64,000 nt of DNA from a virus. Of the stretch, positions 1-64,000 are shown one piece after another (within the stretch, counting starts at the first letter, position 1; the number at the start of each line of letters is the position of its first letter). Location: IMG/VR virus record IMGVR_UViG_3300023174_000100, positions 34,623 to 98,622 of that record; one strand, written 5' to 3'. The notes under the pieces were generated by a model. The model was given only the letters and a program-made list of their open reading frames with translations, made no database searches and had not been told where the DNA came from. The position numbers and the translations under genes are program-made.

Positions 1-1
1 A

Positions 2-166
2 AGAAAAGATTTTTATGATAAGCTTTTTTCTAGAGAAGAAATTAGAAAAGACATTTTAGCTAATATATCGGAATACTATATTACTACTTATGTGAATAGA
101 AATGTAGCAGACGAAGGAGATTCTACACCTTTTGTTCACATAGAAGAATCAGGAGATGACTATTGA
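2..166 (+). CDS. 3' end of an upstream gene (partial), acidic C-terminus
   Basis: Open frame RKDFYDKLF...EESGDDY* whose stop overlaps the start of the next gene. Confidence 0.5.
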   Translation, partial: RKDFYDKLFSREEIRKDILANISEYYITTYVNRNVADEGDSTPFVHIEESGDDY

Positions 167-1178
167 TGTATCAAAATTATTAGATAATCATAGGTTTTTA
201 TCTAATGAAAAAACAGTTCTTATAATAGATGGTACAAACTTGTTTGTTAGATGTTTTTGCGCTTATCCTACTTTAAATACTGACGGACATACTATTGGAG
301 GTGCCTTTGGATTTATAGAAACTATGTTTTCTTTTGTTAAAACTTATAATATAAACAAAGTAATAATAGTCTTTGATGGTCAAGGAGGATCAGTAAGAAG
401 AAGAAAAATGTATAAAGGCTATAAATCCGGAAAACATAAAGGTTTAAAACTAAATAGACTAGTAGAAAATAAATCGGAAAGTACTGATAAGGAGTCTGAC
501 AGACAAATAAGAAGACTTATTGAGTATTTAAACAGCTTACCACTAGTTCAATTAATCATGGACGGAGTAGAAGCAGATGATGTAATTTCTATCCTAGTAA
601 AGTCTTCCGAACTAGAAGATTATAAGTATAAATTTATAATGTCTTCGGATAAAGATTACCTCCAACTAGTATCAGAAAACATACAAGTTTATAACCCAAC
701 AAAAAAAATACTATATTCTCCAAAAAAAGTTGTGGAAGAATTTGGAGTTATACCGGAAAACTTCGTATATTACAAAGCTTTTATAGGAGACCGTAGTGAT
801 AATATTCCTAGCTTTGGATCAGTGGGAGAAAAGTATATTGTTAAGTTTTTTCCTGAAATACAAAAAGGTAAGATAGATAATATAGATTTCTTTTATAGAA
901 GAGCCAAGGATTTGATTTCAGAAGGTAAAAAATATAAAGGACTTGATAATATTATAAATGATTTCAACAAGCTAGAATTGAATTATAAATTGATTCAATT
1001 ACATGATGTTAATATATCTTATCATACTAAAAGTGCTATAAGTAGAATACTTAGAGAATTTGTACCTATAAGCCATGATTATGAATTTAGAGAAATGTTT
1101 TCTTTCGACGGACTTTATTCTAAAATAGATAATTTTGATTCTTGGTATAGGAATTTTGTAAACAGATTAAAATCATAA
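156..1178 (+). CDS. 5'-3' exonuclease / flap endonuclease (T4 RNase H, T5 D15, PolI N-terminal-like)
   Basis: Motifs IIDGTNL, VFDG, EADDVI, SSDKDYLQL, GDRSDNIP. Confidence 0.93.
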   Translation: MTIDVSKLLDNHRFLSNEKTVLIIDGTNLFVRCFCAYPTLNTDGHTIGGAFGFIETMFSFVKTYNINKVIIVFDGQGGSVRRRKMYKGYKSGKHKGLKLNRLVENKSESTDKESDRQIRRLIEYLNSLPLVQLIMDGVEADDVISILVKSSELEDYKYKFIMSSDKDYLQLVSENIQVYNPTKKILYSPKKVVEEFGVIPENFVYYKAFIGDRSDNIPSFGSVGEKYIVKFFPEIQKGKIDNIDFFYRRAKDLISEGKKYKGLDNIINDFNKLELNYKLIQLHDVNISYHTKSAISRILREFVPISHDYEFREMFSFDGLYSKIDNFDSWYRNFVNRLKS

Positions 1179-1180
1179 TA

Positions 1181-2545
1181 ATGACAGCTAATTTATTAAA
1201 TTCTTTTGGCTCCGATTTCCAAAAGAAAGTTTTGTACAATTTACTTAATGACGAGTTATTTTTTACTCGTATAATTGACATCTTAGATCCTAATTATTTC
1301 GAGAACGAGTCGATGTCTTGGATAATTGAAAAGATGCACTCCTATTATGAAACCTATAAACTCCAGCCTACCGTAGATGTTTTGAAAGTTAATATTAAAG
1401 AACTAGCAAACAAAGACGACAACGATTCTCAATCGGAGAGAAATAAAATTTTTGCGCAAAGTATCTTTATATTTTTAAAATCTTCGTTAGAGTTAGGAGA
1501 CGCTAAAGATTTACAGCATGTTAAAGATAAAATTGTAGAGTTTTGCAGAAATAGAGAATACGTTAAGGCATTGAGAAATGCCGTAGACTTAGTAAAAAAT
1601 AATGATTTTGACGCCGCTTTCTCTGCTATTAACAAAGCCCACAATGCTGGTTCAGAACTAGATTTAGGCTATATGTATGAGGATACACTAGAAAATAGAT
1701 ACACAGAGGACGACAGAAATCCAATACCTACTCCATGGCCTGTATTAAATTCATATATGAGAGGCGGATTATCTTTTGGAGAATTAGGTGTTGTTTTATG
1801 CCCGCCGAAAGGAGGAAAATCCTGGTTATTAATTTCTCTAGCTGCGCATGCAATGGAGTTAGGAGTTAATGTCATCTATTATACGATGGAATTATACCCT
1901 ACTCAGATATCTAAAAGGATTGATGCTTACATTACGGACATTTCTTTAGATAAATTAAATCAAGAAAACATGCCTCTTATAGAAAAAAAGATGTCTGATA
2001 TCCCAGGAAAGCTTATTATAAAAAAATTTGGGGCTTACAAAGCATCTACTATGACTATTAGGGGACATTTAGACCAATGTAATCATCAAGGAATTTCGCC
2101 GGGACTAATCATTATAGATGACCCTAAATTACTAAAATCAACTAAAACAGAAAAAAGATTTGCATTAGATGAAATCTTTACAGACATTAGAAATATTGCA
2201 GATGAATATAAAGTTCCAGCATGGGTTCCATCTCAAGCAAACAGAACATCAGAATCAGCTAAAATTGTAAATGGAGAACACATTGCAGAATCATATAATG
2301 TTCTCATGGTATGTGATTTCATGTTTTCATTATCAAGAAAAAACATTTATCACATTGTAGCATCAAGATTAGGAGAATTAGGATTATCATTCGAAGGATT
2401 ATTAGATACACAATGCGGTAAACATCAAATAAATAATATCATGTCAGATGATGATGATAGAGGTCCTGCTCCAAAAAATTCAAGTGCTTTTGATCCGGCA
2501 GAAGTCGATAGATTTTTTAAAGAATACGAAGAAATTTCAAATTAA
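1181..2545 (+). CDS. DnaB-like (SF4) replicative helicase
   Basis: Walker A PPKGGKS, YYTMEL, SQANR motif, N-terminal helical domain; located in the replication block. Confidence 0.88.
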   Translation: MTANLLNSFGSDFQKKVLYNLLNDELFFTRIIDILDPNYFENESMSWIIEKMHSYYETYKLQPTVDVLKVNIKELANKDDNDSQSERNKIFAQSIFIFLKSSLELGDAKDLQHVKDKIVEFCRNREYVKALRNAVDLVKNNDFDAAFSAINKAHNAGSELDLGYMYEDTLENRYTEDDRNPIPTPWPVLNSYMRGGLSFGELGVVLCPPKGGKSWLLISLAAHAMELGVNVIYYTMELYPTQISKRIDAYITDISLDKLNQENMPLIEKKMSDIPGKLIIKKFGAYKASTMTIRGHLDQCNHQGISPGLIIIDDPKLLKSTKTEKRFALDEIFTDIRNIADEYKVPAWVPSQANRTSESAKIVNGEHIAESYNVLMVCDFMFSLSRKNIYHIVASRLGELGLSFEGLLDTQCGKHQINNIMSDDDDRGPAPKNSSAFDPAEVDRFFKEYEEISN

Positions 2546-2612
2546 TAACTCCACTACTTGAGTACTTATTTTTACTCAATCATATTTCAATAAAATTCAT
2601 AACTTCAACAAC

Positions 2613-3578
2613 ATGCCTTTATTAAAAGAAAGACTGCATTTCAAACCATTTGAGTATCAATGGGCTTATGATTATTGGTTTAAACAACAAAATGCCCACT
2701 GGTTGCATACAGAAATTAATATGCAAAAAGACATCAAAGATTGGGATGAAAATCTTAATCCATCTGAAAAAAATGTCATTGGTAACATCTTAAAAGGATT
2801 TGCCCAAACTGAAACACATGTAAATGACTATTGGTCTCAATATGTTACTACATGGTTTCCCGTTCCTGAAATTAAGATGATGGCAGTAACATTTGGAGCA
2901 TTTGAAACAATACATGCTACAGCTTATTCATATTTAAATGATACTTTAGGTTTAGATGATTTTCAAGCATTCCTGCAAGATGAGGCAACAATGAATAAAT
3001 TGCAAGTTCTTATTGATGTAGATAAAAATGATACATCTATATCTAACATTGCAAGAAGTTTAGCATTATTTTCTGCATGCGCCGAAGGTATTCAATTATT
3101 TAGTTCTTTTGCAGTCCTCCTCTCATTTAGAAAATCAAACAGACTAAAAGGTATTGGACAACAAATGATATTTTCTGTAAGAGATGAAAGTTTACATAGC
3201 GAAGCTGGATGTAGATTGTTTAGAGAATTGATTGCTGAAAATCCTGAAATATGGACGCCGGAATTTAAAAATAGTATTATGCAGGGCATTCATTTGTCCT
3301 TAATTAATGAGTTTGCGTACATAGAGAGTATTTTTGAAATGGGAGAATTAGAGACTTTATCAAAACACAATCTCAAGAATTTTATGTATGATAGAGCCAA
3401 TAGAAAATTAATTGAATTAGGACTAAAACCAGTATATAAAGTAGACCAAAAATCAATAGATGATATGTCTTGGTTTTACATAATGGTTTCTGGTGAACAA
3501 CAAACAGACTTCTTCGATAATAGAGAAACCGGATACGCTAAACCTAATGAAGATTGGAACAGCGATGACTTATTTTAA
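2613..3578 (+). CDS. nrdB: Ribonucleotide reductase class I, beta subunit
   Basis: Ferritin-like metal ligands ETIH, EGIQLFSSF, RDESLH; C-terminal DFF. Confidence 0.95.
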   Translation: MPLLKERLHFKPFEYQWAYDYWFKQQNAHWLHTEINMQKDIKDWDENLNPSEKNVIGNILKGFAQTETHVNDYWSQYVTTWFPVPEIKMMAVTFGAFETIHATAYSYLNDTLGLDDFQAFLQDEATMNKLQVLIDVDKNDTSISNIARSLALFSACAEGIQLFSSFAVLLSFRKSNRLKGIGQQMIFSVRDESLHSEAGCRLFRELIAENPEIWTPEFKNSIMQGIHLSLINEFAYIESIFEMGELETLSKHNLKNFMYDRANRKLIELGLKPVYKVDQKSIDDMSWFYIMVSGEQQTDFFDNRETGYAKPNEDWNSDDLF

Positions 3579-3587
3579 ATTATAAAA

Positions 3588-5312
3588 ATGAACGAATTAC
3601 ACGACTTAGCAAAAAAACAGGGATGGACAATAAATGACATACCTGAGTGGGGTAATAATAGCCTCTACCTAACAACTATACTAGGAGGATATTTACAAAA
3701 TAAAGAAACTCCTAAAAATGCGTATATCAGGTTAGCTATTACAGCCGCAAAGTACTTAAACAAACCTGAACTTTTTTCTAAATTTTTTGAAATACTTTGG
3801 AATGGATGGCTGATACCATCTACTCCGGTAATGAGTAATTTTGGAACTAACAGGGGATTACCTATATCATGTTTTGGCGGATATGTGGGTGATTCCATGT
3901 ACGATATATACAGAAAAAATCTTGAAATGGCTATACTATCTAAACACGGTGGAGGTACTGCATATGATTTTTCTGAAATTAGACCTAAAGGAGCATTAAT
4001 AAAAGACGGATCAAATGGAACTACTGATGGAATTATACCTTTTATAAAATCTTTTGATTCTACTATTATAGCATCTAAACAAGGTAAAATGAGAAGAGGT
4101 GCTGTAGCTGTGTATTTATCCGCAAATCACTCGGAGTTTTCTGACTTCTTAAAAATAAGAGAACCAAAAGGGGATATTAATAGACAATGTCATAATATTC
4201 ATATGGGAGCAAAATTCTCTAATGATTTTATGGAGGAAGTTATTAATAAAAATGGTAGCAAAAGAGAGTTGTGGTTAGAGCATATAAAAACTAGAGTTAA
4301 AACTGGAGAGCCATATACATTTTTTGTGGATAATGCTAATGCAAATCTTAAAAGTACATTTTCCGCATATAATTTAAAGGTAAGACACAGTCAATTATGC
4401 GCGGAAATAATGTTACCTTCTGATGAAAATCACACTTTTGTATGTTGCCTATCTTCTATGAATTTATATAAATGGGATGAATGGTCAAAAACAGATGCAG
4501 TATATTATGCCACTATATTCTTAGATGCAGTAATCTCTGAGTTTTTAGAAAAAGCTAAACATATACAAGGAATTGAAGACTCTATAAGATTTGCCGAAAA
4601 ATCTAGAGCTTTAGGATTAGGGGCATTAGGATGGGCTTCACTTTTACAAAAAATGAGAATACCTTTCGTGGGAATACAGGCAACTTCTTTAACCAGGGTT
4701 ATTTTTAGTCATATAAAGGAAAAATCAGATAAAGCTTCTATGTGGATGGCTAAAGAGTTTGGCGAACCTGCCTGGTGTGAGAAGAGCGGGTATAGAAATT
4801 TAACTTGTATAGCTGTAGCCCCCAATAGAAGTTCATCTAAATTGGCCGGAGGAATGTCTCAAGGAATTGAACCATTTGCCGCCAATTTGTATATGGATGA
4901 TGATGCAAAAGGAGCTCACCTAAGAAGAAATCCCGATTTAGAAAAATTACTAGACGAAAAAGGACTTAATACCCCTCAAATATGGGATATTATTGCGGAA
5001 GATAAAGGTTCTGTTAGAAATATAGATGGTTTAACAGATGAAGAAAAAGAAGTATTTAGAACATTTAAGGAAATAAATCAATTAGAGTTGGTTAGACAAG
5101 CAGCAATTAGGCAAGAATATATTGATCAAGGACAGTCTATAAATCTAGCTTTCTTTCATGATGCACCTGCAAAATGGATAAATCAAGTTCATATCGAAGC
5201 CTGGAAATTAGGAATTAAATCTTTGTATTATTTAAGATCTGAGAGCAATCTAAGAGCCGATAGTAAACAACAGAGAGATTTGTATTCCGAGTGTATTGTC
5301 TGTGAAGGTTAA
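3588..5312 (+). CDS. nrdA: Ribonucleotide reductase class I, alpha subunit (no ATP cone)
   Basis: PISCF, GGGTA, SQLCAEI, APNRSSS, DQGQSINL, KSLYYLR, C-terminal CIVCEG. Confidence 0.95.
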   Translation: MNELHDLAKKQGWTINDIPEWGNNSLYLTTILGGYLQNKETPKNAYIRLAITAAKYLNKPELFSKFFEILWNGWLIPSTPVMSNFGTNRGLPISCFGGYVGDSMYDIYRKNLEMAILSKHGGGTAYDFSEIRPKGALIKDGSNGTTDGIIPFIKSFDSTIIASKQGKMRRGAVAVYLSANHSEFSDFLKIREPKGDINRQCHNIHMGAKFSNDFMEEVINKNGSKRELWLEHIKTRVKTGEPYTFFVDNANANLKSTFSAYNLKVRHSQLCAEIMLPSDENHTFVCCLSSMNLYKWDEWSKTDAVYYATIFLDAVISEFLEKAKHIQGIEDSIRFAEKSRALGLGALGWASLLQKMRIPFVGIQATSLTRVIFSHIKEKSDKASMWMAKEFGEPAWCEKSGYRNLTCIAVAPNRSSSKLAGGMSQGIEPFAANLYMDDDAKGAHLRRNPDLEKLLDEKGLNTPQIWDIIAEDKGSVRNIDGLTDEEKEVFRTFKEINQLELVRQAAIRQEYIDQGQSINLAFFHDAPAKWINQVHIEAWKLGIKSLYYLRSESNLRADSKQQRDLYSECIVCEG

Positions 5313-5371
5313 TTTTTATTTTATATCATATAATAAACAAGAGGTATTTAAGTTGTTGAAAGTTTTTTTGC

Positions 5372-5399
5372 GAGGAGGCATAAAAGCCTCCTCTTTTTA
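5372..5399 (+). terminator. Intrinsic terminator after the nrd genes
   Basis: GAGGAGGC-ATAAAA-GCCTCCTC followed by a T run. Confidence 0.8.
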
Positions 5400-5446
5400 T
5401 AAAACTTTATTATTATTTATTGGTTTTATCGTAAAATAACTATACC

Positions 5447-5743
5447 ATGATTGATTATAAACAAGTAAAAGAAAATTCTTCTCCTGAAGAAGAAATAAAA
5501 AAAATTTTTAAAAACTTAGAAAATCTTGTCTTATATAAAGACTCTAAGTATAATGGAGCCGCAGACTCTCCCTTAAATATATTTACTGATAAGCATAAAT
5601 TTGGATACAGAGCCGATGATAAATTGAAAAGGATACAAAACTCTGAGGAATTAAGAAAAAATGATGTAGTCGATTTGATAGGATATTTAATATTAATTTT
5701 AAGAGATAAGAAGTGGACTGATTTTGATGATTTGAAAGATTAA
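5447..5743 (+). CDS. DUF1599 / nucleotide-modification-associated (MazG-like) small protein
   Basis: Pattern KxxKY...R.DDKL.RI...DVVDLIGYLIL. Confidence 0.6.
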   Translation: MIDYKQVKENSSPEEEIKKIFKNLENLVLYKDSKYNGAADSPLNIFTDKHKFGYRADDKLKRIQNSEELRKNDVVDLIGYLILILRDKKWTDFDDLKD

Positions 5744-5752
5744 AATAATTTC

Positions 5753-6217
5753 ATGAAAGTATGCATTAGCTGTGGAATAGAGAAGGAAGAGAATGATTTT
5801 CATCAATCCGGAAATGGTAGAAGAAGACGTACATGTAAAAAATGTCATAATAAAAATTGGAAGTATTGCTTATTAGGTAACTTATCTAGCAAAGAATCTC
5901 TTCCACCTTCTACTCTTGTAAAAGGTGTAAGAAAACCTAGAAAACCTAAAGATAAAAGAGTTGACATGAAATTTTTAGAATCATTAAAAGATAAACAGAA
6001 TGGTCTTTGTTATTGGCTAAATATACCTTTAGATTTTACTATGAAGGATAAGTTAAGAAAGCCTAGTATAGATAGATTAGACAATTCTAGGGGGTATGAT
6101 GCGGATAATATTGTATTGACTACTGTTTTTGCTAACACAGGAAGAAGGGATGCATCTGTAGAAGAGATGAAATCTTTTTTGGATAATTATATATTTTTTC
6201 AAAAAATTGATTTTTAA
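5753..6217 (+). CDS. HNH-like homing endonuclease with N-terminal zinc finger
   Basis: CxxC...CxxC, CYW, SIDRLDNSRGY..DNIV. Confidence 0.75.
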   Translation: MKVCISCGIEKEENDFHQSGNGRRRRTCKKCHNKNWKYCLLGNLSSKESLPPSTLVKGVRKPRKPKDKRVDMKFLESLKDKQNGLCYWLNIPLDFTMKDKLRKPSIDRLDNSRGYDADNIVLTTVFANTGRRDASVEEMKSFLDNYIFFQKIDF

Positions 6218-6228
6218 TTATATAGGTT

Positions 6229-8586
6229 ATGATAATAACAAAAAATTATACTACTTGTAATACTATAGATAAAATAAAGGAATTATCTAACATGATTGAT
6301 TCTTATGACATAATAAGCTTTGACGTAGAATCAACAGGCTTAAATGTTAGAAAAGATATAATAGTAGGATTATCTTTTGGATTTAAACCCGGGCTTTCTT
6401 ATTATTTACCTACTTACGAATGGTCTGTAGAAAAACAAGAGCTTTTAAATCTTTCTATAGAATCTTACAATAATATAAAATTAGCTATCGGATTAGTTAA
6501 GAAATTGATAGGTAAAAAATTAATAATGCATAATGCTTCTTATGATACATCTATTGTATTAAGTAATTATGAAATAGATTTATTACCTTCTTTACATGCT
6601 GATACTATTTTATTAGTTCATACAACTAGAGAAGAAGGATCTGTGGGACTAGGAAGACCCTTTGCTTTAAAATCAATAGGCAAGATGGTTCAAAAACACA
6701 TTTTTTTAGACGTAGATAAGGAAGCAAACGAAGAGCAAATCTTAATGAAAGAATCTGTAAAAAGAAATGGAGGTCAAATAACACAAGATAATTTTGAGAT
6801 TTATAAAGCAGATTTAGATATTTTAGCTAAATATGCCTGCGCAGATACTGATTTAACTATGCGTATTTTTATGTTATTTTCTAAAATTTTAAAAGAGGAA
6901 GATTTAGAGGACTTTTTCTATAACATAGAAGTAATGCCTTTGTATAAAGAAGTAACAGTTCCCATGGAAAGGGAGGGTATTTTGATGGACATAAAAAAAA
7001 TAAAAGAAGCCCAGAAAGATATATTAGATGATATAAATCAAATAAAGCAAGAAGTCTATACATCTTTAAGACAATCTTCGGATTTTAAACGATGGGTATA
7101 TTTTACAGCTACTAGTAAATACCCTAGTTTTAAAGAAAAAGAAAACTACCTTATTCCCTCAAAAGGACCTTTGCTGATGGAGTTAATTAATTTATATGGA
7201 TTAATAAGTCATTTTACAAATGACAAAGGAGAAATTAAAATACTTAAAAAATCAGTGCTGTCTCTACCTGATTCAGAAATAAAAAAATATCTCTTAGGAG
7301 AATCTTTTACGAATTCTGAAATATCAAATGAATTGAAAAAAAATTTATCTTTTTGTGCAGTAAATCTTTGGAAAAAATTAAATGATAATGAGCTTATAAA
7401 TATAAATTCTAAGCAGCAATTAGGCTCTTTTGTTTTTGACTTTCTTAAAGAAAAACCCATAACTTATACAGATAAAGGAGCACCTCAATTTAACGAAAGT
7501 TTTTTAGAGACACTTGAAGATAAATATGAGTGGAGTAAAAAGTTAACTACCTATAATAAGCTGACAAAGTTAAAATCAGCTTATATGGATAGATTCTTAG
7601 ATAACTGTGAAAATGACCGATATTACTTTTACTATCAGCAACATGGTACAGTTTCGGGGAGATATAGCAGTGACGCTCAGCAACTTCCAAGACCATTTGA
7701 ATCTAATCAAGGGGTAGACCCTAGAGTATATAAATATACTAATATGATTAGAACATTTTTTATATGTGACAAAAATACTGTTTTTATTGACTGTGATTAT
7801 GTAAGTCTAGAACCTCATATATTTGCTCATATAAGCGGAGATGAAGGGTTGCGAGAAATATTTAGGAAAAATTGGGATTTTTATTCTCGTATTGCTATAG
7901 ATACGGAAAAATTAACTCAATACTCTGCTGATCCGGAGGATAATAATTTCCTAAAGAAGGCCAATAAAACTATTAGGAATAAAGCAAAAAGTTATTCTTT
8001 AGGTATTCCTTATGGTATGTCCGCCTATGCTTTAAGTAAAACAATTGATGTTTCTGTAAAAGAAGCTAAGATATTAATTGATGGGTATTTAAATGCATAT
8101 CCTGAATTAAAAAAATGGATGATTGAGAGTGAAGATTTTGTAAAAAATAACGGATTTATAAAATGTCAATCTGGTAGAATAAGACATTTGCCTAAAGTTA
8201 AATTTTATTATAAAAAATATCAGGATAAACTTTTAGACTATGACTTTAGAGAAAGTTTAAAAAGAGAGTATGGAGAAAAAGAAGTTCTTGATATGTATAG
8301 AGATTATAAGAATGGTTTAAATAATGCTAAAAATATTCAAATACAATCCATGGCAGCTCATATTGTCAATAAATCAGCTCTTTTTATAAATAGAGAGTTT
8401 ATAAAAAGAGGAATAAAAGGACTAGTAGTAGCTCAAATTCACGACCAATTAATTTTTAAAGTTGAGGAAAATAGAAAAGAGGATGCGCTAAATATTGTTC
8501 AAGACATAATGGAGAACTCAACAAAACTAAGCATTGCGCTAAAAGCCCCTCCAGAAATATCTAAAAATTGGCAAGAAGGACATTAA
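6229..8586 (+). CDS. polA: DNA polymerase family A with 3'-5' exonuclease
   Basis: Exo motifs FDVES, HNASYD, YACAD; polymerase motifs DYVSLE, RNKAKSYSLGIPYG, IHDQL. Confidence 0.95.
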   Translation: MIITKNYTTCNTIDKIKELSNMIDSYDIISFDVESTGLNVRKDIIVGLSFGFKPGLSYYLPTYEWSVEKQELLNLSIESYNNIKLAIGLVKKLIGKKLIMHNASYDTSIVLSNYEIDLLPSLHADTILLVHTTREEGSVGLGRPFALKSIGKMVQKHIFLDVDKEANEEQILMKESVKRNGGQITQDNFEIYKADLDILAKYACADTDLTMRIFMLFSKILKEEDLEDFFYNIEVMPLYKEVTVPMEREGILMDIKKIKEAQKDILDDINQIKQEVYTSLRQSSDFKRWVYFTATSKYPSFKEKENYLIPSKGPLLMELINLYGLISHFTNDKGEIKILKKSVLSLPDSEIKKYLLGESFTNSEISNELKKNLSFCAVNLWKKLNDNELININSKQQLGSFVFDFLKEKPITYTDKGAPQFNESFLETLEDKYEWSKKLTTYNKLTKLKSAYMDRFLDNCENDRYYFYYQQHGTVSGRYSSDAQQLPRPFESNQGVDPRVYKYTNMIRTFFICDKNTVFIDCDYVSLEPHIFAHISGDEGLREIFRKNWDFYSRIAIDTEKLTQYSADPEDNNFLKKANKTIRNKAKSYSLGIPYGMSAYALSKTIDVSVKEAKILIDGYLNAYPELKKWMIESEDFVKNNGFIKCQSGRIRHLPKVKFYYKKYQDKLLDYDFRESLKREYGEKEVLDMYRDYKNGLNNAKNIQIQSMAAHIVNKSALFINREFIKRGIKGLVVAQIHDQLIFKVEENRKEDALNIVQDIMENSTKLSIALKAPPEISKNWQEGH

Positions 8587-8660
8587 ATAATTAATATATA
8601 ACTATTTATAGTAGAATAAAACTTTTTATAATTTTCTTTGTTTTTTACTAAAAATAATAT

Positions 8661-8882
8661 ATGAATATACCTCCTATAGAACCTCCAAAATTACAAATAA
8701 CTTCAGATCAATTAGATGGAATTTGTTGTAATTCTTGCGAATCAGAATATTTTAAACAAGTTATAATGCTTAAAAAAATTAGCAAATTATACACCGGAAC
8801 CACAAAAGATAAAATAGTAACTATTCCTGTTTTCATATGCGATTCTTGCGGGGATCCTATAGACATGGAAAAATTATCTTAA
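8661..8882 (+). CDS. Small zinc-ribbon protein
   Basis: Two CxxC pairs. Confidence 0.6.
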   Translation: MNIPPIEPPKLQITSDQLDGICCNSCESEYFKQVIMLKKISKLYTGTTKDKIVTIPVFICDSCGDPIDMEKLS

Positions 8883-8893
8883 CTCATCAATAA

Positions 8894-9859
8894 ATGGTTT
8901 TGGAACAAGTAAAGATAAAATTACAGGAGTCTATTGATTTTGCTAATAAAGTAAAAGAAATACCTCATAAACATGTTTCATTTTCTCAATTTTCTATGTA
9001 CAGTCAGTGTCCTAAAAAATGGTTTTTGAGTTATGTATTAAAGCTAGGTACTAGACCTCCTTCTATACACATGACTTTTGGGACTGCTTTCCACGAAGTT
9101 TTACAGGAATACTTAATCGAAAATCATAATAATAAATTTAAAAATAAAAATGAAATTGATTTTAGTATAGAATTAAAAAATAGAATAAAAGAAGTATATA
9201 AAAAAGATTTTACTAATTATGGCAAGCATTTTTCTACTAGCCTAGAACTGACGGAATTTTGGGAGCAAGGAGTTAGTATTTTAAATCATATAAGAAGTAG
9301 TCATAATTTATATTACAATAGAGATAATTGGTCTCTTTTGGGAGTAGAGGTTCCTCTGATGATAAAAATAATAGATTCCGAGGAGCCTCTTTATTTTATT
9401 TTGTTTATTGATTTACTTTTTTATGACAAAGAAAATAATAAATTAGTAATAGACGATATAAAAACTTCAGGAAAAGGATGGAGCTCTTATTCAAAAAAAG
9501 ACAAAATAAAAACATCTCAAGTATTGTTGTACAAAAGTTTTTTGGCTAAAAGTCTAAATATTGATAGTCAAGATATAGATTGTAGATTTACTATAGTGAG
9601 AAGAATAACAGATGGATACGATTTCCCTGTAAGCAGGGTTCAGATATTTAAACCTGCACAGTCAAAAAAGTCTGTAGAAAATTCTATAATCGAATTTAAA
9701 ACATTCATAAAAAAAGTTTTTGATAAGCAAGGAAATGCTAGACAAGATATCCTATATCCCGCTTTAACAGGAAATAATTGCTTTAATTGCAATTACTGTG
9801 AATTTAAAGATAGGTTTGACTTATGTCCAGAAGAAGCTAGAGATTATATAAACAAATAA
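8894..9859 (+). CDS. PD-(D/E)XK nuclease (RecB/Cas4-like exonuclease)
   Basis: SFSQ...CP, FGTAFH, IDLL...IDDIKT, C-terminal CxxC...C. Confidence 0.88.
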   Translation: MVLEQVKIKLQESIDFANKVKEIPHKHVSFSQFSMYSQCPKKWFLSYVLKLGTRPPSIHMTFGTAFHEVLQEYLIENHNNKFKNKNEIDFSIELKNRIKEVYKKDFTNYGKHFSTSLELTEFWEQGVSILNHIRSSHNLYYNRDNWSLLGVEVPLMIKIIDSEEPLYFILFIDLLFYDKENNKLVIDDIKTSGKGWSSYSKKDKIKTSQVLLYKSFLAKSLNIDSQDIDCRFTIVRRITDGYDFPVSRVQIFKPAQSKKSVENSIIEFKTFIKKVFDKQGNARQDILYPALTGNNCFNCNYCEFKDRFDLCPEEARDYINK

Positions 9860-9865
9860 TATATT

Positions 9866-11362
9866 ATGAATTTTGAATTACCAAAACTAAAGAAAATAAC
9901 TAATCGTCCTAAAAAGAAAAAAATTCTACTCCTGTCGGATGATTTAAGATTAAACTCAGGTATTGGAGTAATGTCTAGGGAAATTGTAGTAGGTACAGCT
10001 AAATATTTTGATTGGGTTCAAATTGGAGCTGCTATAAAAAATCCTGATGCCGGTAAAATTATTGATGTTTCAGATGATGTTAACAAAGAAATAGGAATAG
10101 ATGACGCTAGCGTGCTTATATACCCTAATAATGGGTACGGAGATCCACACAAATTAAGAGAAATAATAACTAGAGAGTCGCCTGATGCGATTTTACATTT
10201 TACGGACCCGAGATTTTGGGAATGGCTATATGATATGGAGAGAGAAATTAGAACATCTATTCCTATTATGTATTATAATATATGGGACGATTTGCCATAT
10301 CCACATTGGAATTCTGAATTTTATGCTTCATGTGATTTCATATTTAATATATCAAAGCAAACTCATAATTTAGTTAATGTAGTATTAGAAGAAAATGAAT
10401 ATAAATATTATGATTTAGATTCTGGCGAACCAAAATCTTTTGATATAGATACAACTTACACTGCTTACATTCCTCATGGAATAAATAATAAACACATATA
10501 TAAGATTCTTCCAAGTAGCAAAGTATATGATGAATACAATGCTTATATATCTGATTTTAAAAGAGAAACGCCTACTGATTTTTTAATTTTTTGGAATAAT
10601 AGAAATATAAGAAGAAAACAACCGGGGGATGTTATTCTAGCTTTTACTAGGTTTTGCGAATATCTAAAAGATGATGATAAAGCTAGTAGATGTATTTTAG
10701 TCATGCATACAGACCCTATCGATGGAAATGGTACAGACTTAATTGCAACGGTAAAAGCTTTAAACCCAAAAGGAAAAGTCATTTTTTCTGATAAAAAAAT
10801 AGATACAAAGACACTAAATTTTTGGTATAATTTTGCGGATGTTGTTTTAAATATTGCATCTAATGAAGGATTCGGTCTTTCAGGAGCTGAAGCACTAATG
10901 GCCGGCACCCCTATTATAAATAATGTAACAGGAGGATTACAAGACCAGTGTGGTTTCATAGACAATAAAGGAAAGTACATAACATTTACAAAAGATTTCC
11001 CTACTAATCACGCAGGAACTTTTAGAAAGCATGGCGAATGGGCATTTCCAGTATTTCCTAACAATAGATCTCTACAAGGTTCACCGGCAACTCCCTATAT
11101 TTTTGATGACAGAGTATCCTTTGAGGAAGTGGCCGAGGCTATATTTTATTGGTACAAAATTCCTAGAGAAGAAAGAAAAGCATTAGGGAGCAAAGGAACG
11201 GCTTATGCTCTTGACCCGAAAGTAGGAATGTCAGCAGAGGAAATGTGTAATAGATTTATAAAAAATATCAATTTAGCTCTTGATAATTGGAAGCCGAGAT
11301 CTAGATATTCACTACATGAAATAAAACCAGAAAAAACTAATAAAGCAATAGGAATTCTATGA
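9866..11362 (+). CDS. GT-B glycosyltransferase (GT4-like)
   Basis: NRNIRRKQ, EGFGLSGAEA..AGTPII. Confidence 0.88.
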   Translation: MNFELPKLKKITNRPKKKKILLLSDDLRLNSGIGVMSREIVVGTAKYFDWVQIGAAIKNPDAGKIIDVSDDVNKEIGIDDASVLIYPNNGYGDPHKLREIITRESPDAILHFTDPRFWEWLYDMEREIRTSIPIMYYNIWDDLPYPHWNSEFYASCDFIFNISKQTHNLVNVVLEENEYKYYDLDSGEPKSFDIDTTYTAYIPHGINNKHIYKILPSSKVYDEYNAYISDFKRETPTDFLIFWNNRNIRRKQPGDVILAFTRFCEYLKDDDKASRCILVMHTDPIDGNGTDLIATVKALNPKGKVIFSDKKIDTKTLNFWYNFADVVLNIASNEGFGLSGAEALMAGTPIINNVTGGLQDQCGFIDNKGKYITFTKDFPTNHAGTFRKHGEWAFPVFPNNRSLQGSPATPYIFDDRVSFEEVAEAIFYWYKIPREERKALGSKGTAYALDPKVGMSAEEMCNRFIKNINLALDNWKPRSRYSLHEIKPEKTNKAIGIL

Positions 11363-12639
11363 AAAAGAAAGTTACTTTAGTCGCACCAGTATATACGGCT
11401 TCCGGATATGGGGCACACGGCAGAGACATAGCATGGGCATTGATATCATTAAAGGATAAATACGATTTAAAAATAGTTTCTACGGCATGGGGAAATACTC
11501 CTACTAATGGATTAGATAAAAACAACCCTTCTGATGCAGAAATTATAAAAAGAATCGTACCAAAAACGGATATTAATGATGATATTTTTATTCAGTTGAC
11601 AATACCTAATGAATTTGTCAAATGCGGTAAATATAACATAGGTTTCACTGCTGGGATAGAAACAGATATGTGTTCTCCTAAATGGATTGAGGGATGTAAC
11701 AATATGGATATGCTATTGACAACATCTAAACATTCTCTTGATGTTATAAATGATTCTGTATTTGATAAAGTAAATAAACATACAAATCAATTAGAAGGCA
11801 CTCTAAAGCTCAGAGATAGCCTTAGAAAAGAGATTTTATTTGAGGGTGTAGACACAACAGTTTACACCAACAAAATGCATCCTGATGAAAATATGAACAT
11901 TCTAGAGCATGTTAAAGAAGATTTCTGTTTCCTATTTGTTGGACATTGGTTGCAAGGTTCTTTCGGTAATGATAGAAAGAATGTAGGAGCTATGATAAAA
12001 GTATTTTTTGATACATTTAAAAGAATGCCAGCCAAAAATAGACCGGCATTAATTTTAAAAACAAGTGGAGGTAAGTATTCAGTAGGTGATTTAAATGAAA
12101 TTCAATCAAAAATTAGGTCTATTTTAGACGGAGAGTCTGGTCCAAACATTTATGTCCTACATGGAGATTTGACAGATGGAGAAATGAATAATTTATACAA
12201 CGACCCAAAAGTAAAAGCTATGATTTCCTTTACAAAAGGAGAGGGGTATGGAAGACCTCTAGCTGAATTTTCCGTAACTGGGAAGCCTATCATAGCATCT
12301 AATTGGTCGGGACATACTGATTTCTTAAATCCAAAATACTGTTCTCTGCTTCCCGGCCGACTAGAGCCCGTGGATAAATCAGTTCTAAATGATTGGTTTA
12401 TACAGGAATCTAAATGGTTTACAGTCGATTATATGTATTCTGCTGGAGTTATTGCAGATGTTTTTACTAGATATAATAAGCATAAAGAAAACGCGGAAAA
12501 ACAAAGACTTCATACGTTAGCTCATTTTACTTTTGAGAAAATGGTCGATAAATTAGAAGTAATTCTGGATTCAATTGAAATTCAAAACCAACCTAAGATA
12601 AATAAACTTAATTTACCAAAACTAAAACTAGTAGAATGA
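11359..12639 (+). CDS. GT-B glycosyltransferase (GT4-like)
   Basis: SGYG, RKNVG, KGEGYGRPLAEF..TGKPII. Confidence 0.88.
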   Translation: MKKKVTLVAPVYTASGYGAHGRDIAWALISLKDKYDLKIVSTAWGNTPTNGLDKNNPSDAEIIKRIVPKTDINDDIFIQLTIPNEFVKCGKYNIGFTAGIETDMCSPKWIEGCNNMDMLLTTSKHSLDVINDSVFDKVNKHTNQLEGTLKLRDSLRKEILFEGVDTTVYTNKMHPDENMNILEHVKEDFCFLFVGHWLQGSFGNDRKNVGAMIKVFFDTFKRMPAKNRPALILKTSGGKYSVGDLNEIQSKIRSILDGESGPNIYVLHGDLTDGEMNNLYNDPKVKAMISFTKGEGYGRPLAEFSVTGKPIIASNWSGHTDFLNPKYCSLLPGRLEPVDKSVLNDWFIQESKWFTVDYMYSAGVIADVFTRYNKHKENAEKQRLHTLAHFTFEKMVDKLEVILDSIEIQNQPKINKLNLPKLKLVE

Positions 12640-13103
12640 TTGATGTAACTTTTGAGGAACTATCTCCTATAACCGGACAACAAGAAGTAATTGTAGAACT
12701 TACAGATACTGGATTGCTGACAAAACTTTGCATGGGCAGCGGCTACTATACAGACTCGAGCCTAGTTCTAGGCTCCGACGCCCAGATTCAGTATGAGTCG
12801 ACGCTGCCCCGAATTTGTATAGATAAAAGACACGTTGATGTAGAAAACTTGGTATGGTATCCTTTTGTATTTTCTTTAGACAAGGCGGTAATTTTTCCGG
12901 ACGAAGGGGATACTAAGAGGATGGTTTGGAAGGTATGTGAGATTATTGATTTTACGGATGATGATGTTAAGAATTACCCTAATGCTATAATAAGGAGAAA
13001 AGTTGATGTAGATAATTGTATTGAATTTAATGCGGATGCTTTTTCTAATGCTTTTGAAAAATTATATGAATTAAATTTACCAAAACATAAAGAAATTGGA
13101 TAA
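12636..13103 (+). CDS. Hypothetical protein
   Basis: Translationally coupled ORF within the operon. Confidence 0.6.
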   Translation: MIDVTFEELSPITGQQEVIVELTDTGLLTKLCMGSGYYTDSSLVLGSDAQIQYESTLPRICIDKRHVDVENLVWYPFVFSLDKAVIFPDEGDTKRMVWKVCEIIDFTDDDVKNYPNAIIRRKVDVDNCIEFNADAFSNAFEKLYELNLPKHKEIG

Positions 13104-13866
13104 CATTTACCTTTCATATTGTGTTACTGCCTGTGATGAGAAAGATGAGTTATTTGTCTTACTTTCTTTATTGGAGGGAGTTATTGCAGTAGATACGGAA
13201 ATTATTGTGCAGACGGATTCCTCCAGGGTAACTAATGATGTTTTGGATGTAATTAAGAATCATCCTATATCAGAACATATAAATCATGTTAATTTTCCAT
13301 TGAACGGAGATTTTGCAACATTTAAAAATAATTTGTTTAAGCATGCAAGAGGTGAATGGATTTTTCAAATTGATGCAGATGAGTTATTGAATGATTATTT
13401 GTTGTATAATTTAAAAACATTGTTGGAAATTAATGCAGACATGGAAATGATTGCCGTTCCTAGAGTTAACATTGTAGAAAACATTACACAAGAATGGATT
13501 AATCATTGGAATTGGAAAATTAGCAAACAAGATATAGCTATTCAATCTACTTTAGAGCCTATAAGTATTTATTCTGATTTATATAAATTGCTTGAGATTA
13601 ATAATTTGATTAAGGAGGAGTATAACATTAATAGTAGTAAAGATATAAGGTCTGTTGTTTATTATAAGCCTATTATTAATTTTCCGGATTATCAAACGAG
13701 GATATATAGGAATTTAGATAAGATTAGATTTAAGAATAAGGTACATGAAGTAATTACAGGATATTCATATTATGCTGCTATACCTGATGAATGGAATTGG
13801 TGTTTATTGCATGTTAAGAGTATTAATAAGCAGATAAGTCAAAATGAAATGTATTCTAAATTATAA
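13096..13866 (+). CDS. GT2-family glycosyltransferase
   Basis: WIFQIDADE (DxD), PDYQTRIY, KVHE. Confidence 0.85.
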   Translation: MDNIYLSYCVTACDEKDELFVLLSLLEGVIAVDTEIIVQTDSSRVTNDVLDVIKNHPISEHINHVNFPLNGDFATFKNNLFKHARGEWIFQIDADELLNDYLLYNLKTLLEINADMEMIAVPRVNIVENITQEWINHWNWKISKQDIAIQSTLEPISIYSDLYKLLEINNLIKEEYNINSSKDIRSVVYYKPIINFPDYQTRIYRNLDKIRFKNKVHEVITGYSYYAAIPDEWNWCLLHVKSINKQISQNEMYSKL

Positions 13867-13892
13867 TATGATTATTCCTAAATGTTGAACTT

Positions 13893-14930
13893 ATGTTACG
13901 TATTAGATTAGTTGATGTTGATAGGGGTAGAAATAAGGCTACATATAGAGGATTTTTGATGTATAAAGATTTGTTCAAAGATGTAGGAATAGATTTTATT
14001 ATTGCTGGGGATATGGTAGACAGTTGGGATATAAGCATTTTAGGTGATGAATGTTTTATTAACCGGCGGGCGAAGTCTTTACAGGAGTCTATTGATTATG
14101 GATTAGAGAGATTACATGAGATAGATGGAAGATTCATGCTATATGATGGTTCTGATTCTCCATCTATTTTAGGATCTTATGATGTATTTGAAAATAGCAA
14201 TGCAGAAAAATTAATAAAGAATCAAATATATAGTAAAGATGTATATAGCATTCCATCTCCATTGGGTAAGGAATGGTGGAACATGTATGCCGGCCGGGAG
14301 GATAAGATTTCCTATGATGTAAAAAGATATGATGACATTGTTTTATCTGGTTATAATCTCGGGTACTATCATCCACATTATATGCAATTCGCGAATCATG
14401 AAGTAAAAAAGGAACATGATATATTTGCAGTTTATCAAGCGGATCATAAGGAGAATTATGACTTTGGAATTCGCAACGATTTATATTATAGCAGACATAG
14501 AAAGCGGAGCTTGGATACATTGGATAGATTGGATGATACCTATAATATCGTTTCTGGCAGGCTTTCTCCTGAGGATTATAACATAGTATTGATGAGAAGT
14601 AAATGTGCTATATCTCCTTTTGGTATGGGGGAGATATGTTTTAGGGATTTTGAGATATGGAATTATGGATGTATAATGATTAAGCCTTTTATGAATAATG
14701 TAATAACTAATCCTAATCCGTATATAGACAGGGAGACTTATTTTGCATGTAATAATAATTGGGATGATTTAAATGATCTTATTGATGTTGTATTGTCATT
14801 GAACAATAATGATGTTAAAGATATTAATAACAATGTGAGGAATATGTTGATTGATATGTATTCCCCGCAGAATTTTGTATTGAATTTTTATAACATTTTA
14901 GCAAGTTTAAACGGAGTAACTAAATACTAG
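13893..14930 (+). CDS. GT-B glycosyltransferase-like protein
   Basis: SKCAISPFGMGEICFRDFE..GC..IKP. Confidence 0.7.
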   Translation: MLRIRLVDVDRGRNKATYRGFLMYKDLFKDVGIDFIIAGDMVDSWDISILGDECFINRRAKSLQESIDYGLERLHEIDGRFMLYDGSDSPSILGSYDVFENSNAEKLIKNQIYSKDVYSIPSPLGKEWWNMYAGREDKISYDVKRYDDIVLSGYNLGYYHPHYMQFANHEVKKEHDIFAVYQADHKENYDFGIRNDLYYSRHRKRSLDTLDRLDDTYNIVSGRLSPEDYNIVLMRSKCAISPFGMGEICFRDFEIWNYGCIMIKPFMNNVITNPNPYIDRETYFACNNNWDDLNDLIDVVLSLNNNDVKDINNNVRNMLIDMYSPQNFVLNFYNILASLNGVTKY

Positions 14931-14941
14931 TAATAATAGTC

Positions 14942-16204
14942 ATGAATAAATTAGTAGAAATTTTAAAGTCTTGGGGTATAGCTATAAACCCAAATGAAAA
15001 ACAAAGTAAATTAGCTGAAGCTAGAATTCAAATTTGTGATGTCTGTGAACATAAGAAAACATCTCCTACGGTTCATTGTGGTGTTTGCGGATGCTTACTT
15101 AAAGGTAAGATATATTCACCGGTAGAAAATGCTTGCCCGGAAGGAAAATGGGCGGAGGTAGATAAAGCTATGTCAGATGAAATACAGGCATTAGCAGCTG
15201 AAATTCCTACCTATAATACAAATCCGGTTATGCCCGAACCCATACAAACTGAAGATAAAACTGTTCAATTTGTTTGCGCACAGCCGGCCACTCTATATTA
15301 TGCATGGCAAGTTGAAGTAATGATTAATAATTTCCTATCAATGGGTGTTAATCCCGCTTCTATAAATATTGTATGTGCTTTAGATGAAACTGAGACAATC
15401 CCTACTGAATGGTTTAAACTGTTGATGAGGTATAGACATGTTAAATTCTTTTTCTACTTGGATACTAGAACTTCTAAAAATTATGTATCTTCTATAAGAC
15501 CTAATATACTTAAACAACACTGGCTAAGGAATCCTAGCTTAAAAGATGATATTATATTCTACCATGATTGTGATATTGCTTTTACTAGGCCTGTTAATGA
15601 GTGGCTTACTACAGATTTATTAAAAGACAATAACTGGTATGGCTCTAATTGCAATTCGTATCTTTCTTCCGATTATATAGAAAGTAAAGGACAAGATATT
15701 TTAAATGCTATGTGCAATATTAGTGGAATACCCAAAAGCATAGTACAACAAAATAACGAAAATAATATAGGAGCTCAATATATAATGAAAGATGTTAGCC
15801 CTTTTTTCTGGTTATCTGTGGAAGAACAGTGCGAAAAACTATACACTGATATTACGCAAATAAATAACGTAAAAAAACAAGATGATTCGAATTACATGGA
15901 ACTGCAAATTTGGTGCGCTGATATGTGGGCTATTCTTTTCACTGCATGGAATTTAGGTAAAAACACAATAGTTCATGGTAATTTAGGATTCTCTTGGTCA
16001 ACTGATACTGAAAATGACTGGTATAAGTATAATATATATCATAACGCAGGAGTGACTTCCGATAATCAAGGATATTTTTTTAAAGCAGCATATATGAATA
16101 GATTACCTTATAATGAACCTGATGTTTATATACAAGATAGCGCCAATAAAAAATATTGGGAATTAATTCAACAAACAGGAAAAAATTCTTGTTTATTAGA
16201 GTGA
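14942..16204 (+). CDS. N-terminal Cys-rich domain plus GT-A glycosyltransferase (HPAT/GT95-96-like)
   Basis: CxxC..CxxCGC..CP..KW N-terminus; YYAWQ, RPNIL..W, YHDCD, WCADMW. Confidence 0.6.
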   Translation: MNKLVEILKSWGIAINPNEKQSKLAEARIQICDVCEHKKTSPTVHCGVCGCLLKGKIYSPVENACPEGKWAEVDKAMSDEIQALAAEIPTYNTNPVMPEPIQTEDKTVQFVCAQPATLYYAWQVEVMINNFLSMGVNPASINIVCALDETETIPTEWFKLLMRYRHVKFFFYLDTRTSKNYVSSIRPNILKQHWLRNPSLKDDIIFYHDCDIAFTRPVNEWLTTDLLKDNNWYGSNCNSYLSSDYIESKGQDILNAMCNISGIPKSIVQQNNENNIGAQYIMKDVSPFFWLSVEEQCEKLYTDITQINNVKKQDDSNYMELQIWCADMWAILFTAWNLGKNTIVHGNLGFSWSTDTENDWYKYNIYHNAGVTSDNQGYFFKAAYMNRLPYNEPDVYIQDSANKKYWELIQQTGKNSCLLE

Positions 16205-16381
16205 TGTTGTTTTTCATTTTGTCATATAACTATTATATAGTATATTAGTTACTAATTAGAATCGGTAGTTTAAGATAAAATAAGGATAAATCCTAGATGG
16301 TGCTTAATTCACCCCGATTTTTTTAATTTTTATTTATACAGACCTTTTAGAACACAAACTAGAAAATAAGTTAAAAATTAA

Positions 16382-16879
16382 ATGAGTATTAGAGAGAATA
16401 GAAGTCTTGAAAATTTACCCGGAGAGGTTTGGAAACCATTTCCTAACTACGAAAAATGGTATCAAGTTTCTAACTTAGGAAGAGTAAAAAGAATGAGTAG
16501 GTTATGTGTACAAAAAAGAAAAAACGAGAATGGAAAGCCTCTTTCCGAACTGTCTTATACATTAGATGAAATAATTCTAGCCCAATCATTTACAACAGCC
16601 GGCTACTTAATGATAAGATTCTCTTATGAGACAAAAGAGGATGGACTTATTTCAAGATTTAATGTAGCAATGCATAGGGCTGTAGCCATGGCTTTTATTC
16701 CAAATCCTAATAATTACCCACAAGTAAATCATATAGACGGAGACAAAACAAATAATACAGTTTCTAATTTAGAATGGTGCGATAATTCTAGAAATCAAAT
16801 ACACAGAAATTATATACTAGAGAAAAAATCTAAGTCTAAATATCTAGGGTATTTAATGAGAAATAAAAACAAACTATAA
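16382..16879 (+). CDS. NUMOD4-HNH homing endonuclease (C-terminal AP2-like part appears truncated)
   Basis: EVWKP...YQVSNLGRVK; HRAVAMAFIPNP..QVNHIDGDKTNN..NLEW. Confidence 0.9.
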   Translation: MSIRENRSLENLPGEVWKPFPNYEKWYQVSNLGRVKRMSRLCVQKRKNENGKPLSELSYTLDEIILAQSFTTAGYLMIRFSYETKEDGLISRFNVAMHRAVAMAFIPNPNNYPQVNHIDGDKTNNTVSNLEWCDNSRNQIHRNYILEKKSKSKYLGYLMRNKNKL

Positions 16880-16882
16880 TAT

Positions 16883-17689
16883 ATGCAAAATGTTGTGTAT
16901 TGGATTGGGGTAAAAAATCCAAATCCTCACATGAACGATAAACATGGGGGGTTTAAGTATTTAGACGTGTCAAGAAAAACATGGGAATGGTGGTGCAATA
17001 AAAATAATGTTGCTTTTGTTCCTTACGAATTAGATAATTATAAACCATTTCACGAAGGGACTAAAGTTACTTGGCAGAGATGGTTTGATATGAAAAAAGT
17101 AATAACAGAGAAAGGTATTGACCCTAATTGGATTTGGGCAATAGACGGATCTAGCATGATTAAATGGGATGCTCCCGCTCCCTGGGAGGATAAAAAATTA
17201 GATTCCAAAATAGTTTACGCTCATAGATCTTTAGAAAATTTATTTTGGATAACAGAGGGGATAGATGGATATAAAGATTTGTTTTCTGTTGATTTTGATT
17301 TGACAAAATATTTATGTACAGGAAATGTTCTTCTTAATAAAGACAATTACAGTTTTCTATCCGACTTAGAAATTTTCTTCTTGACAAATAGAGAAAAGAT
17401 AATGTACCTCGAAAATGAAAAAATAAAAAGGGGTACGGATCAGCCTGTATTTAATTACTTTGTTCAGGATAACAAAATTCCTTTTAGCGTAGATACTCTT
17501 AATCCTAAGTTTATGCTAACTCATCTCAATAGATTTCATTGGCTTAGTCATAATTGGAATACACAAAATACTACACCATTTTTTATAAAATATGGATGGT
17601 TTTGGTTATTTAGCGGATTTCCTACTAGAGGAGACCGATATGAGTTGATGTCAAAAACATGGGATTTAATAAAACATAATTATGAGTAA
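16883..17689 (+). CDS. GT-A glycosyltransferase (GT8/GT34-like)
   Basis: Paralog of the next gene; W..WC, TGNVL, DQPVFNY. Confidence 0.65.
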   Translation: MQNVVYWIGVKNPNPHMNDKHGGFKYLDVSRKTWEWWCNKNNVAFVPYELDNYKPFHEGTKVTWQRWFDMKKVITEKGIDPNWIWAIDGSSMIKWDAPAPWEDKKLDSKIVYAHRSLENLFWITEGIDGYKDLFSVDFDLTKYLCTGNVLLNKDNYSFLSDLEIFFLTNREKIMYLENEKIKRGTDQPVFNYFVQDNKIPFSVDTLNPKFMLTHLNRFHWLSHNWNTQNTTPFFIKYGWFWLFSGFPTRGDRYELMSKTWDLIKHNYE

Positions 17690-18422
17690 AGACATAGTTG
17701 TTCAAATAGCTATTAACAAATCCGAAAGATCCGCTAATCAAGGATATTCAATTAGCTCTAAATCTTGGAAAAAATGGTGTGACTTAAACAATGTCGACTT
17801 ATTTTCCATAGATTCCGAAATAGTGTCTGATTTAGGTTTTCAGTGGAATAAAATTTTTATTTTAGATTTACTCTCTGCAAACGATATTGAGTATAATAGA
17901 GTTTTGTATGTAGATTCTGACACAATAGTTCATCCTAAAATGCCTTATGTATTTGATTTAGTCGGAGATAAATTTGGCGTAGTAAGAAATTACGGATGTA
18001 TGGATTGGGTTTGCCGAAGCGTTGAGAATTGCCATCAATTGGTTTTTCCAAATAGCGAAGTATTAAGTCCATTCAAATACTTTAACTCCGGAGTTATGAT
18101 ATTTAACAAATCTCATAAATCTTTTTTTGACTCAGTAAAGGATTTTTACAATACGGAAAATAAAAAAATTTTAGATTTTCAAAGTACAGGTGTAGGTAAA
18201 GATCAACCTATACTTAATTATTTATCTGAAATTCATAATATAGAAAAAGTATATTTACCTTATGAGTATAATATGCAAGATATGAATAGATTTGAGGTAC
18301 TAACCTCTAATATGCTACATACTAGATTTGGATGGATATATCATTTTAATGGAGGAGTTAAACCAACTCCAGGTGCTTGGATGCTTGAAACACATAATTT
18401 TTTAAATGAAAGATATGGTTAA
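17682..18422 (+). CDS. GT8-like glycosyltransferase
   Basis: YVDSD, YFNSGVM, DQPILNY, IYHF. Confidence 0.82.
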   Translation: MSKDIVVQIAINKSERSANQGYSISSKSWKKWCDLNNVDLFSIDSEIVSDLGFQWNKIFILDLLSANDIEYNRVLYVDSDTIVHPKMPYVFDLVGDKFGVVRNYGCMDWVCRSVENCHQLVFPNSEVLSPFKYFNSGVMIFNKSHKSFFDSVKDFYNTENKKILDFQSTGVGKDQPILNYLSEIHNIEKVYLPYEYNMQDMNRFEVLTSNMLHTRFGWIYHFNGGVKPTPGAWMLETHNFLNERYG

Positions 18423-19440
18423 ACTAGATTATACCTATGTTATAGGAACAAATGTTATGTTTTATGAAATAGACATGCTTCCTTACTTAGTTGATAGTAT
18501 TATTGATTCAGTAAAAGAAATTGAAAATCAAGAAAATATAACCATTGATTTATTTTTAAATACATGTTATTTGTTCGAATCTTGCGAAAGTCCAGAAACA
18601 GCTAAAAATATTCAATGGAAATTTATGAATATTATTCATAAATTAAAGCAAGAGACTAATTGTAAAATAATACAAGGGCATTTACCAAATTCTTCAGATT
18701 TATATACAATGGTAAATTACAGAAGAGACTTGAATTACAATTATGCTAATAAAGTAGATATTGTTATTTGGGGAGAAACAGATTGCTTAGTTCCTCATAA
18801 TACTTTTTCTATATTAGATAAAATAAAAAAGTCATCTGATAATGCTAAATTTTACAGATATATTATTACTTTTGCGGATAGAAAAATGTGGGATTCTTCC
18901 TGGGAGGTATTAGAACATCCAGAATTTTTGAATTCTACATACTATGAAAAATCAGATCCTAGGTGCTTTACAGAAAAACACTCTATAAGATATGTCATGA
19001 CTAAAGATGAAATGGATAAGATTAATAAAAAATATGAATCTGATATTGATGTTAATGTCTTGTATAGTCCTAAATTTGATGGTAGTTTATTATGTATAAG
19101 TTCTGAATTAATAAAAGCTGGCGCTAACATACCTTTAGGTTTTTGGGGCCTGAGCGGAGAAGATACAGCTTTTATGCAAGAATGCATGAAAGTTATGCAA
19201 AATTATTACGTTCAATATGTAGTAAAAAATATTTTGAAAGTACATAATAGAGAACATCCAGAAAAGAGGAAGTATGCTGTGTCAAAATCAGATGGTCAAA
19301 AAAGCACTCAAGAAAAAAAAGGAGATTGGTACAATATAGTAAGAGACATAAACAAGAAAAACTTAGAACTTCTATACGGAAATAATAGACAAGAAAGGTT
19401 ACTTACTTATAAAGATTATATAAAAGAATTAAATATATAG
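18406..19440 (+). CDS. Glycosyltransferase-like protein (GT-A)
   Basis: WGETD, GEDTAF; cluster context. Confidence 0.55.
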   Translation: MKDMVKLDYTYVIGTNVMFYEIDMLPYLVDSIIDSVKEIENQENITIDLFLNTCYLFESCESPETAKNIQWKFMNIIHKLKQETNCKIIQGHLPNSSDLYTMVNYRRDLNYNYANKVDIVIWGETDCLVPHNTFSILDKIKKSSDNAKFYRYIITFADRKMWDSSWEVLEHPEFLNSTYYEKSDPRCFTEKHSIRYVMTKDEMDKINKKYESDIDVNVLYSPKFDGSLLCISSELIKAGANIPLGFWGLSGEDTAFMQECMKVMQNYYVQYVVKNILKVHNREHPEKRKYAVSKSDGQKSTQEKKGDWYNIVRDINKKNLELLYGNNRQERLLTYKDYIKELNI

Positions 19441-19441
19441 C

Positions 19442-20359
19442 ATGGATTCTAAAGATTTAAAAAACATAGTGAAAGATTTAGAAAAAAGTCTTAAAAAAAT
19501 ACAAGTTAGTGGAAGAAATCTGAAAAAAATAAGTAAGAATCTCGCTAAAGAAGTAAAAAATAATAATAAACCTTCTTCTATAAAAGATTTTAAAGTAGAT
19601 AAAAAAGAATTCAAGTATCCTATAAAAGTTTTAAATTATAGGGCGGTTAAAGAAAGTGACGAAAATATGTTTTTTGGAGGATCAGATGATGAGGCAAGGA
19701 TATCTTGGAAGAAGCAGAAAAAATTGGACAATCCCAAATTTATGGACAAAAAAGTAGAAAGAGAATATAGACTATTGGCATATATGAGCGGAATATCTCC
19801 GAATACAGATTTATCGGATGTTCAAAGAGTAGTTATATCCAAAAAAAGTTCCGGAGCTACTTACTTTTTATTTGAATCTAAGAAATATTATGTTGAAACG
19901 GAGTATAATTTCAACACTAAAAATTTGATAAATAAGTCCATACAAACCATAAAATCCGAGGGAGAGAATATTTCTAGCGGCGATTTAAATTTACTTGTTA
20001 GACAAATAGCTAATTTAAAAAACCAGAATAAAATAAGAAAAATAGAAGGAGAGTTCCTGAGAAGAAGTAATTCTACAGGTTATTATGTATATTTAAGATA
20101 TGGTTTTGTTCCGGATGAATCAGCTCAAAGCAATTTTAGAAACTTAATAGATGAATTTAATAATCAATATCCTAATAATAGAGTAAATAAAATAGAAGAT
20201 TTCCTAAAAACGGAAACAGGCAGGAATTTTTGGAGAGAGAAGGGTGATGATTGGGATGGATATTTTGATTTATCAGATAACTCTTATAGTATGAAAACAC
20301 TAGGAGATTATGTCGAAAATAAAATTGACAGAGATTTGTTTAACTTAACATTTAAATAG
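19442..20359 (+). CDS. Lys-rich N-terminus plus GNAT-like C-terminal domain
   Basis: TGYYVYLRYGF...TETGRNFW..KG resembles GNAT domains of phage polyvalent/MuF proteins. Confidence 0.45.
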   Translation: MDSKDLKNIVKDLEKSLKKIQVSGRNLKKISKNLAKEVKNNNKPSSIKDFKVDKKEFKYPIKVLNYRAVKESDENMFFGGSDDEARISWKKQKKLDNPKFMDKKVEREYRLLAYMSGISPNTDLSDVQRVVISKKSSGATYFLFESKKYYVETEYNFNTKNLINKSIQTIKSEGENISSGDLNLLVRQIANLKNQNKIRKIEGEFLRRSNSTGYYVYLRYGFVPDESAQSNFRNLIDEFNNQYPNNRVNKIEDFLKTETGRNFWREKGDDWDGYFDLSDNSYSMKTLGDYVENKIDRDLFNLTFK

Positions 20360-20361
20360 CA

Positions 20362-20616
20362 ATGGAAAGCAACTTAAAATTAATTCAAAAAACCCTCAGA
20401 GATTTAATTAAATTTTCAGATGGTGAAGAAGACTTAGAATTAGATGTAGCTTTTATACTTTCGAATTATGAAGATTCTTACATAGATGAAGTTAGAAAAA
20501 TTTACTACGAGAGAAAATTTAATTGGCTTGACGGAATAGACAACAAAATAGCTGATTTACTGATAAATATATACGGATTATACTTTGATGAACAAACAGA
20601 TACCGAAACTAATTAA
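20362..20616 (+). CDS. Small acidic hypothetical protein
   Basis: ORF coupled to the GNAT-like gene. Confidence 0.6.
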   Translation: MESNLKLIQKTLRDLIKFSDGEEDLELDVAFILSNYEDSYIDEVRKIYYERKFNWLDGIDNKIADLLINIYGLYFDEQTDTETN

Positions 20617-20628
20617 ATAATTTATATC

Positions 20629-21282
20629 ATGGGTTACATTTTACCATCGTTTTATCATGCAATAGCAAGCGAAAAATTAAAAAGACCTTGTCCGGAAATT
20701 TTTGTAGAGACAGGAACTTTTAAAGGAGGCACGGCGCTTACAACCTTACGGCATGTTGGAAATTTAGACGACTTCTCTCAGTGGCACACAGTTGAGTTAG
20801 GAGATTCTATTGCAAAAATTGCCTCTAATAGATTCAAGCAAATAGAAAAAAGGGGGAAATTTTATGATGAGATTCTTTCGGACGATACGGAAGATTCAGA
20901 TTTTATTGAAAAGGAAACTTACTTTGATGGAAAATTAACGTTATATAAAAACGACAGCACTGCTTTCCTATCAGAGTTTTTAAAAGACAGGACGAATCCC
21001 ATATGTTTTTGGTTAGATGCTCACGCAGGTGCCGACAAATACGCTAGAGGAGAACAAGATGTACCCCTACTTAGAGAACTTGAACTAATCTTTGAAACTG
21101 CCCAGGAAAATGATTTAATAGGTATTGATGACGCTCACTTATTCGGTACAAATCAAAATGGCAAATGCGATTATACAAAAATAACAATTAACTTAATAAA
21201 AGAATTATCTAACTCCTATGGATATTCCGTATATGCATCTCAACCTTATAACATGGAATTATTAATTATATTTCAAGAATGA
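20629..21282 (+). CDS. Class I SAM-dependent methyltransferase-like protein
   Basis: FVETGTFKG, FWLDAH, IDDAHLF. Confidence 0.75.
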   Translation: MGYILPSFYHAIASEKLKRPCPEIFVETGTFKGGTALTTLRHVGNLDDFSQWHTVELGDSIAKIASNRFKQIEKRGKFYDEILSDDTEDSDFIEKETYFDGKLTLYKNDSTAFLSEFLKDRTNPICFWLDAHAGADKYARGEQDVPLLRELELIFETAQENDLIGIDDAHLFGTNQNGKCDYTKITINLIKELSNSYGYSVYASQPYNMELLIIFQE

Positions 21283-22208
21283 GAATATTAATCATACATC
21301 AACCTTTCCCTATGGGTAATTATAAATTATCCCAAGCATTAGGATCAGAATTGCATTTAAGAGGACATGAAGTAACTACAGTACATCAACTTAACATGTC
21401 AGAAATAAATGAAGAGATGTCAGAAGAATTTAAAAATAGTATAGATGAATTAAATCCTGATGTTATTTATTATGAAATGTTAGATGCTGCTACATTTAAT
21501 ATCATAAAAAATGTAAAATGTAGGAATAGAATATTATGCGCTACATCTAATGGAGTTTTAGGATACGATGGAATTTTGAAAGGATGGGGAACATATTACG
21601 ATAAATTGATAACTAATTCTAAAAAATTATATGATGATGTTTATACTAACATATGCGCTGAAACATTTAATTATTATTTTCTAGCTATAAATGATTCTGA
21701 ATTAATATACAATCCCATGTATGATAAGAGATGTGTATTTTTGGGAATGGGATTTAATAGACTTACAGATGAATCTTACAAGCTAGAAAGAGAAATATTT
21801 TTTTCTGGAGGTAATGATTCATTATCTATATATGGTCAAGGTTGGGGTAATCATGAAAATTTAGTTGGCATTTTACCTCCTGATGATATTGGTTCCTTAT
21901 ACAAATCAGCTAAGAGTGCTGTAGCCATAATAGGTAAAGGCCAAAGAGAATTAGGTATGATTAATAACAGATACTCTGAAATAGCTTTTTCTAAATGTCC
22001 TATAGTTACCTATCCTTATGATATCGATTGGTTTGGTGCTGAAAATTACATGAACTTTATAAAATCCCCTTCCGAACTACACAAATTAGTATCGGAAATA
22101 ATTAGAAATCCTGATAAATATCATTATAAATGTAACCTTTTTAGGGATTTCATTGTTAATCAGAATAAAATATTTTACGAAAAATTAACTAGATTACTTT
22201 ATGTATAA
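21279..22208 (+). CDS. CgeB-like GT-B glycosyltransferase
   Basis: IYGQGW, YKSAK, INNRYSEIA. Confidence 0.7.
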   Translation: MRILIIHQPFPMGNYKLSQALGSELHLRGHEVTTVHQLNMSEINEEMSEEFKNSIDELNPDVIYYEMLDAATFNIIKNVKCRNRILCATSNGVLGYDGILKGWGTYYDKLITNSKKLYDDVYTNICAETFNYYFLAINDSELIYNPMYDKRCVFLGMGFNRLTDESYKLEREIFFSGGNDSLSIYGQGWGNHENLVGILPPDDIGSLYKSAKSAVAIIGKGQRELGMINNRYSEIAFSKCPIVTYPYDIDWFGAENYMNFIKSPSELHKLVSEIIRNPDKYHYKCNLFRDFIVNQNKIFYEKLTRLLYV

Positions 22209-22788
22209 CTACGAAGAAATTTTAAAAGACATTCCCGATAAAAAGGAGAATAAAAACACTACATCTCACAAATTTAAGAAAGATTTACTAGATTTTTTCT
22301 CTGACAAAAATATAAAAGTTTGTTTAGAAATAGGATCTAACTGGGGGTATACAACTAGAGTATTGTCTTACATATCTGAAAAAGTATATACTATTGATCA
22401 CCTAGAAGATAATATTAAAAAGGTAATAGAAAATACGAAGGGCAGAAAGAATATAACTTGTATTATTGGAGATGCCTACTCAAATAAAACATACATAAAC
22501 ATAAATGATAGCATTGATTTATGTTTTATTGATTGTGTTCATGATTACTCAAATGTTAAAGAAGATATTGAGAGATGCTTACGAATGAAAAAAGAGGATA
22601 AAGACTTATATATTGTCTTTGATGATTATGGACATCCAACAGCAAGAGGAGTTAAAAAAGCTATAGATGAGGCTATAACTTCCGGTAGACTTGAGGATAC
22701 TCATAGAATAGGCCACGAATCCGGATTTAATGTTTTTAATTCTGTTGTATTAGTTGACAGCGAAGGGATAATTTGCAAAGTTTTATAA
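22201..22788 (+). CDS. Class I SAM methyltransferase (Methyltransf_24-like)
   Basis: LEIGSNWG, FIDCVHDY, VFDDYG. Confidence 0.85.
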   Translation: MYNYEEILKDIPDKKENKNTTSHKFKKDLLDFFSDKNIKVCLEIGSNWGYTTRVLSYISEKVYTIDHLEDNIKKVIENTKGRKNITCIIGDAYSNKTYININDSIDLCFIDCVHDYSNVKEDIERCLRMKKEDKDLYIVFDDYGHPTARGVKKAIDEAITSGRLEDTHRIGHESGFNVFNSVVLVDSEGIICKVL

Positions 22789-22790
22789 AT

Positions 22791-23789
22791 ATGAACATAG
22801 CAATAATATCCGAAATAGGAAATTTTACTAAATATCCTAGAAATTTTGAGAATGCTAGAACAGATGTAGCTTGGTCGATTGCTTTAGATGCAGTTAGTGT
22901 ACCCGCTGATTCTCACTTAATAAAAAAGTATATTGAATCGTTTACGTCTTTTAAAAAGTTTGACCTAGCTATTATAATACCCGGTAAAAATAAACCATAT
23001 TTAGAAATTAATTTTATTAGAGAATATTTTGCTGATAAAGTTACTATGATGCAGGAAGGTCCAAACTGGTATTGGCAAGATTATGATATAAAAGGTCAGT
23101 TTAATTTTTATAACGCATTAAGAGAGTGCGACTTTATTCTTTGTCATAATTCAGCAGATAAAAAATACTATAAGGGAATAACTAATCTAGAGTGTTTAGT
23201 AATGCCTTCTCTTATGATTGAAGATACCATAAAAAACGTAGTTCCAAAAAGAAGAGATGCTGAAGGTATTGTCATAGGAGGTAATTTTTGTTCTTGGTAT
23301 GGAGGTATGGATTCGTTTATAGTTTCTGCGTCATCAAGAAAAGAATGGTCTACGGGAGATAATTTAATACCTATCTTTGCTCCTTCTATGGGTCGAAAAA
23401 AAGAAGATGAGGACTACATTCCCGACATTACACATTTGCCTTATTGCTCTTGGATGGAGTGGATTAATCAATTAGCATCTAAAGCTAAAATAGGCGTACA
23501 TTTAATGCGAACGCATGCAGCAGGTACTTTTGCTTTAAATTGTTCTTTTTTAGGTATTCCTTGTGTTGGTTATGAGGGACTTGACACTCAGGATAATCTA
23601 CATCCGTATACTACAGTTAGACTAGGAAACACATCACAAGCAGTAGATATTATAAAAAAGCTAGCGAATCCAGGTTTTTATGAAATGTGTTCAGAGGAAA
23701 CAAAACATTTATATGACTCTCACTATTCTGAATCAGCATTCAAAAACCGTTTCATAAACAAACTTAATAATTTAGTAAATGAAAATTAG
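22791..23789 (+). CDS. GT-B glycosyltransferase-like protein
   Basis: AGTFALNC..LGIPCVG; start placed at the ATG at 22791. Confidence 0.6.
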   Translation: MNIAIISEIGNFTKYPRNFENARTDVAWSIALDAVSVPADSHLIKKYIESFTSFKKFDLAIIIPGKNKPYLEINFIREYFADKVTMMQEGPNWYWQDYDIKGQFNFYNALRECDFILCHNSADKKYYKGITNLECLVMPSLMIEDTIKNVVPKRRDAEGIVIGGNFCSWYGGMDSFIVSASSRKEWSTGDNLIPIFAPSMGRKKEDEDYIPDITHLPYCSWMEWINQLASKAKIGVHLMRTHAAGTFALNCSFLGIPCVGYEGLDTQDNLHPYTTVRLGNTSQAVDIIKKLANPGFYEMCSEETKHLYDSHYSESAFKNRFINKLNNLVNEN

Positions 23790-25149
23790 TTTTATTGTAC
23801 CCGGAAGAAACAACTTAAAATACTTTAAATGGTCTTATGATTCTATTATGAAAAATAAGGGAAATCATGAAGTTGAAATTTGCTTTGCCGATGACGCTTC
23901 TACTGATGGTACATGGGATTGGGTTTATAGTGAATCTCTAATAAATCCTATGCTAAAAGTCATGCGAAATGAAGGAAATACGAGATTGGGACACACTATA
24001 TTATACGATGCTTTAGTTAGAAGATCTTCTTATGACATATGCATTATATGGCATTGCGACATGTATTTAGCTCCTGGAGCATTAGACGCTATTGAAAAAA
24101 ACATGGTAGATAAAAAAACCATTGTCTCACTTACTAGAGTGGAACCTCCTCTACATCCTCCGGGACATGAAAAAATAATATCAGATTTAGGAACGGAGCC
24201 GGAAACATTCATGGAGAGTAAGTTCATAGAATTAGTTCACAACATGAAAACAAAATCTTCGAAAAAAGACAAAACAACAAACGGCGTATTTGCTCCATGG
24301 GCTTTTTACAAAGAGGAATTTTTGAAAATTGGAGGTCATGATTCTTTATTTTATGTCCAATCAAAAGAAGATTCTGACATTTGGAATAGATTAATGCTAA
24401 ATGGAGCAACATTTATACAAACATGGGAAGGATTTGTATATCACATGACATGCAGAGGATCTAGATTCAACCCAACTATTACACAAGTTGGTAAAAATTC
24501 TGATGAGTGGGAGAAGCAAAACATTATATCTACAAGAAATTTCATTAGAAAATGGGGAGGGATGCCACTTCAAAATGAATATCATGCAATTTCTCCAAAT
24601 AAAAAATATAATATTGGAATCATTGTCGACATGTCTTCTGAAATGAATCAACCAAGCGATGAGGAGTTTATAGATTTTATTGGATTCTTAGAAATTTTTT
24701 CCGATTCTTTGCATATCGTAGGAGATAAAAAATATAGAGATTTAATTAAGTTTTACATAGATAAAGAACAGGCAAATACATTATACTACTTAGCTGACAG
24801 ACTTTATGGATACAACTATAAATACACTCCTGTAAATCAGATAGTGATAGATGATAGCATAGTTATTAGCATGGAATGGGATAAGATTAAAGTTAATGAG
24901 GTATTTGACTTTCTGCAAAAATTCCCATTTATTATTGAAAATTATAGTCCTGGAATGTATGAAAGTAACATTGGCACAATACATATTAAAAATGACAACT
25001 CTATTTCAAAAACTTATGAAAATAATTTAATAACAGTAAATAATATCTATCAATTAAGGATATATAAAGAAATTTACCCGGAATATTTTGATAGATACAG
25101 ACCTGTTTTAAGCTTTTTAGAAATGGAAAAATTAAATAATATCTTATAA
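23779..25149 (+). CDS. GT2-family glycosyltransferase
   Basis: ISFIVP, DDASTDGT, HCDM, EDSD, YH. Confidence 0.9.
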   Translation: MKISFIVPGRNNLKYFKWSYDSIMKNKGNHEVEICFADDASTDGTWDWVYSESLINPMLKVMRNEGNTRLGHTILYDALVRRSSYDICIIWHCDMYLAPGALDAIEKNMVDKKTIVSLTRVEPPLHPPGHEKIISDLGTEPETFMESKFIELVHNMKTKSSKKDKTTNGVFAPWAFYKEEFLKIGGHDSLFYVQSKEDSDIWNRLMLNGATFIQTWEGFVYHMTCRGSRFNPTITQVGKNSDEWEKQNIISTRNFIRKWGGMPLQNEYHAISPNKKYNIGIIVDMSSEMNQPSDEEFIDFIGFLEIFSDSLHIVGDKKYRDLIKFYIDKEQANTLYYLADRLYGYNYKYTPVNQIVIDDSIVISMEWDKIKVNEVFDFLQKFPFIIENYSPGMYESNIGTIHIKNDNSISKTYENNLITVNNIYQLRIYKEIYPEYFDRYRPVLSFLEMEKLNNIL

Positions 25150-25157
25150 AAATTATT

Positions 25158-25670
25158 ATGGAAGATCAAAATAAAATACCTAAAAAATATCTTAAAGGAC
25201 TAAAAGATAAAGGTAAAATGGGGTCTAAAGAAGCTATGAAAAAAGAAATTGAAAAGTACAAAGGAAAAGACACGTACAAAAAAGATTGGGATGCTGATTA
25301 TAATGATGACGGTAAAAGGATAAAAACTAAACAAGGAGCCGCAACTAGTGCTTTTAAAAAGAGATTTGGAGAAATTATTAAAAACAAAATTGTTGAATAC
25401 ATGGATGCAATTTCTCTTGATGAGGACTCTTCTGAAGAAGGTTTGAAAAATAAAGCAGAGAAATCGGATATTCCTCTAGGTATTTTAAGGCAGGTATATA
25501 ACAAAGGTAAAGCAGCCTGGAATTCCGGGCACAGACCAGGGGTTAGTCAAGACCAATGGGCTATGGGCAGAGTTAATAGTTTTATAACTGGAGTTGGAGG
25601 AGCTAGAAGCGCAGATGATAAGTTATGGAAACAAGCACAGGCCGCTCGAAAGAAAAAAAAGAAGTCTTAA
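25158..25670 (+). CDS. DUF5824-like basic phage protein
   Basis: LKNKAEKS.IP.GILRQVYNKG.AAW..GHRPG..QWAMGRVNSF. Confidence 0.65.
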   Translation: MEDQNKIPKKYLKGLKDKGKMGSKEAMKKEIEKYKGKDTYKKDWDADYNDDGKRIKTKQGAATSAFKKRFGEIIKNKIVEYMDAISLDEDSSEEGLKNKAEKSDIPLGILRQVYNKGKAAWNSGHRPGVSQDQWAMGRVNSFITGVGGARSADDKLWKQAQAARKKKKKS

Positions 25671-25721
25671 TCATTATTTATATTTTATAGTTCTCTTTAT
25701 ACTATTTATATAAAAAACATT

Positions 25722-26423
25722 ATGCTATATTTTGATAAAGAATATCTATCACAGTATTTAGACACTGGCTTATCTTTGAAAGTTTTTGTTGACGGCAATG
25801 TACTTTCTGTATCTTCTAAAGACGATTTAGGTAAAATTAGAGGGACTGGCTATAATCCCTCAGGTAAACCAACTCCATTTGATTATAAAGCTATAACTAA
25901 AATTAAGATAGGGTCTACTTCTTATTCTCTTGATATGCTAAATAAATCTGATGCATCAATACCAGATATAGGGAGTACAGATGGAGAAGATGCGATGAAT
26001 AAAGAATCTATTATTTTTATCAAAGAGCATATAATTAAAATACTAGAAGGTAAATATGACCATATAAATTTCACTCCTCCGGACAGCGTTGCAAAAGCAG
26101 CAGAGAGGGGATTAGAAATGAGAAAAAAATCCGGAGGAAAAGGCGGGCTTAATGCAAAACAGGCTAAAAAAGCAGGAGTTGGATCTGGAGTACAGAGAGC
26201 TTCAAACCTAAAAAATAAAAGTAAAATGAGTCCTGAAACAGTCAGGAGAATGAGAAATTTCTTTAGCAGGCACAATAAAAATATAAAAGTAGACGCCGGT
26301 AAAACTCCTGCCCAAGACAGAGGTTATATTGCAGGGTTATTATGGGGAGGAAATGCAGGAAAATCGTGGGCAAATAAAGTAGTGAGGCAAATGGATGCCG
26401 CCGATAAAAAGAGTAAAAAATGA
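25722..26423 (+). CDS. Conserved phage protein, probably head-associated
   Basis: PP..V...AERGL...ETVRRM..FFSRH...GYIA.LLWGG.AG..WA domain. Confidence 0.6.
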   Translation: MLYFDKEYLSQYLDTGLSLKVFVDGNVLSVSSKDDLGKIRGTGYNPSGKPTPFDYKAITKIKIGSTSYSLDMLNKSDASIPDIGSTDGEDAMNKESIIFIKEHIIKILEGKYDHINFTPPDSVAKAAERGLEMRKKSGGKGGLNAKQAKKAGVGSGVQRASNLKNKSKMSPETVRRMRNFFSRHNKNIKVDAGKTPAQDRGYIAGLLWGGNAGKSWANKVVRQMDAADKKSKK

Positions 26424-27034
26424 AATTACCTGAAATAACCAATTTATTCTATGGTATAACCGCTATACTTAGTGCGCTAGGTATAAGACACATATTTTCC
26501 TATTGGATAAATAAAAATAAGCAAAAATCTGTAGATTATAATACTCTACTAGAAAGGCAAGATAAAATTATTGAAGATTTAGAGGAAAAACTTCACGAGT
26601 TAGAATCTAAGACCGCAACGACTTCTGAAGATAATCTAAAACTAAAACAAGAAATATTTGTTTTAAAAAATGGAATATCTTTGTTAGAAAGCTCAGCACT
26701 AGATTTGCCTTTGCCTATGTGGTTAAAAAGTTCAGATGGAAAATTACTAGCAACTAATACGGCTTATGTTGATACTTTTGTAAAGAATTGCACTGAATCA
26801 ATATCTAATCATTTAGGACAATCTGATAAATGCATATTAGGACAAGAAGCTCATGATACAATCACTAAAAAAGAAAAAGAAATACTATCTAATGGCTCCG
26901 TTATGATTTATAAAGAGTCTGTAAAATTATCAGGTATTGTCACTGATTTCATTTTTATCCTGTTCCCTAGAAAATTAGGTAAAGTAACCTTAGGAATAAC
27001 AGGTATTGCAATTAATGAATCCCTAATAAAATAA
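26420..27034 (+). CDS. Membrane anchor, coiled coil and PAS domain protein
   Basis: N-terminal TM segment, heptad coiled coil, LPMWLKSSDGK..ATN.AY..F...LG.SD PAS signature. Confidence 0.65.
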   Translation: MKLPEITNLFYGITAILSALGIRHIFSYWINKNKQKSVDYNTLLERQDKIIEDLEEKLHELESKTATTSEDNLKLKQEIFVLKNGISLLESSALDLPLPMWLKSSDGKLLATNTAYVDTFVKNCTESISNHLGQSDKCILGQEAHDTITKKEKEILSNGSVMIYKESVKLSGIVTDFIFILFPRKLGKVTLGITGIAINESLIK

Positions 27035-27035
27035 T

Positions 27036-27770
27036 ATGGCCGATTCTGATTTAAAACAAAATGATAAGGATTTAAAAACACTTTCTACAGCCGAGCTAGA
27101 TCAGAGAGTAAAGAAGCAAGGTATGAAATTTGAGTTTGCAGATTCTAAAAGAGCTGCTAAATCAATTTTAACTTTGAAAAGATCAGACTTACCTAGAGGA
27201 TATAAATCTAAAGTAGCACAAGGTATTTTAAACCGTATTGATAGTGCCTTAAGTAGAACAAAAGATAAAATAAAAATATTCAACATAAAAAAGGCAAAAG
27301 CACTATGGGAGAAATTTTTTGATACTTTTACAGAAGAAGAAGATACAACAAAAAATCAAACAGAGCCGGAAGAAGAAGACAAAACTAAAGTAAAAGATTT
27401 AGGAGCTCAAGGAGCAGATACAACTCTAGAAGAAAGTGGCTATCAAATTGTAAGAAACGACTCAGGAGATAGTGGAGTTATAGTGAGACTGCTTAAAGAT
27501 AACGAATTTTCAATAGGATATTTTACCGAAGACCCATCAGAGCTATCACCTGCAAAGTTAAAAATAAACGGAAGAGAACTTAAAAATCCTGTTATGACTT
27601 TGCATATAAGCGAATTTATTGAAGAAGAAGTGGAACCAGTAGAAGAGCCTAAAAATAAATCTAGTGACACAAAAAATAACAAAGATAAAGAAGAGCCCAA
27701 AAAACAAGAAATAACACCTAAAAAACAAATAGCACCTCAAAAATCTAAAGAAGATGGCTCAGATACGTGA
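27036..27770 (+). CDS. Hypothetical charged protein
   Basis: ORF in operon. Confidence 0.65.
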   Translation: MADSDLKQNDKDLKTLSTAELDQRVKKQGMKFEFADSKRAAKSILTLKRSDLPRGYKSKVAQGILNRIDSALSRTKDKIKIFNIKKAKALWEKFFDTFTEEEDTTKNQTEPEEEDKTKVKDLGAQGADTTLEESGYQIVRNDSGDSGVIVRLLKDNEFSIGYFTEDPSELSPAKLKINGRELKNPVMTLHISEFIEEEVEPVEEPKNKSSDTKNNKDKEEPKKQEITPKKQIAPQKSKEDGSDT

Positions 27771-27963
27771 TTATGAAGATGCAGCAATGAATTTAATATA
27801 TGATATCACATCAAAAAATAATTTCTCTAATTGGTCGGAGAAAGCTACTAAAAAACAAAAAATAGACATATCTGAAAAAATGTTATCCTACTTTGAAAAA
27901 ACTAATGATTTTACTAAATGTATTGTAATTAAAAATGCTCTAAAAAAAATGAAACATGTATAA
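27754..27963 (+). CDS. Small protein with UVR-like motif
   Basis: YFEKTNDFTKCIVIKN. Confidence 0.5.
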   Translation: MAQIRDYEDAAMNLIYDITSKNNFSNWSEKATKKQKIDISEKMLSYFEKTNDFTKCIVIKNALKKMKHV

Positions 27964-28369
27964 ATTAAAGTGGATTTTATCATTAGAAAAAGTTTTCATG
28001 TATTTAGTAGATCCTAATACAAATTCTTTATTATCATCAAAAGAATATGATAATTTCATGGATGCTATAGATGATATTCCTAATGATATATCCAATGTTA
28101 CATTACCTGATGAATGGATAAAAAAAGATGATGAATTCAAATACAAGATAACAGTTTTTGAATGCGGTTATGATTATGAATACTACGTAAAAAGTTTTTA
28201 TAATTTTTTAGGTATAACTTCTACACAAGCTGAGCAATTAGCTACTATATTATATAAAAATAAGAAAGTAGATTTTAAAACAATTGTCGATGCTGATTTA
28301 GCCTACGAGTTATGCGAAGAACTTTTATTAGATAAATTAAATTTTGAATTAATCGTAACTAATATATAA
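27956..28369 (+). CDS. ClpS-like adaptor domain protein (divergent)
   Basis: C-terminal YV...G.T..QAEQLA..L..KKV..KT pattern. Confidence 0.45.
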   Translation: MYKLKWILSLEKVFMYLVDPNTNSLLSSKEYDNFMDAIDDIPNDISNVTLPDEWIKKDDEFKYKITVFECGYDYEYYVKSFYNFLGITSTQAEQLATILYKNKKVDFKTIVDADLAYELCEELLLDKLNFELIVTNI

Positions 28370-28893
28370 TGGGCCTGTTTCAAAGAAAATCTTTTAATCC
28401 TAGCGGAAGACCTCAAATTAATCTTAGTGAGTCCGAAGTTAGATATGCAATAGAAAACACAAGGTCATCTGCGCAAGCAGCAAAGTTCTTAAGAGTATCT
28501 CCTGCAACATTTAAAAAATATGCATCAATATACAAAAATCCTGAAAATGGATTAACTTGGTACGAGATTTCTAATAATAAAAAAGGTGTAGGTATTGTTA
28601 GATCTCCTAAAGCATCAGATTTTTTTAGTGATTTGAAAGAAGTATTAGAGGGAAAAAAAATATCTCGTAATAAAACTTACTTCAAGAAAAGACTCTTTAT
28701 GTCCGGACTAGTAAAAGAAAAATGCTGTCTTTGTGGATTTGAAGAAAAACGGTTGTCGGATGATACTAGCGCTTTATTACTTGATTATAAAGATGGAAAT
28801 AGCGACAATCAAAAAATAGATAATATAAGAGTTCTATGCTATAACTGTTATTATATAAATGTAGGAAATTTAATAGGACCCAAAAACTTTTAA
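28369..28893 (+). CDS. HTH plus degenerate HNH/Zn-finger protein
   Basis: SSAQAAKFLRVS..TFKKY HTH; C..CG...DYKDGN..N..NIRVLCYNC. Confidence 0.65.
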   Translation: MGLFQRKSFNPSGRPQINLSESEVRYAIENTRSSAQAAKFLRVSPATFKKYASIYKNPENGLTWYEISNNKKGVGIVRSPKASDFFSDLKEVLEGKKISRNKTYFKKRLFMSGLVKEKCCLCGFEEKRLSDDTSALLLDYKDGNSDNQKIDNIRVLCYNCYYINVGNLIGPKNF

Positions 28894-28895
28894 TT

Positions 28896-29132
28896 ATGAT
28901 TTCATTAGAATGGAGCGAAAGTATTTTATACAATTCAGCTGAAAATACAGAAGATTACAAAACTTATTACAACGAATATTTGTTTAATATTTACTTGAAT
29001 AACAGGAGTGAATTCCCGAGAAAAAGAGAGAAACTAGAAAAATATCTTATCTCCAATAAAATTAATCCAGATTTTTCCGAAGTTCAAGAAAGAATAGATA
29101 AATTTTTAGAAAACTACGAAGTTTTAAAATGA
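28896..29132 (+). CDS. Hypothetical protein
   Basis: Coupled ORF. Confidence 0.55.
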   Translation: MISLEWSESILYNSAENTEDYKTYYNEYLFNIYLNNRSEFPRKREKLEKYLISNKINPDFSEVQERIDKFLENYEVLK

Positions 29133-29326
29133 GCGAAAAAAAAGAAAATTTATTAGACCATTTGTATTTAGAACTGGGTCGTTTAGAATATGATATTATA
29201 TATATAACAAGTATTTTAGAAGAGTCTAAAAGAAAAAAAACTGGAGTAGTATCTGCTATACAGGACTATCTTATAAAAAATACAGAAAATTTAAAAACAG
29301 AAGAAAATGAAACAGATTTGGGTTAA
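29129..29326 (+). CDS. Hypothetical protein
   Basis: Coupled ORF. Confidence 0.5.
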   Translation: MSEKKENLLDHLYLELGRLEYDIIYITSILEESKRKKTGVVSAIQDYLIKNTENLKTEENETDLG

Positions 29327-29513
29327 AAGACAGGATGTAGAAAAAGTAAATAATGACATTACTGTAACAGATTGCATATTAGAAAAAGACTTTATTGTTT
29401 TATCTGAAGAAAGTAGTTCAGATTGGATTGCCGTATATGTTACCGAAGAATATATTGATAGAATTAAAAAAACATTTACATTAACAGAAAATAAAAAAGT
29501 AATACTAGGATAA
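29307..29513 (+). CDS. Hypothetical protein
   Basis: Coupled ORF. Confidence 0.5.
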   Translation: MKQIWVKRQDVEKVNNDITVTDCILEKDFIVLSEESSSDWIAVYVTEEYIDRIKKTFTLTENKKVILG

Positions 29514-29514
29514 T

Positions 29515-30102
29515 ATGGCAATAGGTTTCAAACAATTTGTTCCAAACTTAACAAATTATTATACATTTTCTTCTGGATTCACTGATCTAGAATTAGAATC
29601 AGTAGAGAACATAGCTTCAAAAGTAGCTTCTCAAAATGCATCCGTACTAGGATCTCCGGAAGATATTACAGAATATAGAAGAAGTACTATAAAATGGCTT
29701 CCTATAACCGATGAAAGCAATTGGTTGTATGAGAAGCTATTTAAATTTGCTGATGAGGCAAATAATATTATGTGGAACTTTAACATAGGAGACAGTGTAG
29801 AAAATATACAATACACTATATACGATAGCGCTGATTCAGGAATGTACGATTGGCATATAGATTGCGGAGGAGTACCTCCTGTTTGTTTTAGAAAAATATC
29901 AATTGTAGTTCAATTAACAGGACCAGAAGATTATTCCGGAGGAGACTTAGTTTTAAAATACGGAAAACATGATACAATCATACCAAAAAATAAAGGACGG
30001 GTTGTAATCTTCCCATCCTTTATGTTACATCGCGTTACTCCTATTGAATTTGGTACTAGAAAGTCTTTGGTTCTTTGGTTAGGAGGATTGCCTTATAGGT
30101 AA
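29515..30102 (+). CDS. 2OG-Fe(II) oxygenase (prolyl-hydroxylase/PKHD-like)
   Basis: WHID, RKISI, FPSFMLHRVTP, RKSLV.W. Confidence 0.9.
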   Translation: MAIGFKQFVPNLTNYYTFSSGFTDLELESVENIASKVASQNASVLGSPEDITEYRRSTIKWLPITDESNWLYEKLFKFADEANNIMWNFNIGDSVENIQYTIYDSADSGMYDWHIDCGGVPPVCFRKISIVVQLTGPEDYSGGDLVLKYGKHDTIIPKNKGRVVIFPSFMLHRVTPIEFGTRKSLVLWLGGLPYR

Positions 30103-31635
30103 TTATTTGATAGTATAAATTATTTTATTTCCTTTTTCATCTACAGCTTGAATTGTTTCTATATTAACTTTTAAATTTTGTAGTGATAAAGATATAAAAG
30201 CAAGAACATCATGAACATCCGAACCATTGTTAACAAAAACACAATGATTATTAAAGAATGAATCTAGATATTCTTTATAATAATTCAATGCTACATCATA
30301 ATTTAACATGCTTTTAACTTTAAAAAATACTTTGTTTATATATATTTTTTTATAAATTCTAGGATTATTTAATTTATCTTTTTCCGGAAGAGACAATTTG
30401 TTAATATTATATAATAATGCGTTTATTTTTTTATCATTCCAAGGATGCTGCACTTTCCATAATAACGATTGTGTAGCATCTATTTCTATGGTAAGATTTC
30501 TAAATGAAGTCCTAGCTTCCGGACTAGGAATTACTGGCTCCTCAGCTTCTACAGGAGGTTTAACTGGTTCTGGTATGATAGTTTTCTTAGATAGCATTTT
30601 ATCTAGCATAGGATAACCGAAACCGTACTCAATATCTTTGCCCTCAACTCCCCCATCAGTGCTATTGGTTGCTAAGAAGGAAATTAAATCTGCTTGAGTT
30701 TTTATTTCTGGATACCACTTAAGAACATGTCCCATGGCAGCGGTTCCGTGTGGAGTAGCCATGCTTGTACCATCCCAAGAAACATAACTATTAGGGTCTT
30801 TAAAGGTAGACCAGATAGAAACACCTGGAGCTATTGCCTCTAATTCATTTCCATATTGAGAAAAATTAGCTCTTCTACCTGATTGATCACAAGCCGCCCA
30901 AGAAATTACTTCCTTATGAGCAGCAGGCCAACCTACCACTCCGCTACCGTCGTTACCGGCAGCAGCATTTACAAAGGCTCCTCTAGCAATAACTTGCTCA
31001 ATTGCTCTTGATATTGCCGGAGTTTCGCTCCCGCCTCCCCAAGAGAAATTGTAAACAAGCAAATAACCTAGTTTTTTATACTCCGTTTCCCATACATTAG
31101 CCGCATGTAAAATTGCGTTTACTAGCCAATCGGATGCGCCAGAACCATTGGAATTTAATCCCTTTTGTGCCATAATAAGATCTTCGGTAGGTACGTCTTT
31201 AACATAGGCAAGACCAAGCGGGAATCCATTAGGATGTTTCCCCATAATAGTACCTGAAACGTGGTGACCATGTCCATGACCATCGATTCCGGTTTTATCC
31301 GTAGTGTGATCCAAGCAAAACTTTTTTGGAACAAATTGATTGCCCGATAATAAATCATTGTGATTTGGATACGCCATGGTATCGACAACACAATACAATA
31401 TTTTACGAGAAGGTTTCTCACCCTTTTTTATTTTTTCAGCAATAAAATCAGTTTTCAAAAACGAATATCCCCAGTTACCATTTGATAATATACTAGATTG
31501 TAATGTTGCGTAAATAGGAGTAGGCGGTGGCGGAAGGATAATATCATGGTTTTCTCCTAAAGCATTAAAATACTTGGCTAATAGATCAAAATTAACTCTT
31601 TGTGCGAATTGTAAATCAGATACGGAAAATTTCAT
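30103..31635 (-). CDS. Subtilisin-like S8 serine protease
   Basis: Triad VVDT / HGHHVSG / GTSMATPH, AAAGN. Confidence 0.92.
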   Translation of the reverse strand: MKFSVSDLQFAQRVNFDLLAKYFNALGENHDIILPPPPTPIYATLQSSILSNGNWGYSFLKTDFIAEKIKKGEKPSRKILYCVVDTMAYPNHNDLLSGNQFVPKKFCLDHTTDKTGIDGHGHGHHVSGTIMGKHPNGFPLGLAYVKDVPTEDLIMAQKGLNSNGSGASDWLVNAILHAANVWETEYKKLGYLLVYNFSWGGGSETPAISRAIEQVIARGAFVNAAAGNDGSGVVGWPAAHKEVISWAACDQSGRRANFSQYGNELEAIAPGVSIWSTFKDPNSYVSWDGTSMATPHGTAAMGHVLKWYPEIKTQADLISFLATNSTDGGVEGKDIEYGFGYPMLDKMLSKKTIIPEPVKPPVEAEEPVIPSPEARTSFRNLTIEIDATQSLLWKVQHPWNDKKINALLYNINKLSLPEKDKLNNPRIYKKIYINKVFFKVKSMLNYDVALNYYKEYLDSFFNNHCVFVNNGSDVHDVLAFISLSLQNLKVNIETIQAVDEKGNKIIYTIK

Positions 31636-31931
31636 AATAATTTTTTTACTTGAGCAATTTTTTTGAGGGCCATATAATTACCAATTAATTTTGATAAACT
31701 AAATAAAACAAGTTTAACTAATTCAAACCAGTTAATTATTTCCTCACCCTCATCATTAAATAAAACATTTCCTTGTTTGTCTGTTTTGAAAATTGTTTTA
31801 TCCATGTTCCTAAAGAAAATTTTCAGAATTTCTCTGAACATATCCTTATCTTCAAGTTTATTTACACCTAAATCTAGCATTTCATACTCAGCTAGAGATT
31901 CCTTCATTTGTTCAATTACTTTTTGGTTCAT
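31632..31931 (-). CDS. Hypothetical protein
   Basis: Coupled ORF. Confidence 0.55.
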   Translation of the reverse strand: MNQKVIEQMKESLAEYEMLDLGVNKLEDKDMFREILKIFFRNMDKTIFKTDKQGNVLFNDEGEEIINWFELVKLVLFSLSKLIGNYMALKKIAQVKKLL

Positions 31932-31965
31932 ATCTTCATTTTTAAATAAATAGTATAGGGCAAAA

Positions 31966-32883
31966 TTATTTTAATCTTTTAGGAAAATATAATTTTTTAA
32001 AATCCCAATATTCTTTCATATACTCAGCTCTAATTTCATAATCAGGACTTGTATGATATCCGGACTTCATCATACATTTACATAAGTTTCTGTAAATTTG
32101 CATTTGAGGAAGACTATAATCTGTTTTTTTACACTTCTCATATCTATTAGCATTAAAAACGGATGCCCATACTTTAAGACCTTCTTCGGTATTTTTAGCG
32201 GAGAAGAATTTTTGTTTTACAGTTCTTCTACGGCCTTTAATGTACTCAACTGTTTTTAAATTAATCCAGTTATGATTACCCAATTTCTTCACTCCTCCAG
32301 GATTGCCGTATAACCTCCATAAATCTGTTTCTACCCCTGCTGAAGTAGCTTCTAATATAAAGTACGCATAAATAAATGATACAGGAAAATCTGTCATATG
32401 ATGTACGGCATATAGAAGAGAGTCATAATTATAAAGTAAGTTTATTCTACGTAAAGTCGTTAGACTAAGTCCATTTAGATTTCTAAATCCTTTATTCTGT
32501 AAATACTCTATAGCCTCAGTATGAGTATATTCTTTAAAATCGTGACCATGAGATCTAGATGAAAATGTTGTAAAAGGAATAGTAAAAGGAACGGATTTGT
32601 TAGGTTTAACCGCAACTCCGTCCTTTACCATATTTACTTTATTTTCTATATACACCGTATCTTTAATTATCTTGTAAGACGATTTTTCTACATACACGGT
32701 ATCATATACATATTTCACAACATATTCAATAGAACCCCCGGAAAATATTTCATGTTTATCATAACTAGGAAAAGAATTATGGCTTGATAAAGACCCTAAA
32801 AGAAAGGATATAACAATAGCCAAACCTAGATATATCGGCAATTTTTTATTTTCCCTCACATAGGTTTCCATTTTTTCTCCCAT
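31966..32883 (-). CDS. GH73 glucosaminidase/muramidase-like protein with N-terminal TM
   Basis: ILEAT...N.GGVK...GYHTSPDY; hydrophobic N-terminus. Confidence 0.7.
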   Translation of the reverse strand: MGEKMETYVRENKKLPIYLGLAIVISFLLGSLSSHNSFPSYDKHEIFSGGSIEYVVKYVYDTVYVEKSSYKIIKDTVYIENKVNMVKDGVAVKPNKSVPFTIPFTTFSSRSHGHDFKEYTHTEAIEYLQNKGFRNLNGLSLTTLRRINLLYNYDSLLYAVHHMTDFPVSFIYAYFILEATSAGVETDLWRLYGNPGGVKKLGNHNWINLKTVEYIKGRRRTVKQKFFSAKNTEEGLKVWASVFNANRYEKCKKTDYSLPQMQIYRNLCKCMMKSGYHTSPDYEIRAEYMKEYWDFKKLYFPKRLK

Positions 32884-32885
32884 TT

Positions 32886-33461
32886 TTACACTCTTTCAAT
32901 TCCCGGAGAATCGATGTGAGACATATCGGCTTCTTCATAAGACATAGGTTTCAACATTTTACCATCAGAGGTTCTAGATAAATAAAAATAATCTTCCCCC
33001 TCAAAATTTACAGATTTAACATCTACAGTTTCTCCTCCTTCAATCATTTGATACTTTTTTCTTACTGCTAAAACTTGAGATTCCGCCATAGTTTTTGAAG
33101 GTAAAAACTTAGAAAAATTACTTTCATTTACTCTCTGCAAAGATTCAACAACAGGTATATTCATTATCTCTAATATACCTACTAATGTGTAAATAATATC
33201 TATAGACTCTTTAGCAATATTTCTGCGGTCTAATATATCAAAATCTACATTATCTTGTAAATCGCTTTCATCAAGTACAACAAATTCATCTATAAATTCT
33301 GCGACTTCGTCCATAAACAAAGATAAAGCATTTTGTACATGTTCCACAGATTTTTCTTCATGTCGACCTAACATTTTTTGAAATTTAACAACTTGTTCTA
33401 AAGAGTCCTTTTTCATTTTTAAAGATTTTGTTTTGTTATAAAAAATTTTTAGTATGCTCAC
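32886..33461 (-). CDS. MazG/PRA-PH-like NTP pyrophosphohydrolase
   Basis: DEVAEF, KESIDIIY, V.ESNFSK, DGKMLKP..Y. Confidence 0.8.
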   Translation of the reverse strand: MSILKIFYNKTKSLKMKKDSLEQVVKFQKMLGRHEEKSVEHVQNALSLFMDEVAEFIDEFVVLDESDLQDNVDFDILDRRNIAKESIDIIYTLVGILEIMNIPVVESLQRVNESNFSKFLPSKTMAESQVLAVRKKYQMIEGGETVDVKSVNFEGEDYFYLSRTSDGKMLKPMSYEEADMSHIDSPGIERV

Positions 33462-33525
33462 ATATTACGTGTGAGTTATGTTATAAAATATTACTTTGTT
33501 TGAGAGGAAATCGAAAAAGAATTAG

Positions 33526-33597
33526 TAGCGGGAGCTGGAGTCGAACTAGCAGTATAGGATCATGAGTCCTATGTGTTAACCATTACACTATCCCGCT
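33526..33597 (-). tRNA. tRNA with CAT anticodon (Met or Ile2)
   Basis: Reverse complement folds: AGCGGGA/TCCCGCT acceptor, TAGGA-CTCATGA-TCCTA anticodon arm, TTCGACT loop; CCA not encoded. Confidence 0.85.
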
Positions 33598-33740
33598 TTT
33601 TTATTTATTACAGTAGTATATATAATACTTTCTTGTAAAAGTATTTTTACCTTAAAAACTTTTCCCGAAGATAAAAGGTTTTCTTTCGCGTTATTTTCTT
33701 TATTCATCGTAATATTTCAACAAATATAAGAAAAAAAAGT

Positions 33741-34136
33741 TTACCGCGCAAGTTTTTTTCTCTTTATCCAAGATTTTATTTCTTTTCTTACACTTAACTT
33801 AAAGAAATCAAAGTACACAAAAGTTTTATCTCTGATGTAAAAATTGCCATTCCATAAAGAATAACAATAGATAAAATCGTATTCTGTTATAATTCTGTTG
33901 TCTCTATCTATGTATAAATTGCTCATTAACTCGTATATAAAACTTTCTTTATTTTTCATGACTTTTCCTCCATAGGTATATACACCGTCTCGGTAAACTC
34001 CCCAGGGCCCGTAGTTAATTGATATAGAATCTTTATACTCTTGACTAAGGAGTAAAGTACTAGCTAACAATAGCAGTATAGTCAAATAAATTTTCATTAG
34101 TTTATTTTTTAGCATAAATATGTACTTATAGTACAA
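33741..34136 (-). CDS. Secreted hypothetical protein
   Basis: Signal-peptide-like MKIYLTILLLLASTLLLS. Confidence 0.55.
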   Translation of the reverse strand: MYYKYIFMLKNKLMKIYLTILLLLASTLLLSQEYKDSISINYGPWGVYRDGVYTYGGKVMKNKESFIYELMSNLYIDRDNRIITEYDFIYCYSLWNGNFYIRDKTFVYFDFFKLSVRKEIKSWIKRKKLAR

Positions 34137-34160
34137 TTACAAGCATTTTTTTAAACTATT

Positions 34161-34421
34161 CTACATTTTTTTATTATTCATATACTTCATGCTAATAAAT
34201 TTTCCACTAAAGCTACCCAAGATATAGGATGCTATCATGTATAAATTTCCTTGTATTAAAGCATCAATAGAAAAATATAATGATGCTAAAGATATTACGT
34301 TTATCATAATGGTATTTATCAAAGATTTAGTAATTTGATTATTATATGTATATCTTATTTCTAATGTCTTTAAAATGTTAAAAAATACTTGAAATGTAAA
34401 AAGAAGTATACAGTCAAACAT
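34161..34421 (-). CDS. Small membrane protein (DUF5698-like)
   Basis: Three hydrophobic segments, YILGS..G. Confidence 0.55.
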   Translation of the reverse strand: MFDCILLFTFQVFFNILKTLEIRYTYNNQITKSLINTIMINVISLASLYFSIDALIQGNLYMIASYILGSFSGKFISMKYMNNKKM

Positions 34422-34423
34422 TA

Positions 34424-36295
34424 TTATTTAATTGTATTGTTTGATATAAAAATTTTCTTATAGTATTTATTATTTCCTAATAAAATATAAATTCCTGTTG
34501 CTAATTTTCTTTGTTTATCATTTAAGTCATTAATACTATTACCGGATCCCACTAAAACACCGTTAAGATTATATAGTTTCCATTCGCTAAATAAATCTGT
34601 AAATAGCATGTCATTAAAATTCAAAAACATGTTCCATCTATCAATTTGCATTTCATCATTCATCCAATCATTGTACATTATATTATCTTTGGACAGAGGT
34701 AAAAGATTTTGATTTATTTTTTTTACAGTTTGATTATTAAGACATAATTTTATTGAATCATTTGTTCTGTATACATTAGATATTTCATAAATAACAATAG
34801 AATCATGATGTATAGAAAAGTTTATTTTATTCACAAAAGGAGGCTTAGCCATATGTCTTATAGTCAAAGTAAAACAGGAGTCTTTTAAAATACAAACCGA
34901 AGTATCTTGTGTTAACCTCTTTTGATTTGGATTATACTCTAATACTATTTTATTGTTTTGTTTTATAGAATAGTAAAAATCCTCAAAAAATTTATTCGCA
35001 GAAATTTTTATATTTATCTTTGTGTAAGAAGAATCTTTACCCGGACATTCTTTACTTTCAGGCAAATATTTTTCTAGACAATTAGCGAAAGATACTTTTT
35101 GGCGTATTAAATTTCCGGGCTGCAATCCAAAGCCCCATTTATAATCTACTCCTACATTTAGATTTAAGTGACAGTAAGACATTATAGTCCCTTTTGTGTA
35201 TGGGGTAATTTCAGGAGTTTTGCAGGGAACAGGACCGGTAGGCTCTATAAACCAACAACCATCAAGCGCAGTATTATTTCCATTCCAAGAACATGATTGT
35301 GTGTGCGGAGAACCTATGTTATGCCCAATTTCATGTGTCATTACGTGAGAGTTCCAAGAATAATTCGGATAAGGTAAGGTATTCTCCGTTAATCCAGAAT
35401 AACTAGTTCTATAAAAAGGATCATCACATAATGAATTCAACCACGCAACACCAAAAGATCCTTCAAGAGATACTAATTTTCCAAAGGTTTCTGTCAAAGG
35501 TTGTTTTCTCATTTGATAACCAAAACTAAATAACATCTCATAACTATTATAAGTATACCCACTAGGAGTATCCCATATTTTTAACCTGTTTATTTTTATG
35601 TTTATTTTTTCATTCTTGTACAGTATAAAAGTTTGCGCAAATACATTCTCTATAAAACTAATTACTTTTTTAGCACTACCTAGCTTAGTATACATGCCAT
35701 AATCAGCTTCAATATACATGGTTATTAATTTATCTACAGGAGTACCTACCTTTTTATTTACTTCATTCGTAATTACACTCCCCTCCCTATCTAACATAAC
35801 ACACTTAAAATTTGTAGTATCTTTGTAATTTTCTTGATTCCACGTTCCGTAAAGCAATCCATCTACAGAAGAAAAAATCCATCCTTGGCCATCACCCATA
35901 ATATGAGAGTAGAAAACGTCTTTATCTATAACAACACTAGCAAATCCTCCATCATCTCCTCGCACTTTTCCATAGTAAACTAAACAAGTAGGTTTATGGG
36001 ATTTTCCAGAACTTGTATATATACTCGCGCTATCCGTAAATAAATCAATTCTCTCCAAATCTATAATCTCTTTTCTTTTTGGAGTAGGTAAAATAATGGA
36101 AACACTATCAGGCTTCGACTCAAAAATATAATCTACCTGGCTTTTGTTTATCATCATATATTTTACATGTTGTACCTCTTCTTCAATTAACGAAAAAAAT
36201 TCATCTTTGAAAAATATAGATACCGGATTTTCTTTTTGTGCATGTAGCGAAAAAAAGAAAAAAAACAAAGAAATAATACTAAATACTTTTTTCAT
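34424..36295 (-). CDS. M12B/reprolysin-like zinc metalloprotease with signal peptide and T9SS-type C-terminal domain
   Basis: HEIGHNIGSPH, Met-turn TIMSY, C-terminal LYNLNG...LATGIYIL...KKIFI. Confidence 0.85.
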   Translation of the reverse strand: MKKVFSIISLFFFFFSLHAQKENPVSIFFKDEFFSLIEEEVQHVKYMMINKSQVDYIFESKPDSVSIILPTPKRKEIIDLERIDLFTDSASIYTSSGKSHKPTCLVYYGKVRGDDGGFASVVIDKDVFYSHIMGDGQGWIFSSVDGLLYGTWNQENYKDTTNFKCVMLDREGSVITNEVNKKVGTPVDKLITMYIEADYGMYTKLGSAKKVISFIENVFAQTFILYKNEKINIKINRLKIWDTPSGYTYNSYEMLFSFGYQMRKQPLTETFGKLVSLEGSFGVAWLNSLCDDPFYRTSYSGLTENTLPYPNYSWNSHVMTHEIGHNIGSPHTQSCSWNGNNTALDGCWFIEPTGPVPCKTPEITPYTKGTIMSYCHLNLNVGVDYKWGFGLQPGNLIRQKVSFANCLEKYLPESKECPGKDSSYTKINIKISANKFFEDFYYSIKQNNKIVLEYNPNQKRLTQDTSVCILKDSCFTLTIRHMAKPPFVNKINFSIHHDSIVIYEISNVYRTNDSIKLCLNNQTVKKINQNLLPLSKDNIMYNDWMNDEMQIDRWNMFLNFNDMLFTDLFSEWKLYNLNGVLVGSGNSINDLNDKQRKLATGIYILLGNNKYYKKIFISNNTIK

Positions 36296-36297
36296 TT

Positions 36298-36861
36298 TTA
36301 ACTTGGGTTTAGTTTGTAATTTTCATATAATTTTTCTAAATCCTGCATGTTAATATCACTCTTCGGCCGGGCCTGGATTAATGTACCAGTTTGCTTTATA
36401 ATCTCAATATAAGGAAGGATATCGTGGTAGTGAGCCCGATTAGTAAAGTCGTGTATTAAAATTGATTGTACGCGATTTATGACAGCTTTACAGGCACATG
36501 CTACACGAAATCTACCGTCAACTAATACAACATCAATGTTTTTGTAGTTGTCAATAGCAGAAGAATACAAAGGAAAGTTGTTTTGCTTGGTATTATTTAT
36601 CGGCCTACCCATATCTCCAGCATTAATATCAATAGCCAGGAAAGTTATATCTGGGTGGACCTTTACTTGCTCATACTGCTTAATCTCATCTATCCACATT
36701 TTTTGAGACTCTACGGAAACAATCTTCTTTGCCCCTAACTCACACGCCCGAAAAGTACTCCCCCCGCATCCAAATTCAAAATAAAAACCGCAATTCCTCA
36801 CTACATCCTCAAACATCTTTATCTCATCTTCCTTCATTAACATTTTCGGAGTCTTCTTCAT
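36298..36861 (-). CDS. SAM-dependent methyltransferase-like protein
   Basis: FEFGCGGST, SVES, LVDGRFRVAC, IHDF. Confidence 0.75.
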   Translation of the reverse strand: MKKTPKMLMKEDEIKMFEDVVRNCGFYFEFGCGGSTFRACELGAKKIVSVESQKMWIDEIKQYEQVKVHPDITFLAIDINAGDMGRPINNTKQNNFPLYSSAIDNYKNIDVVLVDGRFRVACACKAVINRVQSILIHDFTNRAHYHDILPYIEIIKQTGTLIQARPKSDINMQDLEKLYENYKLNPS

Positions 36862-37720
36862 ATCATTATTTTTTCATGTTGCTTCTCTCATATAAGTACA
36901 TTTAGAGACATCACTTTTTTCATTTCATTTCATTTTACATATTATCATCATTTCATTTTATACATTTTCTCTACATTTACTTATCATTGTTTTTAAAGTT
37001 ATATTTCATGCTTTCTTAAATGTTATTTTTCATCCTTTTTTCATTTAATATTTCATGTTATTTTAAATCTTATTTTCATTTTGAGTTCATGTTATTTTTA
37101 ATTTCTATTTCATGTATCTTGTCATTTTTATTTGATGTATGTCTCATGTTATATGGATTCCAAAAGACATCTGTGGTAATTTTTTTTCCCGCCGGTTTTT
37201 TAAATATTGATTCCGGAGAAGTGCCGAAACTGTATAGGGAAAATCGTAAAAGCCTGATAATTAATAGGTTGCCTAGTAAGTTACTTCAAATGGTATATAA
37301 ATAACTAGTAGGGAAAAAAATGGACCTCGATATGAAAAGAGGTATATTTGCGCACGTTAAATTTGCGTTTTTTGTAGCTTATCGAAAATATCCAGGAGGC
37401 TAGAACCCAATAACCATGCGGGTTTTGGCGGATCGGTCCTTTTTTTGAAAATTTTTTTAGCCTAATGCTTGACAGCCAATATCTGAAAACCGATATTTGT
37501 GGTGTACTTAATCGGTTACGAAGTACGACGCACTAAAAAAGTTTAGCGCGTATATTTGAAAGACTGAAAAATGCTTTACTTACAATGTGAGGAACATAAA
37601 TAAAGTAAAGTATGGAATAAAAAAAATTAAAAAAACTTTGCAAATAGTTTTTACTTTCAAAAAAAGTTTTTAGATTTGCACTAACAAATTAATTATCTTT
37701 TTAACCTTTAAATTTTCGTT

Positions 37721-37840
37721 ATGAAAACTTCACAAAAAATTGTATGTATCGTTATTATTTTAGCTTTATTTGCTACTCTTTTTTATGTAGTATGCAAATT
37801 TGTAGACACGGCTAACGCCGGTTTACACGGTACTTTCTAA
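37721..37840 (+). CDS. 39-aa membrane peptide
   Basis: Not in the ORF track; follows TAGATTTG promoter box and typical leader; one TM segment. Confidence 0.5.
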   Translation: MKTSQKIVCIVIILALFATLFYVVCKFVDTANAGLHGTF

Positions 37841-37912
37841 AAAAAACAGTGGGGCGCGCATACTTAAAACGCGTAATTTTAACCACTTTTTAATCTTTTA
37901 AATTTTTTAGCT

Positions 37913-38143
37913 ATGTTTAACTTATTAACATCATTAACACACGAACAACTTTTTTGGTCCTTATTAGCCTCTATAACAATGATTTTACTATCTTTGGGCT
38001 ATTTCATAATATGGATTGATAAGGTCATAAAAACAGACCCAAATAAACGAAATACTACTTTACTATTTTTTTGGTTATATTTACAAGTTATCCTATTTGC
38101 CATTGAATTGGACTGTTTAATCTATTGCATAAATCACGCTTAA
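37913..38143 (+). CDS. Small two-TM protein
   Basis: Leader with AACCACTT; hydrophobic. Confidence 0.6.
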
Positions 38144-38174
38144 AAAAATCATTAACCTTTTTAAATTTTTAGTT

Positions 38175-38327
38175 ATGCTTTACAATGTGAAATTTTATGT
38201 TTACCGCAAATGTGCAGTAAACGCTATTAATAAGAATCCACATAAATATGTGAATTCTTATAAAAAAGTTGAGTTTTTTGGTAAAATATATTACCAAATA
38301 ACAGAAATAGAGGGAATACCTCTATAA
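38175..38327 (+). CDS. 50-aa hypothetical protein
   Basis: Typical leader TTAACCTTTT...GTTATG. Confidence 0.4.
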
Positions 38328-38389
38328 AAAGTCGGTGGGGCGCGCATACCAACAACGCGTAAATTTTTTAATCACTTAAATTTTATATT

Positions 38390-38635
38390 ATGATTACGAT
38401 TGAGTTTAAAAGAAACGGCGCTTTCTTCGCCGCCTATGTGCAAAAGGAAACAGAGAAAGCATACCAATGTGAGATCCTTCATATAGATATTCATTGGGGC
38501 GGCGCGGTAAAATTAAATAGACTGGTATGGTTGCCTAAGTCAGCGGTAAACAATAATAAGTTAGCTCAATGGTTAGTAAATAAACTAGACCTTAGCGGGT
38601 CATGGGAGGGTGTGCCACCTACCTATCCAAACTAA
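38390..38635 (+). CDS. Hypothetical protein
   Basis: AATCACTTAAA leader; followed by a terminator. Confidence 0.65.
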   Translation: MITIEFKRNGAFFAAYVQKETEKAYQCEILHIDIHWGGAVKLNRLVWLPKSAVNNNKLAQWLVNKLDLSGSWEGVPPTYPN

Positions 38636-38640
38636 ACAGA

Positions 38641-38674
38641 AACCCCGGCCGGTGACGGTTCGGGGTTTTTTTTT
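38641..38674 (+). terminator. Intrinsic terminator
   Basis: AACCCCGG..CCG/CGG..CGGGGTT plus T run. Confidence 0.8.
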
Positions 38675-38739
38675 GCCCGGCTCTAACCTCGATTAGATCC
38701 GGGCTTCGCCCGATGAAGTGGGGGGGGCACCCAACGACA

Positions 38740-39402
38740 CACACATACAATAGACAGGCATACAATAGATAGTGCATTAGAGAGACCATTAGACAGGCAT
38801 ACAATAGACAGGACAATATCGCGGGGCCCAATTACATCACACACACTACATACATCACACACATTAGATACATTAGATACACATGATACAATAGATGATA
38901 GATAGATGATAGATGAATAGGATATAATAAAACATATAATGAATTGCCTGATAAGATATGTACCATGTATATTAGATGTATATTAGATGTTATATAGATT
39001 AAATGATATACCTTATGTTGTATAGATGTTATATAGATTAAATGATGTTATATTAGATGATAGATAGATGTATATTAGATATTATATTTTTTATTTAATG
39101 TTATATAGATAGATATTAGGATATGTAATATAAATGTTGTATATTAGATGTATGTTAGATAGATGTATTATTAGATGTATATATAAGATAATGTATATAG
39201 AATGAATAATAAGAATGTATGATAGATGTTATATAAGATGATATAGTATAATGTAGTTTAGATGTTATGATAGATGTTATAGTAAGATGTAATTTAAATG
39301 ATGATTAGATGTGTATTGAGATAGATATGTTATGATAGATGATTAGTGTATGCTGGATGTTAGATATTAAAATGTATGTTAGATTATATGATAGTTCCCC
39401 GC
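38740..39402. repeat. Low-complexity non-coding tract (CAATAGACAGG repeats, then TAGATG/TATATTAGATG repeats)
   Basis: No credible ORF; many short repeats; GCGGGG at 38821 and CCCCGC at 39397. Confidence 0.8.
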
Positions 39403-39549
39403 AAAAAAACAAACAGAACAGCACAATAGAACGGCACCGACGGACAGACCCATATAAAAGACGGACCGAACGAATTTTGATAGGGATGACTAACAGGAAG
39501 CCCGAGTAAATTTTTTGCGGATCAAATATCGTATTTTTAGCAAAATAAT

Positions 39550-39612
39550 TGACAAAATATTAGGAATATACAGTAACTGGTTGTATTTTTGAGTCATTGT
39601 TAACCACTTAAA
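39550..39612 (+). promoter_or_regulatory. Bacteroidota-type promoter and leader (representative of those after each type A repeat)
   Basis: -7 box TATTTTTG (TAnnTTTG) then AACCACTTAAA leader; variants TATATTTG and TATCTTCG in sister cassettes. Confidence 0.75.
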
Positions 39613-39621
39613 TATTTTGTT

Positions 39622-39834
39622 ATGTACGAAGTAAAGTTTTCTGAAGTTAAGGCTTCAAAATTTGTTCAGTTGAAAACTGGCAAATGGGCGGGTATTACTC
39701 GCGAAGGTATGATTTATGTTTCAGTTGAAAAGTATGCCATAGGTGATGCTCCTGATGACATACGAAAGACAGAAGCTATCTTGGCAACACCAGAAGAGCG
39801 TTCAAGTTTTCACTTGTTCTACTCTAAATGCTAG
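39622..39834 (+). CDS. Cassette hypothetical protein
   Basis: Own promoter and leader. Confidence 0.7.
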   Translation: MYEVKFSEVKASKFVQLKTGKWAGITREGMIYVSVEKYAIGDAPDDIRKTEAILATPEERSSFHLFYSKC

Positions 39835-39837
39835 AAA

Positions 39838-39882
39838 AAGGCCCCGCGGTAAAACGCGGGGCTATTTTTAACCACTTAAATT
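39838..39882 (+). repeat. Intra-cassette hairpin and leader, 4 copies (39838, 40568, 41263, 43641)
   Basis: AGCCCCGCGGTGACAGAGCGGGGCTATTTTTAACCACTTAAA (39838 is a loop variant). Confidence 0.85.
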
Positions 39883-39891
39883 TAAAAAAAA

Positions 39892-40083
39892 ATGAGAGTA
39901 GATTTTGGTTTTGATTTTTTTAGCTTTCGTTACGGTAAAGCAAAAATAACAGTAAGGTCTAGAGATTTCAAGGTCCTTAAAATTGAAGGAGATGCTACCA
40001 AATGGAACGAGTTAGACTATGACTCACAATACGAGGAAATAGTAGAACAGTACGATATAGTTTGGGAAAGTATGTTTGATTAA
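39892..40083 (+). CDS. Cassette hypothetical protein (acidic C-terminus)
   Basis: Leader motif. Confidence 0.65.
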   Translation: MRVDFGFDFFSFRYGKAKITVRSRDFKVLKIEGDATKWNELDYDSQYEEIVEQYDIVWESMFD

Positions 40084-40309
40084 CAAACGGAAGCCTTCGG
40101 ACGGAAACGGACGGAGGCTCTCTCTTATTTACCGGAACGTAGCTAGAAAGGGCTAGCGTATTTCAATCGGGCTGACTAACAGGAAGCCCGAGTAAATTTT
40201 TTGGGGATCAAATATGGTGCTTTTGGTAAAATAATTGCCAAAATATTAGGAATATAGCTTAACTGGTTGTATCTTCGAGTCATAATTAATTACTTAAACT
40301 TTTTCACTT

Positions 40310-40564
40310 ATGGAAAATCCATTTTATGTGGTTTTGGCTAAATTCCCTGGAGCCAATAAACAAAAGTATGTTGTTGAGGTCATCGTTAAATTTTACGATG
40401 ATGAGAATTGCAAAACTATTGGGTATTTGCAACACCCAGAAAGAAAAGAAGACGTAAAAGTCTTTGAAAATTTCTCTGAAATTGCAAAAAGATTTCTCCT
40501 TATGGAAGGGAAATGGAGAAAATGTACAAAAAGAGAGTTGAAAATGCTGAACTCAAAAAATTAA
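40310..40564 (+). CDS. Cassette hypothetical protein
   Basis: Promoter and leader essentially identical to those of 40971. Confidence 0.7.
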   Translation: MENPFYVVLAKFPGANKQKYVVEVIVKFYDDENCKTIGYLQHPERKEDVKVFENFSEIAKRFLLMEGKWRKCTKRELKMLNSKN

Positions 40565-40620
40565 TCGAAAGCCCCGCGGTGACAGAGCGGGGCTATTTTT
40601 AACCACTTAAACAAAAAATT

Positions 40621-40746
40621 ATGAGCCACGAAGAGTTTTTAAGAACCTTAGTAACCGAGGAGTTACTTGATGACTATGAGGCGGACCTCTTAGTATGTGA
40701 ATTAATTGAGGGACAAGAGGAAGAGGACGAAGAGGAAGAAGAGTAG
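40621..40746 (+). CDS. 41-aa very acidic peptide
   Basis: MSHEEFLRTLVTEELLDDYEADLLVCELIEGQEEEDEEEEE; leader motif. Confidence 0.65.
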   Translation: MSHEEFLRTLVTEELLDDYEADLLVCELIEGQEEEDEEEEE

Positions 40747-40970
40747 AACGGAAGCCTCCGGACGGAAACGGACGGAGGCTCTCTCTTATTCAATGGAACG
40801 TAGCTAGAGAGGGCTAGCGTATTTCAATTGGGCTGACTAACAGGAAGCCCGAGTAATTTTTTTGCGGATCAAATATGATGCTTTTGGTAAAATAATTGCC
40901 AAAATATTAGGAATATAGCTTAACTGGTTGTATCTTCGAGTCATAATTAATTACTTAAACTTTTTCACTT

Positions 40971-41255
40971 ATGAGGAATTCTGTTTTTTTTAATTTACCT
41001 TATTATCTTGAGGTTGAAGGCAAAAGCGCCCTATTTACTGAATGCGTATATAACGGCATTCACATTATCGAGAATGATGGAGTATTTATTTCTCAAATTT
41101 TGGCAAACCGCCAAAAATGGATGAAAGCCACAAAAAGATTCGATGTTGCTGAAAGACGTTACCTCGCACACCCGGATCGTTTTCACAAGGACTGGCCTAT
41201 ATTCATTACCTCTGTAGAGGATAAACAAGTATTTGTCCTAAACCTTAACAAGTAA
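40971..41255 (+). CDS. Cassette hypothetical protein
   Basis: Promoter and leader. Confidence 0.7.
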   Translation: MRNSVFFNLPYYLEVEGKSALFTECVYNGIHIIENDGVFISQILANRQKWMKATKRFDVAERRYLAHPDRFHKDWPIFITSVEDKQVFVLNLNK

Positions 41256-41315
41256 ATCTAACAAGCCCCGCGGTGACAGAGCGGGGCTATTTTTAACCAC
41301 TTAAATCTAAACAAA

Positions 41316-41459
41316 ATGACATTCACAAATTTTGAAGAGTTCCTAGGCATAAACCTAGACTTAGGAATCTTAGAGCAATGGTCAAACGACCTAGAGTTAA
41401 ACGAACTCCTATCAGAGATTGAGGACGAAATAGAAGAAGACGAAGAGGAAGAAGAGTAG
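41316..41459 (+). CDS. 47-aa very acidic peptide
   Basis: MTFTNFEEFLGINLDLGILEQWSNDLELNELLSEIEDEIEEDEEEEE; leader motif. Confidence 0.65.
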   Translation: MTFTNFEEFLGINLDLGILEQWSNDLELNELLSEIEDEIEEDEEEEE

Positions 41460-41706
41460 AACGGAAGCCTCCGGACGGAAACGGACGGAGGCTCTCTCTT
41501 ATTCAATGGAACGTAGCCGGAGAGGTCTAGCGTATTTCAATTGGGCTGACTAACAGGAAGCCCGAGTAATTTTTTTGCGGATCAAATATGGTGTTTTTAG
41601 CAAAATAATTAGGTAAAAGTTATGATTATACAGTTTTGCGTCGTATATTTGTAGGGCAATCGCAAGGAAGCGAGAGCAATTATGTATCACTTATAAAACA
41701 AACAAA

Positions 41707-41952
41707 ATGAGTAAGAGATTTCAAGTTAGCTACACGGGTAATGATCTACAGTTTAAGGGGTGTAAATCTATTGAATACGCCGAAACAAAGGCGGATGCAA
41801 TTTTATCGGTTTTTAAGCGTTGGCTTAATCATGATTACTTTCCTCAAGAAGATGGAAGTATTTTTGACTCATCTAATAACCTGCTTTACTCAAGAGGTGA
41901 TGATGTTATTTATTATGATGGTGGATATTTTATTGCCGAAGAGTTAGATTAG
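41707..41952 (+). CDS. Cassette hypothetical protein (copy 1)
   Basis: Identical to 42873-43118. Confidence 0.75.
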   Translation: MSKRFQVSYTGNDLQFKGCKSIEYAETKADAILSVFKRWLNHDYFPQEDGSIFDSSNNLLYSRGDDVIYYDGGYFIAEELD

Positions 41953-42007
41953 TCACCTTATAAGGCAGCCCCTAGCTGCCCTACTTTTTTAAAACACTCA
42001 AACAGAA

Positions 42008-42040
42008 AGCCCCGGACCGGAAACGGTTCGGGGTTTTTTT
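42008..42040 (+). terminator. Cassette terminator (related copies at 42636, 43174, 44831)
   Basis: CCCCGGACCGGAAACGGTTCGGGG plus T run. Confidence 0.85.
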
Positions 42041-42222
42041 ATGCCCAAACGGAAGCGAACGGAAGCGAACGAATTTTGCTAGGGCTGACTAACAGGAAGC
42101 CCGAGTAAATTTTTTGCGGATCAAATATCGTATTTTTAGCAAAATAATTGCCAAAATATTAGGAATATATAGTTTTATGTTGTATTTTTGAGTCATTGTT
42201 AATCACTTAAATATTTTCCGTT

Positions 42223-42627
42223 ATGAAAATCACATTTGAAATTTCTCAATCAATTGCAGACCTATTAGAGTATTGCCAATCTGACAAATACTCTGATTTT
42301 GAAATGGCACACGATGAAAATGGCGTGCCTTACAGAAACAAAGCTAGAATGGTAGACTTAGAGTTTACCAACTCTTATGCGGAGATAATCTGGAAAGAGG
42401 GCTACATGCTAATCTACACGGCGTGGAGCCAGTTCACCTACGAAATTGAGGAAAGAGACGGTAAAACATACTGCACCTATAATGGCGCGGTTAAGGGGTT
42501 CCTAAAGCAGGCTTTAATCCCTCACATTACCCCAGCTCCAGGTATTAACATTCATGATTGCATGTGCCACTCCTCTACTCACGGTACACTTCTATTCGAA
42601 GAATACTTACTCGCTAGAGGATTATAA
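42223..42627 (+). CDS. Cassette hypothetical protein
   Basis: Promoter, leader and terminator. Confidence 0.75.
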   Translation: MKITFEISQSIADLLEYCQSDKYSDFEMAHDENGVPYRNKARMVDLEFTNSYAEIIWKEGYMLIYTAWSQFTYEIEERDGKTYCTYNGAVKGFLKQALIPHITPAPGINIHDCMCHSSTHGTLLFEEYLLARGL

Positions 42628-42872
42628 TTGAAACTACCCCGGACCGGAAACGGTCCGGGGTTTTTTTATGCCCAAACGGAACCGAACGGAAGCGAACGAA
42701 TTTTGCTAGGGCTGACTAACAGGAAGCCCGAGTAATTTTTTTGCGGATCAAATATGGTGTTTTTAGCAAAATAATTAGGTAAAAGTTATGATTATACAGT
42801 TTTGCGTCGTATATTTGTAGGGCAATCGCAAGGAAGCGAGAGCAATTATGTATCACTTATAAAACAAACAAA

Positions 42873-43118
42873 ATGAGTAAGAGATTTCAAGTTAGCTACA
42901 CGGGTAATGATCTACAGTTTAAGGGGTGTAAATCTATTGAATACGCCGAAACAAAGGCGGATGCAATTTTATCGGTTTTTAAGCGTTGGCTTAATCATGA
43001 TTACTTTCCTCAAGAAGATGGAAGTATTTTTGACTCATCTAATAACCTGCTTTACTCAAGAGGTGATGATGTTATTTATTATGATGGTGGATATTTTATT
43101 GCCGAAGAGTTAGATTAG
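42873..43118 (+). CDS. Cassette hypothetical protein (copy 2)
   Basis: Identical to 41707-41952. Confidence 0.75.
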   Translation: MSKRFQVSYTGNDLQFKGCKSIEYAETKADAILSVFKRWLNHDYFPQEDGSIFDSSNNLLYSRGDDVIYYDGGYFIAEELD

Positions 43119-43388
43119 TCACCTTATAAGGCAGCCCCTAGCTGCCCTACTTTTTTAAAACACTCAAACAGAAAGCCCCGGACCGGAAACGGTTCGGGGT
43201 TTTTTTATGCCCAAACGGAAGCGAACGGAAGCGAACGAATTTTGCTAGGGCTGACTAACAGGAAGCCCGAGTAAATTTTTTGCGGATCAAATATCGTATT
43301 TTTAGCAAAATAATTGCCAAAATATTAGGAATATATAGTTTTATGTTGTATTTTTGAGTCATTGTTAATCACTTAAATTTTTACTACT

Positions 43389-43634
43389 ATGTCATCATTA
43401 ATTGTAAGTCAAGTATTGACTAATTTAATCATTTCAACAATGGTTGAACAAAAGTACTTTGGTTCTAAAAAATCACAGGAAAAGTACTTAGAATCTATGT
43501 TAAAAATAAGAGAGGGATTTTACAGATTAAAAGGTAATTTTCCAAATGAAGTTGAAAACATTGATGTACAGTCAACAGAAAGGCTATTGAACACGGCTGT
43601 AGAATTTATTCAGGATTGCTTAAAAGAAGCCTAA
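43389..43634 (+). CDS. Cassette hypothetical protein
   Basis: Promoter and leader. Confidence 0.7.
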   Translation: MSSLIVSQVLTNLIISTMVEQKYFGSKKSQEKYLESMLKIREGFYRLKGNFPNEVENIDVQSTERLLNTAVEFIQDCLKEA

Positions 43635-43692
43635 AAACAACAGCCCCGCGGTGACAGAGCGGGGCTATTTTTAACCACTTAAACAAAAAATT

Positions 43693-43824
43693 ATGTCAAA
43701 AACTCAAAAAATCCTAATAGACATCAAAAATAATTATATAGAAATTATTTGCATGTCTTTTTATGTAGGAATGTTATTAATGATTTTGTTAGTAATCATA
43801 GGCACTATAATCAAAAACATTTAG
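43693..43824 (+). CDS. 43-aa membrane peptide
   Basis: Same leader as 40621; one TM segment. Confidence 0.55.
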   Translation: MSKTQKILIDIKNNYIEIICMSFYVGMLLMILLVIIGTIIKNI

Positions 43825-43914
43825 AACGGACGAACCCCGGCTTAGAACGGTCGGGGTTCATCTTATCATTAGAACGCATTACATTTTATCATATCACATT
43901 TCAAACACATTAAC

Positions 43915-44184
43915 ATGAATAGTCTATCATCTCTTTTGAATAATGATGCAATCCAATTTGGAACGCATGTAATGAGATTTTTATCCATTGATGCAGTTCC
44001 TCATGATTGGGCATTCTGGATTAAATTATTATTGGTTATCATTGTCATTAATAACATTTGGGATATATGTAAGGAATTATTAAACATTATAAGTAAAGAT
44101 GATAGGATTGATTTAAAATGTATATTCAATGATTTAGTTTGGATTTATATAGCATTAGTTTGCATGAAGTATTGGTTTTTATAG
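43915..44184 (+). CDS. Small membrane protein
   Basis: Two hydrophobic segments; lies in a compositionally skewed tract. Confidence 0.45.
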   Translation: MNSLSSLLNNDAIQFGTHVMRFLSIDAVPHDWAFWIKLLLVIIVINNIWDICKELLNIISKDDRIDLKCIFNDLVWIYIALVCMKYWFL

Positions 44185-44390
44185 ATGATGATAGATGTAG
44201 TTTACGGCTGGGATTGGTTTATGATTAATCCCCGCCAAATTTTGCTAGGGCTGACTAACAGAAAGCCCGAGTAATTTTTTTGCGGATCAAATATGGTGTT
44301 TTTAGCAAAATAATTAGGTAAAAGTTATGATTATATAGTTTTATGTTGTATTTTTGAGTCATTAATTAATCACTTAAATACTTTATCCTT

Positions 44391-44822
44391 ATGGAAAACA
44401 ATCAGAATTATGTGGCGACAATATTCAATGCCATGTTCCCAATTTTAAACACTGCTCAAGTCTATGTTGGATTTGGAGTTGGGCAGGAAGATACAAAATT
44501 GGCATTCTATGAAGCGTTCCGGAAATGCCAAAAAGAATTACAGGACGGTACAGAAATTTCAATTGGTCCTGAATTTTTTATCCAAGAATTCAAAAATTGG
44601 GCAAAGAAATCAGAAGAGATAATTTTTATGTCTTTGTTATCTTATCACCCCGAAAAGTTTTTCCCTCAACAAATAGATGCACTACCTGAAGAATCTGAGT
44701 TTTGGGAGGGGATGTACCAAAAGGAACAATGGGAACAGTTCGACGAATCTCAACACCCCTTATTCGATATATGGGTACAAGAAATGCAGGACGTCACTCA
44801 AGAAATGTGGCAAGAGTTCTAA
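44391..44822 (+). CDS. Cassette hypothetical acidic protein
   Basis: Promoter, leader and terminator. Confidence 0.75.
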   Translation: MENNQNYVATIFNAMFPILNTAQVYVGFGVGQEDTKLAFYEAFRKCQKELQDGTEISIGPEFFIQEFKNWAKKSEEIIFMSLLSYHPEKFFPQQIDALPEESEFWEGMYQKEQWEQFDESQHPLFDIWVQEMQDVTQEMWQEF

Positions 44823-45052
44823 AACCAAACAGCCCCGGCCGAAAACGACCGGGGTTTTTTTATGCCCAAACGGAAGCGAACGGAAGCGAACGAATTTTGC
44901 TAGGGCTGACTAACAGGAAGCCCGAGCAAATTTTTTGCGGATCAATTTTAAAAAATATTGAAATTTATTTGCTAAAAGTTATGAAATATAAAAATCTTGT
45001 TGTATATTTGTAATGCAATCGCAATGAAGCGAGAGCATTAAAAAACAAAGTT

Positions 45053-45352
45053 ATGAAAAATTTAGAAAGTGTTGCAGTTGAATTAAAAGAGGTATTGGCT
45101 GCAAAATCAATTTTAGAAGCAAGGGAAAAAACGCTTCGCGCTGAAATCATTGAAGGTTTACAGTCCCAAAACTTAACTCTATTAAAAGTAGGTGGTTTTA
45201 CGGTATCGATTCGTAAAAATAAAGTTTGGACATATTCAAAATGGGTTCGTACCTTAGAAAAAATGCTCAAAACGCGCAAAGATAACGAACAAAAAAACGG
45301 TATCGCTACATTCGAGGAAAATCCAACATGGCAATTCCTAAGCGCAAAGTAA
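45053..45352 (+). CDS. Coiled-coil hypothetical protein, paralog of 61130-61459
   Basis: Shared K..W/YTYSK.....E..LK.....E...G.AT motif. Confidence 0.7.
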   Translation: MKNLESVAVELKEVLAAKSILEAREKTLRAEIIEGLQSQNLTLLKVGGFTVSIRKNKVWTYSKWVRTLEKMLKTRKDNEQKNGIATFEENPTWQFLSAK

Positions 45353-45417
45353 ACCAAAAAGGGTAGGCGAAAGCCTACCCTACTTTAACAAATTTTTAAC
45401 ACTTTAAATTATATATC

Positions 45418-45654
45418 ATGTTAGGCAAATTAATAATCATTAGCATTTATGTTTATGTATGCGTTCCACAGTCAAACGGAGGCAAAACGGAGTACTTAGA
45501 AAAAGTAGGTACGCGGTCATGGGAGATGCCTGGAACGTTCACCAAAACGGATTCTTTGATTAAAGAAACGGTTAAGTACTATGGAATTGACCTTGAGTAT
45601 AACAGTATCAAAGTCGACTTAAATACACTACGCATAAAATGTGAGTGCAACTAA
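45418..45654 (+). CDS. Hypothetical protein
   Basis: Leader; hydrophobic N-terminus. Confidence 0.55.
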   Translation: MLGKLIIISIYVYVCVPQSNGGKTEYLEKVGTRSWEMPGTFTKTDSLIKETVKYYGIDLEYNSIKVDLNTLRIKCECN

Positions 45655-45865
45655 GGAAACTTAAGGACCCTTGTCAGAGCGAATTTCGCTCCGGCAAGGC
45701 TCCGCCTTGCCTGAGTAAATTTTTGCAGCGGCGGATCTTAACATTTCTTTAACTAAAATAGCAAAAATATTAACACTTATTAACTACTACTTATTACTTT
45801 TTTGTTTATCTTTGTAATGCAATCAAAAGCAATTAATTAATCACTTAAACGTAAAAACAAGTACC

Positions 45866-46063
45866 ATGAAAAGCACCATTTTAGAATCGAACGGTATCAG
45901 AATCATTTTCTCAGCTTCTGTACTAGGAAAAAAAGTTAGAGTAACCCAGAACGGTAGGGACATAGATACCGTGGTGAACTTTGCTTCCTTCAAGAGGTGG
46001 GCTAAGGATGTTCTAACAGAAGGTCAGCTAAGAGTCGCAAAGTCTCAATACAACCGATTGTAG
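45866..46063 (+). CDS. Cassette hypothetical protein
   Basis: TATCTTTG promoter and leader. Confidence 0.7.
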   Translation: MKSTILESNGIRIIFSASVLGKKVRVTQNGRDIDTVVNFASFKRWAKDVLTEGQLRVAKSQYNRL

Positions 46064-46338
46064 AACGGAAATTCGGGGTTGAGTTACGGCTCAACCCCTC
46101 AAATAATAGCTACCTATAAATCCTGGATTTTGTCCGAATCAATCCGCTAGCGAATTTCGCTCCGGCAAGGCTCCGCCTTGCCTGAGTAAATTTTTGCAGG
46201 GGCGGATTTTAACATTTCTTTAACTAAAATAGCGAAAATATTAACACTTATTAACTACTACTTATTATTAAAATTTAAAAAATAGTATTATCTTTGTAAT
46301 GCAGTCGCAATGAAGCGAAGGCGTTAAATAAACAAGTT

Positions 46339-46515
46339 ATGTACCTATTCATTTTAATTTTCTTTTTAGGCTGTTGGTTTCCGATTAGTTTATACGCTAT
46401 GATTTTAAATAGCGAAGCCGACGGCGATACAGTAAAACAGACGTTAACAAAATTTTTTATTGGTTCGTCCTTATGGATATTGCTAATTGTATTATTTGCA
46501 GTACTGATAATTTAA
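46339..46515 (+). CDS. 58-aa two-TM protein
   Basis: Not in the ORF track; TATCTTTG promoter, AAACAAGTTATG start. Confidence 0.55.
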   Translation: MYLFILIFFLGCWFPISLYAMILNSEADGDTVKQTLTKFFIGSSLWILLIVLFAVLII

Positions 46516-46601
46516 CAAAACGTTAACACCGAGGGTATTGCATAATACATTCAATACCCTTATCTTTGCTTTATAATTTTTAAACCACAAAAAACTTAAA
46601 A

Positions 46602-46838
46602 ATGGTTACTTTAAAAGAAAAAAAAGGCGCTTTAAAAACTCTTCAATCGGCTATTAAAAAGGCAATTTCAGAAAACGGTAATTTAGATTTTACCGATTTT
46701 ATAGATGTAGCCTATGAATTGGATAACGAAATTAATAGGTTTGAAAACCAATTTAAAATACAAAAGCCCATAAGGCCGATACCTGTTGGAAACGGACCTT
46801 CAAAGGGACAACCTGGGATATATCTTTTAGCTCACTAA
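46602..46838 (+). CDS. Cassette hypothetical protein
   Basis: Type C promoter. Confidence 0.7.
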   Translation: MVTLKEKKGALKTLQSAIKKAISENGNLDFTDFIDVAYELDNEINRFENQFKIQKPIRPIPVGNGPSKGQPGIYLLAH

Positions 46839-47073
46839 TAAATAAAGAAACCCACCAAACGGAACGGTTTGGTGGGCATTCTTATGCTAGCGAATTTCGC
46901 TCAGGCAAAGCGGAGCCTTGCCTGAGTAAATTTTTGCAGGGGCGGATTTTAACATTTCTTTAACTAAAATAGGGAAAACATTAACACTTTTTTAACTAAA
47001 CCTATTATTAAAATTTAAAAAATAGTATTATCTTTGTAATGCAATTAATTAATCACTTAAACAAAAACAGGTT

Positions 47074-47793
47074 ATGAAAATTTTAGGTTTTAATTTTATT
47101 TTAGGTCAAACGGTACATTCTATAGACCTTAAATTATCCGCTACAAAAAAACTTGGTGGTCGTTTTGTTGTACAAACGTATCACTATGATTTGCAGCAAG
47201 TTATAAACAATGACTTTACTCAAGATAAAGAAAATTGTTTAGATTGTCCTTTTAGCTACAATAAAAATAACGGTAAAAGCGGGGGCTGTTATACGCATAA
47301 AGGTAATATGCTAAAAGGATTAAAATCTAAATTACGCTCTCTTAATAGAAAGTATAAATTAGGTTTATTAGCTACAGATTATAGCGACGTACTGCCTTTA
47401 TTAAACAAATATTTAGATAAATTGACTGCCAAAAATATAAATATTTCATTAGTACGGTTCGGTTCTTATGGTGAGGCGGTTACCCTGCCTTTAGACCTGT
47501 TAGACGGTTTATCTAAATTAGCAAAGCGTAAAACGGGTTATACGCACCAATGGAACAAACCGGAATTTAAGGAATACGCTAAATTATTAATGGCTTCGAC
47601 GCACAATATTTTTGAGGCAAAAATAGCCAATGATTTAGGTTTCAGGACATTCAATGTAGGTCTTTTAGAAAACAGTATTATGTGTCCGTCATCACCTACT
47701 ATAGAAAAGGATAAAAGGGTATCTTGCGCCAATTGTGGACTTTGTGCGGGAAATTCAATCAAAGCAAAGGATATTTATATTCCTAAACACTAA
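47074..47793 (+). CDS. Cys-rich putative Fe-S protein (Gp88-related), paralog of 51817
   Basis: CxDC...GGCY, R.G.YGE, GYTHQW, MAST, CP...CxxCGLC. Confidence 0.65.
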   Translation: MKILGFNFILGQTVHSIDLKLSATKKLGGRFVVQTYHYDLQQVINNDFTQDKENCLDCPFSYNKNNGKSGGCYTHKGNMLKGLKSKLRSLNRKYKLGLLATDYSDVLPLLNKYLDKLTAKNINISLVRFGSYGEAVTLPLDLLDGLSKLAKRKTGYTHQWNKPEFKEYAKLLMASTHNIFEAKIANDLGFRTFNVGLLENSIMCPSSPTIEKDKRVSCANCGLCAGNSIKAKDIYIPKH

Positions 47794-47875
47794 AAAATAT
47801 AGGGGAATGTTTGGATATTTCAAATATTCCCCTTATATTTGCAACATATTATTAATCACTTAAAATTATAAAGTT

Positions 47876-48106
47876 ATGGCAATCAACAGTAGGATATCTG
47901 CAAGCTCTCAAAACGACATAAACGAAGAGCTTATAATACTTGCAAAAGAAACGGTATCAGAACTTAAGGACTTCGACGGGTTCAACGGTATATCAAAAAA
48001 GGACTTAGAAAAATTTGTAAATTACATACTAACAATTTACGACGAAGACCCAAGCGACGACCAAATTTTTAATAACGGTAGATGCGAAGGAGGCATAAAC
48101 TACTAA
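47876..48106 (+). CDS. Cassette hypothetical protein
   Basis: Promoter and leader. Confidence 0.65.
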   Translation: MAINSRISASSQNDINEELIILAKETVSELKDFDGFNGISKKDLEKFVNYILTIYDEDPSDDQIFNNGRCEGGINY

Positions 48107-48127
48107 AAATATAATAACTTGTTTTTT

Positions 48128-48163
48128 AGCCCCGTCGGATTTAGTGTCCGTCGGGGATTTTTC
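48128..48163 (+). terminator. Terminator (near-identical copy at 49905)
   Basis: CCCCGTCGGA-TTTAGTG-TCCGTCGGGG plus T run. Confidence 0.7.
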
Positions 48164-48341
48164 ATGCCAGTGAATTTCGCTCAGGCAGGGCTTTGCCCTG
48201 CCTGAGTAAATTTTTGCAGGGGCGGATCTTAACATTTCTTTAACTAAAATAGGGAAAACATTAACATTCTCTTAACTACTAGGTATTGATTTTACCCTTA
48301 TCTTTGTATCATAATTTTAAACCACTTAATAAACAAGTCTT

Positions 48342-48836
48342 ATGAGTATTCTAAATTTCATCGAGGGCTTATCGCCTAGAAACACTTTTGCTGCTATCCA
48401 GTATGAGTCATCAGCAGAAAAGGTAGCAAAAAAGCTAACTTATGGTTGGTTGGCTGCTAATGGTATTTCTCGCGAAGAAGTGCGCTGCATTACTTTTCGT
48501 ACCTGCCAATTGGGTAGCACCTACAAAAAAAGATTAGAGAATAGAGAGGGCGAGGAAGTTGTAGTAAATCCAGGTTGGGCTAGAGCTTTGGATAACAAAG
48601 GTCATTTATTCGACAATCCAAAGAACCTAAAGAAATTTCTACGCATTTTCTTAATTCCAGGAAAACAAGTTAGATGGGGTTTTCCAGACGCAACAACAGA
48701 ACGGAATCGGTTAGCATTAGTTAAAAGAATGCAAGAAATAGAACCAGAAACGGAATCTAATGAGTTTGAATTGAGAATGATTGAGGTTGACTGCATTCAG
48801 AATCTAAAAGCAAAAGAAGTTTTTCAATTAGCGTAA
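48342..48836 (+). CDS. Cassette hypothetical protein
   Basis: Promoter and leader. Confidence 0.75.
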   Translation: MSILNFIEGLSPRNTFAAIQYESSAEKVAKKLTYGWLAANGISREEVRCITFRTCQLGSTYKKRLENREGEEVVVNPGWARALDNKGHLFDNPKNLKKFLRIFLIPGKQVRWGFPDATTERNRLALVKRMQEIEPETESNEFELRMIEVDCIQNLKAKEVFQLA

Positions 48837-48918
48837 AAAATGTGAGGGGAATGTTTGGAAATGTAAAATATTCCCCTTATCTTTGCCTTATATTAATCAC
48901 CACTTAAATAAAGTATCT

Positions 48919-49146
48919 ATGGGAACAAGACATAATTTTTATGGAATCTTAGATGATTCTATGAATGAATCACAATTAAGAGAGGAATTAAGCAAATGGA
49001 CAAGAGAAAGCTTAATTAGTTGGTTAAAATGGAATGACAGAAATGGAGTATATTATGATGAAGAAAGTATGTTAGAGTTTGGAAACATTCTCACGCATAA
49101 GGAAGCAATGGATATTATGATTAGTCAAATTATGGAAAACAGATAA
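48919..49146 (+). CDS. Hypothetical protein
   Basis: Start moved to the ATG after the CACCACTTAAA leader. Confidence 0.65.
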   Translation: MGTRHNFYGILDDSMNESQLREELSKWTRESLISWLKWNDRNGVYYDEESMLEFGNILTHKEAMDIMISQIMENR

Positions 49147-49188
49147 GTAGAATTTCAATATCTTAATCACCACTTAAATACTTAAAAA

Positions 49189-49581
49189 ATGAACAAAGAA
49201 GGTTTAAAAGTTTCGCTTACAAATGAATTGAGCGAAGAGATTTTTTTCAATGCTTTATGTAATTCATTGGATTATATGTGTAGTGGATATGGACTTGATT
49301 TAAAGTACAAACAATCTGACTACAATAATGCTAAGGCTAAATTGAGTAGTCCATGTTATGAAGATGTTTTAATGCAAATGTTAAGAGATGGAGTTAGAAT
49401 TGGATTGAAAGACCTTGAAGGTGGAATGGATACAGAATATATTACATTAGATACAGTACATGAAAGAGTTAAGAATGTTCCCTTAGACCATCTTTTAGAC
49501 ATGATAAATGATAATGATGATGCAGTTACTGGAGATGTTGTTTTACAGATTGTATTTTTAAATGAAATTATATATGGATAG
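49189..49581 (+). CDS. Hypothetical protein
   Basis: CACCACTTAAA leader. Confidence 0.75.
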   Translation: MNKEGLKVSLTNELSEEIFFNALCNSLDYMCSGYGLDLKYKQSDYNNAKAKLSSPCYEDVLMQMLRDGVRIGLKDLEGGMDTEYITLDTVHERVKNVPLDHLLDMINDNDDAVTGDVVLQIVFLNEIIYG

Positions 49582-49674
49582 GATTTAAAAAAGATGGGGG
49601 AATGTTTGGAAATGTAAATGTTCTCCCCATCTTTATATTATATTAATCCCCGCGAAAAACTTAAAAAAAGTAAA

Positions 49675-49884
49675 ATGAATAATAAACATATTTGGGAAGG
49701 TTGGACAGTTCAAGATTTTATAGATGAACTTGAGCCCACTTTTAATAGAATTATTAATAGTCATTCCTGGACAGCACCTTTTAAAAATGACAAAGAACTA
49801 AAGGAATGGCTTAAGGATAATCAACCGTATTACAAGAAAGATATCCCCGAAGTTTTTAATTATTTTAGAGCAAAGCTAAGGTAA
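49675..49884 (+). CDS. Hypothetical protein
   Basis: Start at MNNKHIWEGW after the promoter module. Confidence 0.65.
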   Translation: MNNKHIWEGWTVQDFIDELEPTFNRIINSHSWTAPFKNDKELKEWLKDNQPYYKKDIPEVFNYFRAKLR

Positions 49885-50212
49885 GAATACATGACTTGTT
49901 TTTTGCCCCGTCGGATTTAGTGTCCGTCGGGAATCTTCATGCCAGTGAATTTCGCTCAGGCAGGGCAAAGCCCTGCCTGAGTAATTTTTGCAGGACCAGG
50001 ATTTTAACATTTCCTTAACTAAAATAGGGAAAACATTAACACTCCCTTAACTACTAGGTATTGTTTTTATACTTATCTTTGTAGTGTTATAAAGAGAGAG
50101 GGTAATTAGAAAGGCAAAAAATAATTTAAAAAAAGTTTGCCTTAAATTTGGAAAATAGAAAATTACTCTTTATTTTTGCATCAGATTCTTAACCACTTTA
50201 AATTTTTAATGT

Positions 50213-50938
50213 ATGCTTTTCACAGAAGAAGTAAGCGCAAATCTAAGCGCAAAGTATGTAGCTATTAGCTCAAAGAAATTAATTAATGACCTTCAGTCTA
50301 ATGGTTTTGAGCTTTCGGGCTTTCAGACTAAAAAGAAAGGTGCTAAAAGTTCCGCGCACCTTATTAGAATGAGGTACAATAAGGAATTAATCTTAAATGG
50401 TGAAACCTTATATCCAGAGGTCGTTATCCGTAATTCTTTTGACGGAACGGTTGGGTTTGAATGTTCAATGGGGATATTTAGATTAGTATGCTCAAACGGA
50501 CTAACTGTATCGGATTCAAGATTTGAATCTAAGATTTTCAAAGTAAGGCATTTTGGAAAGAAGGCAATGGATATTTCAGAGAAAGTTATTTCAGGTGAGA
50601 TTGTAGCCAACTTTTTTGAATTGCTACCTAAACTCGAGGAATATGTATTGCAGCAAATGTCTGTAAACTTGACCGAAGAAAAGGCTATTGAATTCGCCAT
50701 GAAGGCTGCTGCTTTGCGTTTTAAGAGAGCCTTTACAGAAAATGAGGCTAAGGTATTACTTGCGTCAGAAAGGTTCGCAGATGATGAAAATACGCTTTGG
50801 GCAATTCAGAATCGCATTCAAGAAAAATTGATTAATGGGTTTGCAGGTAGAAGAAAATATTCTGCATTGAAAGACCCAAACAAGACTGCAATTATCAATG
50901 AGAGGTTAGCTAATCTTTCTATGGAGTTCGCAAATTAA
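50213..50938 (+). CDS. DUF932/DUF945-family protein
   Basis: NSFDG...G.FRLVCSNGL...RH. Confidence 0.8.
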   Translation: MLFTEEVSANLSAKYVAISSKKLINDLQSNGFELSGFQTKKKGAKSSAHLIRMRYNKELILNGETLYPEVVIRNSFDGTVGFECSMGIFRLVCSNGLTVSDSRFESKIFKVRHFGKKAMDISEKVISGEIVANFFELLPKLEEYVLQQMSVNLTEEKAIEFAMKAAALRFKRAFTENEAKVLLASERFADDENTLWAIQNRIQEKLINGFAGRRKYSALKDPNKTAIINERLANLSMEFAN

Positions 50939-51027
50939 TTTAAAAAAATGTGGGGGGAATGTTTGGAAATGTAAAATGTTCCTCCTATCTTTGTAAAATA
51001 TTAATCACCACTTTAAATTTTAAAATT

Positions 51028-51504
51028 ATGCACAATCTGCATTTAATTAGAACAAAAGCTGATTCTCATTCCGACGCTATTGGCATTGTTGAGGACTATC
51101 TATTTGATTGGGGTACAGAGAATAATTGGTTTACTATCATGGGTTCTCATTGCAAAGAAGACAAATCATTCTCTGAATCTTTTGATGAGAAATGGATAAC
51201 TAAGGATGAATTACTTAATGACCCAAATAGATTTAATTTTTTAACAGAGGTAAATGATTACTACAAGCAAGCATTCCTTAAGGTGTCTAATTTAGAGAAT
51301 ACTGAAATAGTTCATCCTTTTGATTGGAGATGTGCCGCTAATTATTGCAAAGAGCAATCTGAAATAGCAAGTCTTTCAGACCCTACTAAAGTTGATATAT
51401 GGTCAGATACTTTTTATGACGGAAGTATTGACGAACCTGGTATTTCTGAATTATACACTAATGGCAAATTTACTTTTGTTGTCTTAGTGAATATGCACTC
51501 GTAA
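51028..51504 (+). CDS. Hypothetical protein
   Basis: Start at MHNLHL after the leader. Confidence 0.7.
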   Translation: MHNLHLIRTKADSHSDAIGIVEDYLFDWGTENNWFTIMGSHCKEDKSFSESFDEKWITKDELLNDPNRFNFLTEVNDYYKQAFLKVSNLENTEIVHPFDWRCAANYCKEQSEIASLSDPTKVDIWSDTFYDGSIDEPGISELYTNGKFTFVVLVNMHS

Positions 51505-51816
51505 ATAAAAACCCTCCTGGTTAACTCCGGGAGGGTTTTTTCATGCCAGTGAATTTCGCTCGGGCAGGGCAAAGCCCTGCCCGAGTAATTTTTTGCAGGG
51601 GCGGATCTTAACATTTCCTTAACTAAAATAGGGAAAACATTAACACTCCCTTAACTACTAGGTATTGTTTTTATGCTTATCTTTGTGGTGTTGTTAAGAG
51701 AGAGAGTAATTAGAAAGGCAAAAAAATAATTTAAAAAAAGTTTGCCTTAAATTTGGAAAATAGAAAATTACTTTTTATTTTTGCATCAGATTATTAACCA
51801 CTTAAATACACAAGTT

Positions 51817-52524
51817 ATGCTTAAGCAAATTAATTTCAGATTAGGCGACGTTATCCACTGTATCGATATCAAGCCTAGTGCCACTCCGAAGCTCGCTAAA
51901 AAAGGCGAAATTATCTTACAAACTTATCATTTTTCTATTGACCAGATTAATGAAGGTAGCCTAAAAAATGACTCAAAGGTATGTTTTGATTGTAAGTTCT
52001 CTTATAATGCAAACGACGGAAAGTCAGGCGGTTGCTATACCCATGCGAACGGATCCCTAGCATGGGGATTGATTGCAAAATTAAAAGCCTTAAAAAAGCG
52101 TTTGGATAACGGATTAATTCCGGAAGGAGCTGAAGGCGTAATGGAACAAATTACGAGCGTTACAAAAAAGGTTAAAATATCCTTTGCTAGATTGGGAACG
52201 TATGGAGAGCCTACATTATTACCTTTTGAGTTGATAGAACAAATAAGGCCTTTGGTTGGTAAGGTTTCAGGCTATACTCACCAATGGCACAAACCAGAGA
52301 ATAAGCCTTATGCAAAATACTTAATGGCTAGTACGCATAATATCTTTGACGTAAAATTAGCCGAAGGCCTTGGATTCAGGTCTTACAATGCTAGTGAGGT
52401 TGAAGGTGCTATCCTTTGTCCATCAGCACCAACCATAGCAAAAGAAAAGCAAGTAAGCTGCGCTAAATGTGGATTGTGTGAAGGTGGAAAGAAAGCTAAG
52501 AATATTTACAATGTAATCCATTAA
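51817..52524 (+). CDS. Cys-rich putative Fe-S protein (Gp88-related), paralog of 47074
   Basis: CFDC...GGCY, RLGTYGEP, GYTHQW, CP...CAKCGLC. Confidence 0.65.
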   Translation: MLKQINFRLGDVIHCIDIKPSATPKLAKKGEIILQTYHFSIDQINEGSLKNDSKVCFDCKFSYNANDGKSGGCYTHANGSLAWGLIAKLKALKKRLDNGLIPEGAEGVMEQITSVTKKVKISFARLGTYGEPTLLPFELIEQIRPLVGKVSGYTHQWHKPENKPYAKYLMASTHNIFDVKLAEGLGFRSYNASEVEGAILCPSAPTIAKEKQVSCAKCGLCEGGKKAKNIYNVIH

Positions 52525-52610
52525 CATAACATTAACATAGGGGGGTATTTACTTTATCAAATATTCCCCCTACATTTGCATCAGATTATTAACCACTTAA
52601 ATTAAAAAAC

Positions 52611-53021
52611 ATGAAAAGGATTAAAGTTAGATTCTCTTTACAACGTGGAGAAAATTATATGAAATGGAGAGTGATTGGCAATAATGGAGTTGTCACATAT
52701 TACAATCCATGTGAAGTTCAATTAATCATGATGGGATGCACTTTAAAGAATAATAAGAAATTAGCTACTAAGATTTTTAATGGAGAAAGTACTAAGGTTG
52801 TATGTGCATGGATTTTATGTAATCATTTAGAGATTAGATATTCTGATTTTATTAAAGAGTCTGATTTTAAAATTAAGTACAATCCTAAAGTTGCTCCTAA
52901 TTGGACTTTTCTGGGGGAAGATATTGATAATAGGGATATTTCTCACATTGTTTCGGTTGACTATAAATTGTGTATTGATTCTATTCCTGACGGTATGGGA
53001 TTGGGGGAATATAAGAGTTAA
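52611..53021 (+). CDS. Hypothetical protein
   Basis: Promoter and leader. Confidence 0.7.
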   Translation: MKRIKVRFSLQRGENYMKWRVIGNNGVVTYYNPCEVQLIMMGCTLKNNKKLATKIFNGESTKVVCAWILCNHLEIRYSDFIKESDFKIKYNPKVAPNWTFLGEDIDNRDISHIVSVDYKLCIDSIPDGMGLGEYKS

Positions 53022-53126
53022 AAATCCCCGCGGAAAATTAACAAAACATTAACGATAAGGGTATTGCATAGTATATCCGATACCCTTATCTTTGCACTAT
53101 ATTTTAAACCACTAAATTTATTTATT

Positions 53127-53681
53127 ATGTTTGAACTAAAAGCCACCAAAGGCAATATTGATTTGTCTGTATTTAATTTGTCAACTTTGATTCAAGAGTC
53201 AAATCAGAATGTAAGAGATATAGACTCTCACAATCTAGAAGTTATTAAAAGATTCAAAGAACTTGTGCTTAGTTATTATGGTGAACTATCCAATGTTATG
53301 GATAAATTAGATTTACCTTATTTTGAAGTTAATGGTTACAACAATCTGTATGCTCATTTAGCTTGTGGAGGAGATTATGAAATCACTTTATATTCTAACG
53401 GGATTAGTGAATCTTTAATGTTTGGCCATGGTAGAGGATATATAAAAATCTATCTTGCCGCTCCTTTTGAAAGTTGTGGAAGAAAATTATCTTGCAATTT
53501 TACGGGAACTATTAGGATAGGCAAAAGATGGTTAGAGCATTCTTCTTATAAGGAATACCCCCTAGAATCTGTTTCTCAAATCATCGAACTAGGGCAAGAT
53601 GTAATCAAGCTCCATATCTTAGGTAGAGATATAAAGGACATCACAGAACTATTAATTCAAGAGAAAAAACTAATATACTAG
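53127..53681 (+). CDS. Hypothetical protein
   Basis: Start after the type C promoter. Confidence 0.7.
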   Translation: MFELKATKGNIDLSVFNLSTLIQESNQNVRDIDSHNLEVIKRFKELVLSYYGELSNVMDKLDLPYFEVNGYNNLYAHLACGGDYEITLYSNGISESLMFGHGRGYIKIYLAAPFESCGRKLSCNFTGTIRIGKRWLEHSSYKEYPLESVSQIIELGQDVIKLHILGRDIKDITELLIQEKKLIY

Positions 53682-53774
53682 TTTTAACAAAACATTAACG
53701 ATAAGGGTATTGCATAGTATATTCGATACCCTTATCTTTGCACTATAATTATTCACCACTTTAAATTTTAAATC

Positions 53775-54002
53775 ATGCAGCTAGACAATGAAATGTTAGA
53801 TAAGTTAGAATCTTGGTTTGAAACCTACAATCCTCATTGTATGATATACTCACCTTATATGGACGAAGAAGAAGAAGATAAAATGTTTGATGATTATAAT
53901 GAATTAATTGAATTATTGGAGAGAGCTAAAGCTGGCACTCTTACTAAAGATGATGAAGATGTAATAGCATTTCATATCGAGTGTATCGAAGAAGATTATT
54001 AA
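53775..54002 (+). CDS. Small acidic protein
   Basis: Type C promoter; E/D-rich. Confidence 0.7.
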   Translation: MQLDNEMLDKLESWFETYNPHCMIYSPYMDEEEEDKMFDDYNELIELLERAKAGTLTKDDEDVIAFHIECIEEDY

Positions 54003-54025
54003 TCACCACTTTAAATTATAAAATT

Positions 54026-54235
54026 ATGTTAGTAGAACTAAAAAATCTTACTAGAAAAGATTTAGTAATTACTTTAGAAGACTTACTTTCAGACGAGTTT
54101 GATTCATCAGAACTTGTGTACTTGACTGAAGAAGAACTTATTAGTGCTATAATTAATGCAGCTTTGTTTTATAAGAACGAGGCTAATTATATCCCATCTA
54201 GTGATGTATTTAATTCTTATGAAAAAAGGAAATAA
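54026..54235 (+). CDS. Small acidic protein
   Basis: CACCACTTTAAA leader. Confidence 0.65.
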   Translation: MLVELKNLTRKDLVITLEDLLSDEFDSSELVYLTEEELISAIINAALFYKNEANYIPSSDVFNSYEKRK

Positions 54236-54252
54236 TTAATAAGTAAATGATA

Positions 54253-54378
54253 AGTCAGGTGGCGGAAGGTAGACGCTAAAAAACTGTAATGAGGTTACGC
54301 TATCCTCACGTTAAATAAAAAAAGTATCAACGCGGTAGCGCGGTAGCCTTGCAGGTTCGAATCCTGCCCTGACTTCCA
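54253..54378 (+). ncRNA. tRNA-like RNA with unpaired anticodon region and a long extra arm
   Basis: AGTCAGG/CCTGACT acceptor plus TCCA, D-arm, GCAGG-TTCGAAT-CCTGC T-arm; CTGTAAT (Tyr-like) loop lacks a stem. Confidence 0.7.
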
Positions 54379-54402
54379 AAGGTTAATAAGTTTAAGTGGT
54401 TC

Positions 54403-54433
54403 GCTCCTGGCATTCTATGCCAGGAGTTTTTTT
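54403..54433 (+). terminator. Intrinsic terminator
   Basis: CTCCTGGCAT-TCT-ATGCCAGGAG plus T run. Confidence 0.85.
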
Positions 54434-54776
54434 GTTGCTAGTGAATTTCGCTCGGGCAAGGCAAAGCCTTGCCCGAGTAAATTTTCCAGGCCCCTCTTTC
54501 CAGCATGGCCAGTAATGTATGGGGATCCGGGTTTAACATTTTTTTAACATTTTCTTAGATCCTTTTAACATTTGAAATTAGGATAATAGGGAAATGGGGT
54601 GTATTTTTGCAATGTCAATTAGATGATAGGGAATAGATGAGATATAGTATGAGTTACATTTTACTGCATTTCATTTTAACATTTATTTAACATATATTTT
54701 TCATTCTATGATTATGATATTAGATAGAATGTTATTATCTTTGCGACATATTATTAACCATTTAAATTTTTAGATT

Positions 54777-55349
54777 ATGCCAAATTGGTGTTCAAATTGT
54801 ATCTCATTTGAAGGTACGGAAAAAGCTATGCAGACATTGAAAAAAGATGTTAGCATGATTAAGGATGGTCATTGCATGTTCACTGCATTGACGGACATTA
54901 AGAGTGAATGGAATTATGATGTATGGAATGCGGAGTTCGGTACTAAATGGAGTGTGATGATGGATGACGACATTAGGGATACAATGGAGCAACATGATTA
55001 TTTTAATTGTGAAACGGCTTGGAGTCCATGTATTGGATTTGTTCAAAAAGTATGTAAGAAGTACGGAGTAGAAGGACGGATTGAATATTCAGAGCCAGGG
55101 ATGGGCTTTGCAGGTATTATAGATATTGATGAAAATGGGGATGAATTGAGTATAGTTGAAATGTCTTATAGGGAATATCAATATAAGCATTTAGGTACTG
55201 ATGGTTTTTTTGAAGATTTTGTTATTGATGTTGAAGAGGGATTTATTGAAAGTGAAGAACAAATTAAGGAAGATTATTCTTATGTTGATGCTGAAGACAT
55301 GGAAGAAATGATTAGGATATATAGAGAGGGTAGCCCCGCGGAAAATTAA
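54777..55349 (+). CDS. DUF1281/YubB ferredoxin-like domain protein
   Basis: MPNWCSN, W...GTKW, ETAWSP, YSEPG. Confidence 0.75.
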   Translation: MPNWCSNCISFEGTEKAMQTLKKDVSMIKDGHCMFTALTDIKSEWNYDVWNAEFGTKWSVMMDDDIRDTMEQHDYFNCETAWSPCIGFVQKVCKKYGVEGRIEYSEPGMGFAGIIDIDENGDELSIVEMSYREYQYKHLGTDGFFEDFVIDVEEGFIESEEQIKEDYSYVDAEDMEEMIRIYREGSPAEN

Positions 55350-55434
55350 GAAATAATTAAAATAGGGGGGTATTGACTTTCTCAAATATCCCCCATATAT
55401 TTGCACTATATTATTCACCACATAAACTAAAAAA

Positions 55435-55923
55435 ATGAATAAGATTGAATTAAAGAGTGTTAAATTCTCTGAATGGAATTCACAAGAGACTTGTTGTTTC
55501 CAAGCAAATGTTTTCTTTAACGGAAAGAAAGTAGGGTACTGTAAAAATGATGGAATGGGGGGATATACCTACTGTTATTGTATAGGCGATAGAGAGTTGT
55601 ACGGCCAAATGGAGTCTTACTGTAAAACTCTTCCTGACAATGATAATTATGTAGGTAAGCCTAGCGTAGAGAATGTAGTAGATGAACTGTTCAATTCTTG
55701 GTTAAAAGACTATTATAAGAAAAAACGAGAAAAGGATTTTAGTAAGGGGTTATGTATTGGTACAGAAAACTTCTACAATTTGCTTGAAGTACTTGTAGGC
55801 GGTAAGCGTACAAAAATAGAAGACTTGTTAATGACTGAGCAAGGTTCTAATTACTTAAGAAACCTATGCAAGCAGAAGAGAGAAGAAGGTCTTAACATTC
55901 TAAATACCAACTTACCCTTTTAA
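55435..55923 (+). CDS. Hypothetical phage protein
   Basis: SQET.CF.A..NGKK.G..NDG.GG. Confidence 0.7.
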   Translation: MNKIELKSVKFSEWNSQETCCFQANVFFNGKKVGYCKNDGMGGYTYCYCIGDRELYGQMESYCKTLPDNDNYVGKPSVENVVDELFNSWLKDYYKKKREKDFSKGLCIGTENFYNLLEVLVGGKRTKIEDLLMTEQGSNYLRNLCKQKREEGLNILNTNLPF

Positions 55924-56007
55924 CAAAACATTAACGATAGGGGTATTGCATAGTATATCCGATACCCTTATCTTTGCACTATATTTATTCACCACTAAAC
56001 TAAAAAA

Positions 56008-56448
56008 ATGGACAACCAAAAAATTAAAATTGTTGATGGTTTTGTATGGTTATTGATTACCGACAAAGCTAAGGAAGTTTACCAGTCAGGTTTATTCGAT
56101 GGCTCTATCTACGCGCTATATGATGACGATGTAGAAACAGACTTTATAGAGACCTATGAAGAACTTATTGATGCATTAGAGAGAGGTCTTGAAATTGCAA
56201 TAGAAATCGGACGGTCTAGGAATACTGACGCAGTAGAAGATGCAAAAGAGGTATTGAGAGACCATGGTTACTTTGTTGATAACCTATGGCATATCCAGAA
56301 TGTTCAATTTAACTACATGGAGGCTAGCGATGAAGATGCTCAAAAGATTTTAAAAATGGCTCTTACCAACGAAGATATCACGGATCAAATCTCGTTAGCA
56401 ATTATTGATGCAATTGAGTTGTACTTCCAAGATGAGAACATCTTCTAG
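56008..56448 (+). CDS. Two-module fusion protein (A+B)
   Basis: N-half matches 56549; C-half matches 56816. Confidence 0.75.
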   Translation: MDNQKIKIVDGFVWLLITDKAKEVYQSGLFDGSIYALYDDDVETDFIETYEELIDALERGLEIAIEIGRSRNTDAVEDAKEVLRDHGYFVDNLWHIQNVQFNYMEASDEDAQKILKMALTNEDITDQISLAIIDAIELYFQDENIF

Positions 56449-56548
56449 GAATTCGGAGATTAACAAAACATTAACGATAGGGGTATTGCATAGTATATCC
56501 GATACCCTTATCTTTGCACTATATTTATTCACCACTAAACTAAAAAAA

Positions 56549-56788
56549 ATGGACAACCAAAAAATTAAAATTGTTGATGGTTTTGTATGGTTATTGATTA
56601 CCGATAAAGCTAAAGAAGTTTATCAGTCAGGTTTATTCGACGGCTCTATCTATGTACTAGATGACGACCTAAGCGAAGGACTATGCGAATCCTACGAAGA
56701 CCTTTTGAAAGCATTAGAGAATGGTTGTGACATAGCCTTAGAGGTTGGCTATATAACCGAAAGAGATGCTCGAATAATATTGTTTTGA
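56549..56788 (+). CDS. Module A stand-alone protein
   Basis: MDNQKIKIVDGFVWLL... start after the type C promoter. Confidence 0.7.
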   Translation: MDNQKIKIVDGFVWLLITDKAKEVYQSGLFDGSIYVLDDDLSEGLCESYEDLLKALENGCDIALEVGYITERDARIILF

Positions 56789-56815
56789 ATTAATCGCCAC
56801 TAAACTAAAAAAAAA

Positions 56816-57055
56816 ATGGACGCAGTAGAAGATGCAAAAAAGGTATTAAGAGACCATGGTTACTTTGTTGATAACCTATGGCACATTGAGGACGTACAAT
56901 CCTTACACAAGGGAGCAAGTGTGGAAGATGCTCATAGAATATTAAATGATGCTCTTACCAACGGAGCGACCATGGAGCAGATATGGTATTCAATTACCGA
57001 TGCTCTAGAAAATGAGGAAGGATATGTTCCCCTTTCCGACGAGGACGAAGATTAA
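56816..57055 (+). CDS. Module B stand-alone protein
   Basis: MDAVEDAKKVLRDHGYFVDNLWH. Confidence 0.7.
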   Translation: MDAVEDAKKVLRDHGYFVDNLWHIEDVQSLHKGASVEDAHRILNDALTNGATMEQIWYSITDALENEEGYVPLSDEDED

Positions 57056-57140
57056 CAAAACATTAACGATAAGGGTATTGCATAGTATATCCGATACCCT
57101 TATCTTTGCACTATATTTATTCACCACTAAACTAAAAAAA

Positions 57141-57434
57141 ATGAACATTGACAGAAGTTCTTATTTATTCAAGATTGTTTCCTATCATGTATCAAACATC
57201 TGTAATGAAATCATGAATGAGGACGATAAGACATCAGAAAAACTTGGAACAAAAGATGCTAAAGATGTCCTACTATTTACTCACATGATGGGTTCATTTG
57301 AGTCTATCATGGAAAATTTGGATGCATTGACATGTAAGATTGTAGAGAATGTTGACATGAATATTTTAGATGATTCCGATGAAGTATTGTATGACCATGT
57401 GTACACCGAATTTTTAAACAACTATAAAAAATAA
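57141..57434 (+). CDS. Hypothetical protein
   Basis: Start after the type C promoter. Confidence 0.65.
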   Translation: MNIDRSSYLFKIVSYHVSNICNEIMNEDDKTSEKLGTKDAKDVLLFTHMMGSFESIMENLDALTCKIVENVDMNILDDSDEVLYDHVYTEFLNNYKK

Positions 57435-57435
57435 T

Positions 57436-57636
57436 ATGAGAAATAATAAGGAATGGGTAGCTATCCTAAATGGCACAAGGATTGATTCTAATGGCTTTTA
57501 TTGTGGTGCCGCTTGTGTTACTGCCTACACTAAAAAAGAGGCCATACGATTGCTCTCTAAGGCTAAAATGCATTACTTCGGTACTTACAAGATTAGCAAG
57601 GAAGTTAGAAGGAATACAAACATCTACGCTAATTAA
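57436..57636 (+). CDS. Hypothetical protein
   Basis: Coupled ORF. Confidence 0.55.
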   Translation: MRNNKEWVAILNGTRIDSNGFYCGAACVTAYTKKEAIRLLSKAKMHYFGTYKISKEVRRNTNIYAN

Positions 57637-57718
57637 CAAAAAATTAACTATAGGGGTATTGTATAGTAGATCCGGTACCCCTATCTTTGTATCATATTAT
57701 TAACCACTAAACTAAAAG

Positions 57719-58345
57719 ATGAACGTATTAGAATTATTCGCAGGCAGTAAGTCTATTGGCAAAGCTGCTGCTCAATTAGACATGAACGTATTCTCTGTTG
57801 ATTGGGAAAACTTTGATGGTATTGATTTGCAGATAGACATTTCAAAACTAAAGAAAGAAGATGTTCCGTTTGTTCCAGATATTATTTGGGCATCTCCAGA
57901 TTGTACAACATACACTATTGCTGCTATATCTACTCACAGAAATGGCGTAGAGCCGAAGAGCAAGTACGCTAGCGAGTGCGACATCACTAATCAACATTTC
58001 ATATCATTGATAAAGGAATGGTTAGAGATTAATCCTAACATGGTTTTCTTCATAGAGAATCCAAGAGGCATGTTAAGAAAGATGCCATGGATGCAAGAAT
58101 TTAAAAGACATACAGTATGGTATTGCCAGTACGGAGACGACAGAGCGAAGCCTACAGATATATGGACTAATTCAGAAGATTGGGTTCCTAGACCAATATG
58201 TAAAAATGGTAATAAGAAATGTCACCATACCCCTGCTCCTAGAGGTTCAAAGACAGGAACTCAAGGAAGGAAGGGTTCTTATGAAAGAAGCAGAATTCCA
58301 GAAGAGTTGTGTCATGAAATTCTAACTTCTTGTAAAAAATATTAA
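57719..58345 (+). CDS. DNA cytosine-C5 methyltransferase (short phage type)
   Basis: LELFAG, WASPDC, IENP. Confidence 0.85.
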   Translation: MNVLELFAGSKSIGKAAAQLDMNVFSVDWENFDGIDLQIDISKLKKEDVPFVPDIIWASPDCTTYTIAAISTHRNGVEPKSKYASECDITNQHFISLIKEWLEINPNMVFFIENPRGMLRKMPWMQEFKRHTVWYCQYGDDRAKPTDIWTNSEDWVPRPICKNGNKKCHHTPAPRGSKTGTQGRKGSYERSRIPEELCHEILTSCKKY

Positions 58346-58373
58346 TTATTAGTCACCGCGAAAAACTTAAAAA

Positions 58374-58643
58374 ATGGCAATATTCAAGTATTTAGATGAT
58401 TTCTTACCAGGCAGAAATGTCAATGATTTTGTATTCACTATGTTAGACCCTATATCTAATGAAGAATTAACATGGTATATAGAAGATGTCTTAGATGAAA
58501 TAAATAGAGACAGGTCAGCTAAGTGGACTAACTACACAAAAGATGATTGGTACGATGGTTGGAATTCATGGTGTGAGGATGATGCTTATGTAATGCTCTC
58601 CATAGAAGACAAGGGAGACATAGTGCATAGACCGTTTTCTTAG
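58374..58643 (+). CDS. Hypothetical protein
   Basis: ORF with A-rich leader. Confidence 0.65.
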   Translation: MAIFKYLDDFLPGRNVNDFVFTMLDPISNEELTWYIEDVLDEINRDRSAKWTNYTKDDWYDGWNSWCEDDAYVMLSIEDKGDIVHRPFS

Positions 58644-58653
58644 TAAATAAAAT

Positions 58654-58688
58654 GGTCGGGGCAGGTTCAAATCCTGTCCTGACTACCA
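58654..58688 (+). ncRNA. 35-nt tRNA minihelix (acceptor stem, T-arm, ACCA)
   Basis: GGTCGGG-GCAGG-TTCAAAT-CCTGT-CCTGACT-ACCA. Confidence 0.6.
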
Positions 58689-58742
58689 ACAGCTTAAATG
58701 TTGTGCAAGAGTACCCGTTCTCTGAAGATAAACAAAGGGGTT

Positions 58743-58815
58743 AGTCAGGTGGTGAAATTGGTAACACCTCAGGGGTAATAGCTTGATAATATAGGTTCAA
58801 ATCCTATTCTGACCA
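58743..58815 (+). ncRNA. tRNA-like cloverleaf with non-canonical anticodon loop
   Basis: AGTCAGG/TCTGACC acceptor, GGTG/CACC D-stem, TCAGG-GGTAATAG-CTTGA arm, ATAGG-TTCAAAT-CCTAT T-arm. Confidence 0.65.
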
Positions 58816-58816
58816 C

Positions 58817-64000: not shown

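Follow-up and report, generated by a model that had tools for sequence, protein, structure and literature searches.

The locus raises the question of what a series of imperfect palindromes between small phage genes is for. From the sequence alone they had been read as integron- or IS200-like crossover sites that mobilise gene cassettes or, alternatively, as sites for a dedicated DNA-binding protein. The window (the whole analysed stretch of 64,000 nucleotides, positions 34,623 to 98,622 of IMG/VR record IMGVR_UViG_3300023174_000100) belongs to a fragment of an uncultured freshwater (lake) T4-superfamily myovirus with Bacteroidota-type promoters. The T4-type capsid protein of the phage shares 54% identity with its counterpart in Flavobacterium phage immuto, a gene for a UvsX-like recombinase is present, and the host group is probably the Flavobacteriia.

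All 16 proposed palindromes were found, co-oriented on the + strand between 39472 and 54487 (nine of type A, seven of type B), with no further copy within the 98.6-kb record. The left-arm pattern matches the window 18 times where 2.5 matches would be expected, and none of 100 shuffles reached 18. The left arm GAATTTYGCTNNGGC occurs in 13 of the 16 copies, and those at 40158, 40819 and 41532 carry the variant GTATTTCAATYGGGC, with partial pairing retained. The right arm, GCCYGAGYAA plus a T-run, and a core of 13 nt between the arms are present in all 16, so the geometry is as fixed as had been claimed; in relatives the core has 13 or 14 nt, with an extra bulged G in some copies. The individual copies, with distances counted from the G of GAG to the -7 box, are:

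39472..39516, + strand: hairpin 1, type A, 13-nt loop TGACTAACAGGAA and T-run; heads the unit with ATG 39622; -7 box TATTTTTG at 39584, 81 nt after the G of GAG
40158..40202, + strand: hairpin 2, type A, variant left arm GTATTTCAATCGGGC; box 40270, 81 nt downstream; within a 732-bp population indel
40819..40863, + strand: hairpin 3, type A, variant left arm; box 40931, 81 nt downstream
41532..41576, + strand: hairpin 4, type A, variant left arm; box 41644, 81 nt downstream
42071..42115, + strand: hairpin 5, type A; box 42183, 81 nt downstream; canonical terminator 37 nt upstream
42698..42742, + strand: hairpin 6, type A; box 42810, 81 nt downstream
43237..43281, + strand: hairpin 7, type A, heads the conserved unit F7-F8-F9; box 43349, 81 nt downstream
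44237..44281, + strand: hairpin 8, type A, loop variant ..AGAAA, without a separate upstream terminator; box 44349, 81 nt downstream
44892..44936, + strand: hairpin 9, type A apex, GAGCAA right arm, then a class-D-like promoter; box 45003, 80 nt downstream
45681..45725, + strand: hairpin 10, type B, apex stem and TCC loop, C.U mismatch; box 45807, 95 nt downstream
46152..46196, + strand: hairpin 11, type B; box 46289, 106 nt downstream
46892..46936, + strand: hairpin 12, type B, loop GGA (flipped TCC); box 47029, 106 nt downstream
48172..48216, + strand: hairpin 13, type B, perfect 13-bp upper stem, loop TTT; box 48299, 96 nt downstream
49947..49991, + strand: hairpin 14, type B, loop AAA; box 50074, 96 nt downstream; second canonical promoter at 50171
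51551..51595, + strand: hairpin 15, type B, G-C in place of the A-T of other copies at pair 18/40; box 51678, 96 nt downstream
54443..54487, + strand: hairpin 16, type B apex, "terminal" copy; box 128 nt downstream

Hairpin 9 is a mosaic, and hairpin 10, which has no separate upstream terminator, can form an alternative small hairpin from GAGCG/CGCTC. The F9|F10 junction, occupied by hairpin 8, is kept in three phages. Hairpin 16 is preceded by a tRNA-like gene with its terminator and followed by a different, conserved region; its orthologues are found in four related records (G001, G003, G004 and G005) and in metagenome contigs. The same element, in arrays like that of the window, occurs in five related IMG/VR contigs and at loci on 42 metagenome contigs, giving 135 distinct copies.

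The proposed fold of the arms, with one extrahelical base and a G-T pair, is supported by pairing counts: in 41 copies 86.8% of cells are paired, against 26-55% with the partner slid, and in the 135 distinct copies the outer stem is 90.4% paired, against 31-60%. The extrahelical base is C or T, and G-T pairs occur in the stem. Among these 135 copies the arm bases are nearly invariant and the bulge is always present, and the apex is of five types; the helix is constant at 19-20 pairs with a 3-4 nt loop irrespective of apex sequence. Pair 18/40 is A-U in 62 copies, G-C in 33, G-U in 1 and "other" in 39, read as C.U and U.U mismatches, and no A.C was seen there by eye in the alignment of the 135. 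Of 112 distinct copies, 90 give the better fold on the + strand (for hairpin 5, -18.2 kcal/mol against -8.5 on the - strand), and hairpin 13 reaches -31.4 kcal/mol, with a z of -5.5. Covariation in the inner stem, like the folding advantage of the + strand, suggests that a single strand, RNA or ssDNA, is what folds; a model with duplex binding requires neither feature. Loop triplets occur in flipped forms (e.g. TCC and GGA), which shows that the hairpin does form in DNA, at least on occasion, and that correction of quasi-palindromes by template switching is active here. Such correction, however, could maintain arm complementarity without selection.

The TAnnTTTG motif is the established promoter consensus of Bacteroides and Flavobacterium, and a predicted box of this type lies downstream of all 16 hairpins; promoter positions given here are predictions from this consensus. 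The distance from hairpin to -7 box in the window is 80-81 nt for type A, 95-96 or 106 nt for type B and 128 nt for the last copy. Over all copies it is 81 nt in 27 of 27 of class A, 80-81 nt in 21 of 21 of class D, 79-80 nt in 6 of 6 of class C and, for class B, 94-97 nt in 81 of 85 and 106 nt in three; unclassed copies, mostly terminal, have 127-132 nt in 11 of 12. Class A and class C/D spacers share an in-register identity of only 34-40%, which is near chance for AT-rich DNA by our judgement rather than by computation. At least four promoter classes are combined with the hairpin, in regulatory modules of about 120-300 nt that head the units. A type B example is:

48217..48341, + strand: promoter module 3' of the hairpin, from an alignment of 26 type B modules of five phages

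It consists of a GC-rich spacer of fixed length and free sequence, two TTAAC pairs 11 nt apart, the -7 box TATCTTTG and the leader motif. Throughout the 26 modules the first TTAAC box is kept 18-19 nt from the hairpin, again with free sequence between them. TTAAC-N6-TTAAC occurs 22 times in forward and never in reverse orientation, all but one within the last 20 kb of the record. The fixed spacing could in part reflect common descent of whole modules. The hairpin lies about 90-130 nt upstream of the predicted start site, beyond the usual UP elements and class I activator sites, and this counts against a promoter role. The phage also has internal stem-loop promoters, e.g. at 47801 and 53700.

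Cassette shuffling in the array is real and includes gene gain, loss, duplication and reordering, so the claim that units are duplicated and reordered was correct. Three segments document it:

41543..42212, + strand: exact 670-bp duplication, copy 1 (X of X-Y-X), 100% identical to 42709-43378 at an offset of 1166
42709..43378, + strand: exact 670-bp duplication, copy 2
39883..40614, + strand: 732-bp segment absent in a population variant, joint 39882>40615

The 670-bp unit starts at 41543, within hairpin 4, contains a hairpin apex, a promoter, an 81-aa ORF, a terminator and the next hairpin with its promoter, and ends at the leader motif; it is one of two X-Y-X cassette duplications with ends at or inside hairpins. 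The 732-bp segment holds a 63-aa ORF, hairpin 2 with its promoter and an 84-aa ORF. Its joint was found in Logan contigs from three runs of three studies, with sides of up to 242 nt, and both its ends lie in a repeated "terminator plus TTTTTAACCACTTAAA leader" motif (repeat family D14), not in the palindrome. In two phages gene F13 follows a hairpin module, and in a third it has a promoter of another type in front of it; hairpin/promoter chimeras are joined on either side of the apex, and the ends of several gene swaps lie in repeats other than the hairpin. Among relatives, junctions with a hairpin are conserved in 69 of 96 cases (72%), against 155 of 284 (55%) for those without. The shuffling pattern is not tied to the hairpin, and it looks like homologous recombination among repeated regulatory DNA of the kind described for the PeSLs (promoter-early stem-loops) of the T4-type myoviruses RB49/phi1, T4/PST and KVP40/nt-1 (Arbiol et al. 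2010, PMC2839356; Comeau et al. 2014, PMC4122927), a comparison that the sequence-only reading had aptly drawn.

These data bear most directly on that reading's main proposal, in which the cassettes are mobilised at a single-strand recombination site of attC or IS200/REP type, or one cut by a structure-specific nuclease. We now regard this as very improbable. Like attC, the element is an imperfect palindrome with a variable centre and conserved ends in an array of unrelated small genes, and its + strand folds with a conserved extrahelical base; like REP sequences and IS200-IS605 ends, it is repeated and strand-biased. The two X-Y-X duplications, a chimera in which a type B left arm is fused with an apex of type C, and the flipped loop triplets would also fit. 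However, no tyrosine (PF00589) or Y1-HUH (PF01797) recombinase, for which the reading had proposed a search of the rest of the genome, was found in this record or the five related ones (together most of the genome, by our own estimate from contig layouts), and no serine recombinase (PF00239) was found in this record. IntI, R/L boxes, a GTTRRRY-type core, a Y1 transposase and RAYT are likewise absent here, the length is nearly fixed whereas that of attC varies, and the element, always tied to a promoter at a set distance, is missing from 185,579 bacterial genomes except for five single matches in unrelated taxa. Relatives' breakpoints are not confined to the palindrome, where the proposal placed them, but scattered, a pattern named beforehand as contrary to it: the indel ends in another repeat, F13 has promoters of different types in different phages, and some chimera joints lie right of the hairpin. 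Together with the better conservation of hairpin junctions and with cassettes that, unlike those of integrons, carry their own promoters and terminators, this leaves the integron-like reading unsupported; of the two roles first suggested, only the protein site is kept, as a promoter-linked regulatory candidate.

If not recombination, transcript-level roles have to be considered. The description of the array as self-contained terminator-promoter-ORF units proved correct, each unit having a predicted promoter and most their own terminator, and the enclosed ORFs are mostly unrelated, small and of unknown function. That most palindromes sit between an upstream terminator and the next promoter holds for the promoter in all 16; a GC hairpin with T-run precedes at least nine (seven by a crude scan, those at 49975 and 46180 by eye), and at three more (40186, 40847 and 41560) the preceding GC hairpin has a T-poor tail. 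It is unlikely, though a serious alternative, that the palindrome is a plain backup terminator, whose RNA hairpin and U-run would insulate against read-through, the role ascribed to the stem-loop of classical PeSLs, and be conserved by descent and gene conversion. Every copy has a GC-rich stem followed by a T-run, three type B copies were the top matches of a terminator scan, the + strand is favoured and G.U pairs occur, and in all phages the F9|F10 junction and the one between F12 and the next unit have no terminator-like structure other than the hairpin; GC stems flanked by A/T are also on record for PeSL stem-loops (PMC4122927). Against this, at least 36 of 55 copies already have, 15-62 nt upstream, a canonical terminator, whose T-run in this phage abuts the stem, AA(A) always separates the hairpin's stem from its T-run, and the T-run has only 3-4 nt in 38 of 112 copies, so plain termination is not the conserved property. 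The open 13-nt loop of type A also speaks against it, and the rigid -7 box distance across unrelated spacers, the invariant arms and the conserved bulge are left unexplained. It is improbable that the hairpin acts in RNA, either as an RNase III cleavage site or as the target of a phage RNA-binding or antitermination factor, on early transcripts that are polycistronic or arise by read-through. T7 and T3 have conserved RNase III sites between their early genes, and the present hairpin resembles these in its intergenic position in an early region, its length of about two helical turns and its distortion; the constant helix, the conserved lower stem and bulge, and the sense-strand bias also agree. 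Lying 3' of efficient-looking terminators and 5' of promoters, however, it is poorly placed for transcription and few transcripts are expected to contain it, a constant -7 box distance is meaningless for an RNA element, no Rfam family matches, and the sides of pair 14/44 vary independently (G.U 84, A-U 21, G-C 21, and 9 unpaired, read by eye as A.C).

The reading that we tentatively prefer, at somewhat less than an even chance, makes the palindromes a distal element, locked in position, of "unit-head" promoter modules in one early hyperplastic region with PeSL-type shuffling. A module would run from the end of the previous unit, usually with a canonical terminator, through the hairpin and T-run, a fixed-length spacer and a class-specific promoter to a shared leader motif and ATG. 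The hairpin would be a regulatory signal marking the roughly 16 unit-head promoters, its two conserved arms, with their mutual spacing and their distance to the -7 box both set, being candidates for recognition by RNA polymerase or a dedicated phage or host factor, as duplex or as folded + strand; on read-through transcripts it may form a hairpin with U-run and add insulation between units. Phage phi29 protein p4 binds inverted-repeat upstream activator sites at a set distance from the phage promoter. The present element shares with these two conserved A/T-rich inverted arms, a constant distance upstream of phage promoters and free sequence in between, but its arms are separated by about 30 bp and are asymmetric by 1 nt, its inner part covaries as a hairpin, it lies further upstream and its binding protein is putative.

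PeSLs are composite stem-loop/promoter cassettes of the hyperplastic regions of T4-type phages (PMC4122927). The likeness extends to repeated stem-loop, promoter and leader modules among small ORFs of unknown function, a hyperplastic early region in a phage with a T4-type capsid, class-specific variants (cf. PmSLs), and neighbouring genes gained, lost, duplicated and swapped between relatives without a dedicated recombinase. In contrast to PeSLs, whose promoters are of sigma-70 type and whose stem-loop abuts the -35, the promoters here are of Bacteroidota type (-7 TAnnTTTG) and the hairpin lies 80-130 nt 5' of the core promoter, is added to a canonical terminator, has invariant arms, a conserved bulge and a rigid promoter distance, and shows no enrichment of gene turnover; formally, the phage's internal stem-loop promoters come closer to PeSLs. 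Cassette turnover would proceed by homologous recombination between hairpin modules, internal stem-loop promoters and terminator-leader repeats, as in the PeSL mechanism proposed for T4-type phages; the phage has a UvsX-like recombinase of its own. The hairpin array thus looks like part of the shuffling promoter/terminator cassette system known from T4-type phages, and not like an integron-like machine.

The imperfect palindrome with an extrahelical base that the sequence-only reading described is present in 16 copies, all on the + strand, and none lies in the remainder of the 98.6-kb record. The arms read (G)AATTTYRCT.. on the left and ..GAGYAA(A)TTT on the right, with a length constant to within 1-2 nt, and they fold into a lower A/U stem, a single bulged C or T, and an upper stem. 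The copies differ in their apex: the nine type A copies carry an open loop of 13 nt, TGACTAACAGGAA, while the 13-nt core of the seven type B copies forms a 5-bp stem with a 3-nt loop. The right arm and the T-run are present in 16/16 window copies, and three type A copies have another left arm, which still pairs in part. The fold itself is well supported, with 86.8% of cells paired in 41 copies vs 26-55% in slid controls. Folding energies on the + strand are −18 kcal/mol for type A and −24 to −31 kcal/mol for type B, better than on the − strand, with z-scores of −2.3 to −6.5 across those window copies that were folded; among distinct copies, the + strand folds better in 90 of 112. A search of Rfam gave no family for these hairpins and only tRNA-like matches nearby, and a genome search gave no antisense partner for the type A loop or the GC box. 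In type A, loops and spacers are rich in GGA and recall CsrA-type motifs, which type B does not have. A sigma-54-like TGG-N10-GC arrangement occurs in two type A copies but, judged by eye, is not kept in the others, and it was dropped.

The window makes up the right-hand 64 kb of the 98.6-kb record, which is 56% complete according to CheckV; the related records are also fragments, each 32-56% complete. Genes of the record include those for a large terminase, a portal, a T4-type major capsid protein, a tail sheath and a tape measure, and also for a UvsX-like recombinase, a DnaB-like helicase, a family A polymerase and a ribonucleotide reductase. The capsid protein shares 60% identity with its counterpart in 'Microcystis phage Mel-JY01' and 54% with the Gp23-type capsid protein of Flavobacterium phage immuto. 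From ~37.9 kb onward the small-gene region is crowded with TAnnTTTG boxes that have TTG/TTTG ~20 nt upstream, with enrichment on the coding strand; this is the promoter consensus of Bacteroides and Flavobacterium. Sigma-70-like sites are not enriched (83 observed vs 71 expected), and in the internal promoters the TTG/TTTG stands at −33. Public DNA sequencing runs that contain the window DNA are mostly lake and freshwater metagenomes, and no RNA run is among the public runs listed as containing it. Because of the capsid, sheath and UvsX genes, the promoter consensus and the origin of these runs, we read the record as a fragment of a freshwater T4-superfamily myovirus, whose host probably belongs to the Flavobacteriia.

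Pattern scans revealed the same arrays in five related IMG/VR contigs (15 copies in G003, at least 10 in G001, 10 in G005, and 4 in G004 and 1 in G002, both at contig ends), and the element also at 42 metagenome loci; one apparent copy in contig G006 is a chance match without arms. The early proteins of the four relatives that share many of them are 70-81% identical to those of the window, and those of G002 64% over three proteins. Across 135 distinct copies from ~47 contigs, 13 arm columns are strictly invariant and a further 6 are at least 90% conserved, the bulge is kept in every copy, and the apex is of five types, namely the A loop, the B stem and further stems C, D and E. At pair 18/40, 62 copies have A-U, 33 have G-C and 1 has G-U, with no A.C seen by eye in the alignment; the two sides of pair 14/44 vary independently of each other. 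The type B loop triplets occur in both complementary forms (TCC/GGA, TTT/AAA, TTTA/TAAA), a signature of template switching at a DNA hairpin. No match to the array was obtained by megablast against 50,697 phage records, and the element pattern was not found in the nearest cultured relatives, Mel-JY01 and immuto.

The most telling new fact on the role of the hairpin is its spacing. Hairpin, promoter and leader motif form a repeated unit of 120-300 nt, in which the hairpin does not abut the promoter and instead sits 80-130 nt upstream of the −7 box, and every unit has a −7 box at a fixed distance. When the copies are sorted by the kind of promoter module, this distance is 81 nt in 27/27 class A modules, 80-81 nt in 21/21 of class D, 79-80 nt in 6/6 of class C, and 94-97 nt in 81/85 of class B, with 106 nt in three; among the unclassed copies, mostly terminal in their arrays, it is 127-132 nt in 11 of 12. 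The spacers of class A and of classes C/D are just 34-40% identical in register, which we judge to be near chance for this AT-rich DNA. The GC-rich spacer of class B keeps its length up to the first TTAAC box (18-19 nt), while its sequence is free.

Further features of the window are listed below.

47074-47793 and 51817-52524: paralogous Cys-rich proteins of ~240 aa (PHROG 2554, function not assigned), each the first gene after a type B hairpin module, in all relatives
47801-47841, 48840-48880, 50950-50990, 52540-52580, 53700-53745, 55360-55405 and 55935-55975: internal composite stem-loop promoters
45738-57650: paired TTAAC boxes (TTAAC-N6-TTAAC, 11-nt period) that precede type B and some internal promoters
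39601-55420, coding strand only: leader motif TT(A/T)A(T/C)CAC(T/A)T(T/A)AA, ~15 strict copies, 10-25 nt before many start codons
40080-40160, 40745-40820, 41458-41535 and 42040-42070: repeats of the word ACGGA(A), such as AACGGAAGCGAACGGAAGCGAAC and GGACGGAAACGGACGG
45666-45697, with orthologous junctions in G001, G003 and G005: alternative fold after array gene F12/g14, in which the left arm can pair with the upstream flank (GGAGCG-AATTT-CGCTCC)
54253-54375: tRNA-like gene 1, 123 nt, 31 bits against the Rfam tRNA model, no call by ARAGORN
58743-58816: tRNA-like gene 2, called, with an abnormal anticodon loop
38680-39400: short non-coding AT-rich repeats over ~700 nt, of TAGATG / TATATTAGATG / ATAGACAGGCATAC type, which separate the lysis-side genes on the − strand from the first hairpin

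Ten array proteins searched against Pfam and PHROGs gave DUF932, a DUF1281_C-like domain and unnamed PHROGs only. A GC-ended hairpin (GGGGAAT...ATTCCCC or GGGTATTG...ATACCC) encloses the −33 TTG/TTTG of the internal promoters, with its 3' arm abutting TAnnTTTG, and most gene turnover between relatives takes place at the junctions formed by these promoters. All 22 TTAAC-N6-TTAAC pairs are on the coding strand, and with one exception they fall within the last 20 kb of the record; type B promoters have one TTAAC box at the −33 position, and the pairs are a candidate activator or sigma-appropriation site. The ACGGA(A) repeats occupy the gap from stop codons or terminators to the type A hairpins, in the window as in relatives. 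At the F12/g14 junction a C.U mismatch persists in the main hairpin of the relatives examined; the two folds exclude each other, and both are conserved. The trailer of tRNA-like gene 1 (54390-54401) has GTTTAAGTGGTT, the reverse complement of the leader motif. The repeat stretch at 38680-39400 may act as an origin, as bent DNA or as a binding array.

The sequence-only reading took the region for an integron-like cassette array in which the palindrome would serve as a recombination site, or as a site for a dedicated DNA-binding protein, and so allow the excision, duplication and reordering of genes. Duplication and reordering hold: 41543-42212 is repeated exactly at 42709-43378 (670 bp) around a different cassette, G005 contains an older X-Y-X arrangement of a two-gene unit with ends at hairpins, and two type A cassettes stand in a different order in the window and in G003. 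The shuffling is real, and its pattern fits the homologous recombination among repeated regulatory sequences that has been proposed for the promoter-early stem-loops (PeSLs) of T4-type phages (PMC4122927); the phage encodes UvsX.

The hairpin as a single-strand recombination site did not fare as well, and we consider it very improbable, fourth among the readings, given that no tyrosine or Y1 HUH recombinase genes were found in the six records, the units have their own promoters, joints fall elsewhere and hairpin junctions are the better conserved ones. The suggested search for a tyrosine recombinase (PF00589, including IntI) gave nothing in this record or the five related ones, all of which are fragments, and that for a Y1 HUH transposase/RAYT (PF01797) gave no match in the six records, which jointly span an estimated ~74 kb left and ~46 kb right of the array, judging from contig layouts; this record also has no serine recombinase. 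IS200/IS605 and REP-RAYT elements are multicopy in cellular genomes, whereas this element has five single matches among 185,579 bacterial species genomes, in unrelated taxa, which are taken as chance, so that it is not a cellular-genome repeat. Integron attC sites have R''-L''...L'-R' boxes, a GTTRRRY core and variable length, in contrast to the fixed length and other arms found here, and integron cassettes are promoterless and served by a common Pc, whereas these units have their own −7 box and most their own terminator (a canonical one precedes at least 36 of 55 copies).

In an integron joints are expected at the element, but here they lie in other repeats and on both sides of the apex. On maps of the six phages, hairpin-bounded units keep their first and last genes, and most gains and losses occur inside units, at internal stem-loop promoters. 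In the 47 contigs, genes are followed by their commonest successor in 69 of 96 cases across hairpins vs 155 of 284 across hairpin-free junctions, a crude comparison given rough ORF calling and related contigs. A 732-bp segment, 39883-40614, which includes the type A hairpin at 40158-40202, is absent from contigs of three runs from three studies, and both ends of this indel lie within a repeated terminator-plus-leader motif; the joints come from Logan contigs of four DNA runs, which break at repeats, so joints inside hairpin modules are invisible either way. Array gene F13 stands behind a hairpin module in the window and G003 and behind an internal-type promoter in G001. One chimera, in G005, has its joint left of the apex (B left arm with C apex), and others have it right of the hairpin (D apex with B promoter, B apex with D promoter, C apex with D promoter). 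An extrahelical base in the hairpins of a cassette array thus does not by itself mark recombination sites.

The reading that we rank first, tentatively and at somewhat short of even probability, is that the hairpin would act as a position-locked upstream promoter element, recognised by RNA polymerase or a dedicated factor, and may have a secondary role in insulation, as RNA within read-through transcripts. It is placed first because the hairpin is locked to the core promoter, co-oriented with it, never found without a promoter and portable between classes. A plain terminator, ranked second and unlikely, accounts for the stem and T-run and little else. There is a T-run in every copy, and 3/7 type B copies pass a lenient terminator scan; however, in the terminators proper to this phage the T-run follows the stem directly, and such a terminator usually lies 15-62 nt upstream of the element. 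A canonical terminator has a GC-rich stem directly before a U-tract of ~7-9 nt, whereas here AA(A) always intervenes between stem and T-run, the T-run has just 3-4 nt in 38/112 copies, and the type A loop is open and 13 nt long. The geometry, about two helical turns with a local distortion, would fit an RNase III substrate, although an RNA processing or binding site, ranked third, seems improbable overall; the four ranked readings together leave part of the probability unassigned. The idea that the hairpins are promoters of an N4- or crAss-like virion RNA polymerase was dropped since there is no giant RNAP ORF and the phage is a sheath-bearing myovirus.

The closest known kind of arrangement is the PeSL cassette of T4-type phages, whose general definition the array shares: a conserved stem-loop upstream of an early promoter, repeated as a module with leader and start codon, in a hyperplastic T4-type phage region among small ORFs without known function. 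In both, indels, replacements and duplications adjoin the modules between relatives, but here turnover is not enriched at hairpin junctions and the hairpin is not a favoured breakpoint. A further PeSL trait is the mini-circle cut out when tandem modules recombine; the Logan contigs compared here are short and end at the repeats. The early promoter of PeSLs is of sigma-70 type (−35/−10), whereas the array promoters have TAnnTTTG, and the array differs further in its additional canonical terminator and in a hairpin that stands far upstream, at a rigid distance and with invariant arms. The internal promoters of this phage, with the −33 TTG inside the hairpin and the 3' arm abutting the −7 box, are closer formal analogues of PeSLs. 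The idea behind PeSLs, of cassettes shuffled by way of repeated regulatory DNA, is thereby carried beyond the T4-like phages of enterobacteria and vibrios to a distant branch whose promoter grammar differs.

We know of nothing on the early transcription layout of large Bacteroidota phages, for which the 135 copies represent a clean, widely conserved signal. A further reading, which we regard as rather unlikely, is that the hairpin is the landing site of a dedicated factor, phage-encoded or injected, which would read the folded or duplex structure through its two invariant arms, bulge and fixed height, and would switch on or off, or insulate, a regulon of ~16 unit-head promoters in freshwater flavobacterial T4-like phages. 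If true, this would be a promoter architecture without described counterpart in Bacteroidota or their phages. Since the geometry is fixed relative to the promoter, the array offers a direct way to the factor that recognises it, and a starting point for constructing regulated promoters in Flavobacteriia.

Follow-up and report, generated by a model that had tools for sequence, protein, structure and literature searches.

Conserved transcript-end modules antisense to an early-gene leader tag as candidate small RNAs in phages of Flavobacteriia

C4 RNA (phages P1 and P7) and CI RNA (satellite phage P4) block expression by base-pairing with complementary sites that recur in transcripts of the phage that encodes them. 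Both P1 C4 and P4 CI are RNase P substrates (PMC5499578). The RNA that we propose for the first of two modules described below would resemble them in being a small phage RNA cut from a longer transcript. However, C4 and CI belong to temperate enterobacterial elements and serve an immunity operon through two sites, whereas the phages considered here are lytic-type Flavobacterium phages in which about 30 early mRNAs would be addressed through a common tag.

Other comparisons concern position and target. 3'ETS-leuZ is the 3' external transcribed spacer of the glyW-cysT-leuZ tRNA operon and acts as an Hfq-aided sRNA sponge (bioRxiv 10.1101/2021.04.25.441314). Like it, and like enterobacterial 3'UTR-derived sRNAs, our candidates would be RNA pieces between the 3' end of a tRNA or ORF and an intrinsic terminator on the same transcript; unlike in 3'ETS-leuZ, the predicted partners are mRNA leaders and the upstream element is an anticodon-less tRNA look-alike. 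Only module 1 occupies the 3'ETS position, and what precedes it is tRNA-like and not a true tRNA; module 2 follows an ORF. Bacteroidota, to our knowledge, lack Hfq.

In T4, RegA is a translational repressor and RegB an endonuclease that cuts GGAG in early initiation regions (PMC3014915). The system proposed here would likewise shut off many early mRNAs post-transcriptionally through a short element of the initiation region, but RegA and RegB are proteins that act on Shine-Dalgarno (SD)-type or A/U-rich sites, whereas here the effector would be an RNA, the tag is phage-specific and the host is SD-blind. T4 band C and band D are cited in a passage of PMC4933390 as sRNAs of unknown function. Neither they, nor T5 RNA1 and RNA2, nor the AGTCAGG family of tRNA-like RNAs introduced below is known to have been linked to a downstream antisense seed. 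We also considered PAK_P3 sRNA1/2 as a precedent and rejected it, as shared leaders are not their targets.

The stretch of DNA that we analyzed (64,000 nucleotides, hereafter the window) comprises bases 34623-98622 of a 98.6-kb contig from an uncultured virus, the contig being about 56% complete. The nearest cultured phage is Flavobacterium phage immuto, whose host is Flavobacterium sp. LMO8, with a DNA polymerase 47% identical to that of the window contig. Given this affinity, and given that promoters in the window carry the Bacteroidota -7 box TAnnTTTG, the host is most likely a member of the Flavobacteriia. Flavobacteriia ribosomes do not use SD pairing (PMC7797042, PMC6847099), and initiation in F. 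johnsoniae is promoted by A residues, above all A-12 and A-13 (PMC6847099).

The early genes of the window are arranged as cassettes whose leaders share a short motif, which we call the tag:

37890-57715, + strand: early-gene cassette array; 5' leaders with an A-type or a C-type tag
Leaders of the array, + strand: A-type tag, AAYCACTTAAA; C-type tag, CACCACTTAAA and variants
38370, 39602, 39870, 40601, 41295, 42201, 43367, 43673, 44368, + strand: strict tag copies, first part
45839, 47051, 47854, 48898, 49168, 51796, 52591, 54756, + strand: strict tag copies, rest (the list is not exhaustive)

The first-pass annotation had described such a motif as common to about 30 cassette genes between 37.9 and 57.7 kb, and the counts bear this out: AACCACTTAAA, at no more than one mismatch, gave 25 matches versus 3.1 expected, a number reached in 0 of 100 shuffles. 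The leader copies of the tag all lie on the + strand, from 38.3 to 54.8 kb, with degenerate versions up to 57.7 kb; over the full 98.6 kb of the contig, AAYCACTTAAA was counted 14 times in the forward and once in the reverse orientation. The end of the tag is 9-12 nt from the ATG, with a single exception at 16 nt. Seventeen copies sit 10-14 nt downstream of a -7 box; seven lack a promoter and are preceded by a terminator or a stop codon, yet stand at the usual distance from the ATG. Judging by these seven copies, the tag is part of the translation initiation region of the mRNA, tied to the ATG rather than to the promoter. The AAA at its 3' end occupies positions -14 to -10, the zone in which A promotes initiation in F. 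johnsoniae. When the frame AA..A.TTAAA is held fixed, the three free positions across 19 leaders are C or U only, so that each can still pair with G; the earlier statement that C-to-T leader variants still pair through G-U holds. This is exactly the variation that a G-containing pairing partner would be expected to tolerate, and recent cassette duplication combined with a transition bias could also contribute to it.

Within the array lies a tRNA-like RNA, followed by the first of two elements antisense to the tag:

54253-54378, + strand: tRNA-like RNA of the AGTCAGG / tRNA-Leu-chassis family; encoded CCA at 54376-54378
54379-54402, + strand: single-stranded trailer of module 1 (24 unpaired nt), after the encoded CCA
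54390-54401, + strand: seed 1, exact antisense of the A-type leader 12-mers at 40601 and 43673
54403-54434, + strand: intrinsic terminator of module 1 (11-bp stem at 54403-54427, then 7 U)

This is the arrangement that had been noted before, namely a trailer and terminator at 54379-54433 directly after the tRNA-like CCA, with 54390-54401 as the exact complement of the two leader 12-mers. The observation that no minus-strand ATG follows was also accurate: the next one is 193 nt away, and we therefore rejected a minus-strand gene over module 1. A TTG-initiated minus-strand frame of 21 codons was rejected as well, as it would traverse a hypervariable insert. As a separate observation, the trailer contains a second conserved block, GGTTAATA at 54381-54388, complementary to the TATTAACC part of many leaders; because this block is 5' of the seed, the two cannot pair contiguously with one leader.

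The tRNA-like RNA has intact acceptor, D and T arms, and its anticodon arm is replaced by an unrelated insert. ARAGORN makes no tRNA call on 54253-54378, and with the Rfam tRNA model RF00005 (cmscan) a score of 31 bits is reached only if 50 nt are passed over at the place of the anticodon arm. Of the canonical tRNA features, the 7-bp acceptor stem, the T arm with a TTCGAAT-type loop and the 3' CCA are present, and the 5-bp anticodon stem with its 7-nt loop is absent. When the window and the locus were scanned against all 4227 Rfam families, only this weak tRNA match was found here, and there was no sequence or Rfam similarity to C4 or CI. With its constant 5' AGTCAGG, Leu-type D arm, constant T arm, CCTGACT-N-CCA end and unrelated insert of variable length, the RNA instead shares the constant acceptor/D/T frame and variable insert of the AGTCAGG / tRNA-Leu-chassis family. 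We found 56 distinct members of this family in 33 viral contigs and 0 matches in 185,579 cellular genomes, making it phage-only. The trailers of about 50 other members show no antisense relation to repeated motifs, and we rejected the idea that an anti-leader trailer is a general property of the family.

To follow module 1 through its relatives, we used 17 sequences, consisting of five viral contigs (neighboring protein 61-85% identical) and 12 metagenome contigs. The cultured-phage DNA database held no nucleotide match to the module 1 locus, and L047, L048 and L183 were dropped as unrelated lineages or chance matches. Seed conservation had been proposed beforehand as a check, and seed 1 proved invariant at 12 of 12 positions and syntenic in all 17; a 2-nt indel and substitutions abut it on both sides, with none inside. 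The module 1 terminator is paired in 100% of cells and includes one compensatory pair, C-G to U-A, and the T arm is 100% paired with one compensatory pair among 14 sequences. Within the clade of the window the leader tag is as invariant as seed 1.

The tRNA-like insert beside seed 1 (54278-54346 in the window; compared in L042-L046 and L176-L188) takes at least six unrelated forms at this locus, 10-34% identical and 12-67 nt long, between near-identical flanks, and one form (L045, L181, L182) has a Val-like anticodon arm. On the other side, the intergenic region 54434-54776 is better conserved (78-90%) than the flanking genes. It contains a second hairpin, of a repeated family with other members at 48179, 49954 and 51558, as well as TTAACAT repeats and two tandem -7-box promoters (54602, 54736), the former with a 4-codon ORF downstream.

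The first-pass annotation had proposed a single "master" RNA at this locus. There are at least two modules, since a scan for + strand antisense copies found another, ending in G instead of U:

60113-60138, + strand: unpaired region of module 2, directly 3' of the epimerase-like ORF 59117-60112 (stop codon 60110-60112)
60121-60132, + strand: seed 2, starting 9 nt past the stop; exact antisense of a C-type leader 12-mer
60139-60180, + strand: terminator-like hairpin of module 2 (9-bp outer stem, 60139-60147 with 60167-60175; UUUU at 60177-60180)

Module 2 and its conservation go beyond what had been observed before. It is present in every relative whose sequence reaches that far, and its hairpin is 100% paired with two compensatory pairs. 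The 98.6-kb contig contains exactly two same-strand antisense copies, and so does each of the five relatives among the viral contigs, where the two lie 4.9-6.9 kb apart in the same orientation. Dinucleotide shuffles of the contig gave two or more copies with a probability of 0.007, before any constraint on hairpin position. In L043 (12385-12545) module 2 forms a tandem duplicate with an identical 11-nt seed core; the seed of the extra copy ends in A, and its hairpin has diverged, with one mismatch. The epimerase-like gene upstream of module 2 has no leader tag.

Ahead of the epimerase-like gene, tRNA-related pieces stand in a row on one transcript (58653-59105):

58654-58688: 35-nt acceptor/T-arm minihelix, ending in ACCA
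58743-58816: tRNA with an 8-nt anticodon loop
About 59060-59105: tRNA 3' half

The stretch of about 240 nt between the 8-nt-loop tRNA and the tRNA 3' half has no Rfam match. The minihelix trailer (58691-58712) contains TTAAATGTT, which is antisense to the AACATTTAA / TTAACAT repeats that precede many cassette promoters. This promoter-upstream 8-mer occurs 19 times versus about 8 expected, and the TTAAATGTT antisense could be due to chance in A/T-rich DNA.

We compared the capacity of the two seeds to pair with start sites, computing all energies in silico. At -12 kcal/mol or better, 35 of 48 start sites in the early region pair with either seed, versus 8 of 160 elsewhere, and shuffled seeds gave 2-4.5. 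Seed 1, with its U end, pairs better with AAYCAC leaders, and seed 2, with its G end, pairs better with CACCAC leaders. The predicted unpaired fraction of seed 1 is 84% for the trailer on its own and 67% with the tRNA-like part attached; in the whole operon transcript its unpaired probability is 0.13, with predicted pairing to two upstream leaders. The locus thus has two features generally expected of a base-pairing sRNA, namely a predicted accessible seed followed by a terminator hairpin and U-run, and a seed that is conserved and covaries with its targets, in this case between lineages.

The evidence for this covariation comes from immuto and two further contigs (L200 and L201). Neither AMCCACTWWAA nor a tRNA-like 3' end was found in immuto, which has an early array of its own:

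NC_055915.1 67600-73900 (L198): immuto early cassette array, 11-15 cassettes, with GTTG at -33, TAtaTTTA as the -7 box and a common leader

The immuto leader tag differs from that of the window, occurring 11 times as a full 20-mer and 15 times as a 14-nt core. An antisense 14-mer lies at 72098-72111, directly after the gp135 stop and 8 nt ahead of a terminator-like hairpin, in the unannotated gap 72097-72223; such a 14-mer appeared anywhere on that strand in 5 of 150 shuffles. In L201, whose gp135 is 41% identical, the tag is as in immuto, and two tandem antisense modules follow the gp135 homolog, one with an A-to-G change in the seed through which pairing is kept by G-U. In immuto and L201 the element is antisense to the ATCAATAATTAAAA stretch of the respective leader tag. 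In L200 (57% identity) the tag is shorter by three bases, and the antisense element, followed by a hairpin, misses the same bases. In all three the antisense element lies between a stop codon and a hairpin, and the tag has its A-run at about -15 to -12. We found no homolog of immuto gp135 in the window, so the module is not bound to one protein gene. Since module 2 and the modules of the immuto type come after protein genes, the tRNA 3' processing that had been suggested is not a feature of the design in general.

Three tag types, each with a matching antisense element at the same transcript position, amount on sequence comparison to covariation of seed and tag between lineages, the U/G seed variants being counted along with them. 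Since seed and tag are both invariant inside each clade, covariation is visible only between lineages, and the expectation that it would be seen in relatives was borne out at that level and not within the clade. The earlier proposal of an RNA carrying the leader-tag antisense in a host that does not use SD pairing therefore gains strong comparative support from the invariant seed, the second module, the duplicate and the three other contigs, although not in its form of one master RNA. The architecture of the modules, their conservation and the structural and seed-tag covariation are direct observations. The property under selection is very probably RNA-RNA pairing of transcript 3'-end modules with early leaders.

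Such pairing could act in cis only, with the 3'-end anti-leader binding tags on its own transcript and thereby autoregulating or protecting that operon, or silencing read-through into the next cassette. This would agree with the two upstream leaders that seed 1 is predicted to engage in the full operon transcript, and with immuto, L200 and L201, where the module is carried on the mRNA of a gene that has the tag. However, in the window the leaders on the modules' own transcripts are imperfect matches (CACCACTTTAA, AACCACTAAAC) and the perfect ones lie on other transcripts, the gene ahead of module 2 lacks a tag, and the tandem duplicates, which multiply the module as a unit with its own terminator, are hard to explain; we regard cis action alone as unlikely. 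For these reasons, and because each seed has its own preferred leader class, the evidence is most simply read as a small RNA that acts in trans. Several points nevertheless count against action in trans. Because both modules lie in early-type transcripts, a timing mechanism must be assumed; about 30 mRNA species would face two sRNA genes; seed 1 has low predicted accessibility in the full primary transcript; the immuto module, on a tag-bearing mRNA, possibly acts in cis; and other trailers of the tRNA-like family lack an antisense relation.

The remaining explanations do without regulatory pairing between module and leader. That the trailer is a processing and termination module only, its complementarity to the tag being incidental, for example as the relic of an inverted cassette junction, appears quite improbable to us. 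The whole 400-nt intergenic region is 78-90% conserved and has further invariant runs of 10-14 nt near seed 1, which speaks for this reading, but the shuffles make chance unlikely, and a relic leaves unexplained the second module with a different hairpin and the same seed, the tandem duplicate, and the tag-antisense pairs of three other contigs. The tag could instead be bound as double-stranded DNA by a protein of the phage or the host, with the inverted copies as extra binding sites; its constant spacing of 10-14 nt to the -7 box, typical of an operator, and its TTAA-N4-TTAA-like symmetry would fit. A DNA site would not need to keep the ATG spacing in seven promoter-less copies, to vary between C and U only, or to place every inverted copy just ahead of a hairpin and U-run in a transcript, and we consider it slightly less probable again. 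Finally, the tag might pair with host rRNA as a translational enhancer, the modules mimicking and competing with an rRNA segment; we take its resemblance to the T7 gene 10 epsilon enhancer (UUAACUUUA), likewise A/U-rich, to speak for this. Yet the best match shared by tag and rRNA is a 9-mer, AAGTGGTTA, near 16S position 660 in 7 of 80 Bacteroidota rrn loci (L056-L135), within a helix rather than at the 3' end, and phages that are related, and probably alike in host type, have different tags. The possibility is very remote, and with just this helix-internal 9-mer from 80 loci we rejected rRNA as the reader of the tag.

We consider it slightly better than an even chance that 54379-54433 is one of two conserved anti-leader modules that give rise to trans-acting sRNAs lowering early-gene translation. 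Discrete RNA expression, action in trans and repression are what we infer here from sequence. Each module would present the tag antisense within about 12-25 unstructured nt, followed by a stable terminator hairpin and U-run. For module 1, the tRNA-like element would recruit host tRNA-processing enzymes to give the RNA a defined 5' end, and because the CCA is encoded, an endonucleolytic cut after it must be assumed; the module 2 RNA would correspond to the 3' UTR of the protein gene ahead of it. With rising abundance, the small RNAs would pair at about -22 to -10 on some 30 early mRNAs, seed 1 serving AAYCAC leaders and seed 2 CACCAC leaders, with C/U variants absorbed by G-U pairs. This would cover the A-tract at about -14 to -11, used by the SD-blind ribosomes of Flavobacteriia, so that the 30S subunit would be blocked and early translation would drop, and the early mRNAs would probably decay once paired. 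Repression by A-tract masking is the most likely outcome of pairing, with activation and stabilization as alternatives.

More broadly, and with confidence a little short of even, we suggest that Flavobacteriia phages of several genera combine a lineage-specific tag at the 5' end of early mRNAs with co-evolving anti-tag sRNAs at transcript 3' ends, and that the two together, through RNA alone, globally shut down or time the early regulon. Since immuto, a cultured phage, shares the design, the idea is directly testable at the bench, and a tag/anti-tag pair could serve as an orthogonal translation control part for Bacteroidota. If true, the widespread anticodon-less tRNA look-alikes would, in the copy of one clade, have a first concrete job, that of setting the 5' end of an adjacent small RNA. 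Virulent phages would then possess a regulon-wide, RNA-based temporal switch, in which every early mRNA bears one short tag and a matching small RNA reads it, and this would show a way in which phages of SD-blind Bacteroidota control translation.

What the first reader, a model, noticed from the sequence alone, without database searches (positions are those of the whole stretch)
58654..58688. Genomically encoded 35-nt tRNA minihelix with ACCA end
Seen: a 7-bp acceptor stem joined directly to a T-arm and ending in ACCA, with no D or anticodon arm. Known: such minihelices are in-vitro substrates for some synthetases, RNase P and the CCA enzyme. Inference: a natural anticodon-less tRNA mimic that could be a decoy, an aminoacyl donor or an RNA-processing punctuation mark. 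It could also be a clean deletion remnant.
Basis: partly seen in the sequence, partly recalled or inferred. Interest (0 to 1): 0.75.

Follow-up and report, generated by a model that had tools for sequence, protein, structure and literature searches.

The report
Phage tRNA look-alike reduced to minihelix
A 35-base hairpin shaped like the top half of a tRNA really exists in this lake phage, but related phages carry a full tRNA or a full tRNA look-alike at the same spot, so it is most likely the leftover of a rearranged gene that host tRNA-trimming enzymes may still cut, not a new kind of RNA.

Summary
Window 58654-58688 is a perfect 7-bp acceptor stem stacked on a 5-bp T arm, with a canonical T loop, discriminator A and CCA. 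It folds at -20.8 kcal/mol (z = -4.7). An independent metagenome contig contains it without a single difference.

It is not a recurrent RNA. It is the only such element in 2.04 Mb of related phage DNA, and targeted pattern scans of IMG/VR found no other copy.

The same position in every relative holds a full-length element:
- tRNA-Met, a tRNA-Ile-like gene or two tRNA look-alikes in the syntenic slot between the same two genes;
- a full tRNA-Asp or tRNA-Arg, or a 95-214-nt anticodon-less leucine-type look-alike ("shell"), in front of the same conserved CCA-plus-54-nt spacer.

Its 3' 24 nt equal the shell consensus, and the CCA belongs to the conserved junction.

Best reading (about 0.6): a one-off rearrangement product of a shell gene in a hot spot of tRNA-cassette turnover. 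It keeps all RNase P determinants, so it may still be cut out.

A selected role as a processing mark is possible (about 0.25). Charging or decoy roles have no support.

This scan has noted the shell family and other phage minihelices before, on other DNA.

The parts
58644..58653 (+). Conserved A/T-rich leader TAAATAAAAT that abuts the first base of the element
   Evidence: The same leader precedes tRNA-Met in L005, tRNA-Arg in L155, the 47-nt mini-tRNA in L199 and a 133-nt shell in L160. N-1 is T, as in 119 of 146 shell-type elements.
58654..58688 (+). The minihelix: acceptor 5' strand 58654-58660, T arm 58661-58677, acceptor 3' strand 58678-58684, discriminator A 58685, CCA 58686-58688
   Evidence: 58662-58685 equals the shell consensus 3' end (exact 22-mer plus TA). 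Homology to other loci starts exactly at 58661/58662.
58689..58742 (+). Conserved 54-nt spacer that follows the CCA and precedes the next tRNA look-alike
   Evidence: nhmmer and pattern scans found the same spacer in 6 viral contigs and about 25 metagenome contigs. It always lies between an element ending in CCA (CTA in L161) and a shell.
58743..58816 (+). Short (73-74 nt) leucine-type tRNA look-alike ('shell') with an 8-nt loop where the anticodon loop should be, and an A1xC72 mismatch
   Evidence: ARAGORN calls it tRNA-???. Rfam tRNA model 42.7 bits with an 8-nt loop. Fold.
58817..59011 (+). Structured non-coding RNA of about 195 nt. It belongs to a phage RNA family that normally sits between two shells. 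Here it is followed by a run of seven T (59012-59018)
   Evidence: nhmmer hits in 13 loci. Shell|RNA|shell layout in L138, L136, L035 and L132. 92% identical copy in record G005. RNA-library contigs of two studies cover 58792-58986. No Rfam match.
59077..59100 (+). Decayed 3' remnant of a further shell (T arm plus acceptor 3' strand). It has two T-loop changes and one base missing from the T stem. There is no 5' partner strand
   Evidence: The fold is no better than shuffles. It is homologous to the intact shell 3' ends of L185, L193 and L172. Together with 58674-58686 it forms a 13-nt direct repeat CTGTCCTGACTAC (59089-59101).
59101..59116 (+). A-rich leader of the epimerase gene (CAAAAAAATAAC...). 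This is the conserved right border of the slot
   Evidence: The same sequence follows the tRNA or the remnant in L004, L005, L003, L253 and the X9 contig.
54253..54378 (+). Second shell of the same family in this phage. It is 123 nt with a 50-nt insert, ends in TCCA, and is followed by a hairpin and a T run
   Evidence: Rfam tRNA model 31 bits. Sequence. Homologue L149.

Best explanation
The minihelix is a lineage-specific rearrangement product. It is what remains of the first tRNA-shaped gene of a mosaic, protein-free RNA cassette: [element ending in CCA][54-nt spacer][shell][about 195-nt structured RNA][shell]. The cassette sits in a fast-turnover slot between an 89-codon gene and an epimerase gene.

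The parent was most likely an anticodon-less, leucine-tRNA-like 'shell' of the kind found in front of the same spacer in other phages. Residues 8-48 (D arm plus variable middle) were lost. The acceptor stem, T arm, discriminator and CCA stayed. This origin is inferred from comparison.

The surviving half is exactly the part that bacterial RNase P and the 3'-end trimming and CCA enzymes recognise: U at -1, G at +1, 12 stacked pairs, a T loop and a 3' ACCA. If the region is transcribed, the RNA is probably still cut at 58653/58654 and trimmed to the CCA. That would release a 35-nt hairpin and separate the upstream message from the downstream RNAs. This step is inferred from established enzymology and is not shown here.

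I see no evidence that the 35-nt product has a job of its own.
For: (1) Position. In the closest relatives the same slot, with the same flanks, holds tRNA-Met (L005 4951-5025), a tRNA-Ile-like gene (L003 4273-4344), two shells (L253), or only an 8-13-nt 3' remnant (L004; the X9 contig joins 58636 to 59103).
(2) Cassette context. In about 20 distinct lineages the element directly before the same CCA-plus-spacer is a 75-78-nt tRNA-Asp or tRNA-Arg, or a 95-214-nt shell. Only the window (35 nt) and L199 (47 nt, a tRNA-Arg with a 27-nt internal deletion) are reduced.
(3) Sequence. 58662-58685 is identical to the shell consensus 3' end. Homology to other loci starts exactly at the T stem. The 5' strand GGTCGGG differs from the existing shell variant GGTCAGG (L058, which also has G49) only by A5 to G.
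(4) Uniqueness. The exact 35-mer gives 0 hits in IMG/VR. The pattern AGTCAGG, 0-14 nt, then shell T arm gives 0 hits. The 15-nt junction gives only unrelated coding hits. No other such element occurs in 2.04 Mb.
(5) The locus is visibly decaying. The last shell of the same cassette is a broken 3' remnant (59077-59100), and relatives show deletions that reach into the upstream gene.
(6) HNH homing-endonuclease-like genes (judged by eye from the translation) lie next to such cassettes in L155, L199 and G005. They are a plausible source of breaks and patchy repair.
(7) RNase P accepts minihelix substrates (PMC6614837).
Against: The junctions are exact: no linker, 7 + 5 pairs, and no microhomology that I could see. 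A random internal deletion would seldom give this.

The T arm and acceptor 3' strand show 0 changes against the consensus in 24 nt. The partnerless remnant 400 nt downstream has three. All differences in the 5' strand keep pairing. Both points would also fit purifying selection on the helix.

Both reduced forms found in front of the spacer (the window and L199) keep the whole top half plus CCA.

No parental allele was found, so the deletion itself is not observed.
Confidence: 0.6

Rival explanations
1. Selected minimal processing signal, the phage counterpart of a plant-mitochondrial t-element. The top half is kept because RNase P and 3' processing at this spot are needed. They would end the upstream message and free the spacer, shell and structured RNA. 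The decoding-irrelevant parts were dispensable.
For: All RNase P determinants are intact. The 3' 24 nt are pristine, while the partnerless remnant in the same cassette has decayed. Both reduced elements found before the spacer keep the acceptor stem, T arm and CCA. [quoted passage not shown]
Against: There is no conservation beyond one shallow lineage, and no second linker-free example anywhere searched. The downstream shell has its own RNase P site, so the minihelix is not needed to mature it. Close relatives do without any element here (L004, X9 contig). No RNA ends were mapped.
Confidence: 0.25
2. DNA-level element. The shared shell 3' end would act as a recombination or attachment site, and the minihelix and the 59077-59100 remnant would be the two scars of a cassette insertion.
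For: A 13-nt direct repeat CTGTCCTGACTAC (58674-58686 and 59089-59101) brackets about 415 nt. Relatives have a single short copy at the 'empty' site. Blocks of about 100 nt (T arm, CCA, spacer, next acceptor strand) are shared at 91-97% identity between otherwise unrelated contigs.
Against: No integrase or recombinase was found among ten neighbouring ORFs. The 22-mer is absent from host tRNA genes: it gave 5 hits in 185,579 prokaryote genomes, all of them shells on MAG contigs. The 'empty' sites are themselves deletions that cut into the upstream gene. An insertion model does not explain why the left copy lacks its D arm. The swap variant I tested holds that the 5' strand belongs to the downstream shell. 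Crosswise pairing is 2.4 kcal/mol better. The idea is weakened because an intact shell in G005 shows the same A1xC72 combination.
Confidence: 0.07
3. A working anticodon-less RNA: an aminoacyl carrier, or a decoy for enzymes or defence nucleases that read the acceptor/T-arm half or the CCA end.
For: The geometry is that of the classic synthetic minihelix substrates, with an encoded ACCA. Some synthetases charge minihelices; for example Aquifex LeuRS charges minihelix-Leu (PMC2377443).
Against: According to the same paper, E. coli and human cytoplasmic LeuRS do not charge minihelix-Leu and need the D-arm/T-arm tertiary core. That core is what the shells keep and the minihelix has lost. There is no G3-U70 alanine mark (U3-A70 here). 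No CCA-adding enzyme, Leu/Phe-transferase or Rnl1-type ligase domain was found in the 98.6-kb record, though this is a weak negative because the record is 56% complete. The element is unique.
Confidence: 0.04
4. Coding or terminator artefact. The hairpin would be part of a 30-codon ORF (58652-58744) or an intrinsic terminator of the upstream gene.
For: An ATG formed by the leader plus G1 opens a 30-codon frame through the minihelix and spacer. The hairpin lies 10 nt after the upstream stop codon.
Against: In relatives the same ATG runs into a stop after 3 codons (L005, L155). The spacer is conserved as DNA behind elements of many different lengths and frames. No T run follows the hairpin, and the terminator scan found nothing.
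Confidence: 0.02

Closest known systems
Truncated or decayed tRNA genes in phage tRNA clusters (pseudo-tRNAs, tRNA gene fragments)
   Same: It occupies a tRNA slot where relatives have intact genes. It lies in a region with other obvious fragments and with indels between near-identical phages. It occurs in one lineage only.
   Different: The loss is surgically exact and leaves a complete, thermodynamically strong acceptor/T-arm domain with CCA. The parent was probably not a decoding tRNA but an anticodon-less look-alike.
t-elements of plant mitochondria (Forner et al. 2007, PMC1920247) and tRNA punctuation of organelle transcripts
   Same: It is a tRNA-derived partial structure with the conserved GGTTCRANYCC T-arm motif, placed next to mRNA ends. 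It could be cut by RNase P and 3' processing enzymes to define the ends of neighbouring RNAs.
   Different: t-elements have mapped transcript ends and recur. Here no ends are mapped and the element is unique. The host is a bacterium and the genome a phage. The CCA is encoded.
Synthetic acceptor-T-arm minihelices used as substrates for RNase P, the CCA enzyme, EF-Tu and some synthetases (for example PMC6614837; minihelix-Leu in PMC2377443)
   Same: The design is the same: 7 + 5 stacked pairs, a 7-nt T loop, a discriminator and CCA.
   Different: This one is natural and genome-encoded. Its acceptor sequence carries no known minihelix identity set such as G3-U70. No activity has been tested.
Anticodon-less leucine-type tRNA look-alikes ('shells') of uncultured freshwater phages. 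This family was noted earlier in this scan (e1-5391334, e1-6065866). I did not find it in Rfam or in the papers searched
   Same: The T arm, acceptor 3' strand, A73 and C74 are identical. The acceptor 5' strand is one change away from a family variant. The genomic position (before the CCA-spacer-shell junction) is the same.
   Different: It lacks the leucine-type D arm (22/22 identical to E. coli tRNA-Leu in typical members) and any middle domain. It is 35 nt, against 55-235 nt for family members.
Stable tRNA-like RNAs of the T4 and T5 tRNA regions (T4 species 1 and 2; recalled from my own knowledge, not checked here)
   Same: They are small non-decoding RNAs encoded among phage tRNA genes and matured by the host tRNA-processing machinery. 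Their function is unknown.
   Different: Those RNAs are larger, are conserved among relatives and are known to accumulate. None of this is shown for the minihelix.

Membership tests
tRNA (Rfam RF00005) | Cloverleaf with D arm, anticodon arm and T arm that scores above the family threshold | tested here: not met
   cmscan at E <= 10 over 57500-59600 gives no tRNA match on 58654-58688. ARAGORN does not call it.
Phage leucine-type anticodon-less shells | Acceptor stem AGUCAGG/CCUGACU (or a compensated variant), A73, C74 | tested here: met
   GGTCGGG/CCTGACT pairs 7/7, followed by A and C.
Phage leucine-type anticodon-less shells | T arm (A/G)CAGG-TTCRAAT-CCTGT | tested here: met
   It matches exactly.
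Phage leucine-type anticodon-less shells | Leucine-type D arm (GGTGGCGGAATTGGTAGACGC-like) after the acceptor 5' strand | tested here: not met
   The T stem follows position 7 directly. The D arm is present in nearly all of the 97 elements listed. Even the 55-57-nt members keep one hairpin there.
Phage leucine-type anticodon-less shells | Variable middle domain in place of the anticodon arm | tested here: not met
   It is absent. The family ranges from 55 to 235 nt.
t-element / tRNA-punctuation processing signal | Partial tRNA-like fold with a conserved T-arm motif next to RNA ends | tested here: met
   The fold and motif are present, 10 nt after a stop codon and 54 nt before the next RNA gene.
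t-element / tRNA-punctuation processing signal | Transcript ends that coincide with the element's borders (RNase P and 3' processing in vivo) | not testable with these tools
   Only contigs of RNA libraries were available. They do not cover the minihelix and cannot show ends.
t-element / tRNA-punctuation processing signal | Maintenance by selection (recurrence or compensatory change among relatives) | tested here: not met
   There is no second copy in IMG/VR, in the metagenome hits, or in 2.04 Mb of related loci.
tRNA-gene attachment site of an integrative element | Identity to the 3' end of a host tRNA gene | tested here: not met
   The 22-mer occurs in 5 of 185,579 prokaryote genomes. All five hits are phage-type shells on MAG contigs. 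Only the TTCAAAT T-loop variant was scanned.
tRNA-gene attachment site of an integrative element | Adjacent integrase or recombinase | tested here: not met
   Pfam found no recombinase domain on ten neighbouring ORFs.
Alanine-type chargeable minihelix | G3-U70 pair in the acceptor stem | tested here: not met
   Positions 3-70 are U-A.

The most novel reading that the evidence does not exclude
The minihelix is the minimal working member of the phage 'shell' system. In this reading it is a natural, genome-encoded acceptor/T-arm RNA kept by selection, because host RNase P and 3'-end enzymes must cut there to punctuate a protein-free RNA operon. It might also yield a stable 35-nt CCA-ending hairpin with a role of its own. 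That would make it a bacterial-virus counterpart of organelle t-elements and a natural version of the laboratory minihelix.
Probability: 0.25. Interest if true: 0.65.

Novelty: new member of a known kind. Interest (0 to 1): 0.35.

Why it matters
By itself the minihelix is probably a genomic scar, which warns against reading function into a tidy fold.

It is useful as a marker, though. It exposes a modular, fast-shuffling RNA cassette system in freshwater, Flavobacterium-type phages. The modules are tRNAs, anticodon-less leucine-type look-alikes, a conserved CCA-spacer junction and a structured RNA of about 195 nt.

These elements share near-identical ends across unrelated phages and are swapped, truncated and nested.

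If the top half alone were shown to be processed, that would say which part of these look-alikes the phage needs. It would also give a natural test substrate for RNase P and CCA-end biology in Bacteroidota.

Tried and rejected
- **Exact and near-exact copies.** The 35-mer, the 15-nt junction, and the pattern 'AGTCAGG, 0-14 nt, shell T arm' were scanned in IMG/VR. None gave a copy; the junction hits are unrelated coding DNA.
- **Swap model.** I tested whether the 5' strand GGTCGGG originally belonged to the downstream shell, split by an inserted 89-nt junction module. Crosswise acceptor pairing is 2.4 kcal/mol better and removes the A1xC72 mismatch. However, an intact shell in record G005 has the same A1xC72 combination, so the mismatch is a natural variant. 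The model loses its main support.
- **Microhomology.** A deletion between the CAGG(T) of the acceptor strand and the CAGG(T) of the T stem would remove one of the two copies. It cannot give the observed sequence.
- **Host tRNA mimicry or att site.** Rejected.
- **Small ORF and terminator readings.** Rejected.
- **Enzyme genes.** Pfam searches of the record for a CCA-adding enzyme, Leu/Phe-transferase and Rnl1 ligase found nothing. The Rnl1 control rang nowhere, so that search is uninformative, and the record is only 56% complete.
- **RNA evidence.** RNA-library contigs (X15, X17) lie only on 58792-58986. The absence of cover on the minihelix says nothing either way.
- **Parental allele.** Searching the full records of five relatives found other shells and the structured RNA, but no parental allele.

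Full report
**What is there.**
The window is bases 34623-98622 of a 98.6-kb IMG/VR virus record, about 56% complete. Lake and freshwater metagenomes hold it.

At 58654-58688 the + strand reads GGTCGGG-GCAGG-TTCAAAT-CCTGT-CCTGACT-A-CCA. That is a 7-bp acceptor stem stacked directly on a 5-bp T stem, a canonical 7-nt T loop, a discriminator A and CCA. Nothing stands where the D arm, anticodon arm and variable loop would be. Three of the 12 pairs are G-U.

The hairpin folds at -20.8 kcal/mol and makes up 84% of the ensemble. The z-score is -4.7, and 0 of 200 shuffles fold as well. ARAGORN and the Rfam tRNA model do not call it.

A contig of an independent public run covers 58607-58813 without a difference. 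Seven DNA runs of four studies hold at least 90% of the stretch's words. The junction is therefore real DNA, not a repeat-induced misassembly.

**What surrounds it.**
The element is the first unit of a 466-nt protein-free stretch. This stretch lies between an 89-codon gene (58374-58643) and an NAD-dependent epimerase gene (59117-60112; Pfam). In order it contains:
- the minihelix;
- a 54-nt spacer (58689-58742);
- a 73-nt tRNA look-alike with an 8-nt 'anticodon' loop (58743-58816);
- a structured RNA of about 195 nt (58817-59011), followed by seven T;
- an AT-rich stretch;
- a decayed T-arm-plus-acceptor 3' fragment (59077-59100), directly in front of the epimerase leader.

A 123-nt look-alike with the same acceptor stem lies at 54253-54375.

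**The family behind it.**
The 22-mer CAGGTTCAAATCCTGTCCTGAC, which is the minihelix's T arm plus acceptor 3' strand, occurs in more than 119 IMG/VR contigs. Almost every copy is the 3' end of an RNA gene with these parts:
- a start of (T)AGTCAGG;
- a D arm that is 22/22 identical to E. coli tRNA-Leu genes;
- a middle of very variable sequence and length that does not form a 7-nt anticodon loop;
- the invariant T arm, A73 and C74.

I counted 97 distinct sequences of 67-233 nt. A wider collection gave 179 elements, of which 121 carry the consensus AGTCAGG/CCTGACT acceptor stem; that collection also includes some genuine tRNAs.

Reduced members of 55-57 nt exist (L132, L042). Some members carry inserts in the D loop (L103, L127, L071, L107). 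Acceptor variants are compensated, for example AGCAAGG/CCTTGCT in L253 and AGTTAGG/CCTAACT in L132. This points to selection on the RNA helix.

The 22-mer is not a host tRNA end. It gave five hits in 185,579 prokaryote genomes, all of them such look-alikes on MAG contigs.

Earlier follow-ups in this scan described the same family on other DNA as tRNA 'shells' or carriers. I found it neither in Rfam nor in the papers searched.

The parts the shells conserve are the acceptor helix, A73 and the D/T core. These are the parts that LeuRS needs, while the anticodon arm is dispensable (PMC2377443). The minihelix has lost the D arm. That paper also states that E. coli and human cytoplasmic LeuRS do not charge a leucine minihelix.

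**Comparative evidence on the minihelix itself.**
Two independent frames of reference give the same answer.

(a) Synteny. In the closest relatives, whose 208-aa neighbouring protein is 98% identical, the slot between the 89-codon gene and the epimerase holds one of the following:
- a full tRNA-Met, preceded by the same leader ..GTAAATAAAAT (L005);
- only a 13-nt fragment CCTGTCCTGACCA fused to the end of the upstream gene (L004);
- only 8 nt, with the whole 466-nt stretch missing (the X9 contig joins 58636 to 59103);
- a tRNA-Ile-like gene (L003), in a more distant relative;
- two shells with a small ORF between them (L253), also more distant.

(b) Cassette homology. BLAST homology between the window and many unrelated contigs begins exactly at the T stem (58661/58662). 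It runs through the CCA and the spacer into the next element's acceptor strand and D arm, at 91-97% identity. I collected this junction from IMG/VR and from JGI metagenomes, about 20 distinct lineages in all. The element in front of the CCA-spacer is one of:
- a 75-nt tRNA-Asp-like gene;
- a 75-78-nt tRNA-Arg(TCT);
- a 95-214-nt shell ending ...CCTGACTACCA.

Only two elements are reduced: the window's 35 nt, and a 47-nt tRNA-Arg in L199 that lacks 27 internal bases.

The CCA is thus part of the conserved junction, and the minihelix stands where a full-length element normally stands.

Its 5' strand differs from the existing family variant GGTCAGG (L058, which also has G at position 49) only by A5 to G.

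**Uniqueness.**
- The exact 35-mer gives no hit in IMG/VR.
- A canonical shell acceptor strand within 0-14 nt of the shell T arm gives no hit.
- The 15-nt junction gives 46 hits, all unrelated, mostly GC-rich coding DNA.
- In 2.04 Mb of related loci with 1006 good T arms, the window's is the only linker-free 7/7 element.

The search tools may withhold near-identical records. 'Unique' therefore means no copy outside one shallow lineage.

**How it most likely came about and what it does.**
The simplest history is an internal loss of residues 8-48 from a shell at the first position of the cassette.

The locus is plainly unstable. The last shell of the same cassette is a broken fragment. Relatives differ by deletions that cut into the upstream gene. 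HNH endonuclease-like genes, judged by eye from the translation, sit beside such cassettes in L155, L199 and G005.

I also tested a swap model, in which the GGTCGGG strand belonged to the downstream shell. Crosswise pairing is 2.4 kcal/mol better. The mismatch that motivated the model also occurs in an intact shell of G005, so I do not favour it.

Either way, the minihelix is a junction product.

What survives is the full recognition set of bacterial RNase P as known from the literature: U at -1 (T in 119 of 146 shells), G at +1, a 12-bp coaxial helix, a T loop and a 3' RCCA. Minihelices are accepted substrates (PMC6614837). If the region is transcribed, cleavage at 58653/58654 and trimming to the CCA are therefore likely. 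The effect would resemble a plant-mitochondrial t-element (PMC1920247). This step is inference; no RNA ends could be examined.

The only RNA-library contigs on the stretch cover the structured RNA (58792-58986, two studies).

**For and against selection.**
Three points speak for some constraint:
- The junctions are exact.
- The 24-nt 3' part has no change from the consensus, whereas the partnerless fragment 400 nt downstream has three.
- Every difference in the 5' strand keeps pairing.

Three points speak against:
- There is no recurrence.
- Close relatives have nothing at this site.
- The downstream shell has its own 5' processing site.

I put a neutral or nearly neutral scar at about 0.6 and a selected processing mark at about 0.25. 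The rest is shared by a DNA-level recombination site, a charged or decoy RNA, and coding or terminator artefacts. A 30-codon ORF through the element is not conserved. No terminator signature was found.

**Verdict.**
The element is real and handsome, but ordinary in origin. It is a truncated member of an interesting and apparently uncatalogued family of phage tRNA look-alikes. It is not a new class of natural minihelix RNA.

Interest is 0.35. It would rise to about 0.65 if processing and selection were shown.

Noticed in passing
window 54253-54378, 58743-58816; loci L035-L153: There is a large family of phage tRNA look-alikes. They share the acceptor stem AGUCAGG/CCUGACU, a D arm identical to bacterial tRNA-Leu, an invariant T arm, A73 and C74. 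The middle is hypervariable, the total length runs from 55 to 235 nt, and there is no anticodon loop. N-1 is T in 82% of cases and position 74 is C in 100%. The conserved parts equal the LeuRS recognition set.
   Followed up: partly
window 58686-58742; L134, L109, L154-L157, L160-L199: A CCA-plus-54-nt spacer is conserved at 91-97% identity across many otherwise unrelated phage contigs. It always lies between an element with an encoded CCA (CTA in L161) and a shell. Its fold is no better than shuffles, and its function is unknown.
   Followed up: partly
window 58817-59011 (T run 59012-59018): This is a structured RNA family of about 195 nt that normally sits exactly between two shells (L138, L136, L035, L132). 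A 92% identical copy lies in a 200-kb phage record (G005). Contigs of two metatranscriptome studies cover it. It has no Rfam match.
   Followed up: partly
L199 3078-3124: This is a second reduced element in front of the same spacer: a 47-nt tRNA-Arg derivative that lacks 27 internal bases (half of the D arm and the whole anticodon arm). Its acceptor stem, T arm and ACCA are intact. Its close relative L155 has the full 78-nt gene behind the same leader.
   Followed up: yes
L155 and L199 (gene just upstream of element 1); G005:C1 about 141250-141800: HNH homing-endonuclease-like ORFs lie directly next to tRNA/shell/structured-RNA cassettes. I judged this by eye from the translation and did not scan it against Pfam. 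They are a possible driver of the cassette shuffling.
   Followed up: no
L103 2363-, L127, L071, L107; G001 about 67.9-68.3 kb: Some shells carry 30-70-nt inserts inside the D loop. Some of these inserts have their own T-arm-like hairpin, so look-alikes are nested within look-alikes.
   Followed up: no
L132 1113-1167; L042 (minus strand) 4900-4955: These are minimal shells of 55-57 nt: an acceptor stem, one D-like hairpin and a T arm, with no middle domain. L132 has a compensated acceptor pair (U4-A69).
   Followed up: partly
L253 2195-2318 and 2532-2606: A more distant relative fills the same slot with two shells whose acceptor stem is AGCAAGG/CCTTGCT. Compared with AGTCAGG/CCTGACT this is a double compensatory change. 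The L003 tRNA-Ile-like gene has the same stem.
   Followed up: partly
window 58743-58816: The short shell has an 8-nt loop GGUAAUAG without U33 and an A1xC72 mismatch. The same A1xC72 combination occurs in an intact shell of G005.
   Followed up: partly
window 54379-54433: The 123-nt shell ending in TCCA is followed by a strong hairpin plus a T run that looks like a terminator.
   Followed up: no
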